The notes: generated by a model from the sequence alone, not told the origin. A stretch of 64,000 bases of DNA from Podarcis filfolensis (GCA_964270895.1 OZ185439.1); one strand, 5' to 3'. Positions 1-64,000 are shown, counted from the stretch's first letter. Numbers and translations are program-made.

Positions 1-445
1 CGGGAACAGCAGGGGGAGCTTGAGTTGGTTCGCATCAACAGGGCTCCCCCTACCAGTGGCTTACCCTTACTGGACTTCCTGCACAATGGGCAGGAGTCAG
101 ATATAGTCAGGTCCAATCAATGCCTAAGCCAATACCGCTCACATTCTGTAATTTCAATAAAGTTGTGGCCAAAATTTGCCCAATAACATAAACCTAATAT
201 CTGTGTCCTTGTGTGAGTTATGTCACGGCAATAAAAAACTATTTTACTTTTAGAAGACAACTGAAGGCAGCCCTCTTTAGGGAAGTTTTTAATGTCTAAT
301 GCTGTATTGTTTTTAATATTCAGTTGGAAGCCGCCCAGAGTGGCTGGGGAAACCCAGCCAGATGGGCGGGGTATAAATAATTAATAATAATAATAATAGT
401 TATTATTATTCCAACGAGGGGGTGGCTGCAGGGTCTCGACACGCA
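1..445 (+). mobile_element. 3' part of an LTR-like element, cut by the window edge and apparently interrupted by an L2 tail
   Basis: AATAAAGTTGTGGCC polyA-signal context near 157. GC-rich sequence resumes after the L2 tail at ~411 and ends ...CTCGACACGCA. Family assignment is by resemblance only. Confidence 0.4.
250..410 (+). mobile_element. L2 LINE 3' end (young family)
   Basis: AGAAGACAACTGAAGGCAGCCCT...GGAAGCCGCCCAGAGTGGCTGGGGAAACCCAGCCAGATGGGCGGGG followed by an (AAT/ATT)n tail. Near-identical to 2760-2914. Confidence 0.85.
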
Positions 446-559
446 AGTAGGGATTGTGGGGGAGGCTTATAAACTCTTTTGATCCTCGCTGTAACTCTTT
501 TTTACTGTACTTTGAAACATACCACAAACCACCTCGAGCACAAGTTGGGAATACTAGTG

Positions 560-1050
560 AGGTCCAGTAGGTGCCTTCTGGAAGGTGGTGGCACCCTAAC
601 TCTGGAATGCCCTCTCCAAGGAGGCCCACCTGGCACCCAATCTTTTGATCTTACAGTGGGGTTTTTTCTAGAAAAAGAGGTGCCAGAACTCACCATGAAC
701 ACCTGCCTTGTTCTCTTATAATAGGAATGGCACACACCTGAGAGTTGCCAGAACAAACTTCGAGTGAGTGCCGACTGGGGGGAAAGCCCTGCTTTACAAT
801 ATTTTAATGAGTTTCAGATCTTTGAGGTATTCCTTGCATTTTAAGATCTATGATATTTGAGTGCTGCTATGAGCTTCATTGTTTTGGTTTCTACTGTATT
901 GCTGGTTTTCTGATGTCAGATTTTATACTGCAGTTATGTATTAATTATCACTTTTTATACATATTTGTCTTAATTTTTATTAGAAGCTGTCCAAAGGACT
1001 TACGTTATTGGGTGGCATATAAATGTTGTAAATTAATTAAATAAATAAAT
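560..1050 (+). mobile_element. Old degenerate L2 3' fragment
   Basis: Decayed ORF2 end (GTGGCACCCTAACTCTGGAATGCCCTC, resembling VAP-LWNALP), then an AT-rich UTR and an (AAAT)n tail at ~1040-1050. Confidence 0.5.
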
Positions 1051-1064
1051 GCTTGAGATAAATA

Positions 1065-1316
1065 CAGTGGACGCTCGGGTTGCGAACATGATCTGTGCGG
1101 GATGCACATTCGCAACCCACAGCGTTCGCAACCCGTGTCTGCGCACACGTGGGTTGCGATTCAGTGCTTCTGCGCATGCGCAAAGCGCGATTTAGCACTT
1201 CTGCACATGCGTGACCACCAAAACCCGGAAGTAACCCGTTCCGGTACTTTTGGGTTTCGGCGGTCCACAACCTGAAAAGACGCAACCTGAAGCGGCTGTA
1301 ACCCGAGGTATGACTG
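1065..1316. mobile_element. Tc1/mariner-pogo-type MITE (family distinct from the CAGTGGTACCTC family)
   Basis: TA on both flanks (1063-64, 1317-18). Imperfect TIRs CAGTGGACGCTCGGGTT / AACCCGAGGTATGACTG. CpG-rich, internally palindromic. Confidence 0.75.
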
Positions 1317-2281
1317 TAATCAAATGCACAGACTAGCAAAATCGTGTGGGGCATTGCCTGCCAGCACAATCCCCTTGGTGGTGTGGGCAGCACCACTGGG
1401 CATGACAACGCAGTTCATCTTCTTTATATGTTGCCGGATCATACCGCCTGAAGTGAGTCACTTCAGCCACAAATCTGACACCTGCTGATTCCGCGTTTCA
1501 GTTCTCGGTGGCTGTAAAACCTGCTAACATGAAAACCTCCTTGTTTGCCCTTGTCAAAGGCAACTGGTCTGAAACTCTTAATAGGACTAATACACAAATT
1601 CTGCATACCCTTAAGAAAATTACTGGGTTGTGCCCAAAGCACTTGGCAGCTCGCCGACTGCAGTCTGTAAGCCATCAGGCATGCTACAAGCTTTGCTAAA
1701 ACTCAAGTTAATAAATAGGGAAAGGGGGGAGTTTATAAACAGGAAAAGATAATCCAGCACCATTCTGTGATACTATTTCTATTTGTGCAGTGGCATCAGT
1801 ATTCATAGAACTTACTGAGTAACAACAGCAGAGGACAGGCCCCTGCCCTGAGCAGCTTACAATCTAAACTGTGAGAGGAGAGGGAAGCATATCAAATCAC
1901 AGAGAAAGAGGAAACAGAAAGGCAAAAATAAACCGGAAATTAAGTTTGATCAGATGGATACTCAACTTTGTTTCAAGAGGAAGAGAAAGGGTAAACTGCA
2001 CAGGTATTCTGGAAGGAAGTTCCAGGTACAAGTGGCAGAGCAGGACAAAATCCCATCAGGCAGCTTAGTGCTGTAGTGACGGAGGAATGAAGGTCAATGT
2101 CAAGGTGGGATATGCATTGCGGTCTCCGAGTCATGTTTTTAAAGATAATACAATTAAGAAGCCAGTCCTTTCTTGTTGGATTTCACATTCACAAGGTGCA
2201 CTTTGGCTACTGCTCTTTAGCTTTCACTTGTACAGACTGCTTTCTTCACTTAGCGGCTGAAGCTCACAGAGAAGAATGAAC

Positions 2282-2914
2282 AGGCTGAGACCCTACCTGC
2301 CCGCGGACTGTCTCGCCAGAGTGGTGCATGCTCTGGTTATCTCCCGCTTGGACTACTGCAATGCGCTCTACGTGGGGCTACCTTTGAAGGTGACTCGGAA
2401 ACTACAACTAATCCAGAATGCGGCAGCTAGATTGGTGACTGGGGGCGGCCGCCGAGACCACATAACACCGGTCTTGAAAGACCTACATTGGCTCCCAGTA
2501 CGTTTCCGAGCACAATTCAAAGTGCTGGTGTTGACCTTTAAAGCCCTAAACGGCCTCGGCCCAGTATACCTGAAGGAGCGTCTCCACCCCCATCGTTCTG
2601 CCCAGATGCTGAGGTCCAGCGCCGAGGGCCTTCTGGCGGTTCCCTCATTGCGAGAAGCAAAGCTACAGGGAACCAGGCAGAGGGCCTTCTCGGTAGTGGC
2701 GCCTGCCCTGTGGAACGCCCTCCCACCGGATGTCAAAGCGATAAATAACTACCTGACATTCAGAAGACATCTTAAGGCAGCCCTGTTCAGGGAAGTTTTT
2801 AATCTGTGATATTTTAGTGTATTTTTGGTTTTCTATGGAAGCCGCCCAGAGTGGCTGGGGAAACCCAGCCAGATGGGCGGGGTACAAATAATAAATTATT
2901 ATTATTATTATTAT
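2282..2914 (+). mobile_element. Young 5'-truncated L2 LINE: ORF2 C-terminus, 3' UTR and (ATT)n tail
   Basis: ORF 2276-2809 is uninterrupted and reads VVHALVISRLDYCNALYVGLP...RDHITPVLKDLHWLPVRFRAQFK...RAFSVVAPALWNALP, the typical L2 ORF2 C-terminus. Many CpGs are intact. Confidence 0.93.
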
Positions 2915-3652
2915 AACATGGACAACGAGGAGCAGTAAATGCAAAACAAATAGCCCTACATACTTCAAAGCCTCACTGTACAGATGACAGCTTGTTTTTT
3001 GTGGCTCCTGCGAGACTCATTCTTTTTCTTCCAGGACCATAACGCTATAAAGCGTCAGGTTCTCTTTCACTCTTAGGGAAGCATTATTGGTTGTTTAAAC
3101 TAGGAAAGATGGCTGCATACCCGTGTTTTTGCTGGGAACCGCAAGTTTTTCATTCGGCAACTTCACAAACTATTGTGCAGGAGCTGAAGGTTGCTTGAAT
3201 TTATTTCAAAGTCTTACATGGAACATATTTGGCACACATTTCCCACTAATGCATATGGCTTTTGCAAATACAATAAGTCAAAGTCTTTCACATAGTACCC
3301 TGTAATCTCTGCAGAGCAATGAATAGGTAATAAATTAGAGCAGAGGCCAAATGACCCGAATAGCACGTAACGTTCAGTGCCAGGTTGGGGGGCATGGAAG
3401 GTATTAACAATGTGAGTTCTCATATGCACCAACAATGATGCCTCCAATACCCATTTTATAAAGGAACCCCACACTCTATTTTTCCTCTCTGCTGGGCTAT
3501 GGACAGCCAGCGGTGCACACAGTGTTGAAAGTATCAATGCTAGCAGATCTGGAAGAGGAAGTGGGGCAGAATGCTGGAGCAGGAGAGAAAAGAGTCACAA
3601 AGCAAGGGGAGGAAATCTGGAGGCAAAAACCAACACAGGCCAGGGTCTAACC

Positions 3653-3780
3653 CAGGCATGGTGAACCTGTGGCTCTCTAGATGTTGCCAAACCACAGATC
3701 CCTAAACACTGGTCCTGATGTAGCTGGTGGGAGTATGAGTCCAACAGCAACAACTGGACAGCCACATGTTCTCCATCCCT
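3653..3780. mobile_element. Short hAT-type MITE
   Basis: CAGG...CCCTG ends. Flanks GTCTAACC / GCCTAAGC (6/8 match). Same family as 5036-5185 and 62876-63005. Confidence 0.55.
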
Positions 3781-3952
3781 GGCCTAAGCTACTGAGGACT
3801 GTGGCCAGAAGAGGCTGGAACAGGATACAAGCACTCAGCAAGAACAAAGGCAGTCAAGGGAACAAAGGGAATGGGAGCCTGGGAGTGAAATCAGGGGGGA
3901 AAGGAGAGGCAATGCTTAAAATAGTGACTTATTAATACCTAGGACTTCCCTA

Positions 3953-4335
3953 GGGACGCAGGTGGTGCTGTGGTCTAAACCACTGAGCCTCTTGGGCTTG
4001 CCGATCAGAAGGTTGGCGGTTCGAATCCCCACAATGGGGTGAGCTCCCGTTGCTTGGTCCCAGTTCCTGCCAATCTAGCAGTTCGAAAGCACACCAAAAA
4101 GTTCAAGCAGATAAATAGGTACCACTCTGGCAGGAAGGTAAATGGCATTTCTGTGCGCTGCTCTGGTTTCAGTGTTCCATTGCACCAGAAGCGGCTTAGT
4201 CATGCTGGCCACGTGACCCGGAAAAACTGTCTGCAGAGTGGACAAACACCGGCTCCCTTGGCCTGTAAAGCGAGATGAGTGCCGCAACCCCAAAGTCGTT
4301 TGCAATTGGACTTAACTGTTAGGGGTCCTTTGCCT
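3953..4335 (+). mobile_element. Sauria SINE, full length
   Basis: tRNA-like head GGGACGCAGGTGGTGCTGTGG with B-box GGTTCGAATCC, core GGTCATGTGGCCAGCATGACT (as reverse complement), ACCTTT-like tail. Confidence 0.9.
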
Positions 4336-5035
4336 TTTTTTTATCACTTGCCTAATGCATTTTGATTTTTTTAAAAAAAATCTTCAGGGGCATGTATAGC
4401 TGAATAATGTAATGCTATTCACTCCCCAATTCCAAATGGCAAGAAGTTCCAAAGCAGATGCTACAGAGTTTGTTCCCTTTGGATGAGAGAGAGCTCTACA
4501 GACCTATAGTCCCTTCGTAATATCTGCTTTGTTTAGAAAGAGACAATCAACAATGTTCCGAGAAGTTTCTTCTCAGATGCAAGAAGAGTCCATAGGGCTA
4601 TGATGCACCTGACCTATATTCGCCACAATTTCCATTGTTTGCCCAGCTTGTCATAATAGCTTCCATTATGAAAAGGGCAAAGCTCCAGGGTGGAGATGGT
4701 GGGGAAGAGTCAGCAACTCGTGTCTGTTCTAGTTATTGGATAGATTCCTTCGTCTGTTATGTAGACTACAGAAGCCTGTATCCCCACCCCCACCCCTTTC
4801 CATCTACTTTCAATTTGGGCAACCTGGACTGCTCTAGAGAATTTCTGAAACACCTGTTCCGTGTCCCCCACAGAGATGTCAGGGTGACATTCTATCCTTT
4901 CGTTGACTCTCTGGTTCAGCTCTCAATCAGCATGTTATGCATCGGACGTTATCCAGCTGTAGTACATGAGGTTTACCTAGGTTTTTCTTCCAGGCCAGAT
5001 TTGCCCAGAGATGATAATGTGAGATCAGTTGAAAC

Positions 5036-5185
5036 CAGGGTGGGAAACCTGTGAAACGCACCCCCCCCCCCTCAGTGTTTCTGGACTTCAACTCCCATCA
5101 GCCCCAGTCAGCAAAGTCAATGGTTGGGGATGAAGACAGCTGTAGTCCAGTAACAATTTGAAGGTTGTAGTTTCCACCAGACCTG
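5036..5185. mobile_element. Short hAT-type MITE
   Basis: CAGGGTGGGAAACCTGTG...ACCTG ends. Flanks GTTGAAAC / GTTTAAGC (6/8 match). Confidence 0.55.
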
Positions 5186-8169
5186 GTTTAAGCTTTACAG
5201 CCTGGCTATCCAAAAACATTTCTCTAGCAGCCTCTCCTCTCACTTGTAAAATAATGGCTAGATTACATCAACAGGGTGGGTGGATAACCTTTGTGCAATT
5301 GTGAAGCATTTTAAGTATTAAGGAGGTGGGCTCATAATCAGGTGGGGACTTCGCATTTATTCTCCCAATACCTTCTTAAAAGAAACATGCTGTGCTGGAG
5401 CTGTTCCAGGGAACATTCAGCCAAATCCATTTGGAAATGGCTTAAGGCAAAGGATGGAACCTGGACGTTTTGAGGCCCTGCTTAGTAATTCTATCCTAGC
5501 CACATAATGAAGAAGGGCAATCCACCTAAGTAATCTTGTATTTTGCTGTCTTGAGCTGTCTTTTGCCTGTTTCCTCTTTGTGTCACAGTTTTATCAGTCT
5601 GGGCCCAGGATTTATGAAATATCCTGCTTCGATTGTTTGGTTACACGCTTCTTTGAAAGAACTTAATGCCCAGATCAGAGAAGAGGGATTCGGAAATTAT
5701 GGCTGGAACAGACAGATGGATCTCAGACCTTAAAGCCGTTCTTCCCTACAGCTTGAGTTTATGTTGGACATCCAAGCTGACCTGGATAAATTTGGTGGTG
5801 GCAGTTATAAAATATTAGCAGTTGCCAATAAGTTAAAATACATATGGGCTAAGAGTGAATGATTTCCTTCCTGTGCAACCACAGGTTTGAAAGCAATAAA
5901 AAGGAGGGTAGGAAACCTCCAATGTTGTGAATACATTGAATGTAGTAGATGTCATATCTGAAGTGCTCCCATTGGTAGGCTTCTTATATATGGAAGTTAC
6001 GGTCCTGAAGCATCTTTCTTTCTTAAGACATTCAGAAATGCTATGTGACTAATGATAACATATGTACAAGTGGAGCCTGCAAGAAATGTTGCTGTATATC
6101 CTCACCCCCTAACACAGAAGCAGGGAATGTCAGTCCTCCTTTGGGTCAAATGCAGCCCTCCAGACCTCTGCATCTGGTTGTCAAGACTCTGTACAGGCTA
6201 TACCTCTCACTGACCCAGCTGTATGCTTTTGTCTACCAATTTTACCTGGCTGGAATGTCTTCTTGACCTGTGATAATACCCTTCCTCATCTGAATGGGGG
6301 ATGGAGAATGGTATAAGTCTGACCACACCCCAGAAGACTCCTCACAAAGGAATGTGACCCTTAGAGCATGGGTGGGGGATCTTTTTCAGCCTAACAGGAA
6401 TGTTCCAGCCAGCCAACCAACCAGCTGTGTCTTCCTCCAGCTCAAGGATACTATAACCTGTTGAGGTGCAAGGAAATCAATTCACTCTTCCCCTCTTTGG
6501 GTTTCCATTTTCCTTTCCCAGTTAAATATTTTGATGCTCAACCTGAAACCCTTTGAAAGGATCTAACCTTCACATAGCAAAGTGCTTGAAGGCAGGCACC
6601 AAAAATCACTAGCTAGTATTACGGCGTTAAGACTTGAAAAAAGCCAGCCTTTGATCCGAGCACATACAGTACTTAACTCTCAACATCTGAGGAATCCCAC
6701 TGGAGTTAAAAGTTTAAACACATATGCGGTGGTTAATTGCTTTAAAAGGTCAAGACCTTATTGTTTCACAGCAGGAGTACATCTCAGCCAACACACGGGT
6801 GTATTTCACACAGTGACATAAGCACAATACTCAACTTGCACGCTAGTCATAAAAATTGATCATTTTAAGCCTCCCCTCCCCATTCTACCCCTCAGTTAAA
6901 CAAGTCTTATATCAACCAAGCCAGCTGTCATTGATATCCACTATCCAGTCCCAGTGGGAGCCTTTGAACATGAACCAAAGCAGCTGCCTTCTAGACAAAA
7001 CTAGGTGATAACTGCCTATACCAGAATGAGGTTCTAGCCTTAGTTCCATTGTCAGTTCACACATTTGTGAGTTTTTATATCTGAACTTAGGATTTTGGAA
7101 AAGTGCCTACTTTGAATGAGTCAAACGCAAACATGTATCAAGTGGCTACACTCTCTCAAGATTTTGCGGTGTGACTCAATTGTTTATCAAAACTTTAGGT
7201 TTGTGCATTTAAAGTGGATTAAAGCCCTCAGTTGCCCTAGCACAACAAATCTACTTTATTAAAAAAACAGATTTTTTGCAGTTTGGAAAGTGACAAGGAA
7301 ATGTACTGAACAAATGACAAACAGGAAGAACACCCCACAAGCAAATCGGGATGAATGCTCATTGTTGTACAACCACCCCACAAACATCAGAACAAATGCT
7401 CAATAAATAAGTTAGAATTAGCTACAGCTCCCTTCCCTGTCAGCTAAACAGCTGGTTATAAACCTAGTTTTTTGGCATGTACGTAGTTTGTGAAGAGGTC
7501 TTGCACCCATTGTTTCTGAAACCTCAGTTGTTACATTGGTTAGCAACAATCCTCAGACTAGCACGAAAGAGCAACTGTGGCGACTGTAAAGTCTCCTGAT
7601 TGGTCCTTTCTGCCTCGCCACTTCTCAAGTTCCCTTACTACATCCTTAGACTGGAGTCTTAATGCTCAAGCTGCAATGAACCTCAGATCTTCTTTTCTGT
7701 CAGATCTCTTGTTACTTTCGGCTGTGCTAACACTTCCAGTTCCCCAACATTTGCTGCTGGATTAAACTGTCCCAATTTGCAGCAGCAAAGTGGTGGAGTT
7801 CAGTCTGCTTCCCTCCCTGTTCAATTCAATGGGAATGCATGGAAGGCTCAGAAGACTTAACCTGATGGCCAAGCTCCATCAGTGTCCATGGAGGCTTCCA
7901 CCATCAGCTTCCGAGAGGGGAATTTTTGTCACAACCATGTTAGGGAGGGGGATATGGTTAACCCCCCCCCATGAGTTTGGGGGAGAGTAGGCTGTACGCT
8001 GAGACCTTTCTAATCCAGCAAGTGTTAAAATTTAATCAAGGATTCAAATTCCTGGAATAGCCATCAAGAGAACAAAGGAAAGGGGCTCTGTGCAAGGCAG
8101 AAAATGGGTGAGGTCCCCTCTTTCAATTTGTGGGCAGTTAGAAAGACAAAGGCAGAGCTGAGAGTTGAA

Positions 8170-8410
8170 TGATGTGAGCTAGAAGCCAGCAGCAAAGCTG
8201 AGAGTCAAAGAGACAGAGCAATGCTCGATTTCTATTTGAATCCAAGGCCATGACCATGGGAGAAACAAGAGCCTTTGGGGATGTTAATGCTGTGAACCCC
8301 TTCATCACTGGCTCAGATTGCATATATGTGTAAATAAACCATATATCATATAGACACCACAATCTCCGCTGCGATCTCGTGCCAAAGGAAATATGAACCC
8401 TGAGTAAGAG
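8170..8410 (+). repeat. Interspersed repeat, LTR-like (second copy at 48530-48780)
   Basis: Shares TGAATCCAAGG...ATGGGAGAAACAAGA...TGAACCC...AATAAA...GACACCA...GCCAAA(A)GGAAA with 48530-48780. Confidence 0.6.
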
Positions 8411-9945
8411 CCCAGAGATGGTTATTCCACTGTTTTAGTAGCGTTTTAGCATTTTGCAGTTTGAGTTAATTTTTTGTTAATTGCAAACCACTCTTGATTT
8501 TCTTGGAACTGAAAAATAGAGTATCTGATTCCTCAAATCAATGCCAATATTGCTGACATATATAAAGCTGCTTATGTATATTTATATGTATTTTCCTAAT
8601 TTTAATAGGTCCCATTCAAAAAGTAAATTAAAGGTAGAATGGCTGTTAGCCTCCAATTTTAGCAGCTGAACATTCTCACCTCACTGCATAACAGGGGTTT
8701 TTAATGGAATTACAGAAAAGTAGCAGAAGAGTGCTGCTTGGTCTCAGACCTCTATAGCTGCTTCTTTTGACACAGCTGAGTACGTTTCCATACCTCCTCC
8801 TGCACTTGGTCTCCCCCAATGGGAATAAAATAGATTGACTCTAATAGGTTTTAATGTACAATGATTAGCTCATTTATAAAAGATTTCTACCAAAGCCTCA
8901 ATTATTTAGATGCAGATCAAGATCAAAAGAGATCAAAGCATATCCTGAACCTGTAGGTAAAATCAAGATGTTAATTAAATGAGGAGAAGATCAATGGACT
9001 CTAACCTCATCTATATGATGCAGGAGGAGGAATGTATTAAAATTCAGGACAGCCAGGACACTAGCACACAGGAGAATGCCATGCTGGCTGCGCAGTGCTG
9101 CTTTTTGCTATATGAAAAGGCATTACATCAAGTCATGGACCTTGATTCATGATTCATTACCCGCCACAAACAGATGACATCTGACCCACAAAGAAAGATT
9201 AATACAACTATTTCAGCTGCATGTTTGTAAGTGCATCCTATGCTGAAAAAGTCAAAGTAGTAATGAATTATGACACGTATGTCACATGACATGTCAACAA
9301 CCCAAGATTCATATACTGGGAAGCTTAAATAACATCGGTGCAATCTAGTCCTTAGGGTCATTCAAGCCCAGTGCTGGAAGTCAGTTTATCACTACCTGCC
9401 TCTTTCCAGCAGCACCATTTGCTATGGCTGAATAGACGCAGCGCACTGCAGGGTTTTGTTTTCTTTCACCACTGGGGTTCATGTTGATGAAATCACCCCC
9501 AACTGTAAGTACATTGGAAGTCAGCCTCTAAATCAGAGCTGAGTGGCAAGGAGTTGCACAGGTTACCCTTTTCAGCCTGAATTTGTTACACAGATGGCAC
9601 ATATCTGGCTAAAACTGCCTAGTCAGCATACAGGTTGCCAACTCCCTAAGTCAGTGAGAAGGCTGATTATACTGCTTTGAGGTTTTTCCCTACAATTTAT
9701 CAGTGTGTGCATTTTATGAGATAAATAAGCACAGCACTAGCAAAACAGCAGCCAATGCATATGGAAAGGGAAGGCTTGTTTAGTGCAGGGACTGAGGTGG
9801 GGGTGCAATGTGTCTCAATGTACAGTACTCTTTGCAAAGACACCTGAGCCTCTTTCTCCCACGGAAGCCGCACCAGCAGGAGTCAGTCCATCAAGACTGC
9901 TTTGACCAATCTGAGGAAACACTGTTTGACATTTACCATCTAGCT

Positions 9946-10230
9946 CAGGGCTAGAGACCCTTTTTCTGCCCAAAAGCTGCATTACTTGCTGGGCAGTCTT
10001 CTAGGGGTCACATGCCAAAGATGACCAGGGTCAGAGGCAAAAGCAGACATAGTAATAAATGCAAATTTTACCTCTGCACAGTGGCTGATTTCTGCAGATG
10101 TTCACAACCCCCTCCCTAACCTCCATCTATGGGGCATTGTCAGAGCTCAAGGACACATTCCAGTGTGGCTCAGAAATGTCCCCAGGGCTAGATACTGTTT
10201 GGCCCCAGGCCCAAGGTTCCCCCATCCCTG
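9946..10230. mobile_element. Old hAT-like non-autonomous element (related fragment at ~25340-25587)
   Basis: CAGGG...CCCTG ends and an internal CAAGGACACATTCCAG motif resembling the 25.4 kb fragment. No convincing TSD. Confidence 0.4.
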
Positions 10231-10249
10231 AGCTACAACATCTGGATTG

Positions 10250-10468
10250 AGCTGGAAAGCTCAGTTGGTTAGAGCGTCTGTCTTGAACCATAGGGTACAC
10301 CCATCACCAGGATCCTCTTCCTCCTCCCCATTGTCCTGCCAGTTTATGACAACATGGTGCTCATAATGCCAAGGTTGCAGGTTCAATCCCAGTGAGGGAC
10401 AGCTGCATGGTTCTGCATTGCAGGGTGTTGGACTAGATGATCCTCAGGTCCTTCCAACTCCATGATTC
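10250..10468 (+). mobile_element. tRNA-derived SINE with CR1-type tail, interrupted by a 78-bp insertion
   Basis: A-box AGCTCAGTTGGTTAGAGC (10258-75), B-box GGTTCAATCCC (10380-90), tail TTGGACTAGATGATCCTCAGGTCCTTCCAACTC. Confidence 0.7.
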
Positions 10469-12159
10469 AAAATGGAGGACAGACTGAGGAGTTTGTGGCA
10501 ACATTTGAGGGAGCTGAGATGCAGAAATTCTGCCCACCTTCCATGCCTGCCTTTCAATGCTGCTATGTTCATTTCTAATGCCTGATGATCCTACAGCAAT
10601 TTATATTCTTAGCATCCACGGTCACTGTTAGGAACTAAAGCATCAGTGCCAGGCCCAAATATCACAACCTATCCTTTAGGTCTCCATTAGGTCCTTAGAT
10701 AGTTCCCCACCCTAAGCCATCTGAGATGGTTTCGGATGCTGCAACATTTCTAAGGTAGGAACCTTCACTCTTGCAGAGGTCCAGTGGCTTGGTTTAGTCT
10801 GAACTTTATTATCCCAGACACACACAAAAGGCAAAGTGGGAAGATCAGGGGAAAGCTCACATTTCTACTGGACAGTGTTTGCAGCTCAGTAAGGAAGCCA
10901 ACATCACAGAGTGTGCAGCATGCCACTTACTGGCATTTTAGCAAAGCAAGCCAAAGAACTGATGGCAGTTACACAAATCTTGGAACCATAAAAAGGGCAA
11001 CAGATAAAGGGAGGGGAAATGATTTGTTGAGAAATAGAGAGAGGTTCCAGAGGGAAAGAAGGCCTCGGGGAGAAAATGAAAGATCTAATTATTTGGTGAA
11101 GCAAGGAATATTAACACATCACTCATGTTTAGCATTAGCAATCATGAGAGTTCCACATCACTGCATTGTACAGCACGAAGCCGGAACCTGTTGAGAATGA
11201 TAGATATATTCGGTCCTAGACAATGACAGTGTAGAAAACAGATTTTCATTAAGCAAGTGGGAATATCTGTAGATTGCCAGCTATACATCTGTCTCATCAA
11301 CATAATGCATAGAGTGGAGTGGGAGACTCTAGTTGATCAATGTGCTCAACTAGGTCAGTTGCCCTAAGAAGATCTTTATGGATCACATTTAAAGCATTTT
11401 AAATATATGTTTGTAAGTGTTTTAGAATGAGAACCAGGCTAGTACAATCCATAGTCTTGTATGACTGATAAAGTTGCCCACTAATTAAATAATTTTAGTT
11501 GATTAATCATCTGCCTTGTAACCAAACAACAGAGGAATTGATTCAGCATTGACTCGTTGTACCTATAAGGCTATTCAAATGCAGCTACATTGAGCATCAA
11601 ATATGTCCCTGAAGAAAGGCTGAATAGCCCCAAATATTTTTGGATTTGGGTTATTATAGAAAAGTATGTATTGTGCCTACTTTTTTTTAGTTGTGTTTAC
11701 ATGAGGTTTTGGTGATACAGTACTGCTCTATTTTATGGGTTGGGATCAAGTCAAGTCTGCCATTTGTAACATTAAAATCCAAATGGGAGCTAGACCTGGA
11801 TATTATTATATGAAATGCCCTATAGGCTTCAGATTTGACCAAAGGAATTTTTGTATATTTGGATGCCAAATGTACTAGTTGAGTATTTGGCAGCCTGTTA
11901 TACCAAAGGGGGGGGGGAGTTATGCAGCAAACGTTTATAGAACATTCAGTTTTTGCATCATTTTAAATCAGGGCCTGCTCAATATATTTTGATACCAGAA
12001 GGGAAAATTCAAATGACCTCCCTAATGCTAACGGAAATGGAGCAGAATCTACTGGAAAGGAAGGACAAGACAAAGAGGTTGATAAAATTATGCTTTGTGA
12101 AGAAAATGGGTAGAGATAAATATTTCCCCTTGCTCATCTAAAATGACAAAATGGCAGGG

Positions 12160-12520
12160 GCTTCAGAACAGGCAATGTGAACTCTTACATTCTGTAGCTT
12201 TAGATTGGAATATCCTACCCTGGGATGTGATGATGGCTGCCAACTTGGATGGTTTTAAAAGGGGATTAGACATATTCGCACAATGGCAGTATATGACCTA
12301 CATGATCAGAGGTACCATGGCTCTGAATACCAGTTACTGGGGGAGCAATAGTAGATAGAGTCTAATGCCTTCTTACCCTGCTTATAATCTTTCAAAAGGC
12401 AGCTGGCTGGCCACTTTGGGTAACAGGATGCTAAACTAGAGAGGAATCACCAAATCATAGAACTGTAGAGTTGGAAGGGTCCCTGCAATGCAGGAATCTC
12501 AACAGTCTGATCCATTCACA
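12160..12520. mobile_element. CR1 LINE 3' fragments
   Basis: GATGTGATGATGGCTGCCAACTTGGATGGTTTTAAAAGGGGATTAGAC (plus strand CR1 ORF2 end) and ATCATAGAACTGTAGAGTTGGAAGGG (minus strand CR1-type tail). Confidence 0.6.
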
Positions 12521-12597
12521 GGGCTCTTAAGTTCTCCAGAAGTTCTTCTAGCTCAAGGCTCATTGATATGCAGCTGCTATGTTTTTGTTCATTTCAG

Positions 12598-12785
12598 TGG
12601 CGCTTGAGCAAGAAACCTTGGTGACTCACACAACATGGCAAGATCTGTCTTCTACTCTGCTGCCCTTACCCAAAATCCACCACAGAGGAAGTTGCTTCAC
12701 TTTGCCTGAAGAAGAATATGACCACCTTTGCTTTACATACTGTTATGCCTTATTAAGAACTGCCATGGACATGGCAAGGGAGAAG
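12598..12785 (+). CDS. Candidate internal exon, unidentified
   Basis: Acceptor TGTTTTTGTTCATTTCAG, donor AAG/GTTAAT, 188 nt open (ALEQETLVTHTTWQDL...EEEYDHLCFTYCYALLRTAMDMAREK). No recognised homology. Confidence 0.2.
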
Positions 12786-13723
12786 GTTAATTCCATCCAG
12801 ACCCCACCTGGAAGGCATCTAACTGCCATCAACGTAGTTCTATCAAGTCTGATGGAATAATGCAGACATTATCACCAGCTCCGCTCCTGCAGCTGATCTG
12901 GGAGAAAGACTGCTTCTGGGGTGAGACTCCTTTTTATCAATGGCAAGGCAGCCAGAACCACCACTGACATTGACAGGGAGTTGTTGCTCTTGTAGAGACA
13001 GAATTTGCATAAGCAAAACTATCTATATAACTGCATTATAAGAACTGTAACTTTTTAAAAAAAACTTAGCTTGCTTTTCCTTTCTCCCTCCCATTCCTTT
13101 TACCTCATGTGCCATGTCTAGATTGTGAGCTGGAGGGCAAGGACCATCTTAGCACAGAGTTCTGTAAGCTGCTCTGAGAGCCTTTTTGGCTAAAGGGCAT
13201 GATATAAATGCCATAAATTAATAAGACCCTTTTGCTATCCCTTTGGGAAAAATATGTCCTAAAGCCTCATTTCTTTCCTGAGTACATGTTTGCTTAAATC
13301 TTGTTTTCCAAATGGCATAACATTATCTCTCACCTTAATTACAATACATGGTGGTGACAGCATTAGCTTTGCACCATCTCCTCCCTGGAAGAGCATGCAG
13401 CATCAGATGCCATGAAATGCAATTAAGTGTCGCTCAGGCAGCCAGACTGGGCTATATTGGCTTGCTTTTCCTTCAGAATCCACAAGCAGCTCATTGTAGT
13501 AGCTACTCAGCCAGAGCAGGCTGATATCTTTGGTGACCTGGCAGGCATGCGGGAAGGGAACCAAATTGCCTCCTAACCAGTTCATGACCTCTGTGCCTTT
13601 TCATTATATAGGATCCCAGTTAGCAGCTACTTAGTAGGAAACCACCTAGGAGAAACTGTACATTGGCTTGCATGCATGCAGACTAAACAGAAGCAAAACA
13701 AGCATGTCACATCACTGCTAGTA

Positions 13724-14109
13724 AAGGTAAAAGGTCAATGACCCCTGGACGATTAAGTCCAGTCAAAGACGACTATGGGGTGCGGCGCTCATCTCGCTTC
13801 AGGCCGAGGGAGCCAACGTTTTTCCGCAGACATCTTTCCGGGTCAGCATCCAGCATAACTAAACTGTTTCTGGTGCAACAGAGCACCGTGACGGAAGCCA
13901 GAGCACACGGAAATGCTGTTTACCTTCCCGCCGCAGCAGTATCTATTTATCTACTTGCATGGTGTGTTTTTGAACTGCTAGGTTGGCAAGAGCTGGGACA
14001 GAGCAATGGGAGCTCCCCCCTCCTCATGTGCACAGATTCAAATGGCCAACCTTCCAATCACCAAACCCAAGAGGCTCAGTGGTGTAGATCACAGCCTCAC
14101 CCGTGTCCG
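13724..14109 (-). mobile_element. Sauria SINE with 14-bp TSD
   Basis: TSD CATCACTGCTAGTA at 13710-23 and 14110-23. AAAGGT tail on the left, tRNA-like head on the right. Confidence 0.92.
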
Positions 14110-14124
14110 CATCACTGCTAGTAC

Positions 14125-14240
14125 TGAGGTAGGGTAGCATGGCGTTGAAGAGAGTGGACTGTGAGCCTGAAGTCCTTGGTTCAAATCTTGCCTCGCTATG
14201 AACTCCCTTGATTGCCTTAGACAAACAGCAATCTCACCCT
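14125..14240 (+). mobile_element. Old MIR-like/CORE SINE head
   Basis: A/B-box-like GGTAGCATGGCGTTGAAGAGAGTGGACT...CTTGGTTCAAATCTTGCCTCGC. Similar decayed copies at ~47720-47920, 49840-49980, 50520-50660 and 57620-57740. Confidence 0.45.
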
Positions 14241-15517
14241 ACCATATATTTAAAGCACTCTTTTACCACGCTTCAACAGTCATGGCTTCCCCAAAGGAAT
14301 CCTGGGAACTGGCTCGTTCAATATATGCTTGATCACACAAGCATGCATTGTGCCAAACCTGGAAGTAACCTGAAAACGTCACAAAAATATCACAAAAGGG
14401 CTTTTCCAATGGTGTTTCAAATATACGTGATTTCACTGACACACACAATGCCTCAGAATATAATCCCTCCATGTAAATGGGGGTGTTGCCTGTACCCAAT
14501 GTACCTCTAATGAATTCTGCACCTTCTTAACAGCATAACTAGCTAAGTAGTTAATGTACTCACAAGCTCCCTCTGCCAGCTACTAGACGTTAACTCTGTC
14601 CTTTAAAAATGGCAGTGTAGAATAGACACAATGGAAAATATCACTGTATCTAAAATGCCAATGGTTTGATTCTTGGCTTGGCTCCATTTCCTATTGTTGT
14701 TTACATATTGCCTATAACAGTAATGTCTCGCTCTGAATGTAACTGACCTGTATGAAGGACTCTGTGATTTGAAAACAGAATCATATGTACCTTTGCTACC
14801 TAAGAAAAATCTTTTAATAAAGGAGAGAGAGAGAGACTTACTAGCTCATCAGGCAGTAGGGTAGGGGAAAATCCACTGCAGTAACAATGTTAACCTTTTA
14901 CTCCCAGTGGGATTGTAACAACTACAGTAATAAGAAAATGAAGTTGCAGAAGCACATGGAAAAGATCTGGTCAACTGCTTATCTCTCATGTCTTTATGAA
15001 TCCGAGTAATCCACCATTTTTCTCAAAATGGCATTAACATTACTGCTCTCTTACTATTTATATTATAGTAGTATCTAGGGTATTGCTCTGAAAACTGTTT
15101 TCCTCATTTAGTTACATGAGCACAAACAAAACAACTTGCTGTATGAAAAACACCACAGCCTTTAGTCAAGGGCTGAGTAAATGCCCTTCTCTACTAAAGA
15201 GAATGCGTCTTCTTCTCTATTAAAAGGAAAGTACAGGAGTAGGGAATGGGTCTAGAATTCAAAACCAGCCAACAACTCTTTTGTTTTTGTTTTTTAAAAC
15301 CAAGTTTCTAGACCATATGATTAAGTGAATGAGTCTGAAGGTGTGTGAGCAGTTTCTGCTTAAATCCCAAAATGAACATCTCAGTAGCATTTGCAGCCAT
15401 CAGAAAAGGTGGGGCTTAAGAATCCTGCATGACCCATTGCCCCCCCCATTCCCCAGTAAGAAGGCACGTTATAAACACTGCTCCAAGTTTAAATGATAAA
15501 CTGTATAAATTCATCTA

Positions 15518-15748
15518 CAGTGGTACCTCTGGTTGTGAAGTTAATTCATTCCCGAGCTCCGTTCTTAACTTGAAACTGTTCTCAACCTGAGGAACCACTT
15601 TAGTTAATGGGGCCTCCCACTGCTGCCACGCGATTTCTGTTCTCATCCTGGGGCAAAGTTCTTAACCTGAGGTACTACTTCCGGGTTATTGGAGTCTGTA
15701 ACCCAAAGTGTTTGTAACCTGAGGTGTTTGTAACCCGAGGTACCACTG
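15518..15748 (+). mobile_element. Tc1/mariner MITE, CAGTGGTACCTC family
   Basis: TIR CAGTGGTACCTC / GAGGTACCACTG, TA on both flanks, central TAATGGGGCCTCC. Confidence 0.9.
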
Positions 15749-16133
15749 TATTGTAAAAATGAATTTTAAAGACTATGGAAAACCAACATGGTGCAGGACT
15801 TTACCCTCTAAATGTGTCCAGGGAAAGGAGTCTTCGGCGTTTGGGTTTCTCCTCCAACGGTCTTGGGCTCTCTGCAGAATTAAGTTCCTAAAAGGGAAAG
15901 TGGAGAAAAGAGTGATGTACCTTTGTTGACAGTCAAGTTCTCCATTCAAGGAGGGTCAGAGCATGGCAAAGACTGAAAAAGCTGGAAGTCAGCATTGATG
16001 TAAGATTAGAGTTTTGCTAATTACTTAGAGCAAAGTGACCCAATGTGAGTCCCTCGAGGCCTTTTTTGGCAACCCCCAGGAATATTTGACCTCCGCCACA
16101 GTCCTCCAACTGCCTTCCCAAAGCCAGGTAAAC

Positions 16134-16301
16134 AAAGTGTTGGGCTTTGAGAAGGAGGCATGAGGACTCTGACAGGTTCCTAGAGGCTTCCCACTTCCTT
16201 CCCAAAGTCTAGTTAGCACTTTCCCAGCTTTGAGAAGAAGGTGGAGAGGGCTCTAGGACCCTGTCAGAGCTTCGTGCCTCCTTCCCAAAGCCCAGTGCTT
16301 T
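16134..16301. repeat. Long imperfect inverted repeat (~76-bp arms, ~15-nt loop)
   Basis: Arm 16134-16210 is the approximate reverse complement of arm 16226-16301. Confidence 0.8.
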
Positions 16302-16528
16302 GCTTAAGCAGTTTTGGGAAAACAGCACAAGGGCTGCAGGGGGGCATCAAATGTTGGCCTCTTTTTGAACTGATAGAAAAGACAGTTCCCATTCAAGCTG
16401 GTCATTATAATAATTTTGCCACATTAAGAATTTGGAGGATGTGTCAAAGCTGGCGCAGAATGGGCCAGAATGACCCCCTTACACATAAAACTGCTGTCAA
16501 AAACTGCAATGTGTTAGAGACACTTGAG

Positions 16529-16529
<1 letters not shown>

Positions 16530-16568
<39 letters not shown>
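16530..16568. repeat. (CA)n microsatellite
   Basis: About 19 perfect units. Confidence 0.98.
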
Positions 16569-16569
<1 letters not shown>

Positions 16570-17199
16570 TAACTTCTTCATAGCCAGAATCCATCTGGAA
16601 CACAACTGAATGGCCTAGAATGGAGACTTCCAAACTAGCAAAGCTAGCCAAATTCATCAGAATGAGTAAACCACAAAATGTCCACAGAAGCCACATTCCA
16701 ATACCAGTTCTGGGCCATAAATGATATTCCCCACCATAAAATGGCCTAAATTGTCAACTTCTGAGCTGAGTTAACCAAATTCACCAGTCACACAAGTCTA
16801 GAAAGGAATCCTGAAGAAAACTTCCACAGAAATCATGGTCAAATATCCAATCCAAGCATTAAAGGCATTTTGGATTGATGCAACGAGCCATGGTTCATCC
16901 ACAGAAACCATGCCCCAATATTCATTCCAAGCGTTAAGAGCTACTCCAAAAACTGGAATGTCAAGTTCTGACCCAGCAGAGCCAGCCAAATTAATGTCAC
17001 ATTGGACCCAATGGGCACGATGAAGTAAGCCACAAAACCTCCACAGATACCATATTTCAATATGCATTGCAGAACATAAACCATTTTCTGTGCAAACAGC
17101 CCAGAATGCCTCCTTCTGAGCCAGTCAAACTAACTAAATTCACCAGTGACACGTGACTGGGTATGGGCTGTAACATCAATTTGCAAGCCAGGCAAAGCA

Positions 17200-17640
17200 C
17201 TCCAATTCACACATTAGAATGTAAGAAGAGTCTTGTTGCAGTGGACCAAAGGTCCATCTAGTACAGCACCCGATTCTCACAGTGGCAAACCAGATGCCTA
17301 GGGGAAGCTCAGAAGCAGGCGGGACCCAAGTACAACAGTAGTCACTCCACTTGGTATCCCCTGCCAATGGTATCCAGTGCCATACAGCCTCTCACCGTGG
17401 AAGTAAAACAGAGCCATCAGGTCTTGGAAACCTTAACCTCTATGAACTCATTTAACCTTTTTTAAAAGTCATCCCAGCCATCACTCCATCTTGTGGGAGC
17501 AAATTCCATACTTTAATTATGTGTTGTGTGAAGACGTAGTTTCTGTGGTTTGTCCTTATCCAAATCATATAACATTCAGCTTCATTCATTGAATGCCCCA
17601 GGTTCTGGCATTGTGATACAAGTGGTGGGGAAACTTCTCA
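17200..17640 (-). mobile_element. CR1 LINE 3' fragment
   Basis: TAAGAAGAGTCTTGTTGCAGTGGACCAAAGGTCCATCTAGTACAGCA...AAATTCCATACTTTAATTATGTGTTGTGTGAAG, the typical reversed CR1 3' end. Confidence 0.7.
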
Positions 17641-20450
17641 TTTCACTAACTGTACAAAGGACTGAAAGTGTGGTTGCACCATAGATTTATATAATGGTGT
17701 TATGATATTGGCAGTTTTATTTTCGGTTTTATTTTCAGCACTGCCTAATGATCCCTAACATGGAATTCTCCTTTTTTTCACAGCTGCCACACACTTGGTC
17801 AAAATCTTCATCGAGCTAGCCCCTGTGACTTCTCAAGGTCACACTCCTCATCTGGAACTCATCCTAGCAGAGGCAGATTCTGTGTAAAAGAGGTGAGATT
17901 CAGCCTCAGGGATTTTGAAGGTGCAAACTGAAGTTTTATGTCTCTCCAGTGCCTTACTCCATTACTGTTAAATGGACAATTGAAGCAGTTTGTTAGCAGT
18001 TATTATTATTACTCAGGAATTTGGTTGGTTTGTCTAGCTCACAAGTTGCCATTCCAGGTACTTTTTTTCCAGAATACCATTTATGGTCCAAAGCAAGAAC
18101 CCAAATGTGGTTTCTCTGGGTGTTTTACAATTTACATCATTCTAATCTGTTTCTCTGTGAGTTGTGAATATGCCTCTTTTGTATTGCTCAGATGGTGGAG
18201 TTCCAAGCAGGATTTTCCCCACCTTATATATCCGCACTTCAGAGGTATCATGAGGTTGTCTCTGCATTTTCCATCCAATCTTTGAAGCCATATGGTCTAG
18301 TCATTGGCTTTTTCCTAACTTATTTTAATAGAAAGCTGAGTTTGATGGTATACTGAATTCTACATTTATGGGATGCACTATGTTGGGAATGCATTATGTT
18401 GGGAAGCATCGTAGCAACACATTCCTTTCAAACAGATGATTAAAAAAACACCATTAATTTTAAAATGGTTTCTGGAACCTTGCCTTATGCACAGCTTCTC
18501 ACGGATAGAGATTTGTGTGCCACTCTTTTACAATCACGTTTTGCCCACTTTAAGACCTGGGTGTCAGTGTGGCACTGCCCACATTTCTCAGAACAGGAAA
18601 TAATGCATCAAAACCTAAGTGTGCAAACATACATCAAACACTCTTTTCAAAGGATCCAGAAGTCAAAACTGGTATTTCACAGTGTGTTTTTACCACTGAA
18701 CTATTGCCCAATGTAGATTGTCTCCAAAATACCTTTATAAATTCTGCTTGACATGTACAGTATGCCCATCTCCATTTAAAAATAGAGGAAGCTTACATGC
18801 TAATGCTTGTGGGATGCAAAAGGCGAGCCGTGCTTCATTAGATTTGAAGGGACGGTTCTCTCCTGGTTAGGCCTCTGGCTTGGCCATATTGAATTACAAC
18901 GCTAAACAGAACAGGAAGGATCTGCCTGCCTAATTCTGTTTGATAGATCGCTTTGTCATTTTCAGATGCCAGATTGGAGATAGCCGCCGCCTCCTTGGCA
19001 AAGAATGGTGCTTTAGAGCTCTAGGCTATCAGGAGCAAGCGCTAATGTAACCCAGCATATGCACAGAGACTGCTAGCTTGCTGTAAAATAATTGCTGCAG
19101 TTTCTCCAAAAATTATGGCAACCCATTTTCTAGCAAGTTGCTTCTAGGATTAACTAAACTGGACAAGCTAGATCAGCAGCAACAGCTTTGGCTGCTAATG
19201 TGACATCCCATTGTCAGTACATACCTACAGATGTTCTATGTAGGTTATAAACAGGTTAGGTTTTTATGAACTGAGGTAAAGCATTGGTGCCACCATGCCC
19301 TTAACAAAGATGACCCTAATTTCTTCCTTAACTAGTGCCTCTGGTCACACAGGTTTTTTAGGTTTGTTTGGCCTGAGAAAAGAATTGGAGAAATAGATAT
19401 AAATGCCACACCCAACAATGTTTAGGAATTTAGAAAGTTGCCAGATACCAAGTCATACCATTGGTCTACCCAGCTCAGTGACAAACTGATGTGCTGGGAT
19501 GTGGGGCAGGGGTTCAAGAACAGAGCTTCTCCATGCCCCCCCAACATGAAACAAATTAGCATGGATTAGTAATTAGTAAGGGGAGAGGACACACAGCTGA
19601 AAGATGCATTTCCGTATGGCAGGATATATTCCTGGGAAAGCGGGGGGAACAGGTTGGCTAAGGGAGAAACAGATGATGATGTCTAAATCCTTTAATAGTT
19701 CATTCAAGCTCTGCACAGATTTAATATTGAAGTGAGGGAGATTATGAGCAAGGAAAACTCTGGGCTTAACTTCATTTACCTTTCCTCTGCTCTTTCCAAA
19801 ACTTGGTGTAGAAAGAAAAAGAATTTGGTTCTTAGGTACAATATTGATAATTCCATACTTAATTGCCTGTGCTCAAACAAACCTGCAAGAGATTTAAGAT
19901 CCATGGCAGAGATTCTACTCCTTTGCCTGCCACAGAGAAGGTTTATGCTACTGGGCATGAAAGATAGTGGCTCTATGTGGGTGGTCCCATGAATGTGAAA
20001 CTCCCTCTCCTGAGAGATACAATCAGCCGCCTCTTTGTTCTCATTTAAATGGGCTCTAAAAACATTTTAATTTTTGATTCTATTTAACTTTTTCATCTCA
20101 TTTGTTGTGTTAGATCCATCCCCTCATTTTATGGTGTGATGACTTACGGCTCTGGTATTTATCCCCCACCCCACCCCATTTTATTCTATGATGTGATGAC
20201 CTAGAGTGAAGAAATACATTTCAACCCTGAAAAATATTTGTATTCATGACTGGCTTACCAAGGGTTCTTTTCTGTTCTTTTTTATGAGGCTGGTAGAATT
20301 GGATTAGTGTAAAATGTTTCACCACTGCAATTATTATTGGTGCACTGTTGTATTTTGATATGTCTTTTGTTTTTATATGTTGCAAGCTACTGTAAGAAGA
20401 CTATATATATTGAATGGCAGCATTAAATGAGTGAATGCATTCATTAAGCA

Positions 20451-20461
20451 AAGAAGAAGAA

Positions 20462-20506
<45 letters not shown>
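20451..20506. repeat. (GAA)n microsatellite
   Basis: About 18 units with one GAG interruption. Confidence 0.97.
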
Positions 20507-21149
20507 ATTGGATAACATTTTTTTAAAAAACCCCAACTTGTGAATTCCAAAAGTTCTGCTAAAACTGGCCTCTCAAAGTCATTTTTCACCTTTGGACATG
20601 GAGAATTTGCTCTTCTGTTGCTGCAAACTATAATGGGTCTGTCACAATTGTGGATATTAATGGGCACCTGACCTTTCCAGTGCCTTACACTGGGGTCACT
20701 TCAAAATGGTTTTATGTCTTTGGTTAGAAGAAGTGTTCTTAAGAGAGAACTTCATTTAGTCTCATCTATTTTTAGTTAATCCAACTCTTCAGACAGCAAG
20801 CAAGGTCAGCAAATCTTCACCAGAAGGTCACAAACCCACGATGCAGCACTATGTAAGTCGCCAGGCCATTAATTATTCCACAGAACAAACTCTACTCTAC
20901 TTCTTTGGTTAGACTGGTTACCATCTGTAGTTAAAGTAGAAGTAGAGATACTGAAAGCTGAATACATGATATCTTTATTTTCTGGCTGGCAGAAAGAAGC
21001 AAGTGCTTGGGCCTCATTGTTAGAAATCTTTGTGTGAACAGATCTGTATGGGATTGGGCTGCTTGTTTGCAGACTAGGACATCTGTTTCTGTTTGGTGTG
21101 CATGGAACACATAGAAATGTCTTCTCCACTGAGCCGGCCCACTTTGACA

Positions 21150-21624
21150 TGGAGTGAAGCAGCTGCCTCAGGCAGCGGAAACAGAAGAGGCGGCACTCCT
21201 AGAAGTGCTCCACCCGGACACTGCCGAGGAAGCAACCCAGGTAAGGGAGGCTATTGTGGCAGTGAAGCAGCACAGATGCAGCTGCAGAGGTGAGGTCGAT
21301 TGGTAACTCACAGCACCTGGTGGCAAGAGCCGGGAAGGGATATAAGACCAGCATTTCCCTTCGGCTCTTTGCCACAGCAACACACTTCCTGCCTTGCTGC
21401 GCTTGGATTCTTGACTCCTTGCTTCCTGATCCTCGGACCCTTGGCTTCTTGACTCCTTGTTTCCTGATCCTCAAACCCTTGACTCCTCGACTCCTGGTTT
21501 CCTGAGCCTCGGACCCTTGGCTTCCGGACTTCTGGCTTCCGGACTCCTGTTCCTGCTCCCACCCCACCATCTTGCCCCCGGTCGCAATGTCCTCTGCCAG
21601 GACTTCGTAAACCAGACCGTGACA
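21150..21624 (+). mobile_element. LTR-like fragment with an internal ~38-bp tandem array
   Basis: GC-rich, TATA-like TATAAG at 21341, three ~38-bp units TCTTGACTCCTTGCTTCCTGATCCTCGGACCCTTGGCT from ~21409, ends in ...GTGACA. No 5' TG end or TSD found. Confidence 0.55.
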
Positions 21625-23718
21625 TTCAACTCAACCAGTTGGCGAGAGGGGAGGAGTTCACTCACCCAGCTTTGCTGCCAGCTGGGAAGGAGCTTTGGAA
21701 AAAGGAACGGATTTGGTCTTCTTGATGACCCAATGGCCTGATCTAGCGTACATTAGACAACCCAGCCATATTTCAGCCCAGGATGTTCTGCCCCACTTGG
21801 AAAATGGATGCTTGATTAGAGATGTAGGAGGACTCAGAAATTAAAACAACATAACTAGCTTTGCTTGGAATATAAAACTCTGGCTCTGGGTCTGCACCTC
21901 TCTCATTGCAAGGACCTGCAAGAAAAGGTTGCCATATGGAGTGCTTCTACTCAGGGTTCCAGCCAGCTGTGTGCATTCCAGAATATGACATTCCACTCTC
22001 CCTCTTCATTTTTCTGGTTTCTATTTTTTGTCTTCCAGATGTCAGCCAGTAAGTTAGTATTCCATGCTCACTAAGCATGCTCAGTTTGCACTGGTTTGTT
22101 TTTGAGGGTTTCCCCTTAGGCTTTTTTTCTCTAAAGTTTTTTTTTGTACTTCAGCAAATGGTGAGATTTCTCCAAGCCTGCCTCTTCCATGTGAATGGTG
22201 TCATTTTGGCTAGATAAGGATCATAAGGATCCACAGTTGGACAAAAATTCATTATATATCATCAGTGAAGTTGATACTTTACCAAGCAACATATGCAAAA
22301 AAAGAGACGTCCCTGCGGGATTAATTTCATTTCTAAATCTTCTTGAAAAGTACTACTAAATAAAATAGTGTTACAATCTCTAAAACATTGTTCTTAAAGA
22401 CAGAGGTCCTTTTATTGTTCAGGAAATTATTCATTATGCTAACTACTTTGCACCACAGTTGAAAGGCCAAGAAAGAGTATCATCATTTATCACAGAAAGT
22501 CTTGAGCGGAAAGAAGCCTGAATGCTAATTTTTACTGCGCATTGATTGTTTAGACTAGAGTTAGAAAAAACAAATGGGTAGTCTATTTGTTACGGAATTG
22601 TTTTCATATCCAGACAAATGTCGCAGCAGGTTTAGAAGGTTGTTTTGTTGGTGCTCTGTATGGGGAATCCTGTTTCTTGCAAGACTTTACAAATGGAAGA
22701 ACTATAATGTTTATGTCAGTCGCTTACAGTTTTTTATTCATCTTCCTCCAATGGCTTTATCTTATTTAAAGGGCATCTCTTGCAGGGTATACAGGGTTGT
22801 TGTGAGATAAAATAACTTCTCAGTCTCAGTAATAAATATTTTTTAATAAATAAATATTTATGAAAATATCAGAGCGGTTTACAACAAAACATTTTTATGT
22901 GTTTATTTAATCAACTTTTAATAAAATATCAAAAAGAAGAGTTATTCCCCTCCTTCCTGAAGGAAAATGGGCAATGCCCTTTCTAACATGGTGTTGCCAA
23001 CTGCAATTTTCATAATTACTTGCATCAAAAAATTATTTATGAAAATGAAATTGCTCCCTAATTAACTGTGATATCTTTTTACATTAATTGATTTTAAAAA
23101 CTTCTGATAAACTAATCAGTTATGGCTACAATCCACTTGCCTAGGAGTGATGGGTAAATTGCACTGTTGCATGTTGCAGCCCTAAAACATCAGCATCTTT
23201 AAATTAAGTCAATATTTCATTTACAACTTAAGGTATATTTGAGCTGACACTTTTCCCTGCTGCTGTTGTTCACATGAAGAGAGCAGCAAAAGCGTAATTT
23301 AGACATTCATCCTATATTTGTTCACCGTCAAACTACCTTATACTTAGATTAGACCCACTGAAAACAATAAACAGAAGTTACTTAGACCCATTTATTTCAA
23401 TAGGTCTACTACTCTAAGTATGACTAACAATGGATCTCACCCAGTGTCTGTAAGACTTTACACACAAAGGCTTCGATTGCACATTCAGGGAACCTTTGAC
23501 TTTGGTAACATTGTGCCCTGAAGGGAGCCAAAAGTTGGCACCCCCAAGTATTTATTATTTTCACAATAATTCATGCTGGTACAGTTGCTTTTTAATGGCT
23601 CTTTTCAATAGGTTCCCAAATAAGGTGGTACTGTTATTTATTATTATTATTATTTTGCACCCCTCAGCTCAGTGCCCTATACAAGGGAACCACCCACACC
23701 ACCCTAAATCCAAAGCTG

Positions 23719-24035
23719 CCTTAGGACTTGCCAGTCAGAAGGTCGGTGGTTCGAAACCCCACGACGGGGTGGGCTCCCGTTGCTTGGTCCCTGCTCCTGC
23801 CAACCTAGCAGTTCGAAAGCACGCCAAATTGCAAGTAGATAAATAGGTACTGCTCCGGCGGGAAGGTAAATGGCGTTTCTGTGCACTGCTCTGGTTCGCC
23901 AGAAGCGGCTTAGTCATGCTGGCCACATGACCCAAAAGCTGTACGCCGGCTCCCTCGGCCAAGAAAGCGAGATGAGCGTTGCAACCCCAGAGTCGGCCAC
24001 GACTGGACCTAATGGTCAGGGGTCCCTTTTCCTTT
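23719..24035 (+). mobile_element. Sauria SINE, 5'-truncated
   Basis: Matches the other Sauria SINE copies from TAGGACTTGCC to GGGGTCCCTTTTCCTTT. Confidence 0.9.
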
Positions 24036-24854
24036 AAACAGGTTTTAAAAACTTTTATTTTGCTTCAAAAACCTGCAAAACCTTTTTGACCAGAGACTAC
24101 AGTGGGACAAAAGAAAATATGAGTGCTTATGCCACACACAATAGTTTTATCACACTTTCAACACTGGAAAAATCCTGTTCTGTCTTCTCTTCTTGGACAC
24201 CTTATTGATTTGTTTCTGCTAAATAATTTTATCAGAAGCTAAACTGGACTAATTGACCATCCATTTTCAAAGTGTCCCTCTTTTCTAGGGAACTGCATAA
24301 ATATATTGCAGGTGTATGGGTGTGATTTGGGGATGGGTGAGCCTGCAGTGCCAGCATGCGGGGTCTAATGCTGGAGGAAATGAAAATATTTGTGGTAGAA
24401 TAGTGAAAAACAAACTGAAATGAAAGTGGCAGTGCAGAGCAGACTTTTAACAGACACTGACTTGGAGATCACACTGGAGATGTTAGGAGCCTCTTCCAAG
24501 CCAAGGATGTCAAGCAAATCGATAATCAACTCAGCATTTCCCAGAAAATTAAATTGGAGTCGGTGCTCTCCTATTTTGAGAAGGGATTGCAATTACATTT
24601 GGGAGATTCCTAGACTCCAAAGAAACAATGCCAAATGCTTCTGATATTCCAAACATAACAAGTTGAAAGTACAGTATCTAAACAAAACATAAAATATTAT
24701 GGAGCCAAGCCAGGTATTGTCTCATCGGTGGGGCTCCCACTTCAATAGCAGTAATACAGTCACGGAACACTAAAGAGCATGTGCTAAGCAAGATTTCCAA
24801 GAGAACTGTAGCATTTTGCTATGTCAGTGCTTCCCCCCAAGGAACTTAACAATC

Positions 24855-25292
24855 CCTCTCACATGAACACAGAATGGAAGATGTCAGGATCCCCACGGAT
24901 GTGCTCTGCGGGGAGCTGGCTTCAGGCACCAGGCCCATCGGCAGACCAACTCTGCAATACAAAGATGTCTGCAGGCATAACACAAAGGCTGGGAACACCA
25001 ACCCCACTATGTGGGAATCCCTTGCAGATAACCACAGTGCCTGGAGACAGGTTGCGCATCCATAGCAGTGACCAGAGGAGGAATGACCGCTAGGAGGAAC
25101 ACAGAGAGAGGAAACACCATGGTGCAGCTGCACCAGCACAACTGGACACCTTCATCTGTCTCACCTGCAGCAAAACATCTCTCTCCCATATCAGCCTCTA
25201 CAGCCACAGCAGGCACTGTAACCATCCAACAGTTTGACTTCACCCCCAAAGGCACACTCCTCCCTTGCCTCCCAAGACAGAAAGATGCCAAC
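24855..25292 (+). mobile_element. RTE-clade LINE 3' fragment (decayed)
   Basis: ORF 24874-25065 MEDVRIPTDVLCGELASGTRPIGRPTLQYKDVC...WESLADNHSAWRQ matches the RTE ORF C-terminal pattern. The 3' end CTCCCAAGACAGAAAGATGCCAACA recurs at ~28845-28868. Confidence 0.85.
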
Positions 25293-25592
25293 ATGCACCC
25301 CACCCTTCCTCTTGGGCAGTGGTAGGGATGCATTTTCAGACTGATGGCTACATTCCCTTCTGAGCAACATGCCAGCTAGTTTCTACACCCCTCTCTGTCC
25401 TCCATCAAGGCAAGAAAGAGGAATTCTCACAGCTTGTGGGCACATTCTAGTCAGGCAAAAACTTTCAGATGTGAAGCAGAGCCAGTGAGGGGTGTGGCTT
25501 AAGGAGAGGAGGTGTGGCCTGGAGAATGTTCAGTGCATCAGATAAAGAGGCCTGCATTTGGACCCTGGGTCTGAGGTTCCTCAGCCCTGGTT

Positions 25593-25949
25593 CAAAACCT
25601 CCAAGTGTCCCTATATTCCAGGGACAGTCCCAGATTTACAGAAGCCGTCCCCATTTCTGATTTGATCCCAGAATGGCCCACTTTTCCTTAGGGCGTCCCT
25701 ATTTTCATCAGATAAATGTTGGAAGGTATGGACCCCTGAGCCAAGGAGATAAGTAACTATGCAACCATTAGAAGCCATTTGAAAGCAGCCCTGTATAGGG
25801 AAGTTTCAAATGTTTGATGTTTTATTGTGTTTTTACATATGTTGGAAGCTGGGGCACACCAATCAGATGGGCAGGGTATAAATAATAAAATTATTATTAT
25901 TATGGAGTAGAAGATCCCTATTTCCATTGGAGAAATGTTGGTGGGTATG
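25593..25949 (+). mobile_element. Composite TIR element carrying an L2 3' end, copy 1
   Basis: Ends CAAAACCTCCAAG / TTGGTGGGTATG. 6-bp flanks CTGGTT / CTGTTT. Direct repeats 25697-25730 and 25916-25949 bracket an L2 tail. Confidence 0.85.
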
Positions 25950-26579
25950 CTGTTTTAAGGAGACCACTATGGGGTAAAGCATGAGTTATTTGAAATCCAG
26001 ATGCCTCCAGCCAAGTCCAACACTGTGCGTAGAATCCAGTGTTTTTGTTCTGTAAATGGAAGAAGTGTTGTTCTCTCATTCTTTGAATGGAAGCTCCTTC
26101 TGTTCACAAAGTAAAAAGGTTGGGTACTAATCTATATCTACTATTTCCATACTGGCTGTGCAAACCTCTGGGAATGCATCTCCCCAGATTAGAATGCTTA
26201 GAAGCCTAGGTGGATCTTTTGTCTTTTTTCTACTACTGTTACCCATTCTGGGCCTTTGGGATGGGTCAGATCAAATTCTAAACAAACACACACACAAATA
26301 AGGGGCAAGGGGTAGAGGTAATATAGACAGCCAAGCAATAACTGTGGAAAAGTACAGGTTCCTGTGAGACATTTTGACTTATGATTTTGTGCCCAAAGAC
26401 TTGGCATTCCTGCCTTTCTCATCTAATAAAGAGAGATGATTCACTGATAATGGAAATGGTTCCTTAAGTAAATTGCTGCCTCATCTAGGCTTTTGTATTT
26501 GTAAGCAATAACTGGAAGCTACGGCACATTTTTACTCTCTTGTCTGGAAAGTATATTGACCTCAACTTTTGGCTCATAC

Positions 26580-26721
26580 CTGTGTTCTGATATATAACAC
26601 CAGCAGCATCATGTGTTTTAAAAAAACGTTCCTGGATTAAACCACCTCTAACTGTACATGGAGGGGAATCACTTGATTGAATACCACTGCTTACAAAAAC
26701 CCTGTTGAAAGCTAGTATGTC
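26580..26721 (-). CDS. Candidate internal exon, unidentified
   Basis: Minus-strand acceptor ...AAAATTTCTCCAG after a T-rich tract, donor CAG/GTATGA, 142 nt open (DILAFNRVFVSSGIQSSDSPPCTVRGGLIQERFFKTHDAAGVIYQNT). Confidence 0.2.
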
Positions 26722-27591
26722 CTGGAGAAATTTTATGCGTTCAGAAAGAAAGAAAAAAGCTGGAACCCTTCTCCTCACATTCAGCTTTCCACACGAAGAG
26801 TTATTGATATGGGAGAGAAGTCTGTCATGTGATTTCCTCATCTGCTGTGAGGGTAGTCCAAGAACCACCTTGCCGTGTGATTATTTGTTTCCTTATCACA
26901 GAGAGGCTTCTAAATGCAGATGCAGGAAAGTTTGGGTGGCTTGAATGGGAACTGCACACGCTCTTAAATGTACTATTCCCACACTGTTTGGGACAACAGT
27001 TCTATATAACAGGACATTTTCTAGGATTTGATCATGGTTAAGATTTTCCAGGGAATCAACAGGTAAACCATGTGGTGACATCAATCAGTCCTCAGGTTTG
27101 GTTTGGCTTTTTTGAACGATCTCCAAGAGATCAAATCCTGTGTTTGGGCCCCAATATACATCTTATTCATATGGATTCCTCCTGGTCTTAGCTCAGGAAG
27201 CAGAGAACACAGTGCAGAGTTGTTTTCCATTCTCTACATCTCAGAAGCAGATGTCATTCTGGATGCAATGCTTGGGCCCGCCATTCCTAAAAATCTACCT
27301 CCTCCCCTTTCTATGAGCCAATTCACATGCAATTTTCTTAATTAAAGGGTGCAATGTAACAAAGCCACCCTGTGCCTGTATTCGCTTCTGAAAGAAGGCA
27401 GCAGCCAATTTTCCACCAATGGCCGCTGAAGCAGCTGGGGAATACTTCCAAGCATGCTCATCCTTCTGTCATTCTGTACAATGCAACTGCAAGTTCTTTC
27501 AGTCACTGCCAGTACAGCTCAATTAAATCCACAACAGGCAGCCTGCTCTCCAAATATACCTCATTCTGGTGATGGAGGCTTTCCCCTAAGC

Positions 27592-28328
27592 CAGTGGTTT
27601 TCAATCAGTGTGCCATGGCACCTGGGGTGCCTTGAATGATGGTCAGGGGTGCCACGGGCAACACTGGCCTGTGTCCCTCTTTCCCTCCCTCTGTCCTCCA
27701 ATGCCCTCTTATGTCTCTGCCTCCCAAAGGCTTGCAGAGTTGTTTGTTGCAGCAGCCCTGACTACAAGCTCCCTAGGCAAATGGTCCTCTGGGGCTGGCC
27801 AGGGGGTGCCTCCCAGGCCCTTGTGGGGAAGTATGAGGAGGCAACTCTCTTTAGGGCAGGGGGGCAGCTCAGAGACCGGGGTGGCAGCTGCAGCTGCTCA
27901 AAGGACTCCCAAGGAGAGGGGATAGGAGAGGAGGCTGAAGGTGTTTGAAAAGGGGTGAGAGGCTGCCAGCTCTGCAGGCAAGGGGTGACATAACTGGACT
28001 CTTGAGCCCCACAGGGGTGCCACAGAAAGAATGTACTGTACAGTGGTACCTCAGGTTAGATATGCTTGAGGTTACATGTGCTTCAGGTTACAGACTCCGC
28101 TAACCCAGAAATAGTGCTTCAGGTTAAGAACTTTGCTTCAGGATAAGAACAGAAATCGTGCTCTGGCAGCGCAGCAGCAGCAGGAGGCCCCATTAGCTAA
28201 TGTGGTGCTTCAGGTTAAGAACAGTTTCAGGTTAAGAACGGACCTCTGGAACGAATTAAGTACTTAACCCGAGATACCACTGTAGTTGGTCATGGAAGCT
28301 GTGGACCCAAAAGGCTTGAAAAACTCCG
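27592..28328 (+). mobile_element. hAT non-autonomous element with a nested mariner MITE
   Basis: Ends CAGTGGTTTTCAA / TTGAAAAACTCCG. 8-bp flanks CCCTAAGC / ACCTAAGC (7/8). Paralog at 54905-55493. Confidence 0.85.
28041..28282 (-). mobile_element. Tc1/mariner MITE, CAGTGGTACCTC family (nested in hAT)
   Basis: TIRs present, TA on both flanks. Confidence 0.9.
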
Positions 28329-29074
28329 ACCTAAGCAAATGGGAAAGCAAGACTTTCCTCCTCCTGACAGCTTGTGGCAAGCTGTTGGTGAGGATAAATT
28401 TGATGGGTTGTGGGGGGTGGGGGGAAGCAGCCACCACCAGATTGGGGAAGAATATGAGCCAGTGCGTGGTAAGTGAAGAACAGCTGGGTTGCTCTTCTTG
28501 CCAGAAGCTCCAGGTGAAGGGGTGTGCAAACATGTTTAAAAGTATTCTCCAGCTGTTGTTCCTGTAGTAGGTGCCAAGGCAAGGGACTTCCCTTTCTCCA
28601 CTAAAGGCAAGTTTTTACATTCAACATGCTAGTGTAGAGTAGTTAAATAAACCACTCACAGTGCTTCCTTTCCATTTAGTGCATACTGTTGGAAAGAGAG
28701 GTTTGTTCCAAGCTGCCCCAGGACCTTAGGGTGAAGGGCAGATTTAAAATAACAGTAATGTAGTAGCATTGGGGGAAGTATTACAGAACAAATTAAGGCA
28801 GAATAAATCTAGCACTAATGTGCAGGTGCACTCTTCCATTGTCTCCCAAGACAGATAGATGCCAACACAAACAAACACGTGTGTATGTCACACACATACA
28901 CACACATGTGTCAAGAACGTGTTACAGAATGCACCAGTCTGGAGGGTCCCCTCAGACAAACAGCAGGTGAACAGATGCCAAGACTGATTCTTTTTCTTAT
29001 ATGTTATAATTACATACGAAGAAACTGCTGAATCAAGCCAATGGTCCCTTTAGTTCAGCATCTTGTTCTTACAG

Positions 29075-29251
29075 TGTCCAACCAGATGCCTGTGGAAAAC
29101 CTGCAAGCAAGGCGCAAGTACAAGAGCACTCTCATCTTCTGCCGTTTCCAGCAAGTGGCATTCAGAAGACTACCACCACAGCTAGTAGCTGAGCAACAAT
29201 CTGTTCAACAAATTAGAGTATCTAAGGAACAGCTAGACATTTCTTTGCTAG
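29075..29251 (+). CDS. Candidate symmetric internal exon, unidentified
   Basis: Acceptor CATCTTGTTCTTACAG, donor TAG/GTATGT, 177 nt (phase 1-1) open (SNQMPVENLQARRKYKSTLIFCRFQQVAFRRLPPQLVAEQQSVQQIRVSKEQLDISLL). Confidence 0.25.
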
Positions 29252-31661
29252 GTATGTTCCAGCTACTTCTGCCTGTAGTAGGGTGGACACAGCATTAACT
29301 TTGAAGAGGCTAAATTTTAACACTGGTAATATTTTAGGTGTTTTAATTTTATTTTTATTTTATTATTTTTATAAAAATATTTATATACTACTGTGTCATA
29401 AAAAATATATCACATCAGTTTACGGCAATATAAAAACGTAAAACCAAACAATGAAATCATAAAAAGTTTAAACCAACTTAAAAGCAAAAATAAGTGAAAC
29501 GCAAACATCTGCAGATCATTGGGTGGGATGTATCCTTAATTCATTTTTATATTTGTTTTAAAAATATTTGGGCACAGCATTTGTTTTAAATTAATTAATA
29601 GGTTGTCCTTAAAAGTCTAACATCAAGCCAAAATCTAGACATCTGGGAATTTTAGATTCTGGAATCGTATGTTCCAGTCATTGGTGTGTGCGTGCTTCTT
29701 TTTCTCTTTAAAAATGTTAATTTCCTAAAACCTGCTGTGAAGTATTATTAGCAATCACATCATGTTTAAAAATGCCCTTCAAGATTAAAAGCCTGAGCTG
29801 GAGGCCAGATTGCATCTCTCCAAACTCAATTTTTCCTTGCTTGATATATGGCATCACCTACTTTATTTCCGTTTTATATCATTATATCCACCTAGCCAAC
29901 TGAGGCCCATTCCGAACCAACTCATAATTGCGATCCATTTTTCTTTTAGAAGGATGAGAAATACTTTATGAACTACACACAAGCTGTACCACCTAAAAAA
30001 GAAACCAGCAGAACATTTTTATCCCTGCTGGTCTCATACTCAGTATTTTCTGAGTATATATGATAGATTACAAGTTGCTCTAGGGTACAAACATTTGCCT
30101 ATTTCCTGCAAACACATTTACTGCTAATGCCAGTGGACAAGCAATCAGGAAGTCTCATTCAGTTTGTACAAGTTTTTTCAAACTCTAAAAGGGCATTGTA
30201 TGAGGGCTAACAACTTCTGGGAGAGATGCCTTGGCAGAAGTGGGGAATAGCGTTACTGTAAGCCCAGAGGAAAGGAGCATTATATCAGCCACTGTGATGG
30301 GTGAATAGAATGAGGCCTCTGGGTATTTGTACTAGTTGCCTGGCCTCTTGACTTTGCCTGGTCAACAATGAAGGTGTCAGCTCCAGCCCTAGCTGAAGCT
30401 CTGGCCCCAGCCCCTGACTACACGGATCTTGAGTTTTGACACACACATTCCAGAACTTGTTCCTCATATGGTCACAGCCCACTAACAAAGCACAGTGCCC
30501 GTTCGTAGCCTGAATATCTCAAGCAGAGGCTAGCAAAAAACCTGCTTAAAACCACCTGCTGTAGAAGAATACACCCTGAGGTTCTTCTACAAACCTGCCA
30601 CGTATATTTTTAAACACCTCCATCTACTCTGACTGCTCTTGACAGCAGTTCAAATCTATCTCCAGCAGTGGCATTCTCTCATTACTGTCAAGTTAGCTGC
30701 CACATTAAGCAAAGAAAAGTACATCACCCAGCATCTTGTCTGACAGCAAGCACTATTGAGCAAGACAGGGACACAAACAAGAGCCCCACAGCATTTTATC
30801 TGCTTAGTAGGGTTGCTATCAGAGAAGAACAGACAGTCTTCTAAGGGCGCTTCCAGGCTATCGCTGTTTTGGGGTGGTATCACTGATTGGCAAATTCAAT
30901 CACATGCTGGAAAATTCAAGTTGCGCAATTAAATTTGATGCAGAGCTCTTGCGCAACAAACCTCCTTCTCCCCAAAATCAGACATTTTGAGATAAGGAAA
31001 GTGATGTGGAAATGTAAAGCGTAAAAACAACACTGGTTGATGTAATGCTGTTTGAACTTGCAAAGAGATCAGAATGAATGCTGAGTAAAGAGCTGGTGTC
31101 ATCTAGCATGCCTGCAAACTTGGTAAACACAAACCATGATGAATGCTCAATAATCAGGTGGTCTGGAAGCAGCCTAAAAAGGCCAGAAGGAAGGAACTTT
31201 CCACTAAGCAGCATACTTAGGGGCAAACTACACTGCAAAAAGAACATCAACGCGTATACTAGGATCAGAGGGGTGAAGAAATTCCCCCTTTAAACCCTGG
31301 AAGCATCACCAGATTGTGAGAGGTGGCTTTGCAGTGGCAACCAGGAACATATTAGTGTGGAAAAGTGCAAGCTGTGTTCACAAGTGCTTGGACACAACTC
31401 ACTTTCTCCCCGGGGGGGGGGCATCAAAATGGTAAAAGATCCTTCCACAACAAATAGAAAGCTGAAACATAGTACATAGCACAGGTCAAGGCACTCTGTT
31501 TAATAAAAAGGAGGGTGCTTTTATGCCTATCACTCAAAACTCAAGAATAAGCACTCTTAATTACTAAATCCACCACTCCAGCAGCAGGGATTGCTCTTTA
31601 AAACATGACCAGGTTGGGAAAGGAGGTATTTGCAGAAATTTATGCGCATTAGAAACATATA

Positions 31662-31901
31662 CAGTGGTACCTCGGTTTACGAACTTAATCCGTTCCAGAA
31701 GTCCGTTCTTAAACTGAAACTGTTCTTAAACTGAGGTGCGCTTTCCCTAATGAGGCCTCCTGCCACCGGTGCCCTTCCACTGTTCAGGTTCTGTTCTTAC
31801 ACCGAGGTAAAGTTCACAAACCGGGACACTACTTCCGGTTTTGGAGATTTGTAAACCGAATAGTTGGTAAGCAGGGCTGTTCTTAAACTGAGGTACCACT
31901 G
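31662..31901 (+). mobile_element. Tc1/mariner MITE, variant of the CAGTGGTACCTC family
   Basis: TIR CAGTGGTACCTC / GAGGTACCACTG, TA on both flanks. Confidence 0.9.
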
Positions 31902-32388
31902 TATGAGACATGCATATTTCACAATTAAGGGTGGTTCAATTAAGTTTTAGTCAGAGTAGACCTATTTAAATTAATTGGCCTTATTTAGTCAAGAGTTATT
32001 CATTTCAATGGATCTACTGTAAGTAAAACTTAGTTGAATACTCCCATAAATGTTTAAAGAATGTGAAGCGGTACATATACTTACAATGGAAGTAGGTTTG
32101 TGTTGAAGGCAATGGCAGTGTACCCGGGTACAGTGAAGTCTGCAAGAATTCAAAAAGTAACCTGTCTATAAATCTAGGACTTGAATGTTACCTAGAATTA
32201 GAAAACCTGAATATAAGTAACAGTTTAAAGAGTAGTTTGTCTCCTGTAACTTAATAGATTTACAAAACTCCTTAAAAACAATAACAAAAAGAAATTTAAG
32301 GTGCAGAAGGTTACCCACTAACTTTCAAAAGATGGTGTGGGTTCCTGAATTCCCTATGTACAATGAAGAAGCTCACAATAATTTAAGT

Positions 32389-32567
32389 TTATTCAAATTT
32401 GTAGGAAATAAAGAACAGGAAGGCCAATGCCATGATCCAACAAAGCACTCCACACACATCAGGAAGAACCACACATGTTGCCTGAGGTTTCTTTGACATA
32501 GCACTGTGGCTTCTTGTCCTTTTAATGAAGCAAGCCACATTTTGCACTGAAATGGCCACGACAGTGG
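32389..32567 (-). CDS. Candidate terminal coding exon ending in a hydrophobic segment, unidentified
   Basis: Acceptor GTTTTCTCTGCAG. Open frame TVVAISVQNVACF...VCGVLCWIMALAFLFFISYKFE*. AATAAA overlaps the stop codon. Confidence 0.22.
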
Positions 32568-33515
32568 CTGCAGAGAAAACTGCCAACACTGGTGGTGCAT
32601 ATGTGCATCTAGTTTTACTGAATCAAAAATATCAAGAGTAATCACACAATAGATTAAAAGTGTTAGAAATTGGCCATTTGATGCCTGTATGATGATCTCA
32701 CACAGATATAGGCCAAAATCCAATTCTAGGCATGGGCATACTTGCCATGAGCAACAATTGGTGGTCCTGGATGGATGCAGCTCCTTTAAAAATACATTCA
32801 AGAACCAGGTCAACGGGGCAAAGCTGAACTTTGTGACTGGCAATATACCACCATAAATGTGTTTTCATCAGCCACATACATGGAAAATGGCCACTCCTGT
32901 CACCCAGTTAAAGGCCCACGCCCATAAAAATGGACTGAAACTATTACTGTTTATTCTAGTTCTTTATGTGTCTATACTTTAAAATAAATAAATGCAGAAA
33001 TAAATAATTCAATGATAACTTGCAGATTTAAAACATAGAACAAAAACATATAGATCCACATATCACTTACACAGACTTACTTGGAGACATAAAGTCCAAG
33101 AAAATACAGGAGGGCCACAGCAATCATGCAGGCAAAAGCAACCAACAAAGCTGAAGAGAAAAATAGCAATTTAGCTACTTGTGGTTGAGTTACAAGATTC
33201 TCTTTCTCCCCACCACTCCACCCCACATGCTTTCACTACATACCATTAGCAAACGCCACGCTAAATATTTTATCTATAATTTCACAATTTCATTCTGCCA
33301 AAAAAAAAAAAAAAACCAACAACACCCCATTAAGAAAAATGACTACCTCCAGCTGCAGATAAGAAAGCATTGTGATGGGGTGATCAGTCATGGATTATTT
33401 TAATAAAGAAAATAATGCAGACTACTTTTCTTGACACTGGAATACAGTGGAATTATCGCAAAGAAATGTTTCTGACAAATCCGTTCATATATCATATATG
33501 TGGTCCACTTTCTAG

Positions 33516-33686
33516 CCTCCACACCTGCCCTTGGGTCTTCATACTGTGTCACCCAATTGTCTCCTCACACTTGCAAGTGTCAGAAATATGGTGCCGCCAG
33601 GACAAGACTTTGGGGCAGATGTATATCCGAAGAATGAGCAGGAGGAGTCCTCCAAACACAGGAGGACTAGCTTACTACTTTCTGAG
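33516..33686 (+). other. Candidate exon (171 nt, two frames open), unidentified
   Basis: Acceptor CCACTTTCTAG and consensus donor GAG/GTAAGT. Confidence 0.15.
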
Positions 33687-34028
33687 GTAAGTGAACGTAA
33701 TACCGCCAACATTCCTCTGAAAACAGGGACATTCTTTTCTATGCCATTATTAATGCTTGAGCATTTCCTCCTGGTCAAGTGTACAAAAGTTATTAGAGGA
33801 AACACACAAAACTGGGGTACTTTAAAGCACAGAAATCTTGGAATTTATGTATTGCATTTAGGGAAGCTCTGAGGGGAAAAGAAAACCCCAAATCAATAAA
33901 TACTACTAACCAGCATTGATATTGATGTAGAATAGAATGTCCCTATTTTCTGAGGACTGCTGGAGAGTAATAGCATTGGAGGGGGGATTTAAGACCAGTA
34001 AGTCCAGGGGGCACACAGGCCTCCTGTA

Positions 34029-34116
34029 GAAGTGTGCATGCACATGAAAGCTCATACCAGTAACAAACTTAGTTGGTCTCTAAGGTGCTACTGGAAGGAA
34101 TTTTTTTATTTTGTTT
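34029..34116 (+). mobile_element. 88-bp Penelope-like 3'-end copy with a broken hammerhead and 12-bp TSD
   Basis: Near-identical to the reverse complement of 41632-41719. TSD AGGCCTCCTGTA at 34017-28 and 34117-28. Confidence 0.9.
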
Positions 34117-34195
34117 AGGCCTCCTGTAAGTCCATTACATCACCCAAATGCACAACTGCTCTTGAATGGCACTCTGTGTCCTTGAAGGAGCTATA

Positions 34196-34410
34196 CAGTG
34201 GTACCTCGGGTTAAGAACTTAATTTGTTCTGGAGGTCTGTTCTTAACCTGAAACTGTTCTTAACCTGAGGTACCACTTTAGCTAATGGGGCCTCCCGCTG
34301 CCACTGCACAATTTCTGTTCTCATCCTGAAGCAAAGTTCTTAGCCTGAGGTACTATTTCTGGGTTAGCAGAGTCTGCAACCTGAAGCGTCTGTAACCTGA
34401 GGTACCACTG
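34196..34410 (+). mobile_element. Tc1/mariner MITE, CAGTGGTACCTC family
   Basis: TIRs present, TA on both flanks. Confidence 0.9.
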
Positions 34411-34947
34411 TAACTGGAAGGAGAAATTGCAGTACCTGCAGTGTATGACTGGAAACAATTAGGGCAGATCCACAGAGATCTTTGTGCCCTGGGGCAAAGT
34501 TGCACAAGATGAATTGTTTTGATTTGTTTGTTTGTTTGTTTCAGCTGGGGCTCCACTTTCTCACCTATAGGGTCAAAGCACCTATATTTCCCACAAAAGC
34601 ACAGTCTCTAGCTTGGCACTGTGATCGTCTTGGTTTTCACTTAAGGTGCAAAAGCTCATTTCAAGCCCACCATGGCCAAATCAAGGCGGCGTTTACTAAT
34701 CAAGGAGCCCCCTCACACAAATAGTTTCTGTCCTGAGGAATGCTGCCCCCCCCCAGTGGCCTTCCTGGGAAGCATTGTTCTCATTGTAAATGAGCTACAT
34801 TTGACCCTAATTATGTCATCCAGTACCTAAATTTGCTATGTGATAATCTCTGGTCACTTGAAGAGGAATAAAATGGATGGGTGCTCAGTATGGCAGCAAA
34901 GAGGAAATGGATGTGAACAATTATAATTTTAAAAAAATATCAATATA

Positions 34948-35183
34948 CAGTGGTACCTCATGTTACGGACGCTTCAGGTTACAAGACACTTCAGGTTATA
35001 GACTCTGCTAACCCAGAAATAGTACCTCGGGTTAAGAACTTTGCTTTAGGATGAGAATAGAAATCGTGCAGCAGCGGCGTGGTGGCAGCAGAAGGCCCCA
35101 TTGGCTAAAGTGGTGCTTCAGGTTTATTCAGGTTAAGATCGGACCTCTAGAACGAATTAAGTTCTTAACCCGAGGTACCACTA
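34948..35183 (-). mobile_element. Tc1/mariner MITE, CAGTGGTACCTC family (inverted relative to 34196)
   Basis: TIRs present (terminal G>A change), TA on both flanks. Confidence 0.88.
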
Positions 35184-36382
35184 TATTCCGGTAACTAGAA
35201 TTAACTGGGGAAGGGAAGCTTTTGGCCCACTCAAAGATCACTACTGTACTTTTGAACAAATTAACTGGATCTGTGGAACGTTCCACTCAGTTCACAGGAC
35301 CATGTTTTAGCAGCTCCCACACCACAAATCTAAAAACAGAAGTGGGACTGAAACCAAATTTAGACTACCAGATTACACTGTAAAATTGGACTGTACCACT
35401 AGACTGTGAATTGGGGTGTGTGTGTCAGATATTGTAAACTGCCCTGTGAGCCTTGAATGAAGAGCTATATAAAAATTTAATAAAAAAATAGTTGAATAAA
35501 TAATTGAATACTCTACTGAGAAACAAAATCCCAGCATGCAGAAAAGGAATAAACTTGTCAGAACAGGCTATACTTGTCCTCTCTGATTTCTAGTTTTCTA
35601 GTGCAGAGGGGTTCTTCTATGGAGAGGCACTCTCCCCATCTCACCCCCGGAGTCTCAAGTGATGGAGTCAAGGAGCATTTTGACTACATGACAAATTCAG
35701 CCTCAGTTTGTGGATGCCACAGACTTCGCTCATTTTTAACTGGAAGGTTCTATTTTCCCCCACTGCCTTATAAAACCATATGTAACTTATTTCCTGTAAC
35801 TGCAAACTGATGACAAATCTGACTGGATTTATAATCCTGCCAGCAAGCAATATCTATTCATCAAGCGTACAATGGAAGATACAAGCCCAATCAAATAAAA
35901 TGCTTCTGGACTATTTCCAGCAGAGCTAATAATACAAATCGAATACTTCGTTAGCCAGTGTGTCTAAGGCTAAGACGCCTCATCCCAGAATTATTTTCCA
36001 TGGATTTAGTTTCTTAAATATTCATCCATCCAACAGCTAGAGTGAATTTTCATACGTATTTCTCAGACAGGGGAATTATAACACTTCAATAACTATATCT
36101 GGCTGCACTATGCATTGTAATGACATCAGACCAATGCCCAAGAACTGTCTCTCAGTATTAATTAGTAACATAGGTCACCTTCCCCATAGCCCCTTAAAAT
36201 ATCCCATTTTTAAAAAAAATCAGAGCATTGATTGAGGTACCTTCGATTCTTTTGTTTCCTCTATTTAAGCCCTCTGTCTTTCTGGCTGCCTGACACAAGT
36301 GTGTTAATATGTATTTATGGGCAGGCGTGGCAATATAACACATATAAATCAGCCTCATATAACCAACGTTTAACTCTAATTA

Positions 36383-36551
36383 CTGTACTTTTCCATGTAT
36401 AAGACTAGGGTTTTTTTTACTTTAAAATAAAATTAAAAATCTGGGGGTGTCTTATACATGGATAGTGCATATGTTCATTTTCTAAATTTGGGGTCCCCAA
36501 AAGTAGTGGACGTCTTATACATGGGGGCATCTTATACACGGAAAAATACAA
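36383..36551. mobile_element. pogo/Tigger-like MITE
   Basis: TA flanks. TIR CTGTACTTTTCCATGTATAAGAC / ATCTTATACACGGAAAAATACAA. Internal GTCTTATACA repeats. Confidence 0.7.
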
Positions 36552-36869
36552 TAATACATGGAGGTGTTAAGTCCATGCTTAGGCCACTCCCCCTCACCTT
36601 GGAGGGAAGGGCTACCAAACTCTTTCCACCATCCTTTTCTTTCCACCATGTAAACCAACCAGTTAAGAATGCCTGGGCTGGTTGCTCCAAGCCCAGACCC
36701 AAGGCAGGTGGAAGGTGCTGCTGGAACTTACTTTTGACTTTCCTTGCATGCTCAGAGACAGCAGGCAAACACAGGCAGCAATAGCCAAGAGGATGAGAAC
36801 AGGACCAAAAGTCTCCAGAGAATGTCAGTAGGTCCCCTGCAGGGATGTTTGCCCTGGCAGGTGCCCAGT

Positions 36870-37050
36870 GATGCTAAGGCTAGACAGGGGTAGCCTAGCT
36901 GCTTTGACTCCTGTACTGGTTACCTCACAACTAGACTGTTGTGATGCGCTCTGTGTACAGCTGCTCTTGAGGGATAGGTTTAGAGGCTACAGTTGGTGCA
37001 AAATGTGGGAGCAAGGCTGCTGGCTGGTTGAGCTCCTTCAAAGCACATTA
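36870..37050 (+). mobile_element. Old L2 ORF2 fragment
   Basis: Translates LVTSQLDCCDALCVQLLL, a decayed form of LVISRLDYCNALYVGLPL seen at 2.3 kb. Confidence 0.65.
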
Positions 37051-38980
37051 CATTTATTCTAAGAGAGTTGCACTAGCTGTGACTTCCTAACCAGGGTTGG
37101 AGAAGCCCACCAGGCTTTGCCTCTTTTCCCTGGCAGCCCTCTCCTCCCCAGTGATCCCCTCCTTCTGTTGATATTGTCACCCCAGCAACGGTGACTTCTA
37201 GAAGCCAAGCGCCTTCTTTCTGGCAGTTGGTCCAAGCCAGCATCAAAAAGTCTGCTGCACATAACAATATATTTGAATGCTCAGAGAAAACAGATTGAAT
37301 TCATCACTTTAAAAAAGAGAGAGAGAGACCATGGTTTTCAGGCCCAAATAATGGTTTTCAAAATTCACCAATGAAATATGGAAGTTTCTGTACTAGGGCG
37401 TGTGGGGTTTCTTTTGGGGGGGGGGGAGTTGCTGTGATAGAGAGCTGTAGGCTTTTTAAAAAGTTCATCAACTGCACTTTATCTGCTGACCAAGAAGCAC
37501 CATCAATAGCTACAGCAAATTGTGAAAAAATGCCAAATCCCCATGTTACTTGACACCCACAGTTACAATCATTTCTCCTCACAGAATTCTCGTTCATTTT
37601 ATCTCAAATAACTGAGATCACAGACCATACAAATTAATTCCAGTCAGTAAAATGCAAAAAAAAAGAGTAAATGTACACCAAAAACCTCTGAAAGCAGAAC
37701 ATTGATTAAGAAGTCAGAACTACATGACAAAAGAGGTGGGTGGGTGCACGCGCAGAAACACAGAAGCTGCCTTATATCAAGTCCAACCATTAATCTACCT
37801 AGCTCAATAGTGCCTACACTGACTGGCAGCAGCACTTCATGGTTTCAGCTAGAGAGCCTTTACAGCCCTGCCAGGAGAAGCCAGGAATTGAAGCAATGAC
37901 CTTCCACACACAAAGCATGAGGTCTACCATTCCGCTATGGTCCATTCACATCTAGCAAGAAAGGATGGATAGCTGCTCATCACTTCTGGTCCACAGCGTC
38001 AAGATGAGAAATGCTACCTCTTAATTTTCTGGAAAGTTTTAATTAGTGTACTCCAAAGGCAAGGTAGCTGTGCAACCCAACACAATGCATATTACTTGGA
38101 CACAAGTCCCCCTGATTTCACTGCAATTTACTGCCCTGCAAGCATGCTGAGAATCATAACCTTTGAACATTAAAGTTCGTCACAATTTGAACCGCAAGAG
38201 AAATAACAACAAGGAGAAAAGTGACAGTGAGGAAGGTAAGAAGGTAAAATAACACAGTCTGAAATTAGCAGTTTCACTAGAAACAAGACATTACTGTTGG
38301 TGCCCTTTTGTTCTATATATTTGTAAAGTAGCACCTCCAAGTGGTAAAGCTCATTATTGCCAGCTGCTTCCACATCATTCAATAAACAGTGAAAAAGAAG
38401 GAAGAGAGTTAAGTCATTTGGCCAAGACTACAAGAGGGGCAAGGGAGAATGAGGCAAGGTTCTAACCTGACACAAGAAGGTAGATTTCTCCTTCCTTTCA
38501 CTGCTCACACAGATAAGTGAAAGTGTACCATGGTTCCCCAGACCAACACTCCAGCAAACCATGATTTCTTGCATGAATTCAGATTACTGGATTGCTTAAC
38601 AGATGATATTTATGATATTTTCTGAAGCTCATAAAACTTTAATTTCTGAAAACTTGCCTACAGTTCATATCATGTGTATTGTACTTTCTAGATGGTTCCA
38701 GACAAAGTTCTGTTTTACAAAGAACACATTGGCCACAGTCGAACATGTCTGGGCGTGGGGAAAGGGAAGGGCAAGAAACTCAGAGACAGAGCACATGATG
38801 TCCATGAAGAAAGTCCCCAGGTTCAATCCATGCTGTCCTTAGGGTTCATAATAATAATAAAATAATAAAATTTTATTTATATCCTGCCCTCCCCAGCCGA
38901 AGCCAGACTCAGACTGCTTTGTGATCTTTTCTGATAAAAAAGCTGTCTATAAATACTTGAAATAAATAATATACTCAGGC

Positions 38981-39360
38981 AAAGGTAAAAGTAAAGGTAA
39001 AGGACCACTGGACGGTTAAGTCCAGTCGACTATGGAATGAGGTGCTCATCTCTGCTTTCAGGCCGAGGGAGCCAATGTTTGTCTGCAGACAGCTTTCGGG
39101 GTCATGTGGCCAGCATGACTAAACCACTTCTGGCGCAACGGGACACTGTGAAGGAAACCAGAGCGCACGAAAATGCCATTTACCTTCCCACTGCAGAGGT
39201 ACCTATTTATCTACTCGTGCTGGTATGCTTTCAAAATGCAAGGTTGGCAGGAGCTGGGACAAGGCAACAGGATCTCACCCTGTTACACGGATTCGAACTG
39301 CTGACCTTATGATCTGCAAGCCCAAGAGGCTCAGAGGTTTAGACCACAGTGCCACCTGCA
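38981..39360 (-). mobile_element. Sauria SINE (older, diverged)
   Basis: AAAGGT tail, core GGGTCATGTGGCCAGCATGACT, head GACCACAGTGCCACC. Confidence 0.88.
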
Positions 39361-41631
39361 CTAGGTACACTGATTTCAGTAGGTGTGACTGTGAGGCATG
39401 ACTAAGGTTGTGTGGCATTGACTAAGGTCCTCTTTCTTGGTAAGCAACTCTTTGTTGCCTAAAATACATCTGGGCACAAAACAACCCTGCAGTTAAAAGA
39501 GTCTGCAATCTTTTGGTTAGTTTTTTTTGGGTGGGGTAATACGTTTTCTACAGCTAAACATCTTGAAATGATTTTGCTTGATAAGAAAAAAGTCCAGTGT
39601 GATGCTAACCTCCCAGTTTGCCCCGGCTTAAGCAGGAATCCTGAACTCAGTAGTCTGCAGTAATCCCTTGAAACCAGCCAGTTTCCAAGCCACATTTTGA
39701 ATACATAGTTTTTGGACGATAGCCTGTTAAGAATAGTCAGTTCCTCACCACATGAGAGCAATTGTTCATCGGTTCTGGAAGAGTCGTAGCCTCACTCACA
39801 GTCACAGTTCATTTAAGACGCTAGAATTCATGGTCCATATGAAACAATTAACCATGCCTTTGCTTCTCAGGCAATAATAAGGCGAACAAGTCAATGGCTA
39901 GAATGGGGATGAAGCCAGTGAAATGTGGGCTGTTATGTATCACTGCTGATGGAATTGCTGGTAGAGCTCCCAGATACCTAGCTAGCCTCTGAAGTCATGC
40001 AGAAGCAATTTCTCATAACAGGAAACCAATGTAACTCTGGGGAATACTTCCGCGGGTTAGCACAATCAGTAACAGATTGGCCCACCAAGAAAGCTCTTGA
40101 ATCTGGTGTTATGGCGTGCTGAAACAGAAAGCAAGATGGCAATTTGGCAATGGTCAACCAGGTAGGTTTGCTTGTTGAACAAACAGCCTGGCTTTCTGAT
40201 GCAACGCAGCTGGAACTAATTTTGAAAGGCGTGAATATAGCTTAGTGTAATGCTGATGATGAAGTAGACTTTAGTCCATGAACCCTTTATGCCAAAATAA
40301 TTTTGTTAGCATTTAAGGTGTCACAATACATTTTGCTGTTGTTAATATAATGGGAATATGTACTACTTTTATCCTACTTGATGGACTGCATTCAGTATTG
40401 GCCACATTCCAGTAGTGCAAGTTTGCACCGGACAGATGCTTTTTTGGCAGTTGGAAGCTAAGTGTTCTGCAGCAGAGACTAACATGAACACTGGCTTATA
40501 CCGAATCAGTCCATTGGTCGATCCAGCTCAGTATTGTCTGCCCTGACGGGTAGTGACTTTCCAGGATTATAAACTAAGGTCTCTCCCAGCCTGGAGATGC
40601 CAGAATATGGAATCTTCTGCACACAAAGCAGATATTCTATCCTTGTGCTATGCCCATTGAGGGAGACAGGGCAGAAATTCAGAGTCAATAATATGTGCTT
40701 GAGTCTCATTTGTCACACGCTTTTCTGAGAGGGTAGAGAGATGCATCATGACTAGTTATTTTTTTAAAAATGAAATATGCTTGTGCACAGAAAAGAACGA
40801 ATGAATTCTGGAACTGAAATTCATTTCCCCCCAAAAGTTCTCCTCAGATTTTGCTGCCAAATACATATTGGATATTATTTGAATATTTGAGTATTAGGAT
40901 GCTCAACATTACCCCCTCGTTGATATTGGATAGCATTTGATTGTTCGCTTGTATTTCGTATCATTTGAACATGGAGAACATTCAATATTTGGTCTCTTCC
41001 CATCAAAACAACCAAGAGAAGGCACCAACAAAATCAAAGAACTTTTCCCAATGAAGGAAAAGCAGGTAGGGCCCCAGGTGCGGCCTGTTTAAATGGCCAG
41101 GGCGTGGACCCAAGGGAAGCCTTCCTACTCCGTTGGCTCCGCCCCTGGCCCAGCCCATGTCCAAGTCTGCACCCCCATTTACCAATCCCAGGTGCAGGCT
41201 AGGATCCAGCTCCTGAAAGGTGGCACAGGTTTACACCCACACCACCTATCCAGACAGGACACCAATGCTGTGATTCCCTTGTCAGGAGAGCCCTCGCTGT
41301 CCCACAACGACGCCCCACCAAGAGGGTGAGCAAATCCTTGTGCTGCAAATCCTGAGGTAAATGTTTACTTTAGAATTTGAATTTAAAAGTTTAAATTATT
41401 CCATTCAACATTTGAATAATTAATTCTGAGATATGGCCAAAAAAAGAGAATTATCTCATCTCTAATTCATACCTGCCTAGATTCTACGCTTCTTTGGAGA
41501 TCATAAGAATGGCCTCATTGCTACAATCATCAGTTGTTATTTTTCTTTCTTTTCTGTACAACTCCTAAGCTCTGTAGTTCTCACTTGAAATTAATACTTG
41601 AATTTTTTTAAAAAAAAACATTAAAAAAGAA

Positions 41632-43660
41632 CAAAAAAAATTTTTTTTCCTTCCAGTAGCACCTTAAAGACCAACTAAGTTAGTTCTTGGTATGAGCTTT
41701 CGTGTGCATGCACACTTCTTCAGATACACTGAAACAGAAGTTGCCAGATCCTTCTATATAGTGAGAAGGTGGGGAGGGGTATTACTCAGAAGGGTGGTGG
41801 GAATGGGTGGTTGGCAGATAGCTGTGATAGGCCTGTTGACGACTCTTAACGACTGCAATAGGTCTTACAGGAAAAAGCAAGGGGTGAGAAGGTGAAAAAT
41901 GGCTTTGTCATGTATAATGAGATAAGAATCCAATGTCTTTGTTCAGACCAGGTCTCTCCATGGTTTTAAGTTTGGTAATGAGTTGCAATTCAGCAGCTTC
42001 TCTTTCCAGTCTATTTCTGAAATTCCTTTGTAGTAATACAGCTACTTTGAGATCTTGTATAGAATGTCCTGGGAGATTGAAGTGTTCTCCTACTGGTTTC
42101 TCTGTCTTGTGATTCTTGATGTCCGATTTATGTCCGTTTATTCTTTGGCGTAAGGTTTGGCCTGTTTGTCCAATATAGAGAGCTGAGGGACACTGTTGGC
42201 ATTTGATGGCATATACAATGTTAGACGATGAGCAATTAAATAGTCCCGAGATGGTATGTGTGATGTTGTTGGGGCCAGTAATGGTGTTGTCCGGGTGTAT
42301 GTGGCAGCAAAGTTGGCATCTGGGTTTATTGCAGGCTCTGGTGCCAGTGTCCGTGTTACGTCTGGTTGTAGTATTATTGTGGGTTAGGAGTTGTTTAAGA
42401 TTGGGTGGCTGTCTGTAGGCAATGAAAGGTCTTCCTCCCAGAGCTTGAGAAAGAGAACTGTCATTGTCCAGGAGAGGTTGTAGATCTCTGATGATGCGTT
42501 GTACTGTTTTAACTTGGGAGCTGTATGTGATGACTAGAGGTGTTCTGTTATTTTCTTTTTTGGGTCTGTCTTGCAGCAAGTTCTCTCTGGGTATCTGTCT
42601 GGCTCTGTTGATCTGTTGTCTAACTTCATCTGCTGGGTATTTTAGTTCTAAAAAGGTTTGCTGTAGATCTCTTAGGTGAGAGTCTCTGTCTGTAGAATTG
42701 GAACAGATACGGCTGTAACGTAGTGCCTGGCTATATACAATGGACTGTTTGGTATGTTTGGGATGGTAGCTAGAGGCATGTAGATATGTTTGTCGGTCAG
42801 TTGGTTTACGGTATAAGGTGGTGTCTATGCGTCCATCCTGTATTTTTATAGTAGTGTCCAAAAAATGTATTTCTTGCATAGATTGATTCATTGTTAGGTT
42901 GATTGTGGGGTGAAAATCATTGAATTTCTGGTGGAAGGTGTCCAGGGTCTGTTGACCATGTGTCCAGATGATAAAAATATCATCAATGTATCGCAGGTAC
43001 AAGAGAGGTTTGAGTGGGTAGGAGTTTAGGAAACGTTGTTCTAAATCTGCCATGAAGATGTTGGCATACTGTGGGGCCATGCGGGTGCCCATTGCTGTGC
43101 CGCTGATCTGAAGGAACAGGTCATCACCGAATTTGAAGTTGTTGTGGGTAAGGACAAATTGGCAGAGTTTGGTGGCAAAGTCCGCTGTGGTTTTATCTGA
43201 AATGGTGTTCCTTATAGCTTGTAAACCATCGTTGTGTGGGATGTTGGTATACAGAGATTCCACATCCATAGTAGCTAGTATAGTGTTGTTGGGAAGATTA
43301 TTTAAAGATTGTATTTTCCTCAGAAAATCTGTGGTGTCACGTACATAGCTGGGAGCACTGATGGCATATGGTTTCAGAACAGAGTCCATATAACCGGAGA
43401 CACCCACTGTAATAGTGCCAATACCTGAAATGATGGGGCGTCCTGGATTTCCTGGTTTGTGTATTTTAGGTAGAAGATAGAAAGTTCCTGGTCGAGGTTC
43501 TGTTGGTGTGTTGGTGAGGATCTGTTCTTGGATGTGTGGGGGTAGCTCCTTAACAATCTTGTTCAGTTCTTTTTTGTATTCTTGTGTGGGGTCTGAGTCC
43601 AATTTTATGTAAAAGGCGGTATTGGAAAGTTGTCTGTGAGCCTCAGACAACTGTGAGCCT
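41632..43660 (-). mobile_element. Penelope-like retroelement (Neptune type), 5'-truncated, recent
   Basis: 11-bp TSD TTAAAAAAGAA (41621-31, 43661-71). Intact RT plus GIY-YIG ORF. 3' UTR contains a hammerhead. No upstream pseudo-LTR copy. Confidence 0.95.
41690..41727 (-). ncRNA. Minimal type I hammerhead ribozyme
   Basis: Sense GUAU-CUGAAGA-A-GUGUG(CAUG)CACAC-GAA-AGCU-C/AUAC. Stem I GUAU/AUAC, conserved core, palindromic AGCU stem III, predicted cut between 41694 and 41693. Confidence 0.88.
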
Positions 43661-43680
43661 TTAAAAAAGAAATCAAGCAT
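41908..43680 (-). CDS. PLE reverse transcriptase + GIY-YIG endonuclease (N-terminally truncated; first ~10 codons come from the flank and junction)
   Basis: RT motifs FYLLPKIHK, GRPIIS, MDVESLYTNIPH, GTAMGTRMAPQYAN, RYIDD, FLDTTI. Thumb LYRKPTD...YLHASSYHP. Cys linker CNKPRCQLC. Endonuclease NIVYAIKCQQCPSALYIGQT...RINGH...HFNLPGH. Confidence 0.95.
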   Translation of the reverse strand: MLDFFFKGSQLSEAHRQLSNTAFYIKLDSDPTQEYKKELNKIVKELPPHIQEQILTNTPTEPRPGTFYLLPKIHKPGNPGRPIISGIGTITVGVSGYMDSVLKPYAISAPSYVRDTTDFLRKIQSLNNLPNNTILATMDVESLYTNIPHNDGLQAIRNTISDKTTADFATKLCQFVLTHNNFKFGDDLFLQISGTAMGTRMAPQYANIFMADLEQRFLNSYPLKPLLYLRYIDDIFIIWTHGQQTLDTFHQKFNDFHPTINLTMNQSMQEIHFLDTTIKIQDGRIDTTLYRKPTDRQTYLHASSYHPKHTKQSIVYSQALRYSRICSNSTDRDSHLRDLQQTFLELKYPADEVRQQINRARQIPRENLLQDRPKKENNRTPLVITYSSQVKTVQRIIRDLQPLLDNDSSLSQALGGRPFIAYRQPPNLKQLLTHNNTTTRRNTDTGTRACNKPRCQLCCHIHPDNTITGPNNITHTISGLFNCSSSNIVYAIKCQQCPSALYIGQTGQTLRQRINGHKSDIKNHKTEKPVGEHFNLPGHSIQDLKVAVLLQRNFRNRLEREAAELQLITKLKTMERPGLNKDIGFLSHYT

Positions 43681-43900
43681 TGGTTTGCTGGATCAGACCA
43701 AGGGTTCATCTAGCCTAGCATTCTGATTCCAGCAGCTGCCTGCTAGATCCCTCTGGGAAGCTCACAAGCAAAGCATGAAGGTGATGACTCTCTTCTTCTG
43801 CTTGTTCCCAACACCTGATACTCAGGAGTTATGCTGTCTCTGAAACAGAGATTTCATTTTAGCCATCTAAGCTACTTGGTCCAGCATGAAGGAGATCTGG
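43672..43900 (-). mobile_element. CR1 LINE 3' fragment (its tail is the PLE target)
   Basis: GCTGGATCAGACCAAGGGTTCATCTAGCCTAGCATTCTG...CTCTGGGAAGCTCACAAGC, resembling 17200-17350. Confidence 0.65.
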
Positions 43901-46900
43901 GCAGAGTCATGCAGCCCTTCAGAATGTCCATTTCCTCAGTCTGCTTTAAGCTCTCTGCGTGTCTCTTGTCTGCTGCATGCTAAAATATCCTTCTTGTCCT
44001 TCTGATGCTAAAGGAAAGGTTAAAAATGGAACTTGAGACCAATTAGCATACACATTACAATTTAGCGGTGTGATTTACGAGCTTGGCCACATTTTGTACT
44101 CTTTTGGAGAGCTTGAGTTCAGACCTTTTATTCCTCTGTCAAGTTAAATTTGTCTCCTTGGAAAGTTAGTGGCGGGGGGTGGGGTGGGGAGAATGACTCA
44201 ATGCTAATTTCAATTAGAGGCAGATGAAAGCCCATTCATAAATATTGCCTTGGACAGACTCACTTTTGCCTCTCGGTGCTGCTGACCTTGAATAACCACC
44301 ACACCCGGCCCCCGCCCCCAATGGTTCAAAAAGAAACAGAATTAAGGTTTTGCAAGCTCATGTTCATATCAAATACAGCTGCCACTGCTCTAATGTGTTA
44401 AAAATTGCTGGACACATATAATACAAAAATTGTAAAATTAGGTTTCATTCTTTTAAAACGATTTGCAACAAACAAAGCAATTGCTTTCAAATTCCTGTAA
44501 ATAAGCATTTTTACCATAAGTGCATCAGATTTTGAAGGATGTCACTGCTGATTGTGTTTCCTTTTCTGAACTCAGCTGGACCATTTCCCCCAGTTTGTTT
44601 CCATAAAAGCAGATGGAATTCCATCTTCCACCAGTCCTAGCAATATGCATCCTAAGCAAAAGGAGCTTGCTATTTTAATGCCAAAGGTGACATTAGTGGG
44701 TTAAAAGTTATAGTCCTGGTCACCTGCTAAATGATTCCATAATCCTAACTCCAGTTTGTTATAAGTGAGGTAAGCCCTGTGTCAACAAGGAATTGCAAAG
44801 AGCTGAAATAGGGTAAGTTGCATAATAAGGATGCGCCCAGGTGTGCTTCGTGGCTAAGCGGGAATCTCAAACCAGGTTTATCCAAAGTGTTGCACTTGCA
44901 TTGGGATAAAGTGCAACACGCTGTTTACTGCTAGTTCTCTTCAGTATGGATAATTACAGGAAGCCTTTTTTCTGGTCAAAGTACAAATGGTGCTGCTTTG
45001 GGGGAAGTGGGCCCTTCAGTGGTCTAGGAGCCATGGCAAGAGCCCATCTTGCTGCCCTTTGGAATCAGCCGTGTTCACACATAACATGGCAACAAACCAA
45101 GGCTTCACACTGATTGTACTCTGGTTAGGAAGCTGCAGTGAACCCCAACTCTTGAGTGTACCTGAATGAGACCAAGGGTGGCACTCAGTGTCGCCAAGTA
45201 TGCACAGCTCGTGCCCAGAACCAAAGAACTCCAGTGGACAGCAGCACTGCATGGCAGGAGAAAAGGTGGCAGATTTGCCTGAGAATACCTGATCCTCAGT
45301 CGGACCATGTCTTCAGCTGACCTTTGCCTCCTAATACCTGTGCAGTTTGACTGCTCTCACCAGAAGGCAAGTCAGCAGACATCAGTTGTAATGGGAAATG
45401 TCTAACTACTATAAGAGCACTGCTCTACTGCTGATAGGAAAAGAAATGGCACTGAAATAACATCTCACATAAGTACAGCCGTTGCCCCAGTTTGAAACAG
45501 ACCTCTGCCTTCCAACCCAAGCCGGCCTAACTGTCAAATTCTCTTTTTTCTTTGTTTTGTTTTGCTTTGCTCCACTTTGCTGAGAAAACAAAATCAATAT
45601 AGGGCTGGGAATTCGCCCAGAATTCAACTCTGACCAACACAATTCTGCACATGGACATTATCATCTAAAATCCCCCTTTCTTTCCAAATAATGATTGCCT
45701 TGGATCCAAAGAATCACAGAGTGTTCTGCGTTAAGTTCCTCCAAGGGTAAGAGGAAGTTACAATAGATGCACAAGGACATGGGGACAGAAACAGAAGAGG
45801 GACATTGGCAGTATCAGAAAATCCTCACTGTCTCACACAGGGGCACTGGATCCAAGCAATTGTTTCAGATGACCTTATGCAAACCGCTTTTCACTGTTTC
45901 TGCCCACCATCCATAAAGTGGTAGTAACAGTCCCCTGTTGGGATAGAGATTAAAGCACTCAATATACTAAGTTTGTCTCCTGCATCTGTTGGGATTTCTG
46001 ACCCCTTTTCTGGTTTTTGGTGCTGCTCTTTCAGCATATCTTAATGATAATATTGGCTTCCATTGCAGAGATAATGATTGACCCTGTAAAGCTGAACCCT
46101 AAGAACTGAAAAATTAGTGTTTAAAGTGATTCCCAGTAAGGACCACGGAGACAGTGGCCAAGTTTGGACACAGCACTAAACACTGCATGAATTTGCCTAG
46201 CCTCCTCCCCAGCTCACATGCACTCTCCCTTCCTGTACAGCCAGGAGGATTTTGAAAGCTTTTCCTCTTATTTTTAGCTATCCATGGCTTCCTGTTTCAT
46301 CTGAACTCGGTACTGTGGTTTAGCACTGACCATAGTCCATTTTGAAAAAAGCCAGCTTCAAACTGCAGTTTATTAAGCTAGTTTGTTTTGAACCTGACCC
46401 TAGTTAGTGGTAACTACAAATCTCAGTTCAGATGACGCAAGAAGGCATGGCTGACTTAAAACTAAGCAATTCTGAAGTCATCCTTCAAGCAGTGCAGAAT
46501 AAAGAGAGGGGAAGAAGAGCCCAGAAAGAGGTTTGGCTCATTCATGCAGTACTAAGCTGTGGTTCAGTGTTATGTCTAAACATGGTCAATGTGTGTGAAA
46601 CACTTGATGAAACACTATATAACAAAGAAGCAGCCATCCTTCCCAATCTTTCAGCAACCTGGAGGAATATTTTAAGCCAATGTGAATGAACATTCTGCCT
46701 ACCACAATGTTCTGAGGAACAAAGTGTGCTTTCATTTGGCAATTCATTTTAAAACTCTAGAAGAAATAGCCACTGCCCTCCCCCTGCCCACTCTGGGAGG
46801 GGGGAAGGCGTTGGGTCATTTCCAGTAATCAAATGGATGGTTCTGCTTCATTGCTCCTTCAGAAAAAAAATAAAAAGGAAACCTTCCACATACAGTCATT

Positions 46901-48529
46901 TGGTTAGCACCAGTTTCTATTAGGTATGAGAAACAGTTTTCAGTTGCCTCTTTTCAATGTGTCTATGAAGTTAACAGCATTTATTGTTATCCCAGAATTT
47001 AGTTAGGGTCATGGAGAGGAGGGGATGAGCTCTCCACATCTTCCCAAAGAGACATTTCGCAGATGTTAGGCAATTGATTAACAATGAAGCTGCAGTGTAA
47101 TAGCAGTGCACATGAGTTTGGGGAATTGTAACTTCCAGCTATTTGGCTGTCTGACACCTTTTATTGATTACAAAAACAGACTCCTGCTCTTGATATCCTA
47201 ACACAGTATTTTAATTACTGCTTTATCCAGTGTCTGACTTTCAGTATATTGGCAGAATCTTAAATCCACACAGACAGAGCAAAAAAACTCAGGCTTGCCC
47301 ACAGTACATAGCCTGCCTATGCCCAGCTAATCTTTGTGCACAGATTCTCCTATTGCTTTGAGATTGTTTTTTACTGCTCAGTTATCCAGTTTCATATAGG
47401 AAAGCACCTTGCCCTTTCTGTTGGGCAACAGCGTGCAGTGAAAAATTCCAAAACGTGACCCAATTGAGTGCATGCACTTCCCCTGCTTAGTCTGTGGTCA
47501 TTTAGAATTGCAGCCCAACAGCAGAGAAAAATGCATTATTTGAAAGCTGTGTAAGCTAGTTGGGGGGGGGAACCATGCACACATCAGAGAGGCTCCCTGG
47601 TGCATGTAGATCTATTTATAAAACACACACCTACATCATATGTGAAGTAGCCTTTAGTCATGCAAATGGGGGGGACATTAACAAGCATATCAGAATCAAT
47701 ACCATTATTACTACATTCATTTTATCTCATCCTTTCTCCAAGGAGCTCAGGAATGGATAGTGTATGCAATGTTCCCCCCTCCTTTCCTTTATCCCTTACA
47801 ACAACCCTGTGAGGTAGAGAGAGGGAGTGCTCCAAGCTCACTCAGCAAGTAAGATATGTGAGGATTTAAACGTGAACTTCCCCAGACTCTAGTTGCTACA
47901 CCATCCTGGCTCTCAAAATAAACTTTTATAATGTGTTCTGCCCCCAAATGGGTATTGTGTTGTTTGTTAAGTTGCCCCCTAGTGTGTGTGTTTAGAACTG
48001 TTTTCGATTTTCCTTCTGCAACCCCATCAGCATCTGATCAATCCTTAGTATCTAGTATCTTCAATTGGTTGCTCTTGTGTAGGTTTATCTAATCCTGTTT
48101 AGGCCTGGTTAAAACTGATCGCCTCTGGCCTTCTCTGCCACACTGAGTTGCAGCCTGGTCATCTGCATTTGTAAATTATTTGCTGTTAAAATTGATTTCA
48201 AGCCATTAATAAAGCTGACGATGGGTTTAAATGGAAGTGTGGATTAGATGTGAGTTTAGCTGGCTAGAGTGTGTTGATGAGGCCAGAACATTACCCACAT
48301 AAAAGCTGACAAGTAGTTTTCTAGTAGAAACCTAAAACGAAGTAAATCAAGGGTGAAAAACCAGCGGTCCACGTGCTGGATCTGGCCCCTTTAAAACACA
48401 CCAGGTGTCCACAGATAGCTTTGCTCATCACTGTGCTGATCACCGAACTAGAGCAAATGGTGGCAATTCTAGGTAACCATAGATTGGGCAGTGGGGACGG
48501 GAATGTGGTATGATCGAGAAACAAAGCAG

Positions 48530-48780
48530 CAAGCTAGAAAGCCAGGAAGGCAGAGTACTGGTTGGTTTCCATCTGAATCCAAGGCTCAAACTATGGGAGA
48601 AACAAGACCATTTTGGGGTGCTAATGCTTTGAACCCCTCCATCGTAGGCTCAGGTTGTATATATGCATAAATAAATCAGATATCATGAAGACACCATGGC
48701 CTCCACTGTGCCTCATTGCCAAAAGGAAACACCGACACTGTAAGCGCCTGGAACTCCTGGAATCTCACACCTCTCAGATT
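48530..48780 (+). repeat. Interspersed repeat, LTR-like (paralog of 8170-8410)
   Basis: Colinear similarity to 8170-8410. Confidence 0.6.
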
Positions 48781-50215
48781 GGGGGTGTTGTTCAGCACCC
48801 ACCTTTCTCCCCCACACAGTTCTAAGGCATGACAGGCTCTGTCTTACAATGTTGGATCAATGTGTTCTGGAATGCAAATCACTCCACAAACTGGGAACGT
48901 CACCAATATATTACAGCACTATTACATTAGAGGATGTGTAATAATGCTATATTTATTTTTAGAAATCATTGACTGGTTTGCCATGTATTCTGGCTGCTCT
49001 TGACTCCTGTTAGCTTAATTAACGTGCACTGCCTTAAACAAGCCAAGTAAATTTTATGTGCCATGCATTATTTAATCTTGATGAGCTTTCTTCAAAAGAA
49101 ATAAAATTTGACTACACTCCAAGTACTTTCAGTGCTGGATATTTTACAAAGCAGCAACAGGGTCGCCACATTCAGTATGAAAGGAAAATGGCGCTGAAGG
49201 AAGTCCAAATGGGACTACCTCCTCTTCAAACTGGGGGCTAGTCCATGCCTACATGCTTGCCACTTGAGGATGGCAATATTAAGCGATGGCTTCCATGTCT
49301 GAACTGAATTGCACATCTCAGATAAAATACCCCAAAGCACAATCAACTCCATATATACGAGATTTCACTACAATCTAATGAGTTATAGGGGTGTGCAAAT
49401 GATTGCACACTCTTGTACCAACGAAATTGGTGAGTTTAAGGGCAGCTAAACTAAATATATGCAATTGTTGAACAACAGTTCCTCAGAGGTGAGTACTGCC
49501 CGGAACACCAACCCATATATTTTTTAAGAGTTATTCAATACTTACACTTTCAAAATATTAAGTTGCAAAATACTCAACAAGGTTTGGGACTAACACCGAT
49601 CTATCCAAGCTTCTGGGGACTCATTATCTAATGGAAAGGTGGCTAGTTTATAGGTTGTATTATCTGTGACAGCCTTCCCCAAACTAGTACCCTTCAAATG
49701 GCTCCTGGAAAATGCAGCTTGCTAAGGGTGCTGAGATATCCTAAGCCTCCCTCAGAAATGCACTTTCTAAACACAACTTGTTCTCAAGTTGCTGTATATG
49801 GTGGTGTTCTCCCTCCCTATTTTATATTTAAAATAGCCCTACAAGATGGGTTAGGCTGAGAGTTGGTAACTGATCTATGCTAATTCAGTGCTCTTTAAGG
49901 AGTCATGATGATAGAGGAGGTTTTGAACTCAGGTCTTCCTGGTTTAAGTCCAAAACTCTGTTCACTACAACACACTACAGTTCCACAGGTTTTGCATACG
50001 AGAAGAATTTTTTATTAAACCAAAGCAGATGTGCCCAGAGAGATAACAAGTTTGTGTAATTTTCCATGTCATATTGGCATGATCCTACAACATACAAAAG
50101 TCAATGAATAGGTATGAATAAACGCCATTATTTTACCCACTGCCCATTAGTTCACTCATATGGTTGAAATGAAGGATGAGCTATTATTAACTCTATTTTT
50201 TTCTATTTTTCACAG

Positions 50216-50278
50216 AACGTCCCTCCAACAGAACAGCACAGAGATGATACCATTCAATTGTGTTCAGAATTAATGTAG
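50216..50278 (+). CDS. Candidate terminal exon, unidentified
   Basis: Strong acceptor CTATTTTTTTCTATTTTTCACAG, then NVPPTEQHRDDTIQLCSELM*. Confidence 0.15.
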   Translation, partial: NVPPTEQHRDDTIQLCSELM

Positions 50279-50902
50279 CCTGAAAGCACTGCCTCACAGA
50301 GAAGACTGCATGAAATTGAACAGAAGGATTGCTTCATGTTTTATCTTCTTATGCAGCATGTTATGCCTTGTGTTTCCTTCCATACAGTAGTTTATGTGGG
50401 GCAAGGAGAGAAAAAGGTTTTTTAAAAAATAAAAATGGCTGCCTGATGCATGCATTTCAAATAGGTAATTGCAGTCATGTGGTTCTCAAAGAAATGTGAT
50501 TAAAAAGAAGTTTTGACTGGTGTAATACAGTGTCTAAGAGTTTGAGCTATAAGCAGGAATTCCCAGGTTCCAATCTTACTTCATCCATGAACAAGCTAGG
50601 CAAACTACAGTCAACCTCACAGCCCTGCCTAATATGATAACATCACTAATACTATAGGGAGTATTAAGAGATAAGGAACTGCTGGCCCAGAGACCTAAAC
50701 TTCTAGGCTTCTCTGGTGACCTCCAGCAGCCCTCAGATCCAAAGGTACCACTTTCTGCTTTGTCAGACAAGAAACAAGTCAAGAGTACTTCAACACTCTA
50801 ATCCAAAAGTAAAGAGTAACAAAATTTTTGGTAGAACCTTAGATGCTCCCTCCCAGTTAGAGGGACCTTCCCCCCTCTTATTTTTGTATGCAGGCAGATA
50901 CA

Positions 50903-51268
50903 CATACCCTTCAACATTTCTTCAATGAAAATAGGGACATCCTATTTCATCATCATCATAATTTTATTATTTATACCCCACTCATGTGACTGGCTTGGCT
51001 TCCAACATATATAGAAACATAATAAATCATTAAACATTTTTAAAAAACCCTTCCGTATACAAGACTACCATCAAATGTCTTCTAAAGATTGTATTGTTAG
51101 TTATCTCCTTGGCTCGGGGTCACATAACTTCATGCCCTCCAACATTTCTCCGATGAAAATAGGGACATCCTTAGGAAAAGTGGGACATTCTGGGATCAAA
51201 TCAATAACCGGGATGGCTTCTGTAAATCTGGGACTGTCCCTGGAAAATAGGGACACTTGGAGGGTATG
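50903..51268 (-). mobile_element. Composite TIR element carrying an L2 3' end, copy 2
   Basis: Perfect 6-bp TSD GATACA (50897-902, 51269-74). Inner repeat of the terminus at 51131-51164. Confidence 0.88.
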
Positions 51269-54200
51269 GATACATGGGGCAGTCACATCATCACATTCCA
51301 CATAGGCCCACTAACTGAGAAAGAAAGATATTTACCCAGCAACAGTATATGGCAGTTTGAGTGCATCTTGATGGAAGATGCATTGATCCTAAGCAACAAA
51401 TAAGCAATGATGCACATGTTTGTGAAGTTGTGAGTATCCTTTACCTCATGTCCTTGGCACCAGAAAAAGAACGCTTTTAAAAGAGTCTCATATACCATTT
51501 GAGAGATTGATATAGTTTGTTCTTGGCTATAAACTAGCAATGAACATGGAAAGGATTTTCAGAGCTAAATCTGTCATTAGCATAAAAAGTGAGCACTCAA
51601 ATGGTCTCCTGAGTGCCAACTTGCATACAAAGTTATATAGAAAAGTTTGCTGGCATGGCTCCCTCCGGAGTTAAAATGAAGATGGGCTGAATTTACATGA
51701 TTCCTGTTTCTAATGTACAGCATTAAAAACTGTGACTGGATGGCTGGTGTACCTGATCAGTTTGTTGTCCAGGTACTAACTGTTGATAGGCAACTTCACC
51801 TTTGCAAAGCAGGGCATATGGCCACTCTACTCACCAGCCCATGAACAGTATGAACTTTGGCCCTCATTCCTCTTGTTGAAAATGGAAAAGAAATCAAGAT
51901 TCACAACTTTATGAGGACCATGCAGCTATTCAAAATGAATATACATTACAACGTTGCTGAAGCCAAACGGATGCATTAGCAGCACTGAAGTGATCTCCTC
52001 AGGATGCAAACCTGGGCAGCATGTATGGAGGTCCTGGGCTGCCCAGACAACAAGACCCCTCTCTGCTTTCTCTAATGTGGTCCAAAGGAAAGCAGAGCAA
52101 TACATTTGGCACCAGCTTGGCTGCAAGTGTTGCCAGAAGGAGGCATACAAGGCGCCATCCAACCACCTTAGGCATTCCACTCCAGATTTGTGTAGGGTTT
52201 ACTTCTTAGCCTTTTCTTCCCCTGAAGATATCCCGCAAGGCAGCAGAGGTTCAGGACCAGAATTTTCCTTCTTTTAGATGGGCTACCTTTCTAGATTGAC
52301 AAGCCCCATCTGTAGGAAGACACATGTAAGAGAAGAGTTGTGCTTCTTGCCACCAGCGATGTCACAGGCAAATATTCTTTTGCAGCAGTTTAATGACAGC
52401 ACATGCATTCACCCTTATTTTTCCAATATAGGCATCACCATATGAAGTATTCTTTATTCCCCCACCCTCCCACCACCCAGATTGAATATATATTGCAGCA
52501 TAGGATCATTTTGTGCAACTCTGCCAAAAGCTAAATTAACAGCTCCAAGCAGCACTTTCTATTAAACAGCCATTTATTTTCACCGCATCACAGAGCATGC
52601 AGATTTTGCTCTGCTCTTAAGGGAAAGGACCCTGCTTTACAAACGCCTTTAGAAAAGGTCACAGGAAAGACTGTGGTGTGTTTTACGTAGGGTATAGGAA
52701 GCTGTCCTTCAGAATACATAAAGCGCCTCTGCAAAAGTAAACAGACACGCACGTAATGGGAAAAGGGGATTAATAACGGAGTGGAGAGAACACAGTGAAC
52801 TTGGATGATCTGATTCTTCACAGCTTATGAAGAAATCTTTAATACCCTGCTGCAAATCTTGCCACAAATGACCGGAACCTGTGGGCTTAAGTGCAGGGAT
52901 TTGTCTGCTTTGAGTTTGCTTACTGAGATTACATGATAAAAGATGATAGCAAAGGGCCCAGAGAAACTGCTCCCTATAAATACATCCTTAAATATGTACA
53001 CAAGTTGTTGGTTTTTTGTCTTTGTTTTTTAAGAATATTCTTGCATTAAAAAAATAATAACACCTACACTCCACACCAGAGATGTTATCTTACATTCACC
53101 CAGTCATGAATAAGAATCACCTTTTATTCCTTTTGACGACTTGTATGTTTATTAACTGTTGATCCTGTGGTGCCTCTGTTATGTTTACATGTTTTATTAC
53201 AAATTAATTAAAAAAGTATTTTAAAAAGATGATAAAGCCCATAAAACTGCAACTCATACCGTTATAGCAGACATACAAGTTCCAAAAAGTTACACATCAT
53301 ACATATTCAGTAAGTAAAATTTCCCATAACCACATGGATAGTAAATATTGTATTTTAGGACAGCATCAAAACAGCCTTAAATGCATTTGTACCCATTCTT
53401 TAAAAGTTAGCTCATATAGGAGGCAAATGAGACCAAAGGCTTTCAAAAGGCTTTAAAAAAAATTATTTGCCAGCAGAACGAAGCATTAAGGCCAAGCATG
53501 AAACCATTTGTTCACAGTTGCCGTTTGAAAGCCATGAAAATAGCAAGGTGTACTCCAAATCAAAATGTTCAGCACGGACTGCATTTTGTTCCTGTAACAA
53601 AACACAACTTAGATATTTTCACATGACCATCTGTGCCTGCTGGTCTATGTCAATACTTCTGGGATTTCCTTCATCACCATCAGTTGCACAGGAGCCAACT
53701 CCTAGGGGCCAAGGTCCATTCAGGCTCCCCAATAAAATATTTGAGGGGACTGCCCCCCAAGTTGATGGGCATTGCCACTCAAATGGTGTGGGTGCACCCT
53801 GTCATGTGACTGATTATGCGAGGAGGGGCTTACCTGCCCCCCCCAATATTTTATTCAACTTGACACCCCCTGATCAGTTGTATTAGTAAACCCCAAGAAT
53901 TTAGTAAATCCTCAGGAAGGTGCCATTGGGGGTGGGAATCCATACTGAACAGGGTCTCCCCAGTGCGGCAAGCATACTGATGGATGCATCCAACATTATG
54001 CTTGGGTTTAAAATACACACTTCTGCCTCTGCTTTGGCACAAAGTTTGAAAATCACTAAACAGTTGCATCTGTCTTCTTTCATACCACAGGAAAATTTAC
54101 TAAGGAGGGGGGAGAGAGGTAGAGTAGAACAATAATTTTACAGGTGTGAATAGGAAAATGTGTGATTGGGGAACAGTGAGAGTTTCACTGGGTGGGTGAC

Positions 54201-54471
54201 AGTTTGGGGTTGCCCCTCCTTTCTTAATTGCTTGCCCTGCATTTCCGGTCCTTTCTCTTGATCTAAAACAGCTCCAGCACCAGCTTTCAATTAATTCAAT
54301 ACTTCCTGGAAGGCTGGAACTACACCTCCTCAATCCTCACACTTCAATTAGCTCTTTAATTAGAGGAGATACAGCTATGTCATTATTACTATTATCATTA
54401 TTAATTGCATGTATTTGCTTGGAGCTGCTTAGTGCTTCCCATTGGAATACATGCATAGTCCAGAGGTTTTC

Positions 54472-54897
54472 TTTTTTTAAAAAAAGCAATATTTATTAAA
54501 GTTTTAAAGGTTACAGAAAGAGAAAGTAAAAAACACCATATTAAACAAAAACAAAACAACACATCACAATAAGGAAAAAAGAAAAGAAAAGAAAGGAAAA
54601 AGAAAAAAACAGAAAAATAAAATCCATTAAAAAAAACACAGCGAATCTTCCCATAACTTATCTTTCATTAGCTTATTTCCTTGACCTCCTCACACCTCCC
54701 TTTTTTGTATTCTAGTTCGATTATCTATTTCAGCAAATCCTTTCCATCTTTTCAAATTTTTGTCCCGTAATTTATCTCAATATAATGTAACTTTACTTTC
54801 CCTCCTTTCACCAATTAACAGTCAGTTTTTTCCTAATCCTTTATAACATTTCTGCTAAAACCACATAACTTCATTCCAACATCCTTCTAGCATTCAT
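54472..54897 (-). mobile_element. L1-like LINE 3' UTR fragment with polyA tail and 18-bp TSD
   Basis: TSD CATAGTCCAGAGGTTTTC (54454-71, 54898-915). Sense end AATAAATATTG...AAAAAAA. L1 assignment rests on the tail and target, not on an ORF. Confidence 0.75.
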
Positions 54898-54904
54898 CAT
54901 AGTC

Positions 54905-55493
54905 CAGAGGTTTTCAATCTTTTTGAGTCCACAACTCCCTTGACCAACTACATTCTTTCTGTGGCACCCCTGTGGGGCTCAGGAGCCCAGTTATGTCATC
55001 CCTTGCCTGCAAAGCTAGCAGCCTCTCACCCTTTTTCAAACACCCCCCTTGTGGGGTGTTCCCTCGGCCTCCTCTCCTCTCCCCTCTCCTTGGGAGTCCT
55101 GTGGGCAGCTGCTGCTGCCACCCCTGGTCTCTGAGCTGCCCCCGCTGCCCCAAAGAGAGGTGCCTCCTCACACTGCCCCACAGTAACCTGGGACTGTCCA
55201 TTCCCAACAGCAAGGGCTGGTGGACTAGCTGGATGGGCTCCCTCGCCCACTTGCTTGCTTACTCCAAGGATGCCTCAGCTCCTGGCAACCAGCACCCCCT
55301 GACCAGCTCCAGAGGCACCTTTCACCAGCGGCTGCTGCAACAAACAGCTGTGCAAGCCTTTGAGAGGCAGAGACAACAGAGGGCATCAGAGGGAGGGAAG
55401 GAGAAAGGGATGGAGACCAGTGTTGCCTGTAGCACCACTGACCATCCTTCAAGGCACCCCAGAGTGCCACAGCACAGTGGCTGAAAACCACTG
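54905..55493 (-). mobile_element. hAT non-autonomous element (paralog of 27592-28328)
   Basis: Ends CAGAGGTTTTCAA / CTGAAAACCACTG. Original TSD GCATAGTC at 54453-60 and 55494-501. Confidence 0.88.
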
Positions 55494-56482
55494 GCATAGT
55501 CCATAGGTCACATCCACATTGTGCTGGGAATTGTAGCTCTGTGGGGGGTAAACTACAGCGCCCAAGATTCTTTGAGGGGAAGCAATCTAACTGAGGCACA
55601 AGGAGAACTACAAGAACAGGCCCTCACCAACAAAGTACCCCCATTAAAGCAGTGGTCTCCAGAGTTTTGGCGGCTGAGTGCACATTCTGAAATCTGAGAA
55701 AATGCATTGCAAGCAGCACAAAATATCCATTTCACACAAGAAAAATGCAGGATGCTCAGAAGTACTCTCCCCCAGGCCCCACTCCCACCCCCGAACAAGG
55801 CAACCCCCTCCCAAACAAACAAAAAGCCAAACGCTCATATCTGCTATAACTGCAGGGAGGAGAGGTTTATCTGTTTCCCCCCCATCCTACACCAGACGGC
55901 AGATTGGGCCGTCTGCACAGTGGGAAGTTCCCCTCCACACACACAAAGGTCATATCTCTGTGTGGGTGGGTCTGGGTGATATCTGTGTTCTGAGGAAGGC
56001 TGTGGAGGAGAACTAAGCCTCCTTCTCCCTGATTCCTCATGCTTGTAATGAATAAGAAAAAAAATAGAGATACAGCTCATCAATCAGGCAGTATTCATTA
56101 GCTAAGCTGAGAAGCCTGAGGTGTAAAAGAGGTCTCCATGCTTTGCTTACTACCTCATCCCAAAGGAAAGAAAAGGGGGGGAGTCCTCTCTTCAGATGTT
56201 TTGTGGCAAGATCCTGAGTTTCTAAGCAGATCTCTCCTTAGTCTGCAACATGAAGTTTACCTCAGAGTGGTATGCGTGCAGGCCTGCATGTCTGCGAGAC
56301 TTTTGTTCCCACACATTTTTTATTTTATCTTTTTGCAGTTGCACCATAGTACAACTAATCATTAATAAAAAAATAAAAAAATAGGAAGCTCCCAGAAGCA
56401 GTTTTGAGATGTCTTGACATCTTGGCCAGGGAGAGGGTGAAGTGTTGCCAAAAGCATTAATCACCAAGGTTTATTGCTCTAT

Positions 56483-56491
56483 ACACACACG

Positions 56492-56545
<54 letters not shown>
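56483..56545. repeat. Compound (CA/CG)n-(GA)n microsatellite
   Basis: Visible directly. Confidence 0.95.
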
Positions 56546-56884
56546 CCCTGAGCTGCAGATCTCACACTATTAGCCCTGCCCCACAGGCCTGTCCCTAGGT
56601 GCAGAGCCCAAGGTGGGCAGCTAGTGGGCTCCCATGGCCCCTATCTACTTCCTTGACTGGCATAGTTGAGGTGTTTAAGTGTCCACAACACCACCAGGGA
56701 GGACAGAGCAGGGACACACATAGCACCCTCAAGACGTGGTGGAGTTGGAACCAGGTTTTAGGGGACCTTGGCCAATGTGCACTTTGAGGTCCCTACCACA
56801 CCACTCCCAGCCCCCATTTACCATCCTGGAAAGGAGGTGGGGAGAATGAGTCTCTTTCCGCCATCCCATTCCCACAACCATCTG

Positions 56885-57439
56885 AAAGAAAAAAAGGAAT
56901 GGTGGGGGGGACCGCCAAGGGAAGAAGACTCAGAGCCCAGCGAGTGGTGGTGAGATGATGATGAGTGGTCAGAAAAAGCAGAGGGAAAGGACTGGGGGTG
57001 TGGAGGTGTCGGAAGCTGAAGAGGCAACAGGGCTTAGTTAGCAGGCAGTGTCTGTAGCAGAGAGAAGTCCAGAATCAGACGCAGGAGAGGAGGGAGGCCA
57101 AGAGGCAGAGATGTCTGGCTGGTGAAGAGGCATGGGTGTCTCCCCCTCCTGCTGCAACAAACTCCGCTCCTCACAGGTCTCCCAGAACCAGGAGAGGCAT
57201 GAAGAGGGTGGAGGAGAAGTTAGCTTCATGCAGGCACAGTCTCAGTCTGCTTAGGAAAAACCCCGGAGAGGAGGGGACTTAGGCAGCTGTGGGGAGGCAA
57301 GGACCTTCAGTCTCATGGGGGCCAGACCTGTCGGAGATGAGTTGCTGTGCTCATTAGGCCTGTGCAGATCCTGTTTTTGCTAATAAAGAGGTAACCTCAA
57401 CTTGTGAAGTTGTGATTTACTGCCAGCTCATTCCTGTCA
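56885..57439 (+). mobile_element. LTR-like fragment
   Basis: Purine-rich body, AATAAA at 57382, terminal ...CCTGTCA. No 5' end or TSD resolved. Confidence 0.55.
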
Positions 57440-58716
57440 TCAACCAAGTGGGACAGGCAAATCAAGGAGGTCAAAGAGGCTGGCAGGAAGCACCATAACT
57501 GGAGATGGAGGTACGTTCTCTGTCAGGATTGCCCACCTAAGTCCTGTTGCCAGAATGGGAGAATGAGGAAGGAGACGTACCACCAAGGAATGTGTGGGTG
57601 TGGGTGGGTGGGTGTGTAGGGCCTTATCCATGAAACTCACCTTGGGCCACTCACAGTCTCTCAGTCTAACCTACCTCACAGGGTTGTTGTGAGGATAACA
57701 TTGAGAGGGGGAGAATTATGTACCCCACCTTGAACTCCCCAGCAAAACTCTCAGGGAAAGGAGGAGAGCACTTCTACATGGTTGCTCCCTCTTGCTTTGT
57801 GCTGAAGAAGGCCTGAAGTGACTGGGACATCCCTTTCCAGCCCCTTAACTACTGAGCCATCAGGGTTTGAGCTGTCCGCACTCCATTTTCTTCAAAATGT
57901 TGCTGTGTGTGGAAACACAGAAGCAGGGAAAGGGTGAAGACAACACTGCTCACATGGTTACGTCACATGCATTGTGTGGAGAGAACATAGCAAGAGGCAC
58001 ACACTTAAAAACTGCTGTGCCCCACCTGGCGCAAGTGTGGCTGGTCAATTACAATTCTGCTTATAGCAAAATATCATTGATTAGCAGCCCTGAGTCATCC
58101 ACTCTTTACATACAAAATACAACCCCCACACACTCGGTTCTTCAAGAATGAGTCATTGACAGCCCTATGTTTCCATTTGTATGTTCTTGACACTTGAATA
58201 ACCAAACAATGGGCCATTTTTGATGAGGAATATTTCAAAGCCAGTTACTAGGGTGCAACCAGCTTATGAACAGGTTTATTCCAAGCCTTGATTTCCCCAC
58301 TTTGGAGCTTGGAGGTGCTGGAAAATAAGCAAACATTTAAGCTGTGTGCTACTTGCCTGCAACTTCTTCCTGTATGGTTTGAGCTTCAGATTTTCCCACT
58401 AGCAGATAGCAATCAAGCTTTCTTTTGCCATTATGCCAGTAGTAGCACTGACGATGCCATTTTTGTTTGCTTTAAATGCTTCCGTTAAAATGAAGCATTT
58501 TCAAATTTGATCGAAAGCAAGCCAATCCAAAAATTGTATACACAGGCTGCACACACAATACCTTTAAAGCATATTGGAAACACATTTCCACACATATACA
58601 CCCCCAAGGAATTCTGGAAACTGGAGTTTCTTAAAGGTTGCTGAGAGTTGTATCTCTGTGAGAGGTAAACTACAGCACCCAGAATTATGTGAAGGAAAGA
58701 ATATGCTTAAAAGGTA

Positions 58717-59063
58717 AAGGTAAAGGGACCCCTGACCATTAGGTCCAGTTTTGGCCGACTCTGGGGTTGCAGCGCTCATCTCGCTTTATTAGCTGAGGGA
58801 GCCGGCGTACAGCTTCCGGGTCATGTGGCCAGCATGACTAAGCCGCTTCTGGCAAACCAGAGCAGCACATGGAAATGCCTTTTACCTTCCTGCCAGAGCG
58901 GTACCTATTTATCTACTTGCACTTTGACATGCTTTCAAACTGCTAGGTTGGCAGGAGCAGGGACCGAGCAACGGGAGCTCACCCCCTCGCGGGGATTCGA
59001 ACCGCCGACCTGATCGGCAAGTCCTAGGCTCTGTAGTTTAACCCACAGTACCACTCGTGTCCC
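58717..59063 (-). mobile_element. Sauria SINE with 15-bp TSD (young)
   Basis: TSD TATGCTTAAAAGGTA at 58702-16 and 59064-78. Confidence 0.93.
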
Positions 59064-59166
59064 TATGCTTAAAAGGTACACGTTACATTTTCAGAACAAT
59101 TCCCCACAAAAAACGCTTTGATTGCTCTAGCCATACACTAAACCTCAAAACCACATAACAAGAACA

Positions 59167-59323
59167 CAGTGGCGTAGCGTGGGGGGTGCAGGGGGGCCGG
59201 CCGCACCGGGCGCAACATCTGGGGTTAGGGCAAATCCACGGGTTAGGGGGCGCAAATCCACGGGTTAGGGGGCGCAAATGACTTGCCTTGCCCCGGGTGC
59301 TGACAACCCACGCTACGCCACTG
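59167..59323. mobile_element. Very young hAT-type MITE with TTAGGG-containing internal repeats
   Basis: Perfect 17-bp TIR CAGTGGCGTAGCGTGGG and perfect 8-bp TSD CAAGAACA (59159-66, 59324-31). Confidence 0.92.
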
Positions 59324-59340
59324 CAAGAACATGATAATGA

Positions 59341-59927
59341 AATACCCTCCAACATTTCTCCAATTAAAGTAGGAAGGTCCTGTTCCATAATTATAATTTA
59401 ATTATTTATACCCTGCCCATCTGACTGGGTTGCCCCAGCCATTCTGGGCAGCTTCCAACATACAGTGGTACCTCTGGTTATGTACTTAATTCATTCCGGA
59501 GGTCCGTTCTTAACCTGAAACTGTTCTTAACCTGAAGCACCACTTTAGCTAATGGGGCCTCCTGCTGCTGCTGTGCTGCCGCCGCGTGATTTCTGTTCTC
59601 ATCCTGAAGCAAAGTTCTTAACCCGAGGTACTATTTCCGGGTTAGCGGAGTCTGTAACCTGAAGCGTATGTAACCTGAAGCGTATGTAACCCGAGGTACC
59701 ACTGTATATAAAAACATAATAAAAGGTTAAACATTTAAAAACCTCCCTATACAGGACTGCCTTCAGATGACTCAGGGGTTGGATAACGCCATACCCTCCA
59801 ACATTTCTCCGTTGAAAATAGGGACATCCTAAGGAAAAGCGGGACATTCCAGGGTCAAATCAGAAACCAGAATGGCTTCTGTAAATCTGGGACTGTCCCT
59901 GCAAAATAGGGGCACTTGGAAGGTCTG
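59341..59927 (-). mobile_element. Composite TIR element carrying an L2 3' end, copy 3 (nested mariner MITE)
   Basis: Perfect 6-bp TSD TAATGA (59335-40, 59928-33). Inner terminus repeat at ~59790-59823. Confidence 0.88.
59463..59704 (+). mobile_element. Tc1/mariner MITE, CAGTGGTACCTC family (nested)
   Basis: TIRs present. Simple TA duplication relative to the uninterrupted copies. Confidence 0.92.
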
Positions 59928-62176
59928 TAATGAAGGTCATCCCTAACCTTCTCCCTCATTCCAAAATGTAAAGCCCTTCTGAGTTCCTAAGCTGAAAAAT
60001 ATGTTACATTACACAGTTATTGTAAAAGATGCAAATGGCCATTGTCTGGCGCGGAGGGAAGGCAGCCTATCCTGCTTAACCTTATCCTAAAGTCTGCTGT
60101 TACAAATTATTGTTTCCAACTTAGCACAATGTAGTTCATTCTGGAGCACTGTGGGGAAATTAGATGGTGGCTAGACCAGGCTGCCTACCATTGCTCATAG
60201 CATTTGTGCCCACCATCACCACTTGATAAGCCCACTAACAGAGAGAGCCCCCCCCCCAAGTTCACTGTCAAAGCTGGAGACCTTCCTAAACAGTTGCCAG
60301 AGGCTGGCCTCTGTTCTCTGGGTCAAACTACTCCACGTCCTGCTTATGACCTTCATGTCCTGCTTATGATCTGGCACTCATCTAGCTAGGCTGCCAATGA
60401 AAAAAGAAAGCCACTTTTGGACTTGGCAAGAGAGGCTATTCGTATATTTTTGCTGGAGGATTAAGCATGCATTTATTCATTAATCATGAAAGCTGAGAAT
60501 AGGATTTTCATAGAGAGATGCACTGTATTTCTAAACAACAGGTGGTAGGGATAAAAACCACAGGGGAAAAGCATCACCCACAGGCCCTTCCTGCAAGTTT
60601 CCAGAAGCACCTGGCCACAGGCTACTGTTGCTTTAATCCAGCCCAGAATCACAGAATTATAGAGCTGGGAGGCACCCCGAGGGTCATCTAGCCCAACCCC
60701 CTGCAATAGCGTGAATGACATGGCACATTCATGTATCAGCACCTGCATTATTGCCCCCTTTTAAATAGCAGACATAAAGCAATGGCATCTACTGAAAAGG
60801 GGCATGAGCTATAGCAAATGAAAAATACATTGAGGGTGCCCAGGGTTGGCATGGTAGTGAAAAGAGAATATCCCAGAGACAAACACATATGGATACACAT
60901 GGGGATAGGGAGTAGTACAAGTCTTAACTTGAGCCACAACTTGGTTCCAGAGCCTAGTTTGAATTCTAGAAAGATATTGTTCAGCACTTCTCATTCACTC
61001 CCCTTATAAGTACAGGACAACACACACACACACACATATGTCGTGGAGCAGTTCTGCAGCTGTTTTTTAACATATTTATCATATTTTTGTAAGACAAAGG
61101 AAGAGCAGAGAGCAAGATAAATGTACTAGAACTATTATGTGCCTAAGCTGGCTGACACTTAAGGAAAAGGATAGGACTCACTTGCCAAGCCAATTTTTGA
61201 TTTCCTGGTGTGCAGTGTGAACCTGGCTTTGCAGATGAAAGACCTCATGCAATTGCTCAAAATGCTGCAACTGGTACCTTCAACATTAAATTTGGGTGGG
61301 TGGGGAATCCCCAGCTGCTAGTCCTTTGATTCTTATGGAGAGTCAGTTAAGCAGTGAAATCAATGGCTGGTACATACGTTTTGCTTAGTTTCAAATGCTC
61401 CCTTTATGCTTTTCTCTCTGAATTTTACTCTGTCCGAGATGGCATTACATATGCCACACTGTTGGTAACAGGTGGTTACTAGACATTTTTTATTGCAGTA
61501 TGACCTTAAAGTTGGCTTATCTTTCAAGTCAACCAGCTGAACAAATATTCAAGAAAAAAACAAATGGGGTTTTAAGCAGTTAATCCTTTGGCAGCCCTGT
61601 TGCCTTTTGTCTCTTTTTGCTACTTGCCTGCAAGGACCACATTTGTCATCAGGCTTGTCAGCGAGCTTTGCCTGCTGCGCTAAATTAGATATTGACCGGA
61701 TGTGCCAGCTTAATAGTATAAACTTGTTGTGAGAACAAAATGAACTCCTCTGCAAAGCAAGGCCATGAACTCGCCTTACCCCAGTTGCCTCACATGGGCC
61801 AAGTATAATTAAATAAATGGACATCCCCTCCCCCTCCCCCTTGCAGACGCCTAAGTTAACCTACATGGATAAGGGTTAAAGTGTTCTTATAAAGGGAGGA
61901 GGGCTCAGTTAACCAGTAAATGTGATAAGCAGGGCACTGGGTCAAAGAGGTCTCTTCTACGGCATCAGAATTCATAGTTTAAAAGGACTTACATGGAGAG
62001 AAAAGATGTCTCCTGCTTTCTTAGCTAGGTGCCTTTAAATACTTCTGTGCAGCTCATAGCAGAGTGTCTGTCTGTATTGTTGCAGGGAAAGAGAACAGTG
62101 GCTATAATCCTGGCAGTCTCCTGACTTGAGGAACAGATTGGCCTGATCATTGCACAAATAACATTGGAGTTAATCG

Positions 62177-62570
62177 CAAACCCTCCAAATGTCCGTATTT
62201 TCCAGGGACAGTCCCATATTTACAGAAGCTGTCCCAGTTTCTGATTTGATCCCAGAATGTTCTACTTCTCCTTAGGATGTCCCTATTTTCATCAGAGAAA
62301 TGTTGGGGGGTAAGGAGTTATGGGACCCCCCCCCCAAGCCAAGGAGATAAGTAACTATACAACCTTTACAGGGCATCTGAAGGCAGCCCTGTATAGGGAA
62401 GTCTTTTAATGTTTAATGTTTCATTATGTTTTTATATATGTTGGCAGCTGCTCAGAGTGGCTGGGGCAACCCAGTAAGATGGGCAGGGTATAAATAATTA
62501 CATTATAATTATTATTGTTGTTGTTGTTGTTGTCGTCGTCATCGTCATCAGAGAAATGTTGGAGGGTATG
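62177..62570 (+). mobile_element. Composite TIR element carrying an L2 3' end, copy 4
   Basis: Flanks TAATCG / TAATCA (5/6, CpG-type change). Inner terminus at 62281-62314. Confidence 0.85.
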
Positions 62571-62875
62571 TAATCATTTAGGATGCAGAACAAGAGTAGG
62601 CTGATTCCAACCACTGGCAGCTACCCTGAATAAAACAGCAAACACCTTGTCCCTGCACTCATTTCTCTCAGCCTAAGAGTTATGTGGTTTTAATATTGGG
62701 AGAACTGTTTACACCCACAAGCAGGCAAGCAGCTCCACCTTCAGTTAAAACCTGGACATGTTGGCTCCTAACATCAGGACCAGTTCCAGAGGGTGGCAGG
62801 CTGGTCACCCGCCAGGACTGCAAGACCAGCCAAGGGCTCACTTCTCAGCTGTTCTCTGTTTATACTGTACACATC

Positions 62876-63005
62876 AGGGGTGGGGAACCTGTGGCCCTCC
62901 AGATGTTTTTGAATTCCATCTCCCATCAGCCCAGGAAGCCCAGCTAACGGTGAGGGATGATGGAAGGTGTAGTCCTTCCACCTTTGGGGGGCCACAGGCT
63001 CTCTA
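62876..63005. mobile_element. Short hAT-type MITE
   Basis: CAGGGGTGGGGAACCTGTGGCCCTCCAGATG...GGCCACAGG, same family as 3653 and 5036. Confidence 0.6.
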
Positions 63006-64000
63006 GCTCTATTTTACGTGGAACCTGAAGCCTAACCCAAGCAGTTCTGAGCCAAATTAAGAGAGTTTGCATGTACATGTTGCCTTTTCTAGGTTAGCAA
63101 CTGCCTGGAGTCTCATATGGTCAGGCTGCCCCCTGCAGGAAAAGGCTGCTCTGACTAGCCCTCTTATTCTGTATTCATCTGAGATTACAAAAAAAGGAAG
63201 GAGGCAACTCAGCCAGAACACAGTGAAGCATGCTACTATGAACAATCATCTAAATAAATCTTAAATTGAATGTCAAATATGTCATTGATCACCGATTTAA
63301 TGGATTTTAACCAATACATGGATTCATTAAATTGGTTCTTGCATTGGCAAAATGCCCAACACAGTGTAATGAACAAAAGCTGCCACTCACTATTAGACCA
63401 CCATCTTTAATACTTTTATCACTCCCTGTTACAGTAACAGACCAGAACCAAAATAACTTCAAAATGAGCACGCTGCTAACTTTTAACCCTGCTGATTAAA
63501 ATGTGCACTCGCCAGTCAGTCAACTAAAGCTTTAGTTGACTAATACAATATATTCCTGGTTCCCCAGTGATTATCCATGATTTTTAAGTACCTATCCATA
63601 GTAAAGTACTCCACACAAAATTTTGTCTTTCTATTGCCTTTAGGACAGAAGCTGGTTTTTTAATTAAAACAAAAAACACTAGTAAGAGTTTTTACACTTG
63701 ACATTCTTCATATTTCAGTCCCAGAGTCTGTAATTTAAAATCTGAAGGGGTTATGCATCTTGACAATAGACATGCACATTAACAAGAAATGTGTCCTATT
63801 TGCTTTTTCTATTCTATTTTCTCATAACTGCATATCAGTATACGAAATGCTGCCAAATTACAGCATGTGATTTTAAGCTTACAATGTTCTTTTTTAAAAA
63901 ATTGGCCTCTGTTATCCCCCAACAACTTGATTTACTTAGATTGTAAGGCCCTTTTGCACAGAACAATTTACATTTAGGAAAGAAAACTGCTATAACCTAC

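Follow-up and report, generated by a model that had tools for sequence, protein, structure and literature searches.

A Probable Chimeric MITE Family Carrying an L2 3' Tail between Duplicated Right Termini in Podarcis filfolensis

Composite elements and transposon cargo

The capture of cargo and the swapping of ends by DNA transposons are well known, and the composite element described here is a genuine, clear-cut instance of such capture. Macrotransposons and composite transposons use ends from different positions, as in maize Ac and fractured Ac and in the composite transposons of bacteria. Similar to a macrotransposon, the element described here pairs a normal end with a distant compatible end, and the DNA between the two becomes cargo flanked by normal target duplications. 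In contrast to a macrotransposon, the composite has as its distant end a 42-nt second copy of its own terminus, probably generated by insertion of the cargo, and it forms a small multicopy family rather than a rare, large rearrangement. Pack-MULEs, hAT and CACTA elements carrying gene fragments, and MITEs carrying nested repeats resemble the composite in being non-coding, bounded by transposon ends, and able to amplify foreign DNA without reverse transcription. However, the cargo of the composite is a retrotransposon 3' end instead of host gene DNA, and it is held between two copies of one terminus rather than being simply internal. SINEs with L2-derived tails, which are moved by L2 via a shared 3' stem-loop and repeat tail in eel and zebrafish, are also comparable, as the composite is short, non-coding, and carries an L2 3' hairpin and microsatellite tail. 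The composite differs from these SINEs in that it is not reverse-transcribed, it ends at a transposon terminus past the tail with fixed 6-bp duplications, and two of its four copies lack the 5' arm of the hairpin. A literature search returned nothing specific on a MITE/LINE-tail chimera or on a Podarcis or Anolis MITE with 6-bp duplications.

Architecture of the composite element

The composite is represented by four copies in one 64-kb window (64,000 nt, the whole stretch of DNA that was analysed) of Podarcis filfolensis (GCA_964270895.1, OZ185439.1). These copies probably belong to an old, non-autonomous cut-and-paste (class II, TIR) family, in which a small MITE captured an L2 tail on a single occasion and then spread as a chimeric mobile unit of ~360 bp. 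The first-pass annotation had described four copies with one architecture, and their coordinates and strands are confirmed; the copies can be aligned from end to end. The order of the unit is the same in all four: a 138-bp MITE is followed by the last ~170 bp of an L2-type LINE and then by a 42-nt repeat of the MITE right end. TIRs are present at both ends of every copy, as in MITEs and other TIR transposons, and homology among the copies ends exactly at these TIRs, the flanks being unrelated and not alignable. The copies occur on both strands, and their dispersal in unrelated flanks together with an absence of coding capacity is typical of MITEs. Open frames of at least 45 aa within the copies were listed, and those of at least 75 aa were compared with Pfam. 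No Pfam family was matched by any of the latter, and consequently the copies look non-coding; when the 96-codon open frame spanning copy 2 served as query in a protein word search, there was likewise no match. Exact-pattern scans of metagenome contigs with the terminus and with the most conserved internal 27-mer returned no match. Within the 64-kb window, nothing besides the four composites matches the MITE module, there is no simple 138-bp copy, and no empty site, master locus, or autonomous element was seen.

The MITE module is 138 bp long in each of the four copies and ends in a complete right terminus. The perfect TIR is 12 nt (CAKACCCTCCAA) and continues as an imperfect TIR to ~40 nt; in copy 2 the 12-nt TIR is 92% complementary. 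A 26-nt left-end pattern occurs exactly four times in the window and a 20-nt right-terminus pattern exactly eight times (two per copy), with zero occurrences of either in shuffled sequence. The module contains four to five GGGAC-containing subterminal repeats in the same orientation, which are putative transposase-binding sites. Folding of the module as ssDNA is no better than that of shuffles (z = -1.06), indicating that this is not a hairpin-type MITE. An older element of ~272 bp (33700-33971, unstranded) has two ends (~40 nt) that both resemble the right terminus of the composite family, suggesting a possible sister MITE family; no recognisable target duplication flanks this element.

Copy 1 (25593-25949, plus strand, 357 bp) begins with a 138-bp MITE module that extends from the left 12-nt TIR to the complete inner right terminus (25593-25730). 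This module is followed by the L2 cargo (25738-25907), which comprises the last ORF2 codons, stop, 3' UTR, and (ATT)n tail and from which the 5' arm of the UTR hairpin has been deleted, and by the 42-nt outer right-terminus duplicate that is the end used in transposition (25908-25949). The target duplications are CTGGTT (25587-25592) and CTGTTT (25950-25955). Copy 2 (50903-51268, minus strand, 366 bp) contains the MITE module that is nearest to the consensus (51131-51268, 138 bp, K2P 0.038), an L2 cargo in which the hairpin 5' arm is likewise deleted (50945-51115), and an outer duplicate (50903-50944) that forms a 41-nt direct repeat with 90% identity to the inner terminus. On the element strand its target duplication is TGTATC (51269-51274 and 50897-50902), with six of six bases matching.

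Copy 3 (59341-59927, minus strand) is 587 bp long, and the only reason for its greater length is a 242-bp TA-flanked MITE nested in the L2 part. This nested MITE (59463-59704, minus strand; TA duplication at 59705-59706 and 59461-59462) is unrelated to the composite family and represents a later insertion. The copy 3 MITE module (59790-59927, 138 bp) is accompanied by an L2 cargo that is split by the nested element (59383-59773), has an intact UTR hairpin, and has lost ~39 nt at the L2 5' side. The outer duplicate lies at 59341-59382, and the target duplication is TCATTA (59928-59933 and 59335-59340, six of six). Copy 4 (62177-62570, plus strand, 394 bp) consists of the MITE module (62177-62314, 138 bp), an L2 cargo preceded by a C10 run (62336-62514) with a 24-codon ORF2 end, a stop at 62407-62409, and an intact UTR hairpin, and a final segment (62515-62570) made up of an expanded (TTG)n/(GTC)n tract and the terminal 26 nt of the outer right end (62545-62570). 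The microsatellite expansion has overwritten ~16 nt at the start of this outer duplicate. The copy 4 target duplications are TAATCG (62171-62176) and TAATCA (62571-62576), and the mismatch between them is a CpG transition.

The captured L2 piece is 5'-truncated and contains 24 ORF2 codons, a stop, a 3'-UTR hairpin, and an (ATT)n tail. The window also contains two free L2 3' ends, which nhmmer searches link to this cargo at E-values between 1e-42 and 1e-60. The free end used as the outgroup (s1; 215-410, plus strand) has no MITE sequence on either side, while the other (s2; 2261-2912, plus strand) comprises a 182-codon open ORF2 C-terminus, stop, 3' UTR, and (ATT)n tail. The region of s2 that aligns with the cargo is ~2715-2912, and its open frame extends upstream. 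Homology between the cargo and the free LINE copies spans the ORF2 C-terminal codons, the stop, the UTR hairpin, and the microsatellite tail, and the L2 label rests on this homology to an ORF2-like C-terminus, UTR hairpin, and microsatellite tail. The cargo is presumably L2 given its resemblance to L2 ORF2 C-termini; against the protein atlas, the ORF2 C-terminus matched only unnamed eukaryotic clusters. No RT domain was detected beside the free L2 copies among open frames of at least 75 codons compared with Pfam. In the UTR hairpin, the captured lineage differs from the free one by one compensatory pair. A spacer of ~10-15 nt lies between the inner terminus and clear L2 homology; it resembles s1 at the same place and could be flank, filler, or diverged L2.

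Capture, spread, and origin of the second terminus

The 6-bp duplications that had been reported outside the outer termini are borne out in all four copies, where 22 of 24 bases match (6/6 in two copies and 5/6 in two). Duplication lengths of 2-5 and 7-10 nt do not fit, and the chance of at least 5/6 matches in all four copies is ~5e-10 by arithmetic estimate. Duplications of fixed length directly outside the termini are a hallmark of TIR transposons. The six bases directly beyond the inner terminus are common to all copies and unlike the left flanks, which indicates that transposition used the outer terminus. The junction of inner terminus, spacer, and L2, the junction of tail and outer terminus, and the L2 truncation point are common to all copies, which argues that L2 was captured once. 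Furthermore, a branch with 99/98 support separates the L2 cargo from both free L2 3' ends, and this split and the shared L2 junction together point to a single capture followed by spread as a unit. The first-pass annotation had proposed that the L2 tail was transduced and then amplified as a unit, and had asked whether all composites share the same L2 junction; all four in the window do share the junction and the truncation point, and the shared junctions, the 99/98 split, the unrelated flanks, and the outer 6-bp duplications uphold the proposal and indicate that the composite moved as one unit by cut-and-paste. In this process, a transposase joined the left TIR to the outer right terminus, which led to movement of the whole unit and formation of 6-bp target duplications. 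K2P distances for the MITE, the L2 part, and the whole element are similar in size (0.12-0.29), as expected if the parts travelled together, and, judged by a pairwise distance of ~0.2, the composite family is old.

Other routes to four similar copies have little to recommend them. Three of the copies are located within 11.7 kb (50.9-62.6 kb), consistent with segmental or tandem duplication of one locus, and the cargo retains the L2 3' hairpin and tail that are recognised by L2-type reverse transcriptases (eel and zebrafish L2), consistent with L2-driven retroposition of a chimeric transcript. Both routes are nevertheless very improbable and were rejected. Segmental duplication is at odds with homology that stops exactly at the TIRs, with unrelated flanks, and with the occupation of both strands, and similarity between copies is no higher for neighbours than for distant pairs. 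A retrocopy would be expected to stop at the (ATT)n tail and to have duplications of variable length, whereas all four copies extend to the outer terminus and are flanked by fixed 6-nt duplications. Independent insertion of L2 at a hotspot in four pre-existing MITEs, such that no composite mobile unit exists, is more improbable still and was rejected, as it is refuted by the shared junctions. LINE endonucleases do show sequence preferences, and an 8-nt word is common to the MITE terminus and the L2 UTR; however, four of four copies have in common the point of 5' truncation, the spacer, the junction at the tail, and the 42-nt duplicate, the captured L2 pieces form their own group, and 6-nt duplications outside the outer terminus are not expected from independent L2 insertion.

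The source of the second right terminus is a closer question. There is about an even chance that this terminus was made by L2 itself, as a long target-site duplication formed upon insertion 42 bp inside the MITE right end. A first nick within the MITE, 42 bp from its right end, would start target-primed reverse transcription, and the nick in the second strand would lie a few bases outside the element. Fill-in would yield a duplication of 42 nt together with some 10-15 nt of flank, and would thereby place a copy of a complete transposon end beyond the L2 insert. The outer duplicate begins directly after the L2 tail, and the inner one extends to the MITE terminus immediately before the L2 5' junction; such placement is the geometry of a LINE target-site duplication. 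The origin by L2 duplication is also favoured by the inner and outer consensus sequences, which are identical over 42 nt except at CpG sites. Against this origin, a target duplication of more than 50 nt would be long for an L2/CR1-type LINE. No target duplication is detectable for the free copies s1 and s2, and the window therefore gives no calibration of L2 duplication length. Alternatively, the outer 42-nt terminus may be the remnant of a second, fractured MITE located downstream of the L2 fragment, with the transposase joining the left end of one element to the right end of the other as in a macrotransposon, although we consider this rather unlikely; in a variant of this scheme, template switching during aberrant gap repair could equally have produced the duplicate. 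A downstream terminus is used in the last step here as it is under L2 duplication and the data fit equally well, and if the family was young at the time of capture, two independent copies might have had near-identical termini, with which the 42-nt match of the inner and outer consensus would be compatible. A fractured MITE demands extra events, however: the start of the fractured copy has to coincide exactly with the end of the L2 tail, and no more than ~10-15 nt may separate the end of the complete copy from the point of L2 5' truncation. Both coincidences would be explained together by one L2 insertion that generated a long target duplication.

Superfamily affinities and significance

The composite termini have the form CAKAC...GTMTG. 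The usual hAT terminal motif is YARNG, which is a tendency only, and CAKAC fits the first three bases of this motif but has C rather than G at position 5. Members of the hAT6 group duplicate 6 bp of target sequence (Kapitonov and Jurka 2007, cited in PMC12730594), and the composite resembles them in its 6-bp duplication, short TIRs, and subterminal repeats. Target duplications of 6 bp are also made by the IS3EU superfamily, fungal families of which have ends of TAYGG..CCRTA and TIRs of over 30 bp (PMC12730594). The 6-bp duplication of the composite and the ~40-nt TIRs of the possible sister element at 33700-33971 are reminiscent of IS3EU; in contrast, the composite ends in CAKAC..GTMTG with 12 perfect nt, a comparison that applies to fungal families, as animal ends may differ. 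The groups with 6-bp duplications listed in the first-pass annotation (hAT6-type lineages, Dada, and IS3EU) were an incomplete set, as Polinton/Maverick elements, with 6-bp duplications and TIRs of hundreds of bp, belong there too (PMC3014272). A non-autonomous Polinton/Maverick derivative was rejected, since the length of the duplication agrees but the composite, at 360 bp, has TIRs of only 12-40 nt. Dada elements insert into small-RNA genes (snRNA or tRNA); this group was set aside because no Rfam family was found in the whole window at the gathering threshold and the four flanks are unrelated. Solo LTRs of LTR retrotransposons or ERVs have 4-6-bp duplications and termini of the form 5'-TG...CA-3', and were rejected because the composite has the wrong ends, 5'-CA...TG-3' on either strand. 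No transposase was found among the 148 open frames of at least 75 codons in the 64-kb window when compared with Pfam. The Pfam matches among these 148 frames are Penelope RT and GIY-YIG domains only.

Repeat annotation would score each composite copy as a DNA-element fragment, an L2 fragment, and a further DNA-element fragment. L2 copy numbers and age landscapes in lacertids would consequently be contaminated in part by passengers that were never reverse-transcribed (in the window, four of the six L2 3' ends of cargo type are passengers inside composites). The layout, in the one family seen here, suggests a simple route to cargo capture, wherein insertion of a retrotransposon creates a spare transposon end and the retrotransposon then becomes cargo; no description of a spare transposon end made by a retrotransposon was found in the searchable literature. 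A squamate MITE with 6-bp duplications is also a lead to an uncharacterised transposase lineage, whether hAT6-like, IS3EU, or other. In its fullest form the reading is tentative and on balance doubtful: the long duplication of the LINE would have given a functional second terminus and turned the LINE tail into mobile cargo, and a high-copy family of lacertids would consist mainly of the chimera, from a superfamily with 6-bp duplications that is undescribed in squamates; the chimera would maybe be mobile by two machineries, and it would inflate L2 counts when repeats are annotated. Such two-machinery mobility, if true, might draw on cut-and-paste ends together with the intact L2 3' hairpin and tail that some copies carry.

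Structure and mobility of the composite element

The four composite copies (25593–25949 (+), 50903–51268 (−), 59341–59927 (−) and 62177–62570 (+), copies 1–4 below) align end to end in blastn searches against the whole window and in a multiple alignment. The left end of the composite is a 12-nt TIR (CAKACCCTCCAA), and alignment of this end with the reverse-complemented right end reveals imperfect similarity to ~40 nt, with a GGGAC motif placed about equally far in from either end. The MITE module is exactly 138 bp long in 4/4 copies. Within it, an 11-nt motif ending in GGGAC occurs four to five times in the same orientation, and these repeats are putative subterminal transposase-binding sites. 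Folding of the module is no better than that of shuffled sequence. The module closes with a complete inner right terminus. Next come a spacer of ~10–15 nt, the L2 cargo and, directly 3' of the L2 tail, an outer duplicate that repeats 42 nt of the MITE right end. The inner and outer repeats are 90% identical in copy 2, and in the four-copy consensus they are identical save at CpG positions.

Pattern searches of the window identified a 26-nt left-end pattern four times and a 20-nt right-terminus pattern eight times in 64 kb, the latter corresponding to two per composite copy, while shuffled sequence gave 0 matches to either pattern. These counts and the end-to-end alignment bear out the four copies with one architecture described in the first-pass annotation. 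Searched with a profile built from the initial 138 bp, the 64-kb window gave full matches only at the four composites, together with four short matches at the outer duplicates, indicating that the window holds four composites and no simple MITE copy lacking L2 (4 versus 0). By our own arithmetic from these four copies in one window (4/4 composite), the composite fraction f of the family exceeds about 0.47 at 95%.

The hexamer preceding the left TIR matches that following the outer terminus at 5/6, 6/6, 6/6 and 5/6 positions in copies 1–4, respectively; of the two mismatches, that in copy 4 is a CpG transition. Target duplications of other lengths, from 2 to 10, do not fit the four copies, confirming the earlier claim of 6-bp duplications outside the outer termini. 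The chance of at least 5/6 matches in all four copies is ~5e-10 by our own arithmetic. The bases that follow the inner terminus do not vary among the copies and do not resemble the left flanks, indicating that transposition used the outer terminus. Segmental duplication is ruled out, as homology ends at the composite termini, the flanks are unrelated and copies occur on both strands. Retroposition by L2 is likewise ruled out, as the copies extend past the tail to the transposon end and have a duplication of fixed length. The composite is very probably a mobile unit, and, within the limits of four copies, the data support the proposal that a MITE captured an L2 3' end and then amplified with it.

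The L2 cargo, its capture and the age of the family

The L2 cargo (~170 bp) comprises 24 ORF2 codons, a stop, the 3' UTR and an (ATT)n tail, and matches two LINE 3' ends that lie free elsewhere in the window (~215–410 and 2715–2912; nhmmer, E 1e-42 to 1e-60). The second of these carries a 182-codon open frame (2261–2806) whose C-terminal codons and stop are the ones present in the cargo. Both free 3' ends have the same 8-mer, CAACGAGG, just past the (ATT)n tail (400–420 and 2912–2930), with flanks that differ beyond it; possible readings of this 8-mer are chance, a segment of the L2 3' end itself or a preferred L2 target.

All four copies agree in the alignment on the spacer, on where L2 is truncated and on the junction between tail and outer terminus, so that one L2 junction is shared by 4/4 composites in the window. 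The maximum-likelihood tree of the L2 part also splits the four captured pieces from the two free copies (branch support 99/98). Judging from these sequences, L2 was captured once. Pairwise K2P distances are 0.12–0.19 for the MITE module, 0.17–0.29 for the L2 part and 0.18–0.23 overall, and each copy diverges by about 8–10% from the four-copy consensus, indicating an old family that is presumably no longer active. Copies that lie near each other are no closer in sequence than distant ones.

The L2 3' UTR contains a 15-pair interrupted hairpin, in which one compensated pair (U-A versus C-G) distinguishes the captured lineage from the free one. The hairpin is kept in copies 3 and 4 and its 5' arm is deleted in copies 1 and 2, indicating that the cargo is not under constraint. 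Copy 3 owes its extra length to a nested, unrelated MITE of 242 bp, which is flanked by a TA duplication and lies in the L2 part (59463–59704); close to the L2 5' junction, this copy also lacks ~39 nt. The nested MITE inserted into the cargo after L2 capture and belongs to an abundant ~245-bp type, of which the window contains six copies (the others at 15516–15759, 28039–28289, 31659–31904, 34193–34400 and 34943–35186) with a mutual identity of 72–90%. The TIRs of this type, which start CAGTGGTACC, and its TA target duplication indicate a Tc1/mariner type. The (ATT)n tail of the cargo has turned, in copy 4, into an expanded (TTG)n/(GTC)n tract (62515–62544) that replaces the outer duplicate over its initial ~16 nt; a LINE tail has here given rise to another kind of microsatellite.

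Origin of the second terminus

The outer duplicate starts exactly at the end of the L2 tail, and its twin finishes with the MITE terminus, a short distance before the L2 5' junction. This is how a LINE target-site duplication is laid out. We infer, with the balance of probability roughly even, that the second terminus is the target-site duplication of L2 itself. A first nick would have fallen 42 bp inside the MITE right end, where reverse transcription would have been primed, and a second nick outside the MITE, within a few bases of its end. Fill-in would then have copied 42 nt of the MITE and ~10–15 nt of flank, after which the new outer terminus could have served the transposase as partner of the left TIR.

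A target duplication of >50 nt is long for a LINE of the L2 kind, which counts against this model, and the free L2 copies in the window, having no detectable target duplication, provide no length calibration for it. A further weakness is that the spacer could be diverged L2 instead of flank. A usable distal end would also be supplied by a two-element macrotransposon or by aberrant gap repair, but each of these needs more coincidences than a target duplication made by L2. The L2 3' UTR and the MITE terminus have an 8-nt word in common, ATGTTGGA, on the element strand (50996–51008 and 51133–51145); this is probably chance, though the word could have been a source of microhomology at some step.

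Superfamily candidates and significance

Among the window's open frames of at least 75 codons, none matched a transposase. The only recognised ORF among these frames is of Penelope type, with RT and GIY-YIG domains (RVT_1 + GIY-YIG; 41911–43692 (−)), and spans 594 codons between stops, or 590 aa if read from its first ATG (41908–43680 (−)). This Penelope-like element is young. Duplications of 6 bp are made by the hAT6 group and IS3EU (PMC12730594), as well as by Polinton/Maverick elements (PMC3014272). Polinton/Maverick is a poor fit, as TIRs of the Polinton type are hundreds of bp long. The composite termini (CAKAC..GTMTG) do not match the termini of fungal IS3EU (TAYGG..CCRTA) and fit the hAT terminal motif only in part. 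Dada is another maker of 6-bp duplications and is argued against by the composite flanks, which are not RNA genes; no Rfam family is matched anywhere in the window at the gathering threshold.

An older element of ~272 bp (33700–33971) resembles the composite right terminus at both of its ends (~40 nt), with a 3-nt indel, and has no recognisable target duplication. The likeness of these ends suggests that it may represent a sister MITE family with symmetrical ~40-nt TIRs, belonging to the same superfamily as the composites.

The phenomenon described here belongs to known kinds, namely cargo capture and the use of distal ends by cut-and-paste transposons. It offers two leads: a 6-bp duplication in a squamate MITE, and a spare terminus that is proposed to stem from the LINE's own target duplication.
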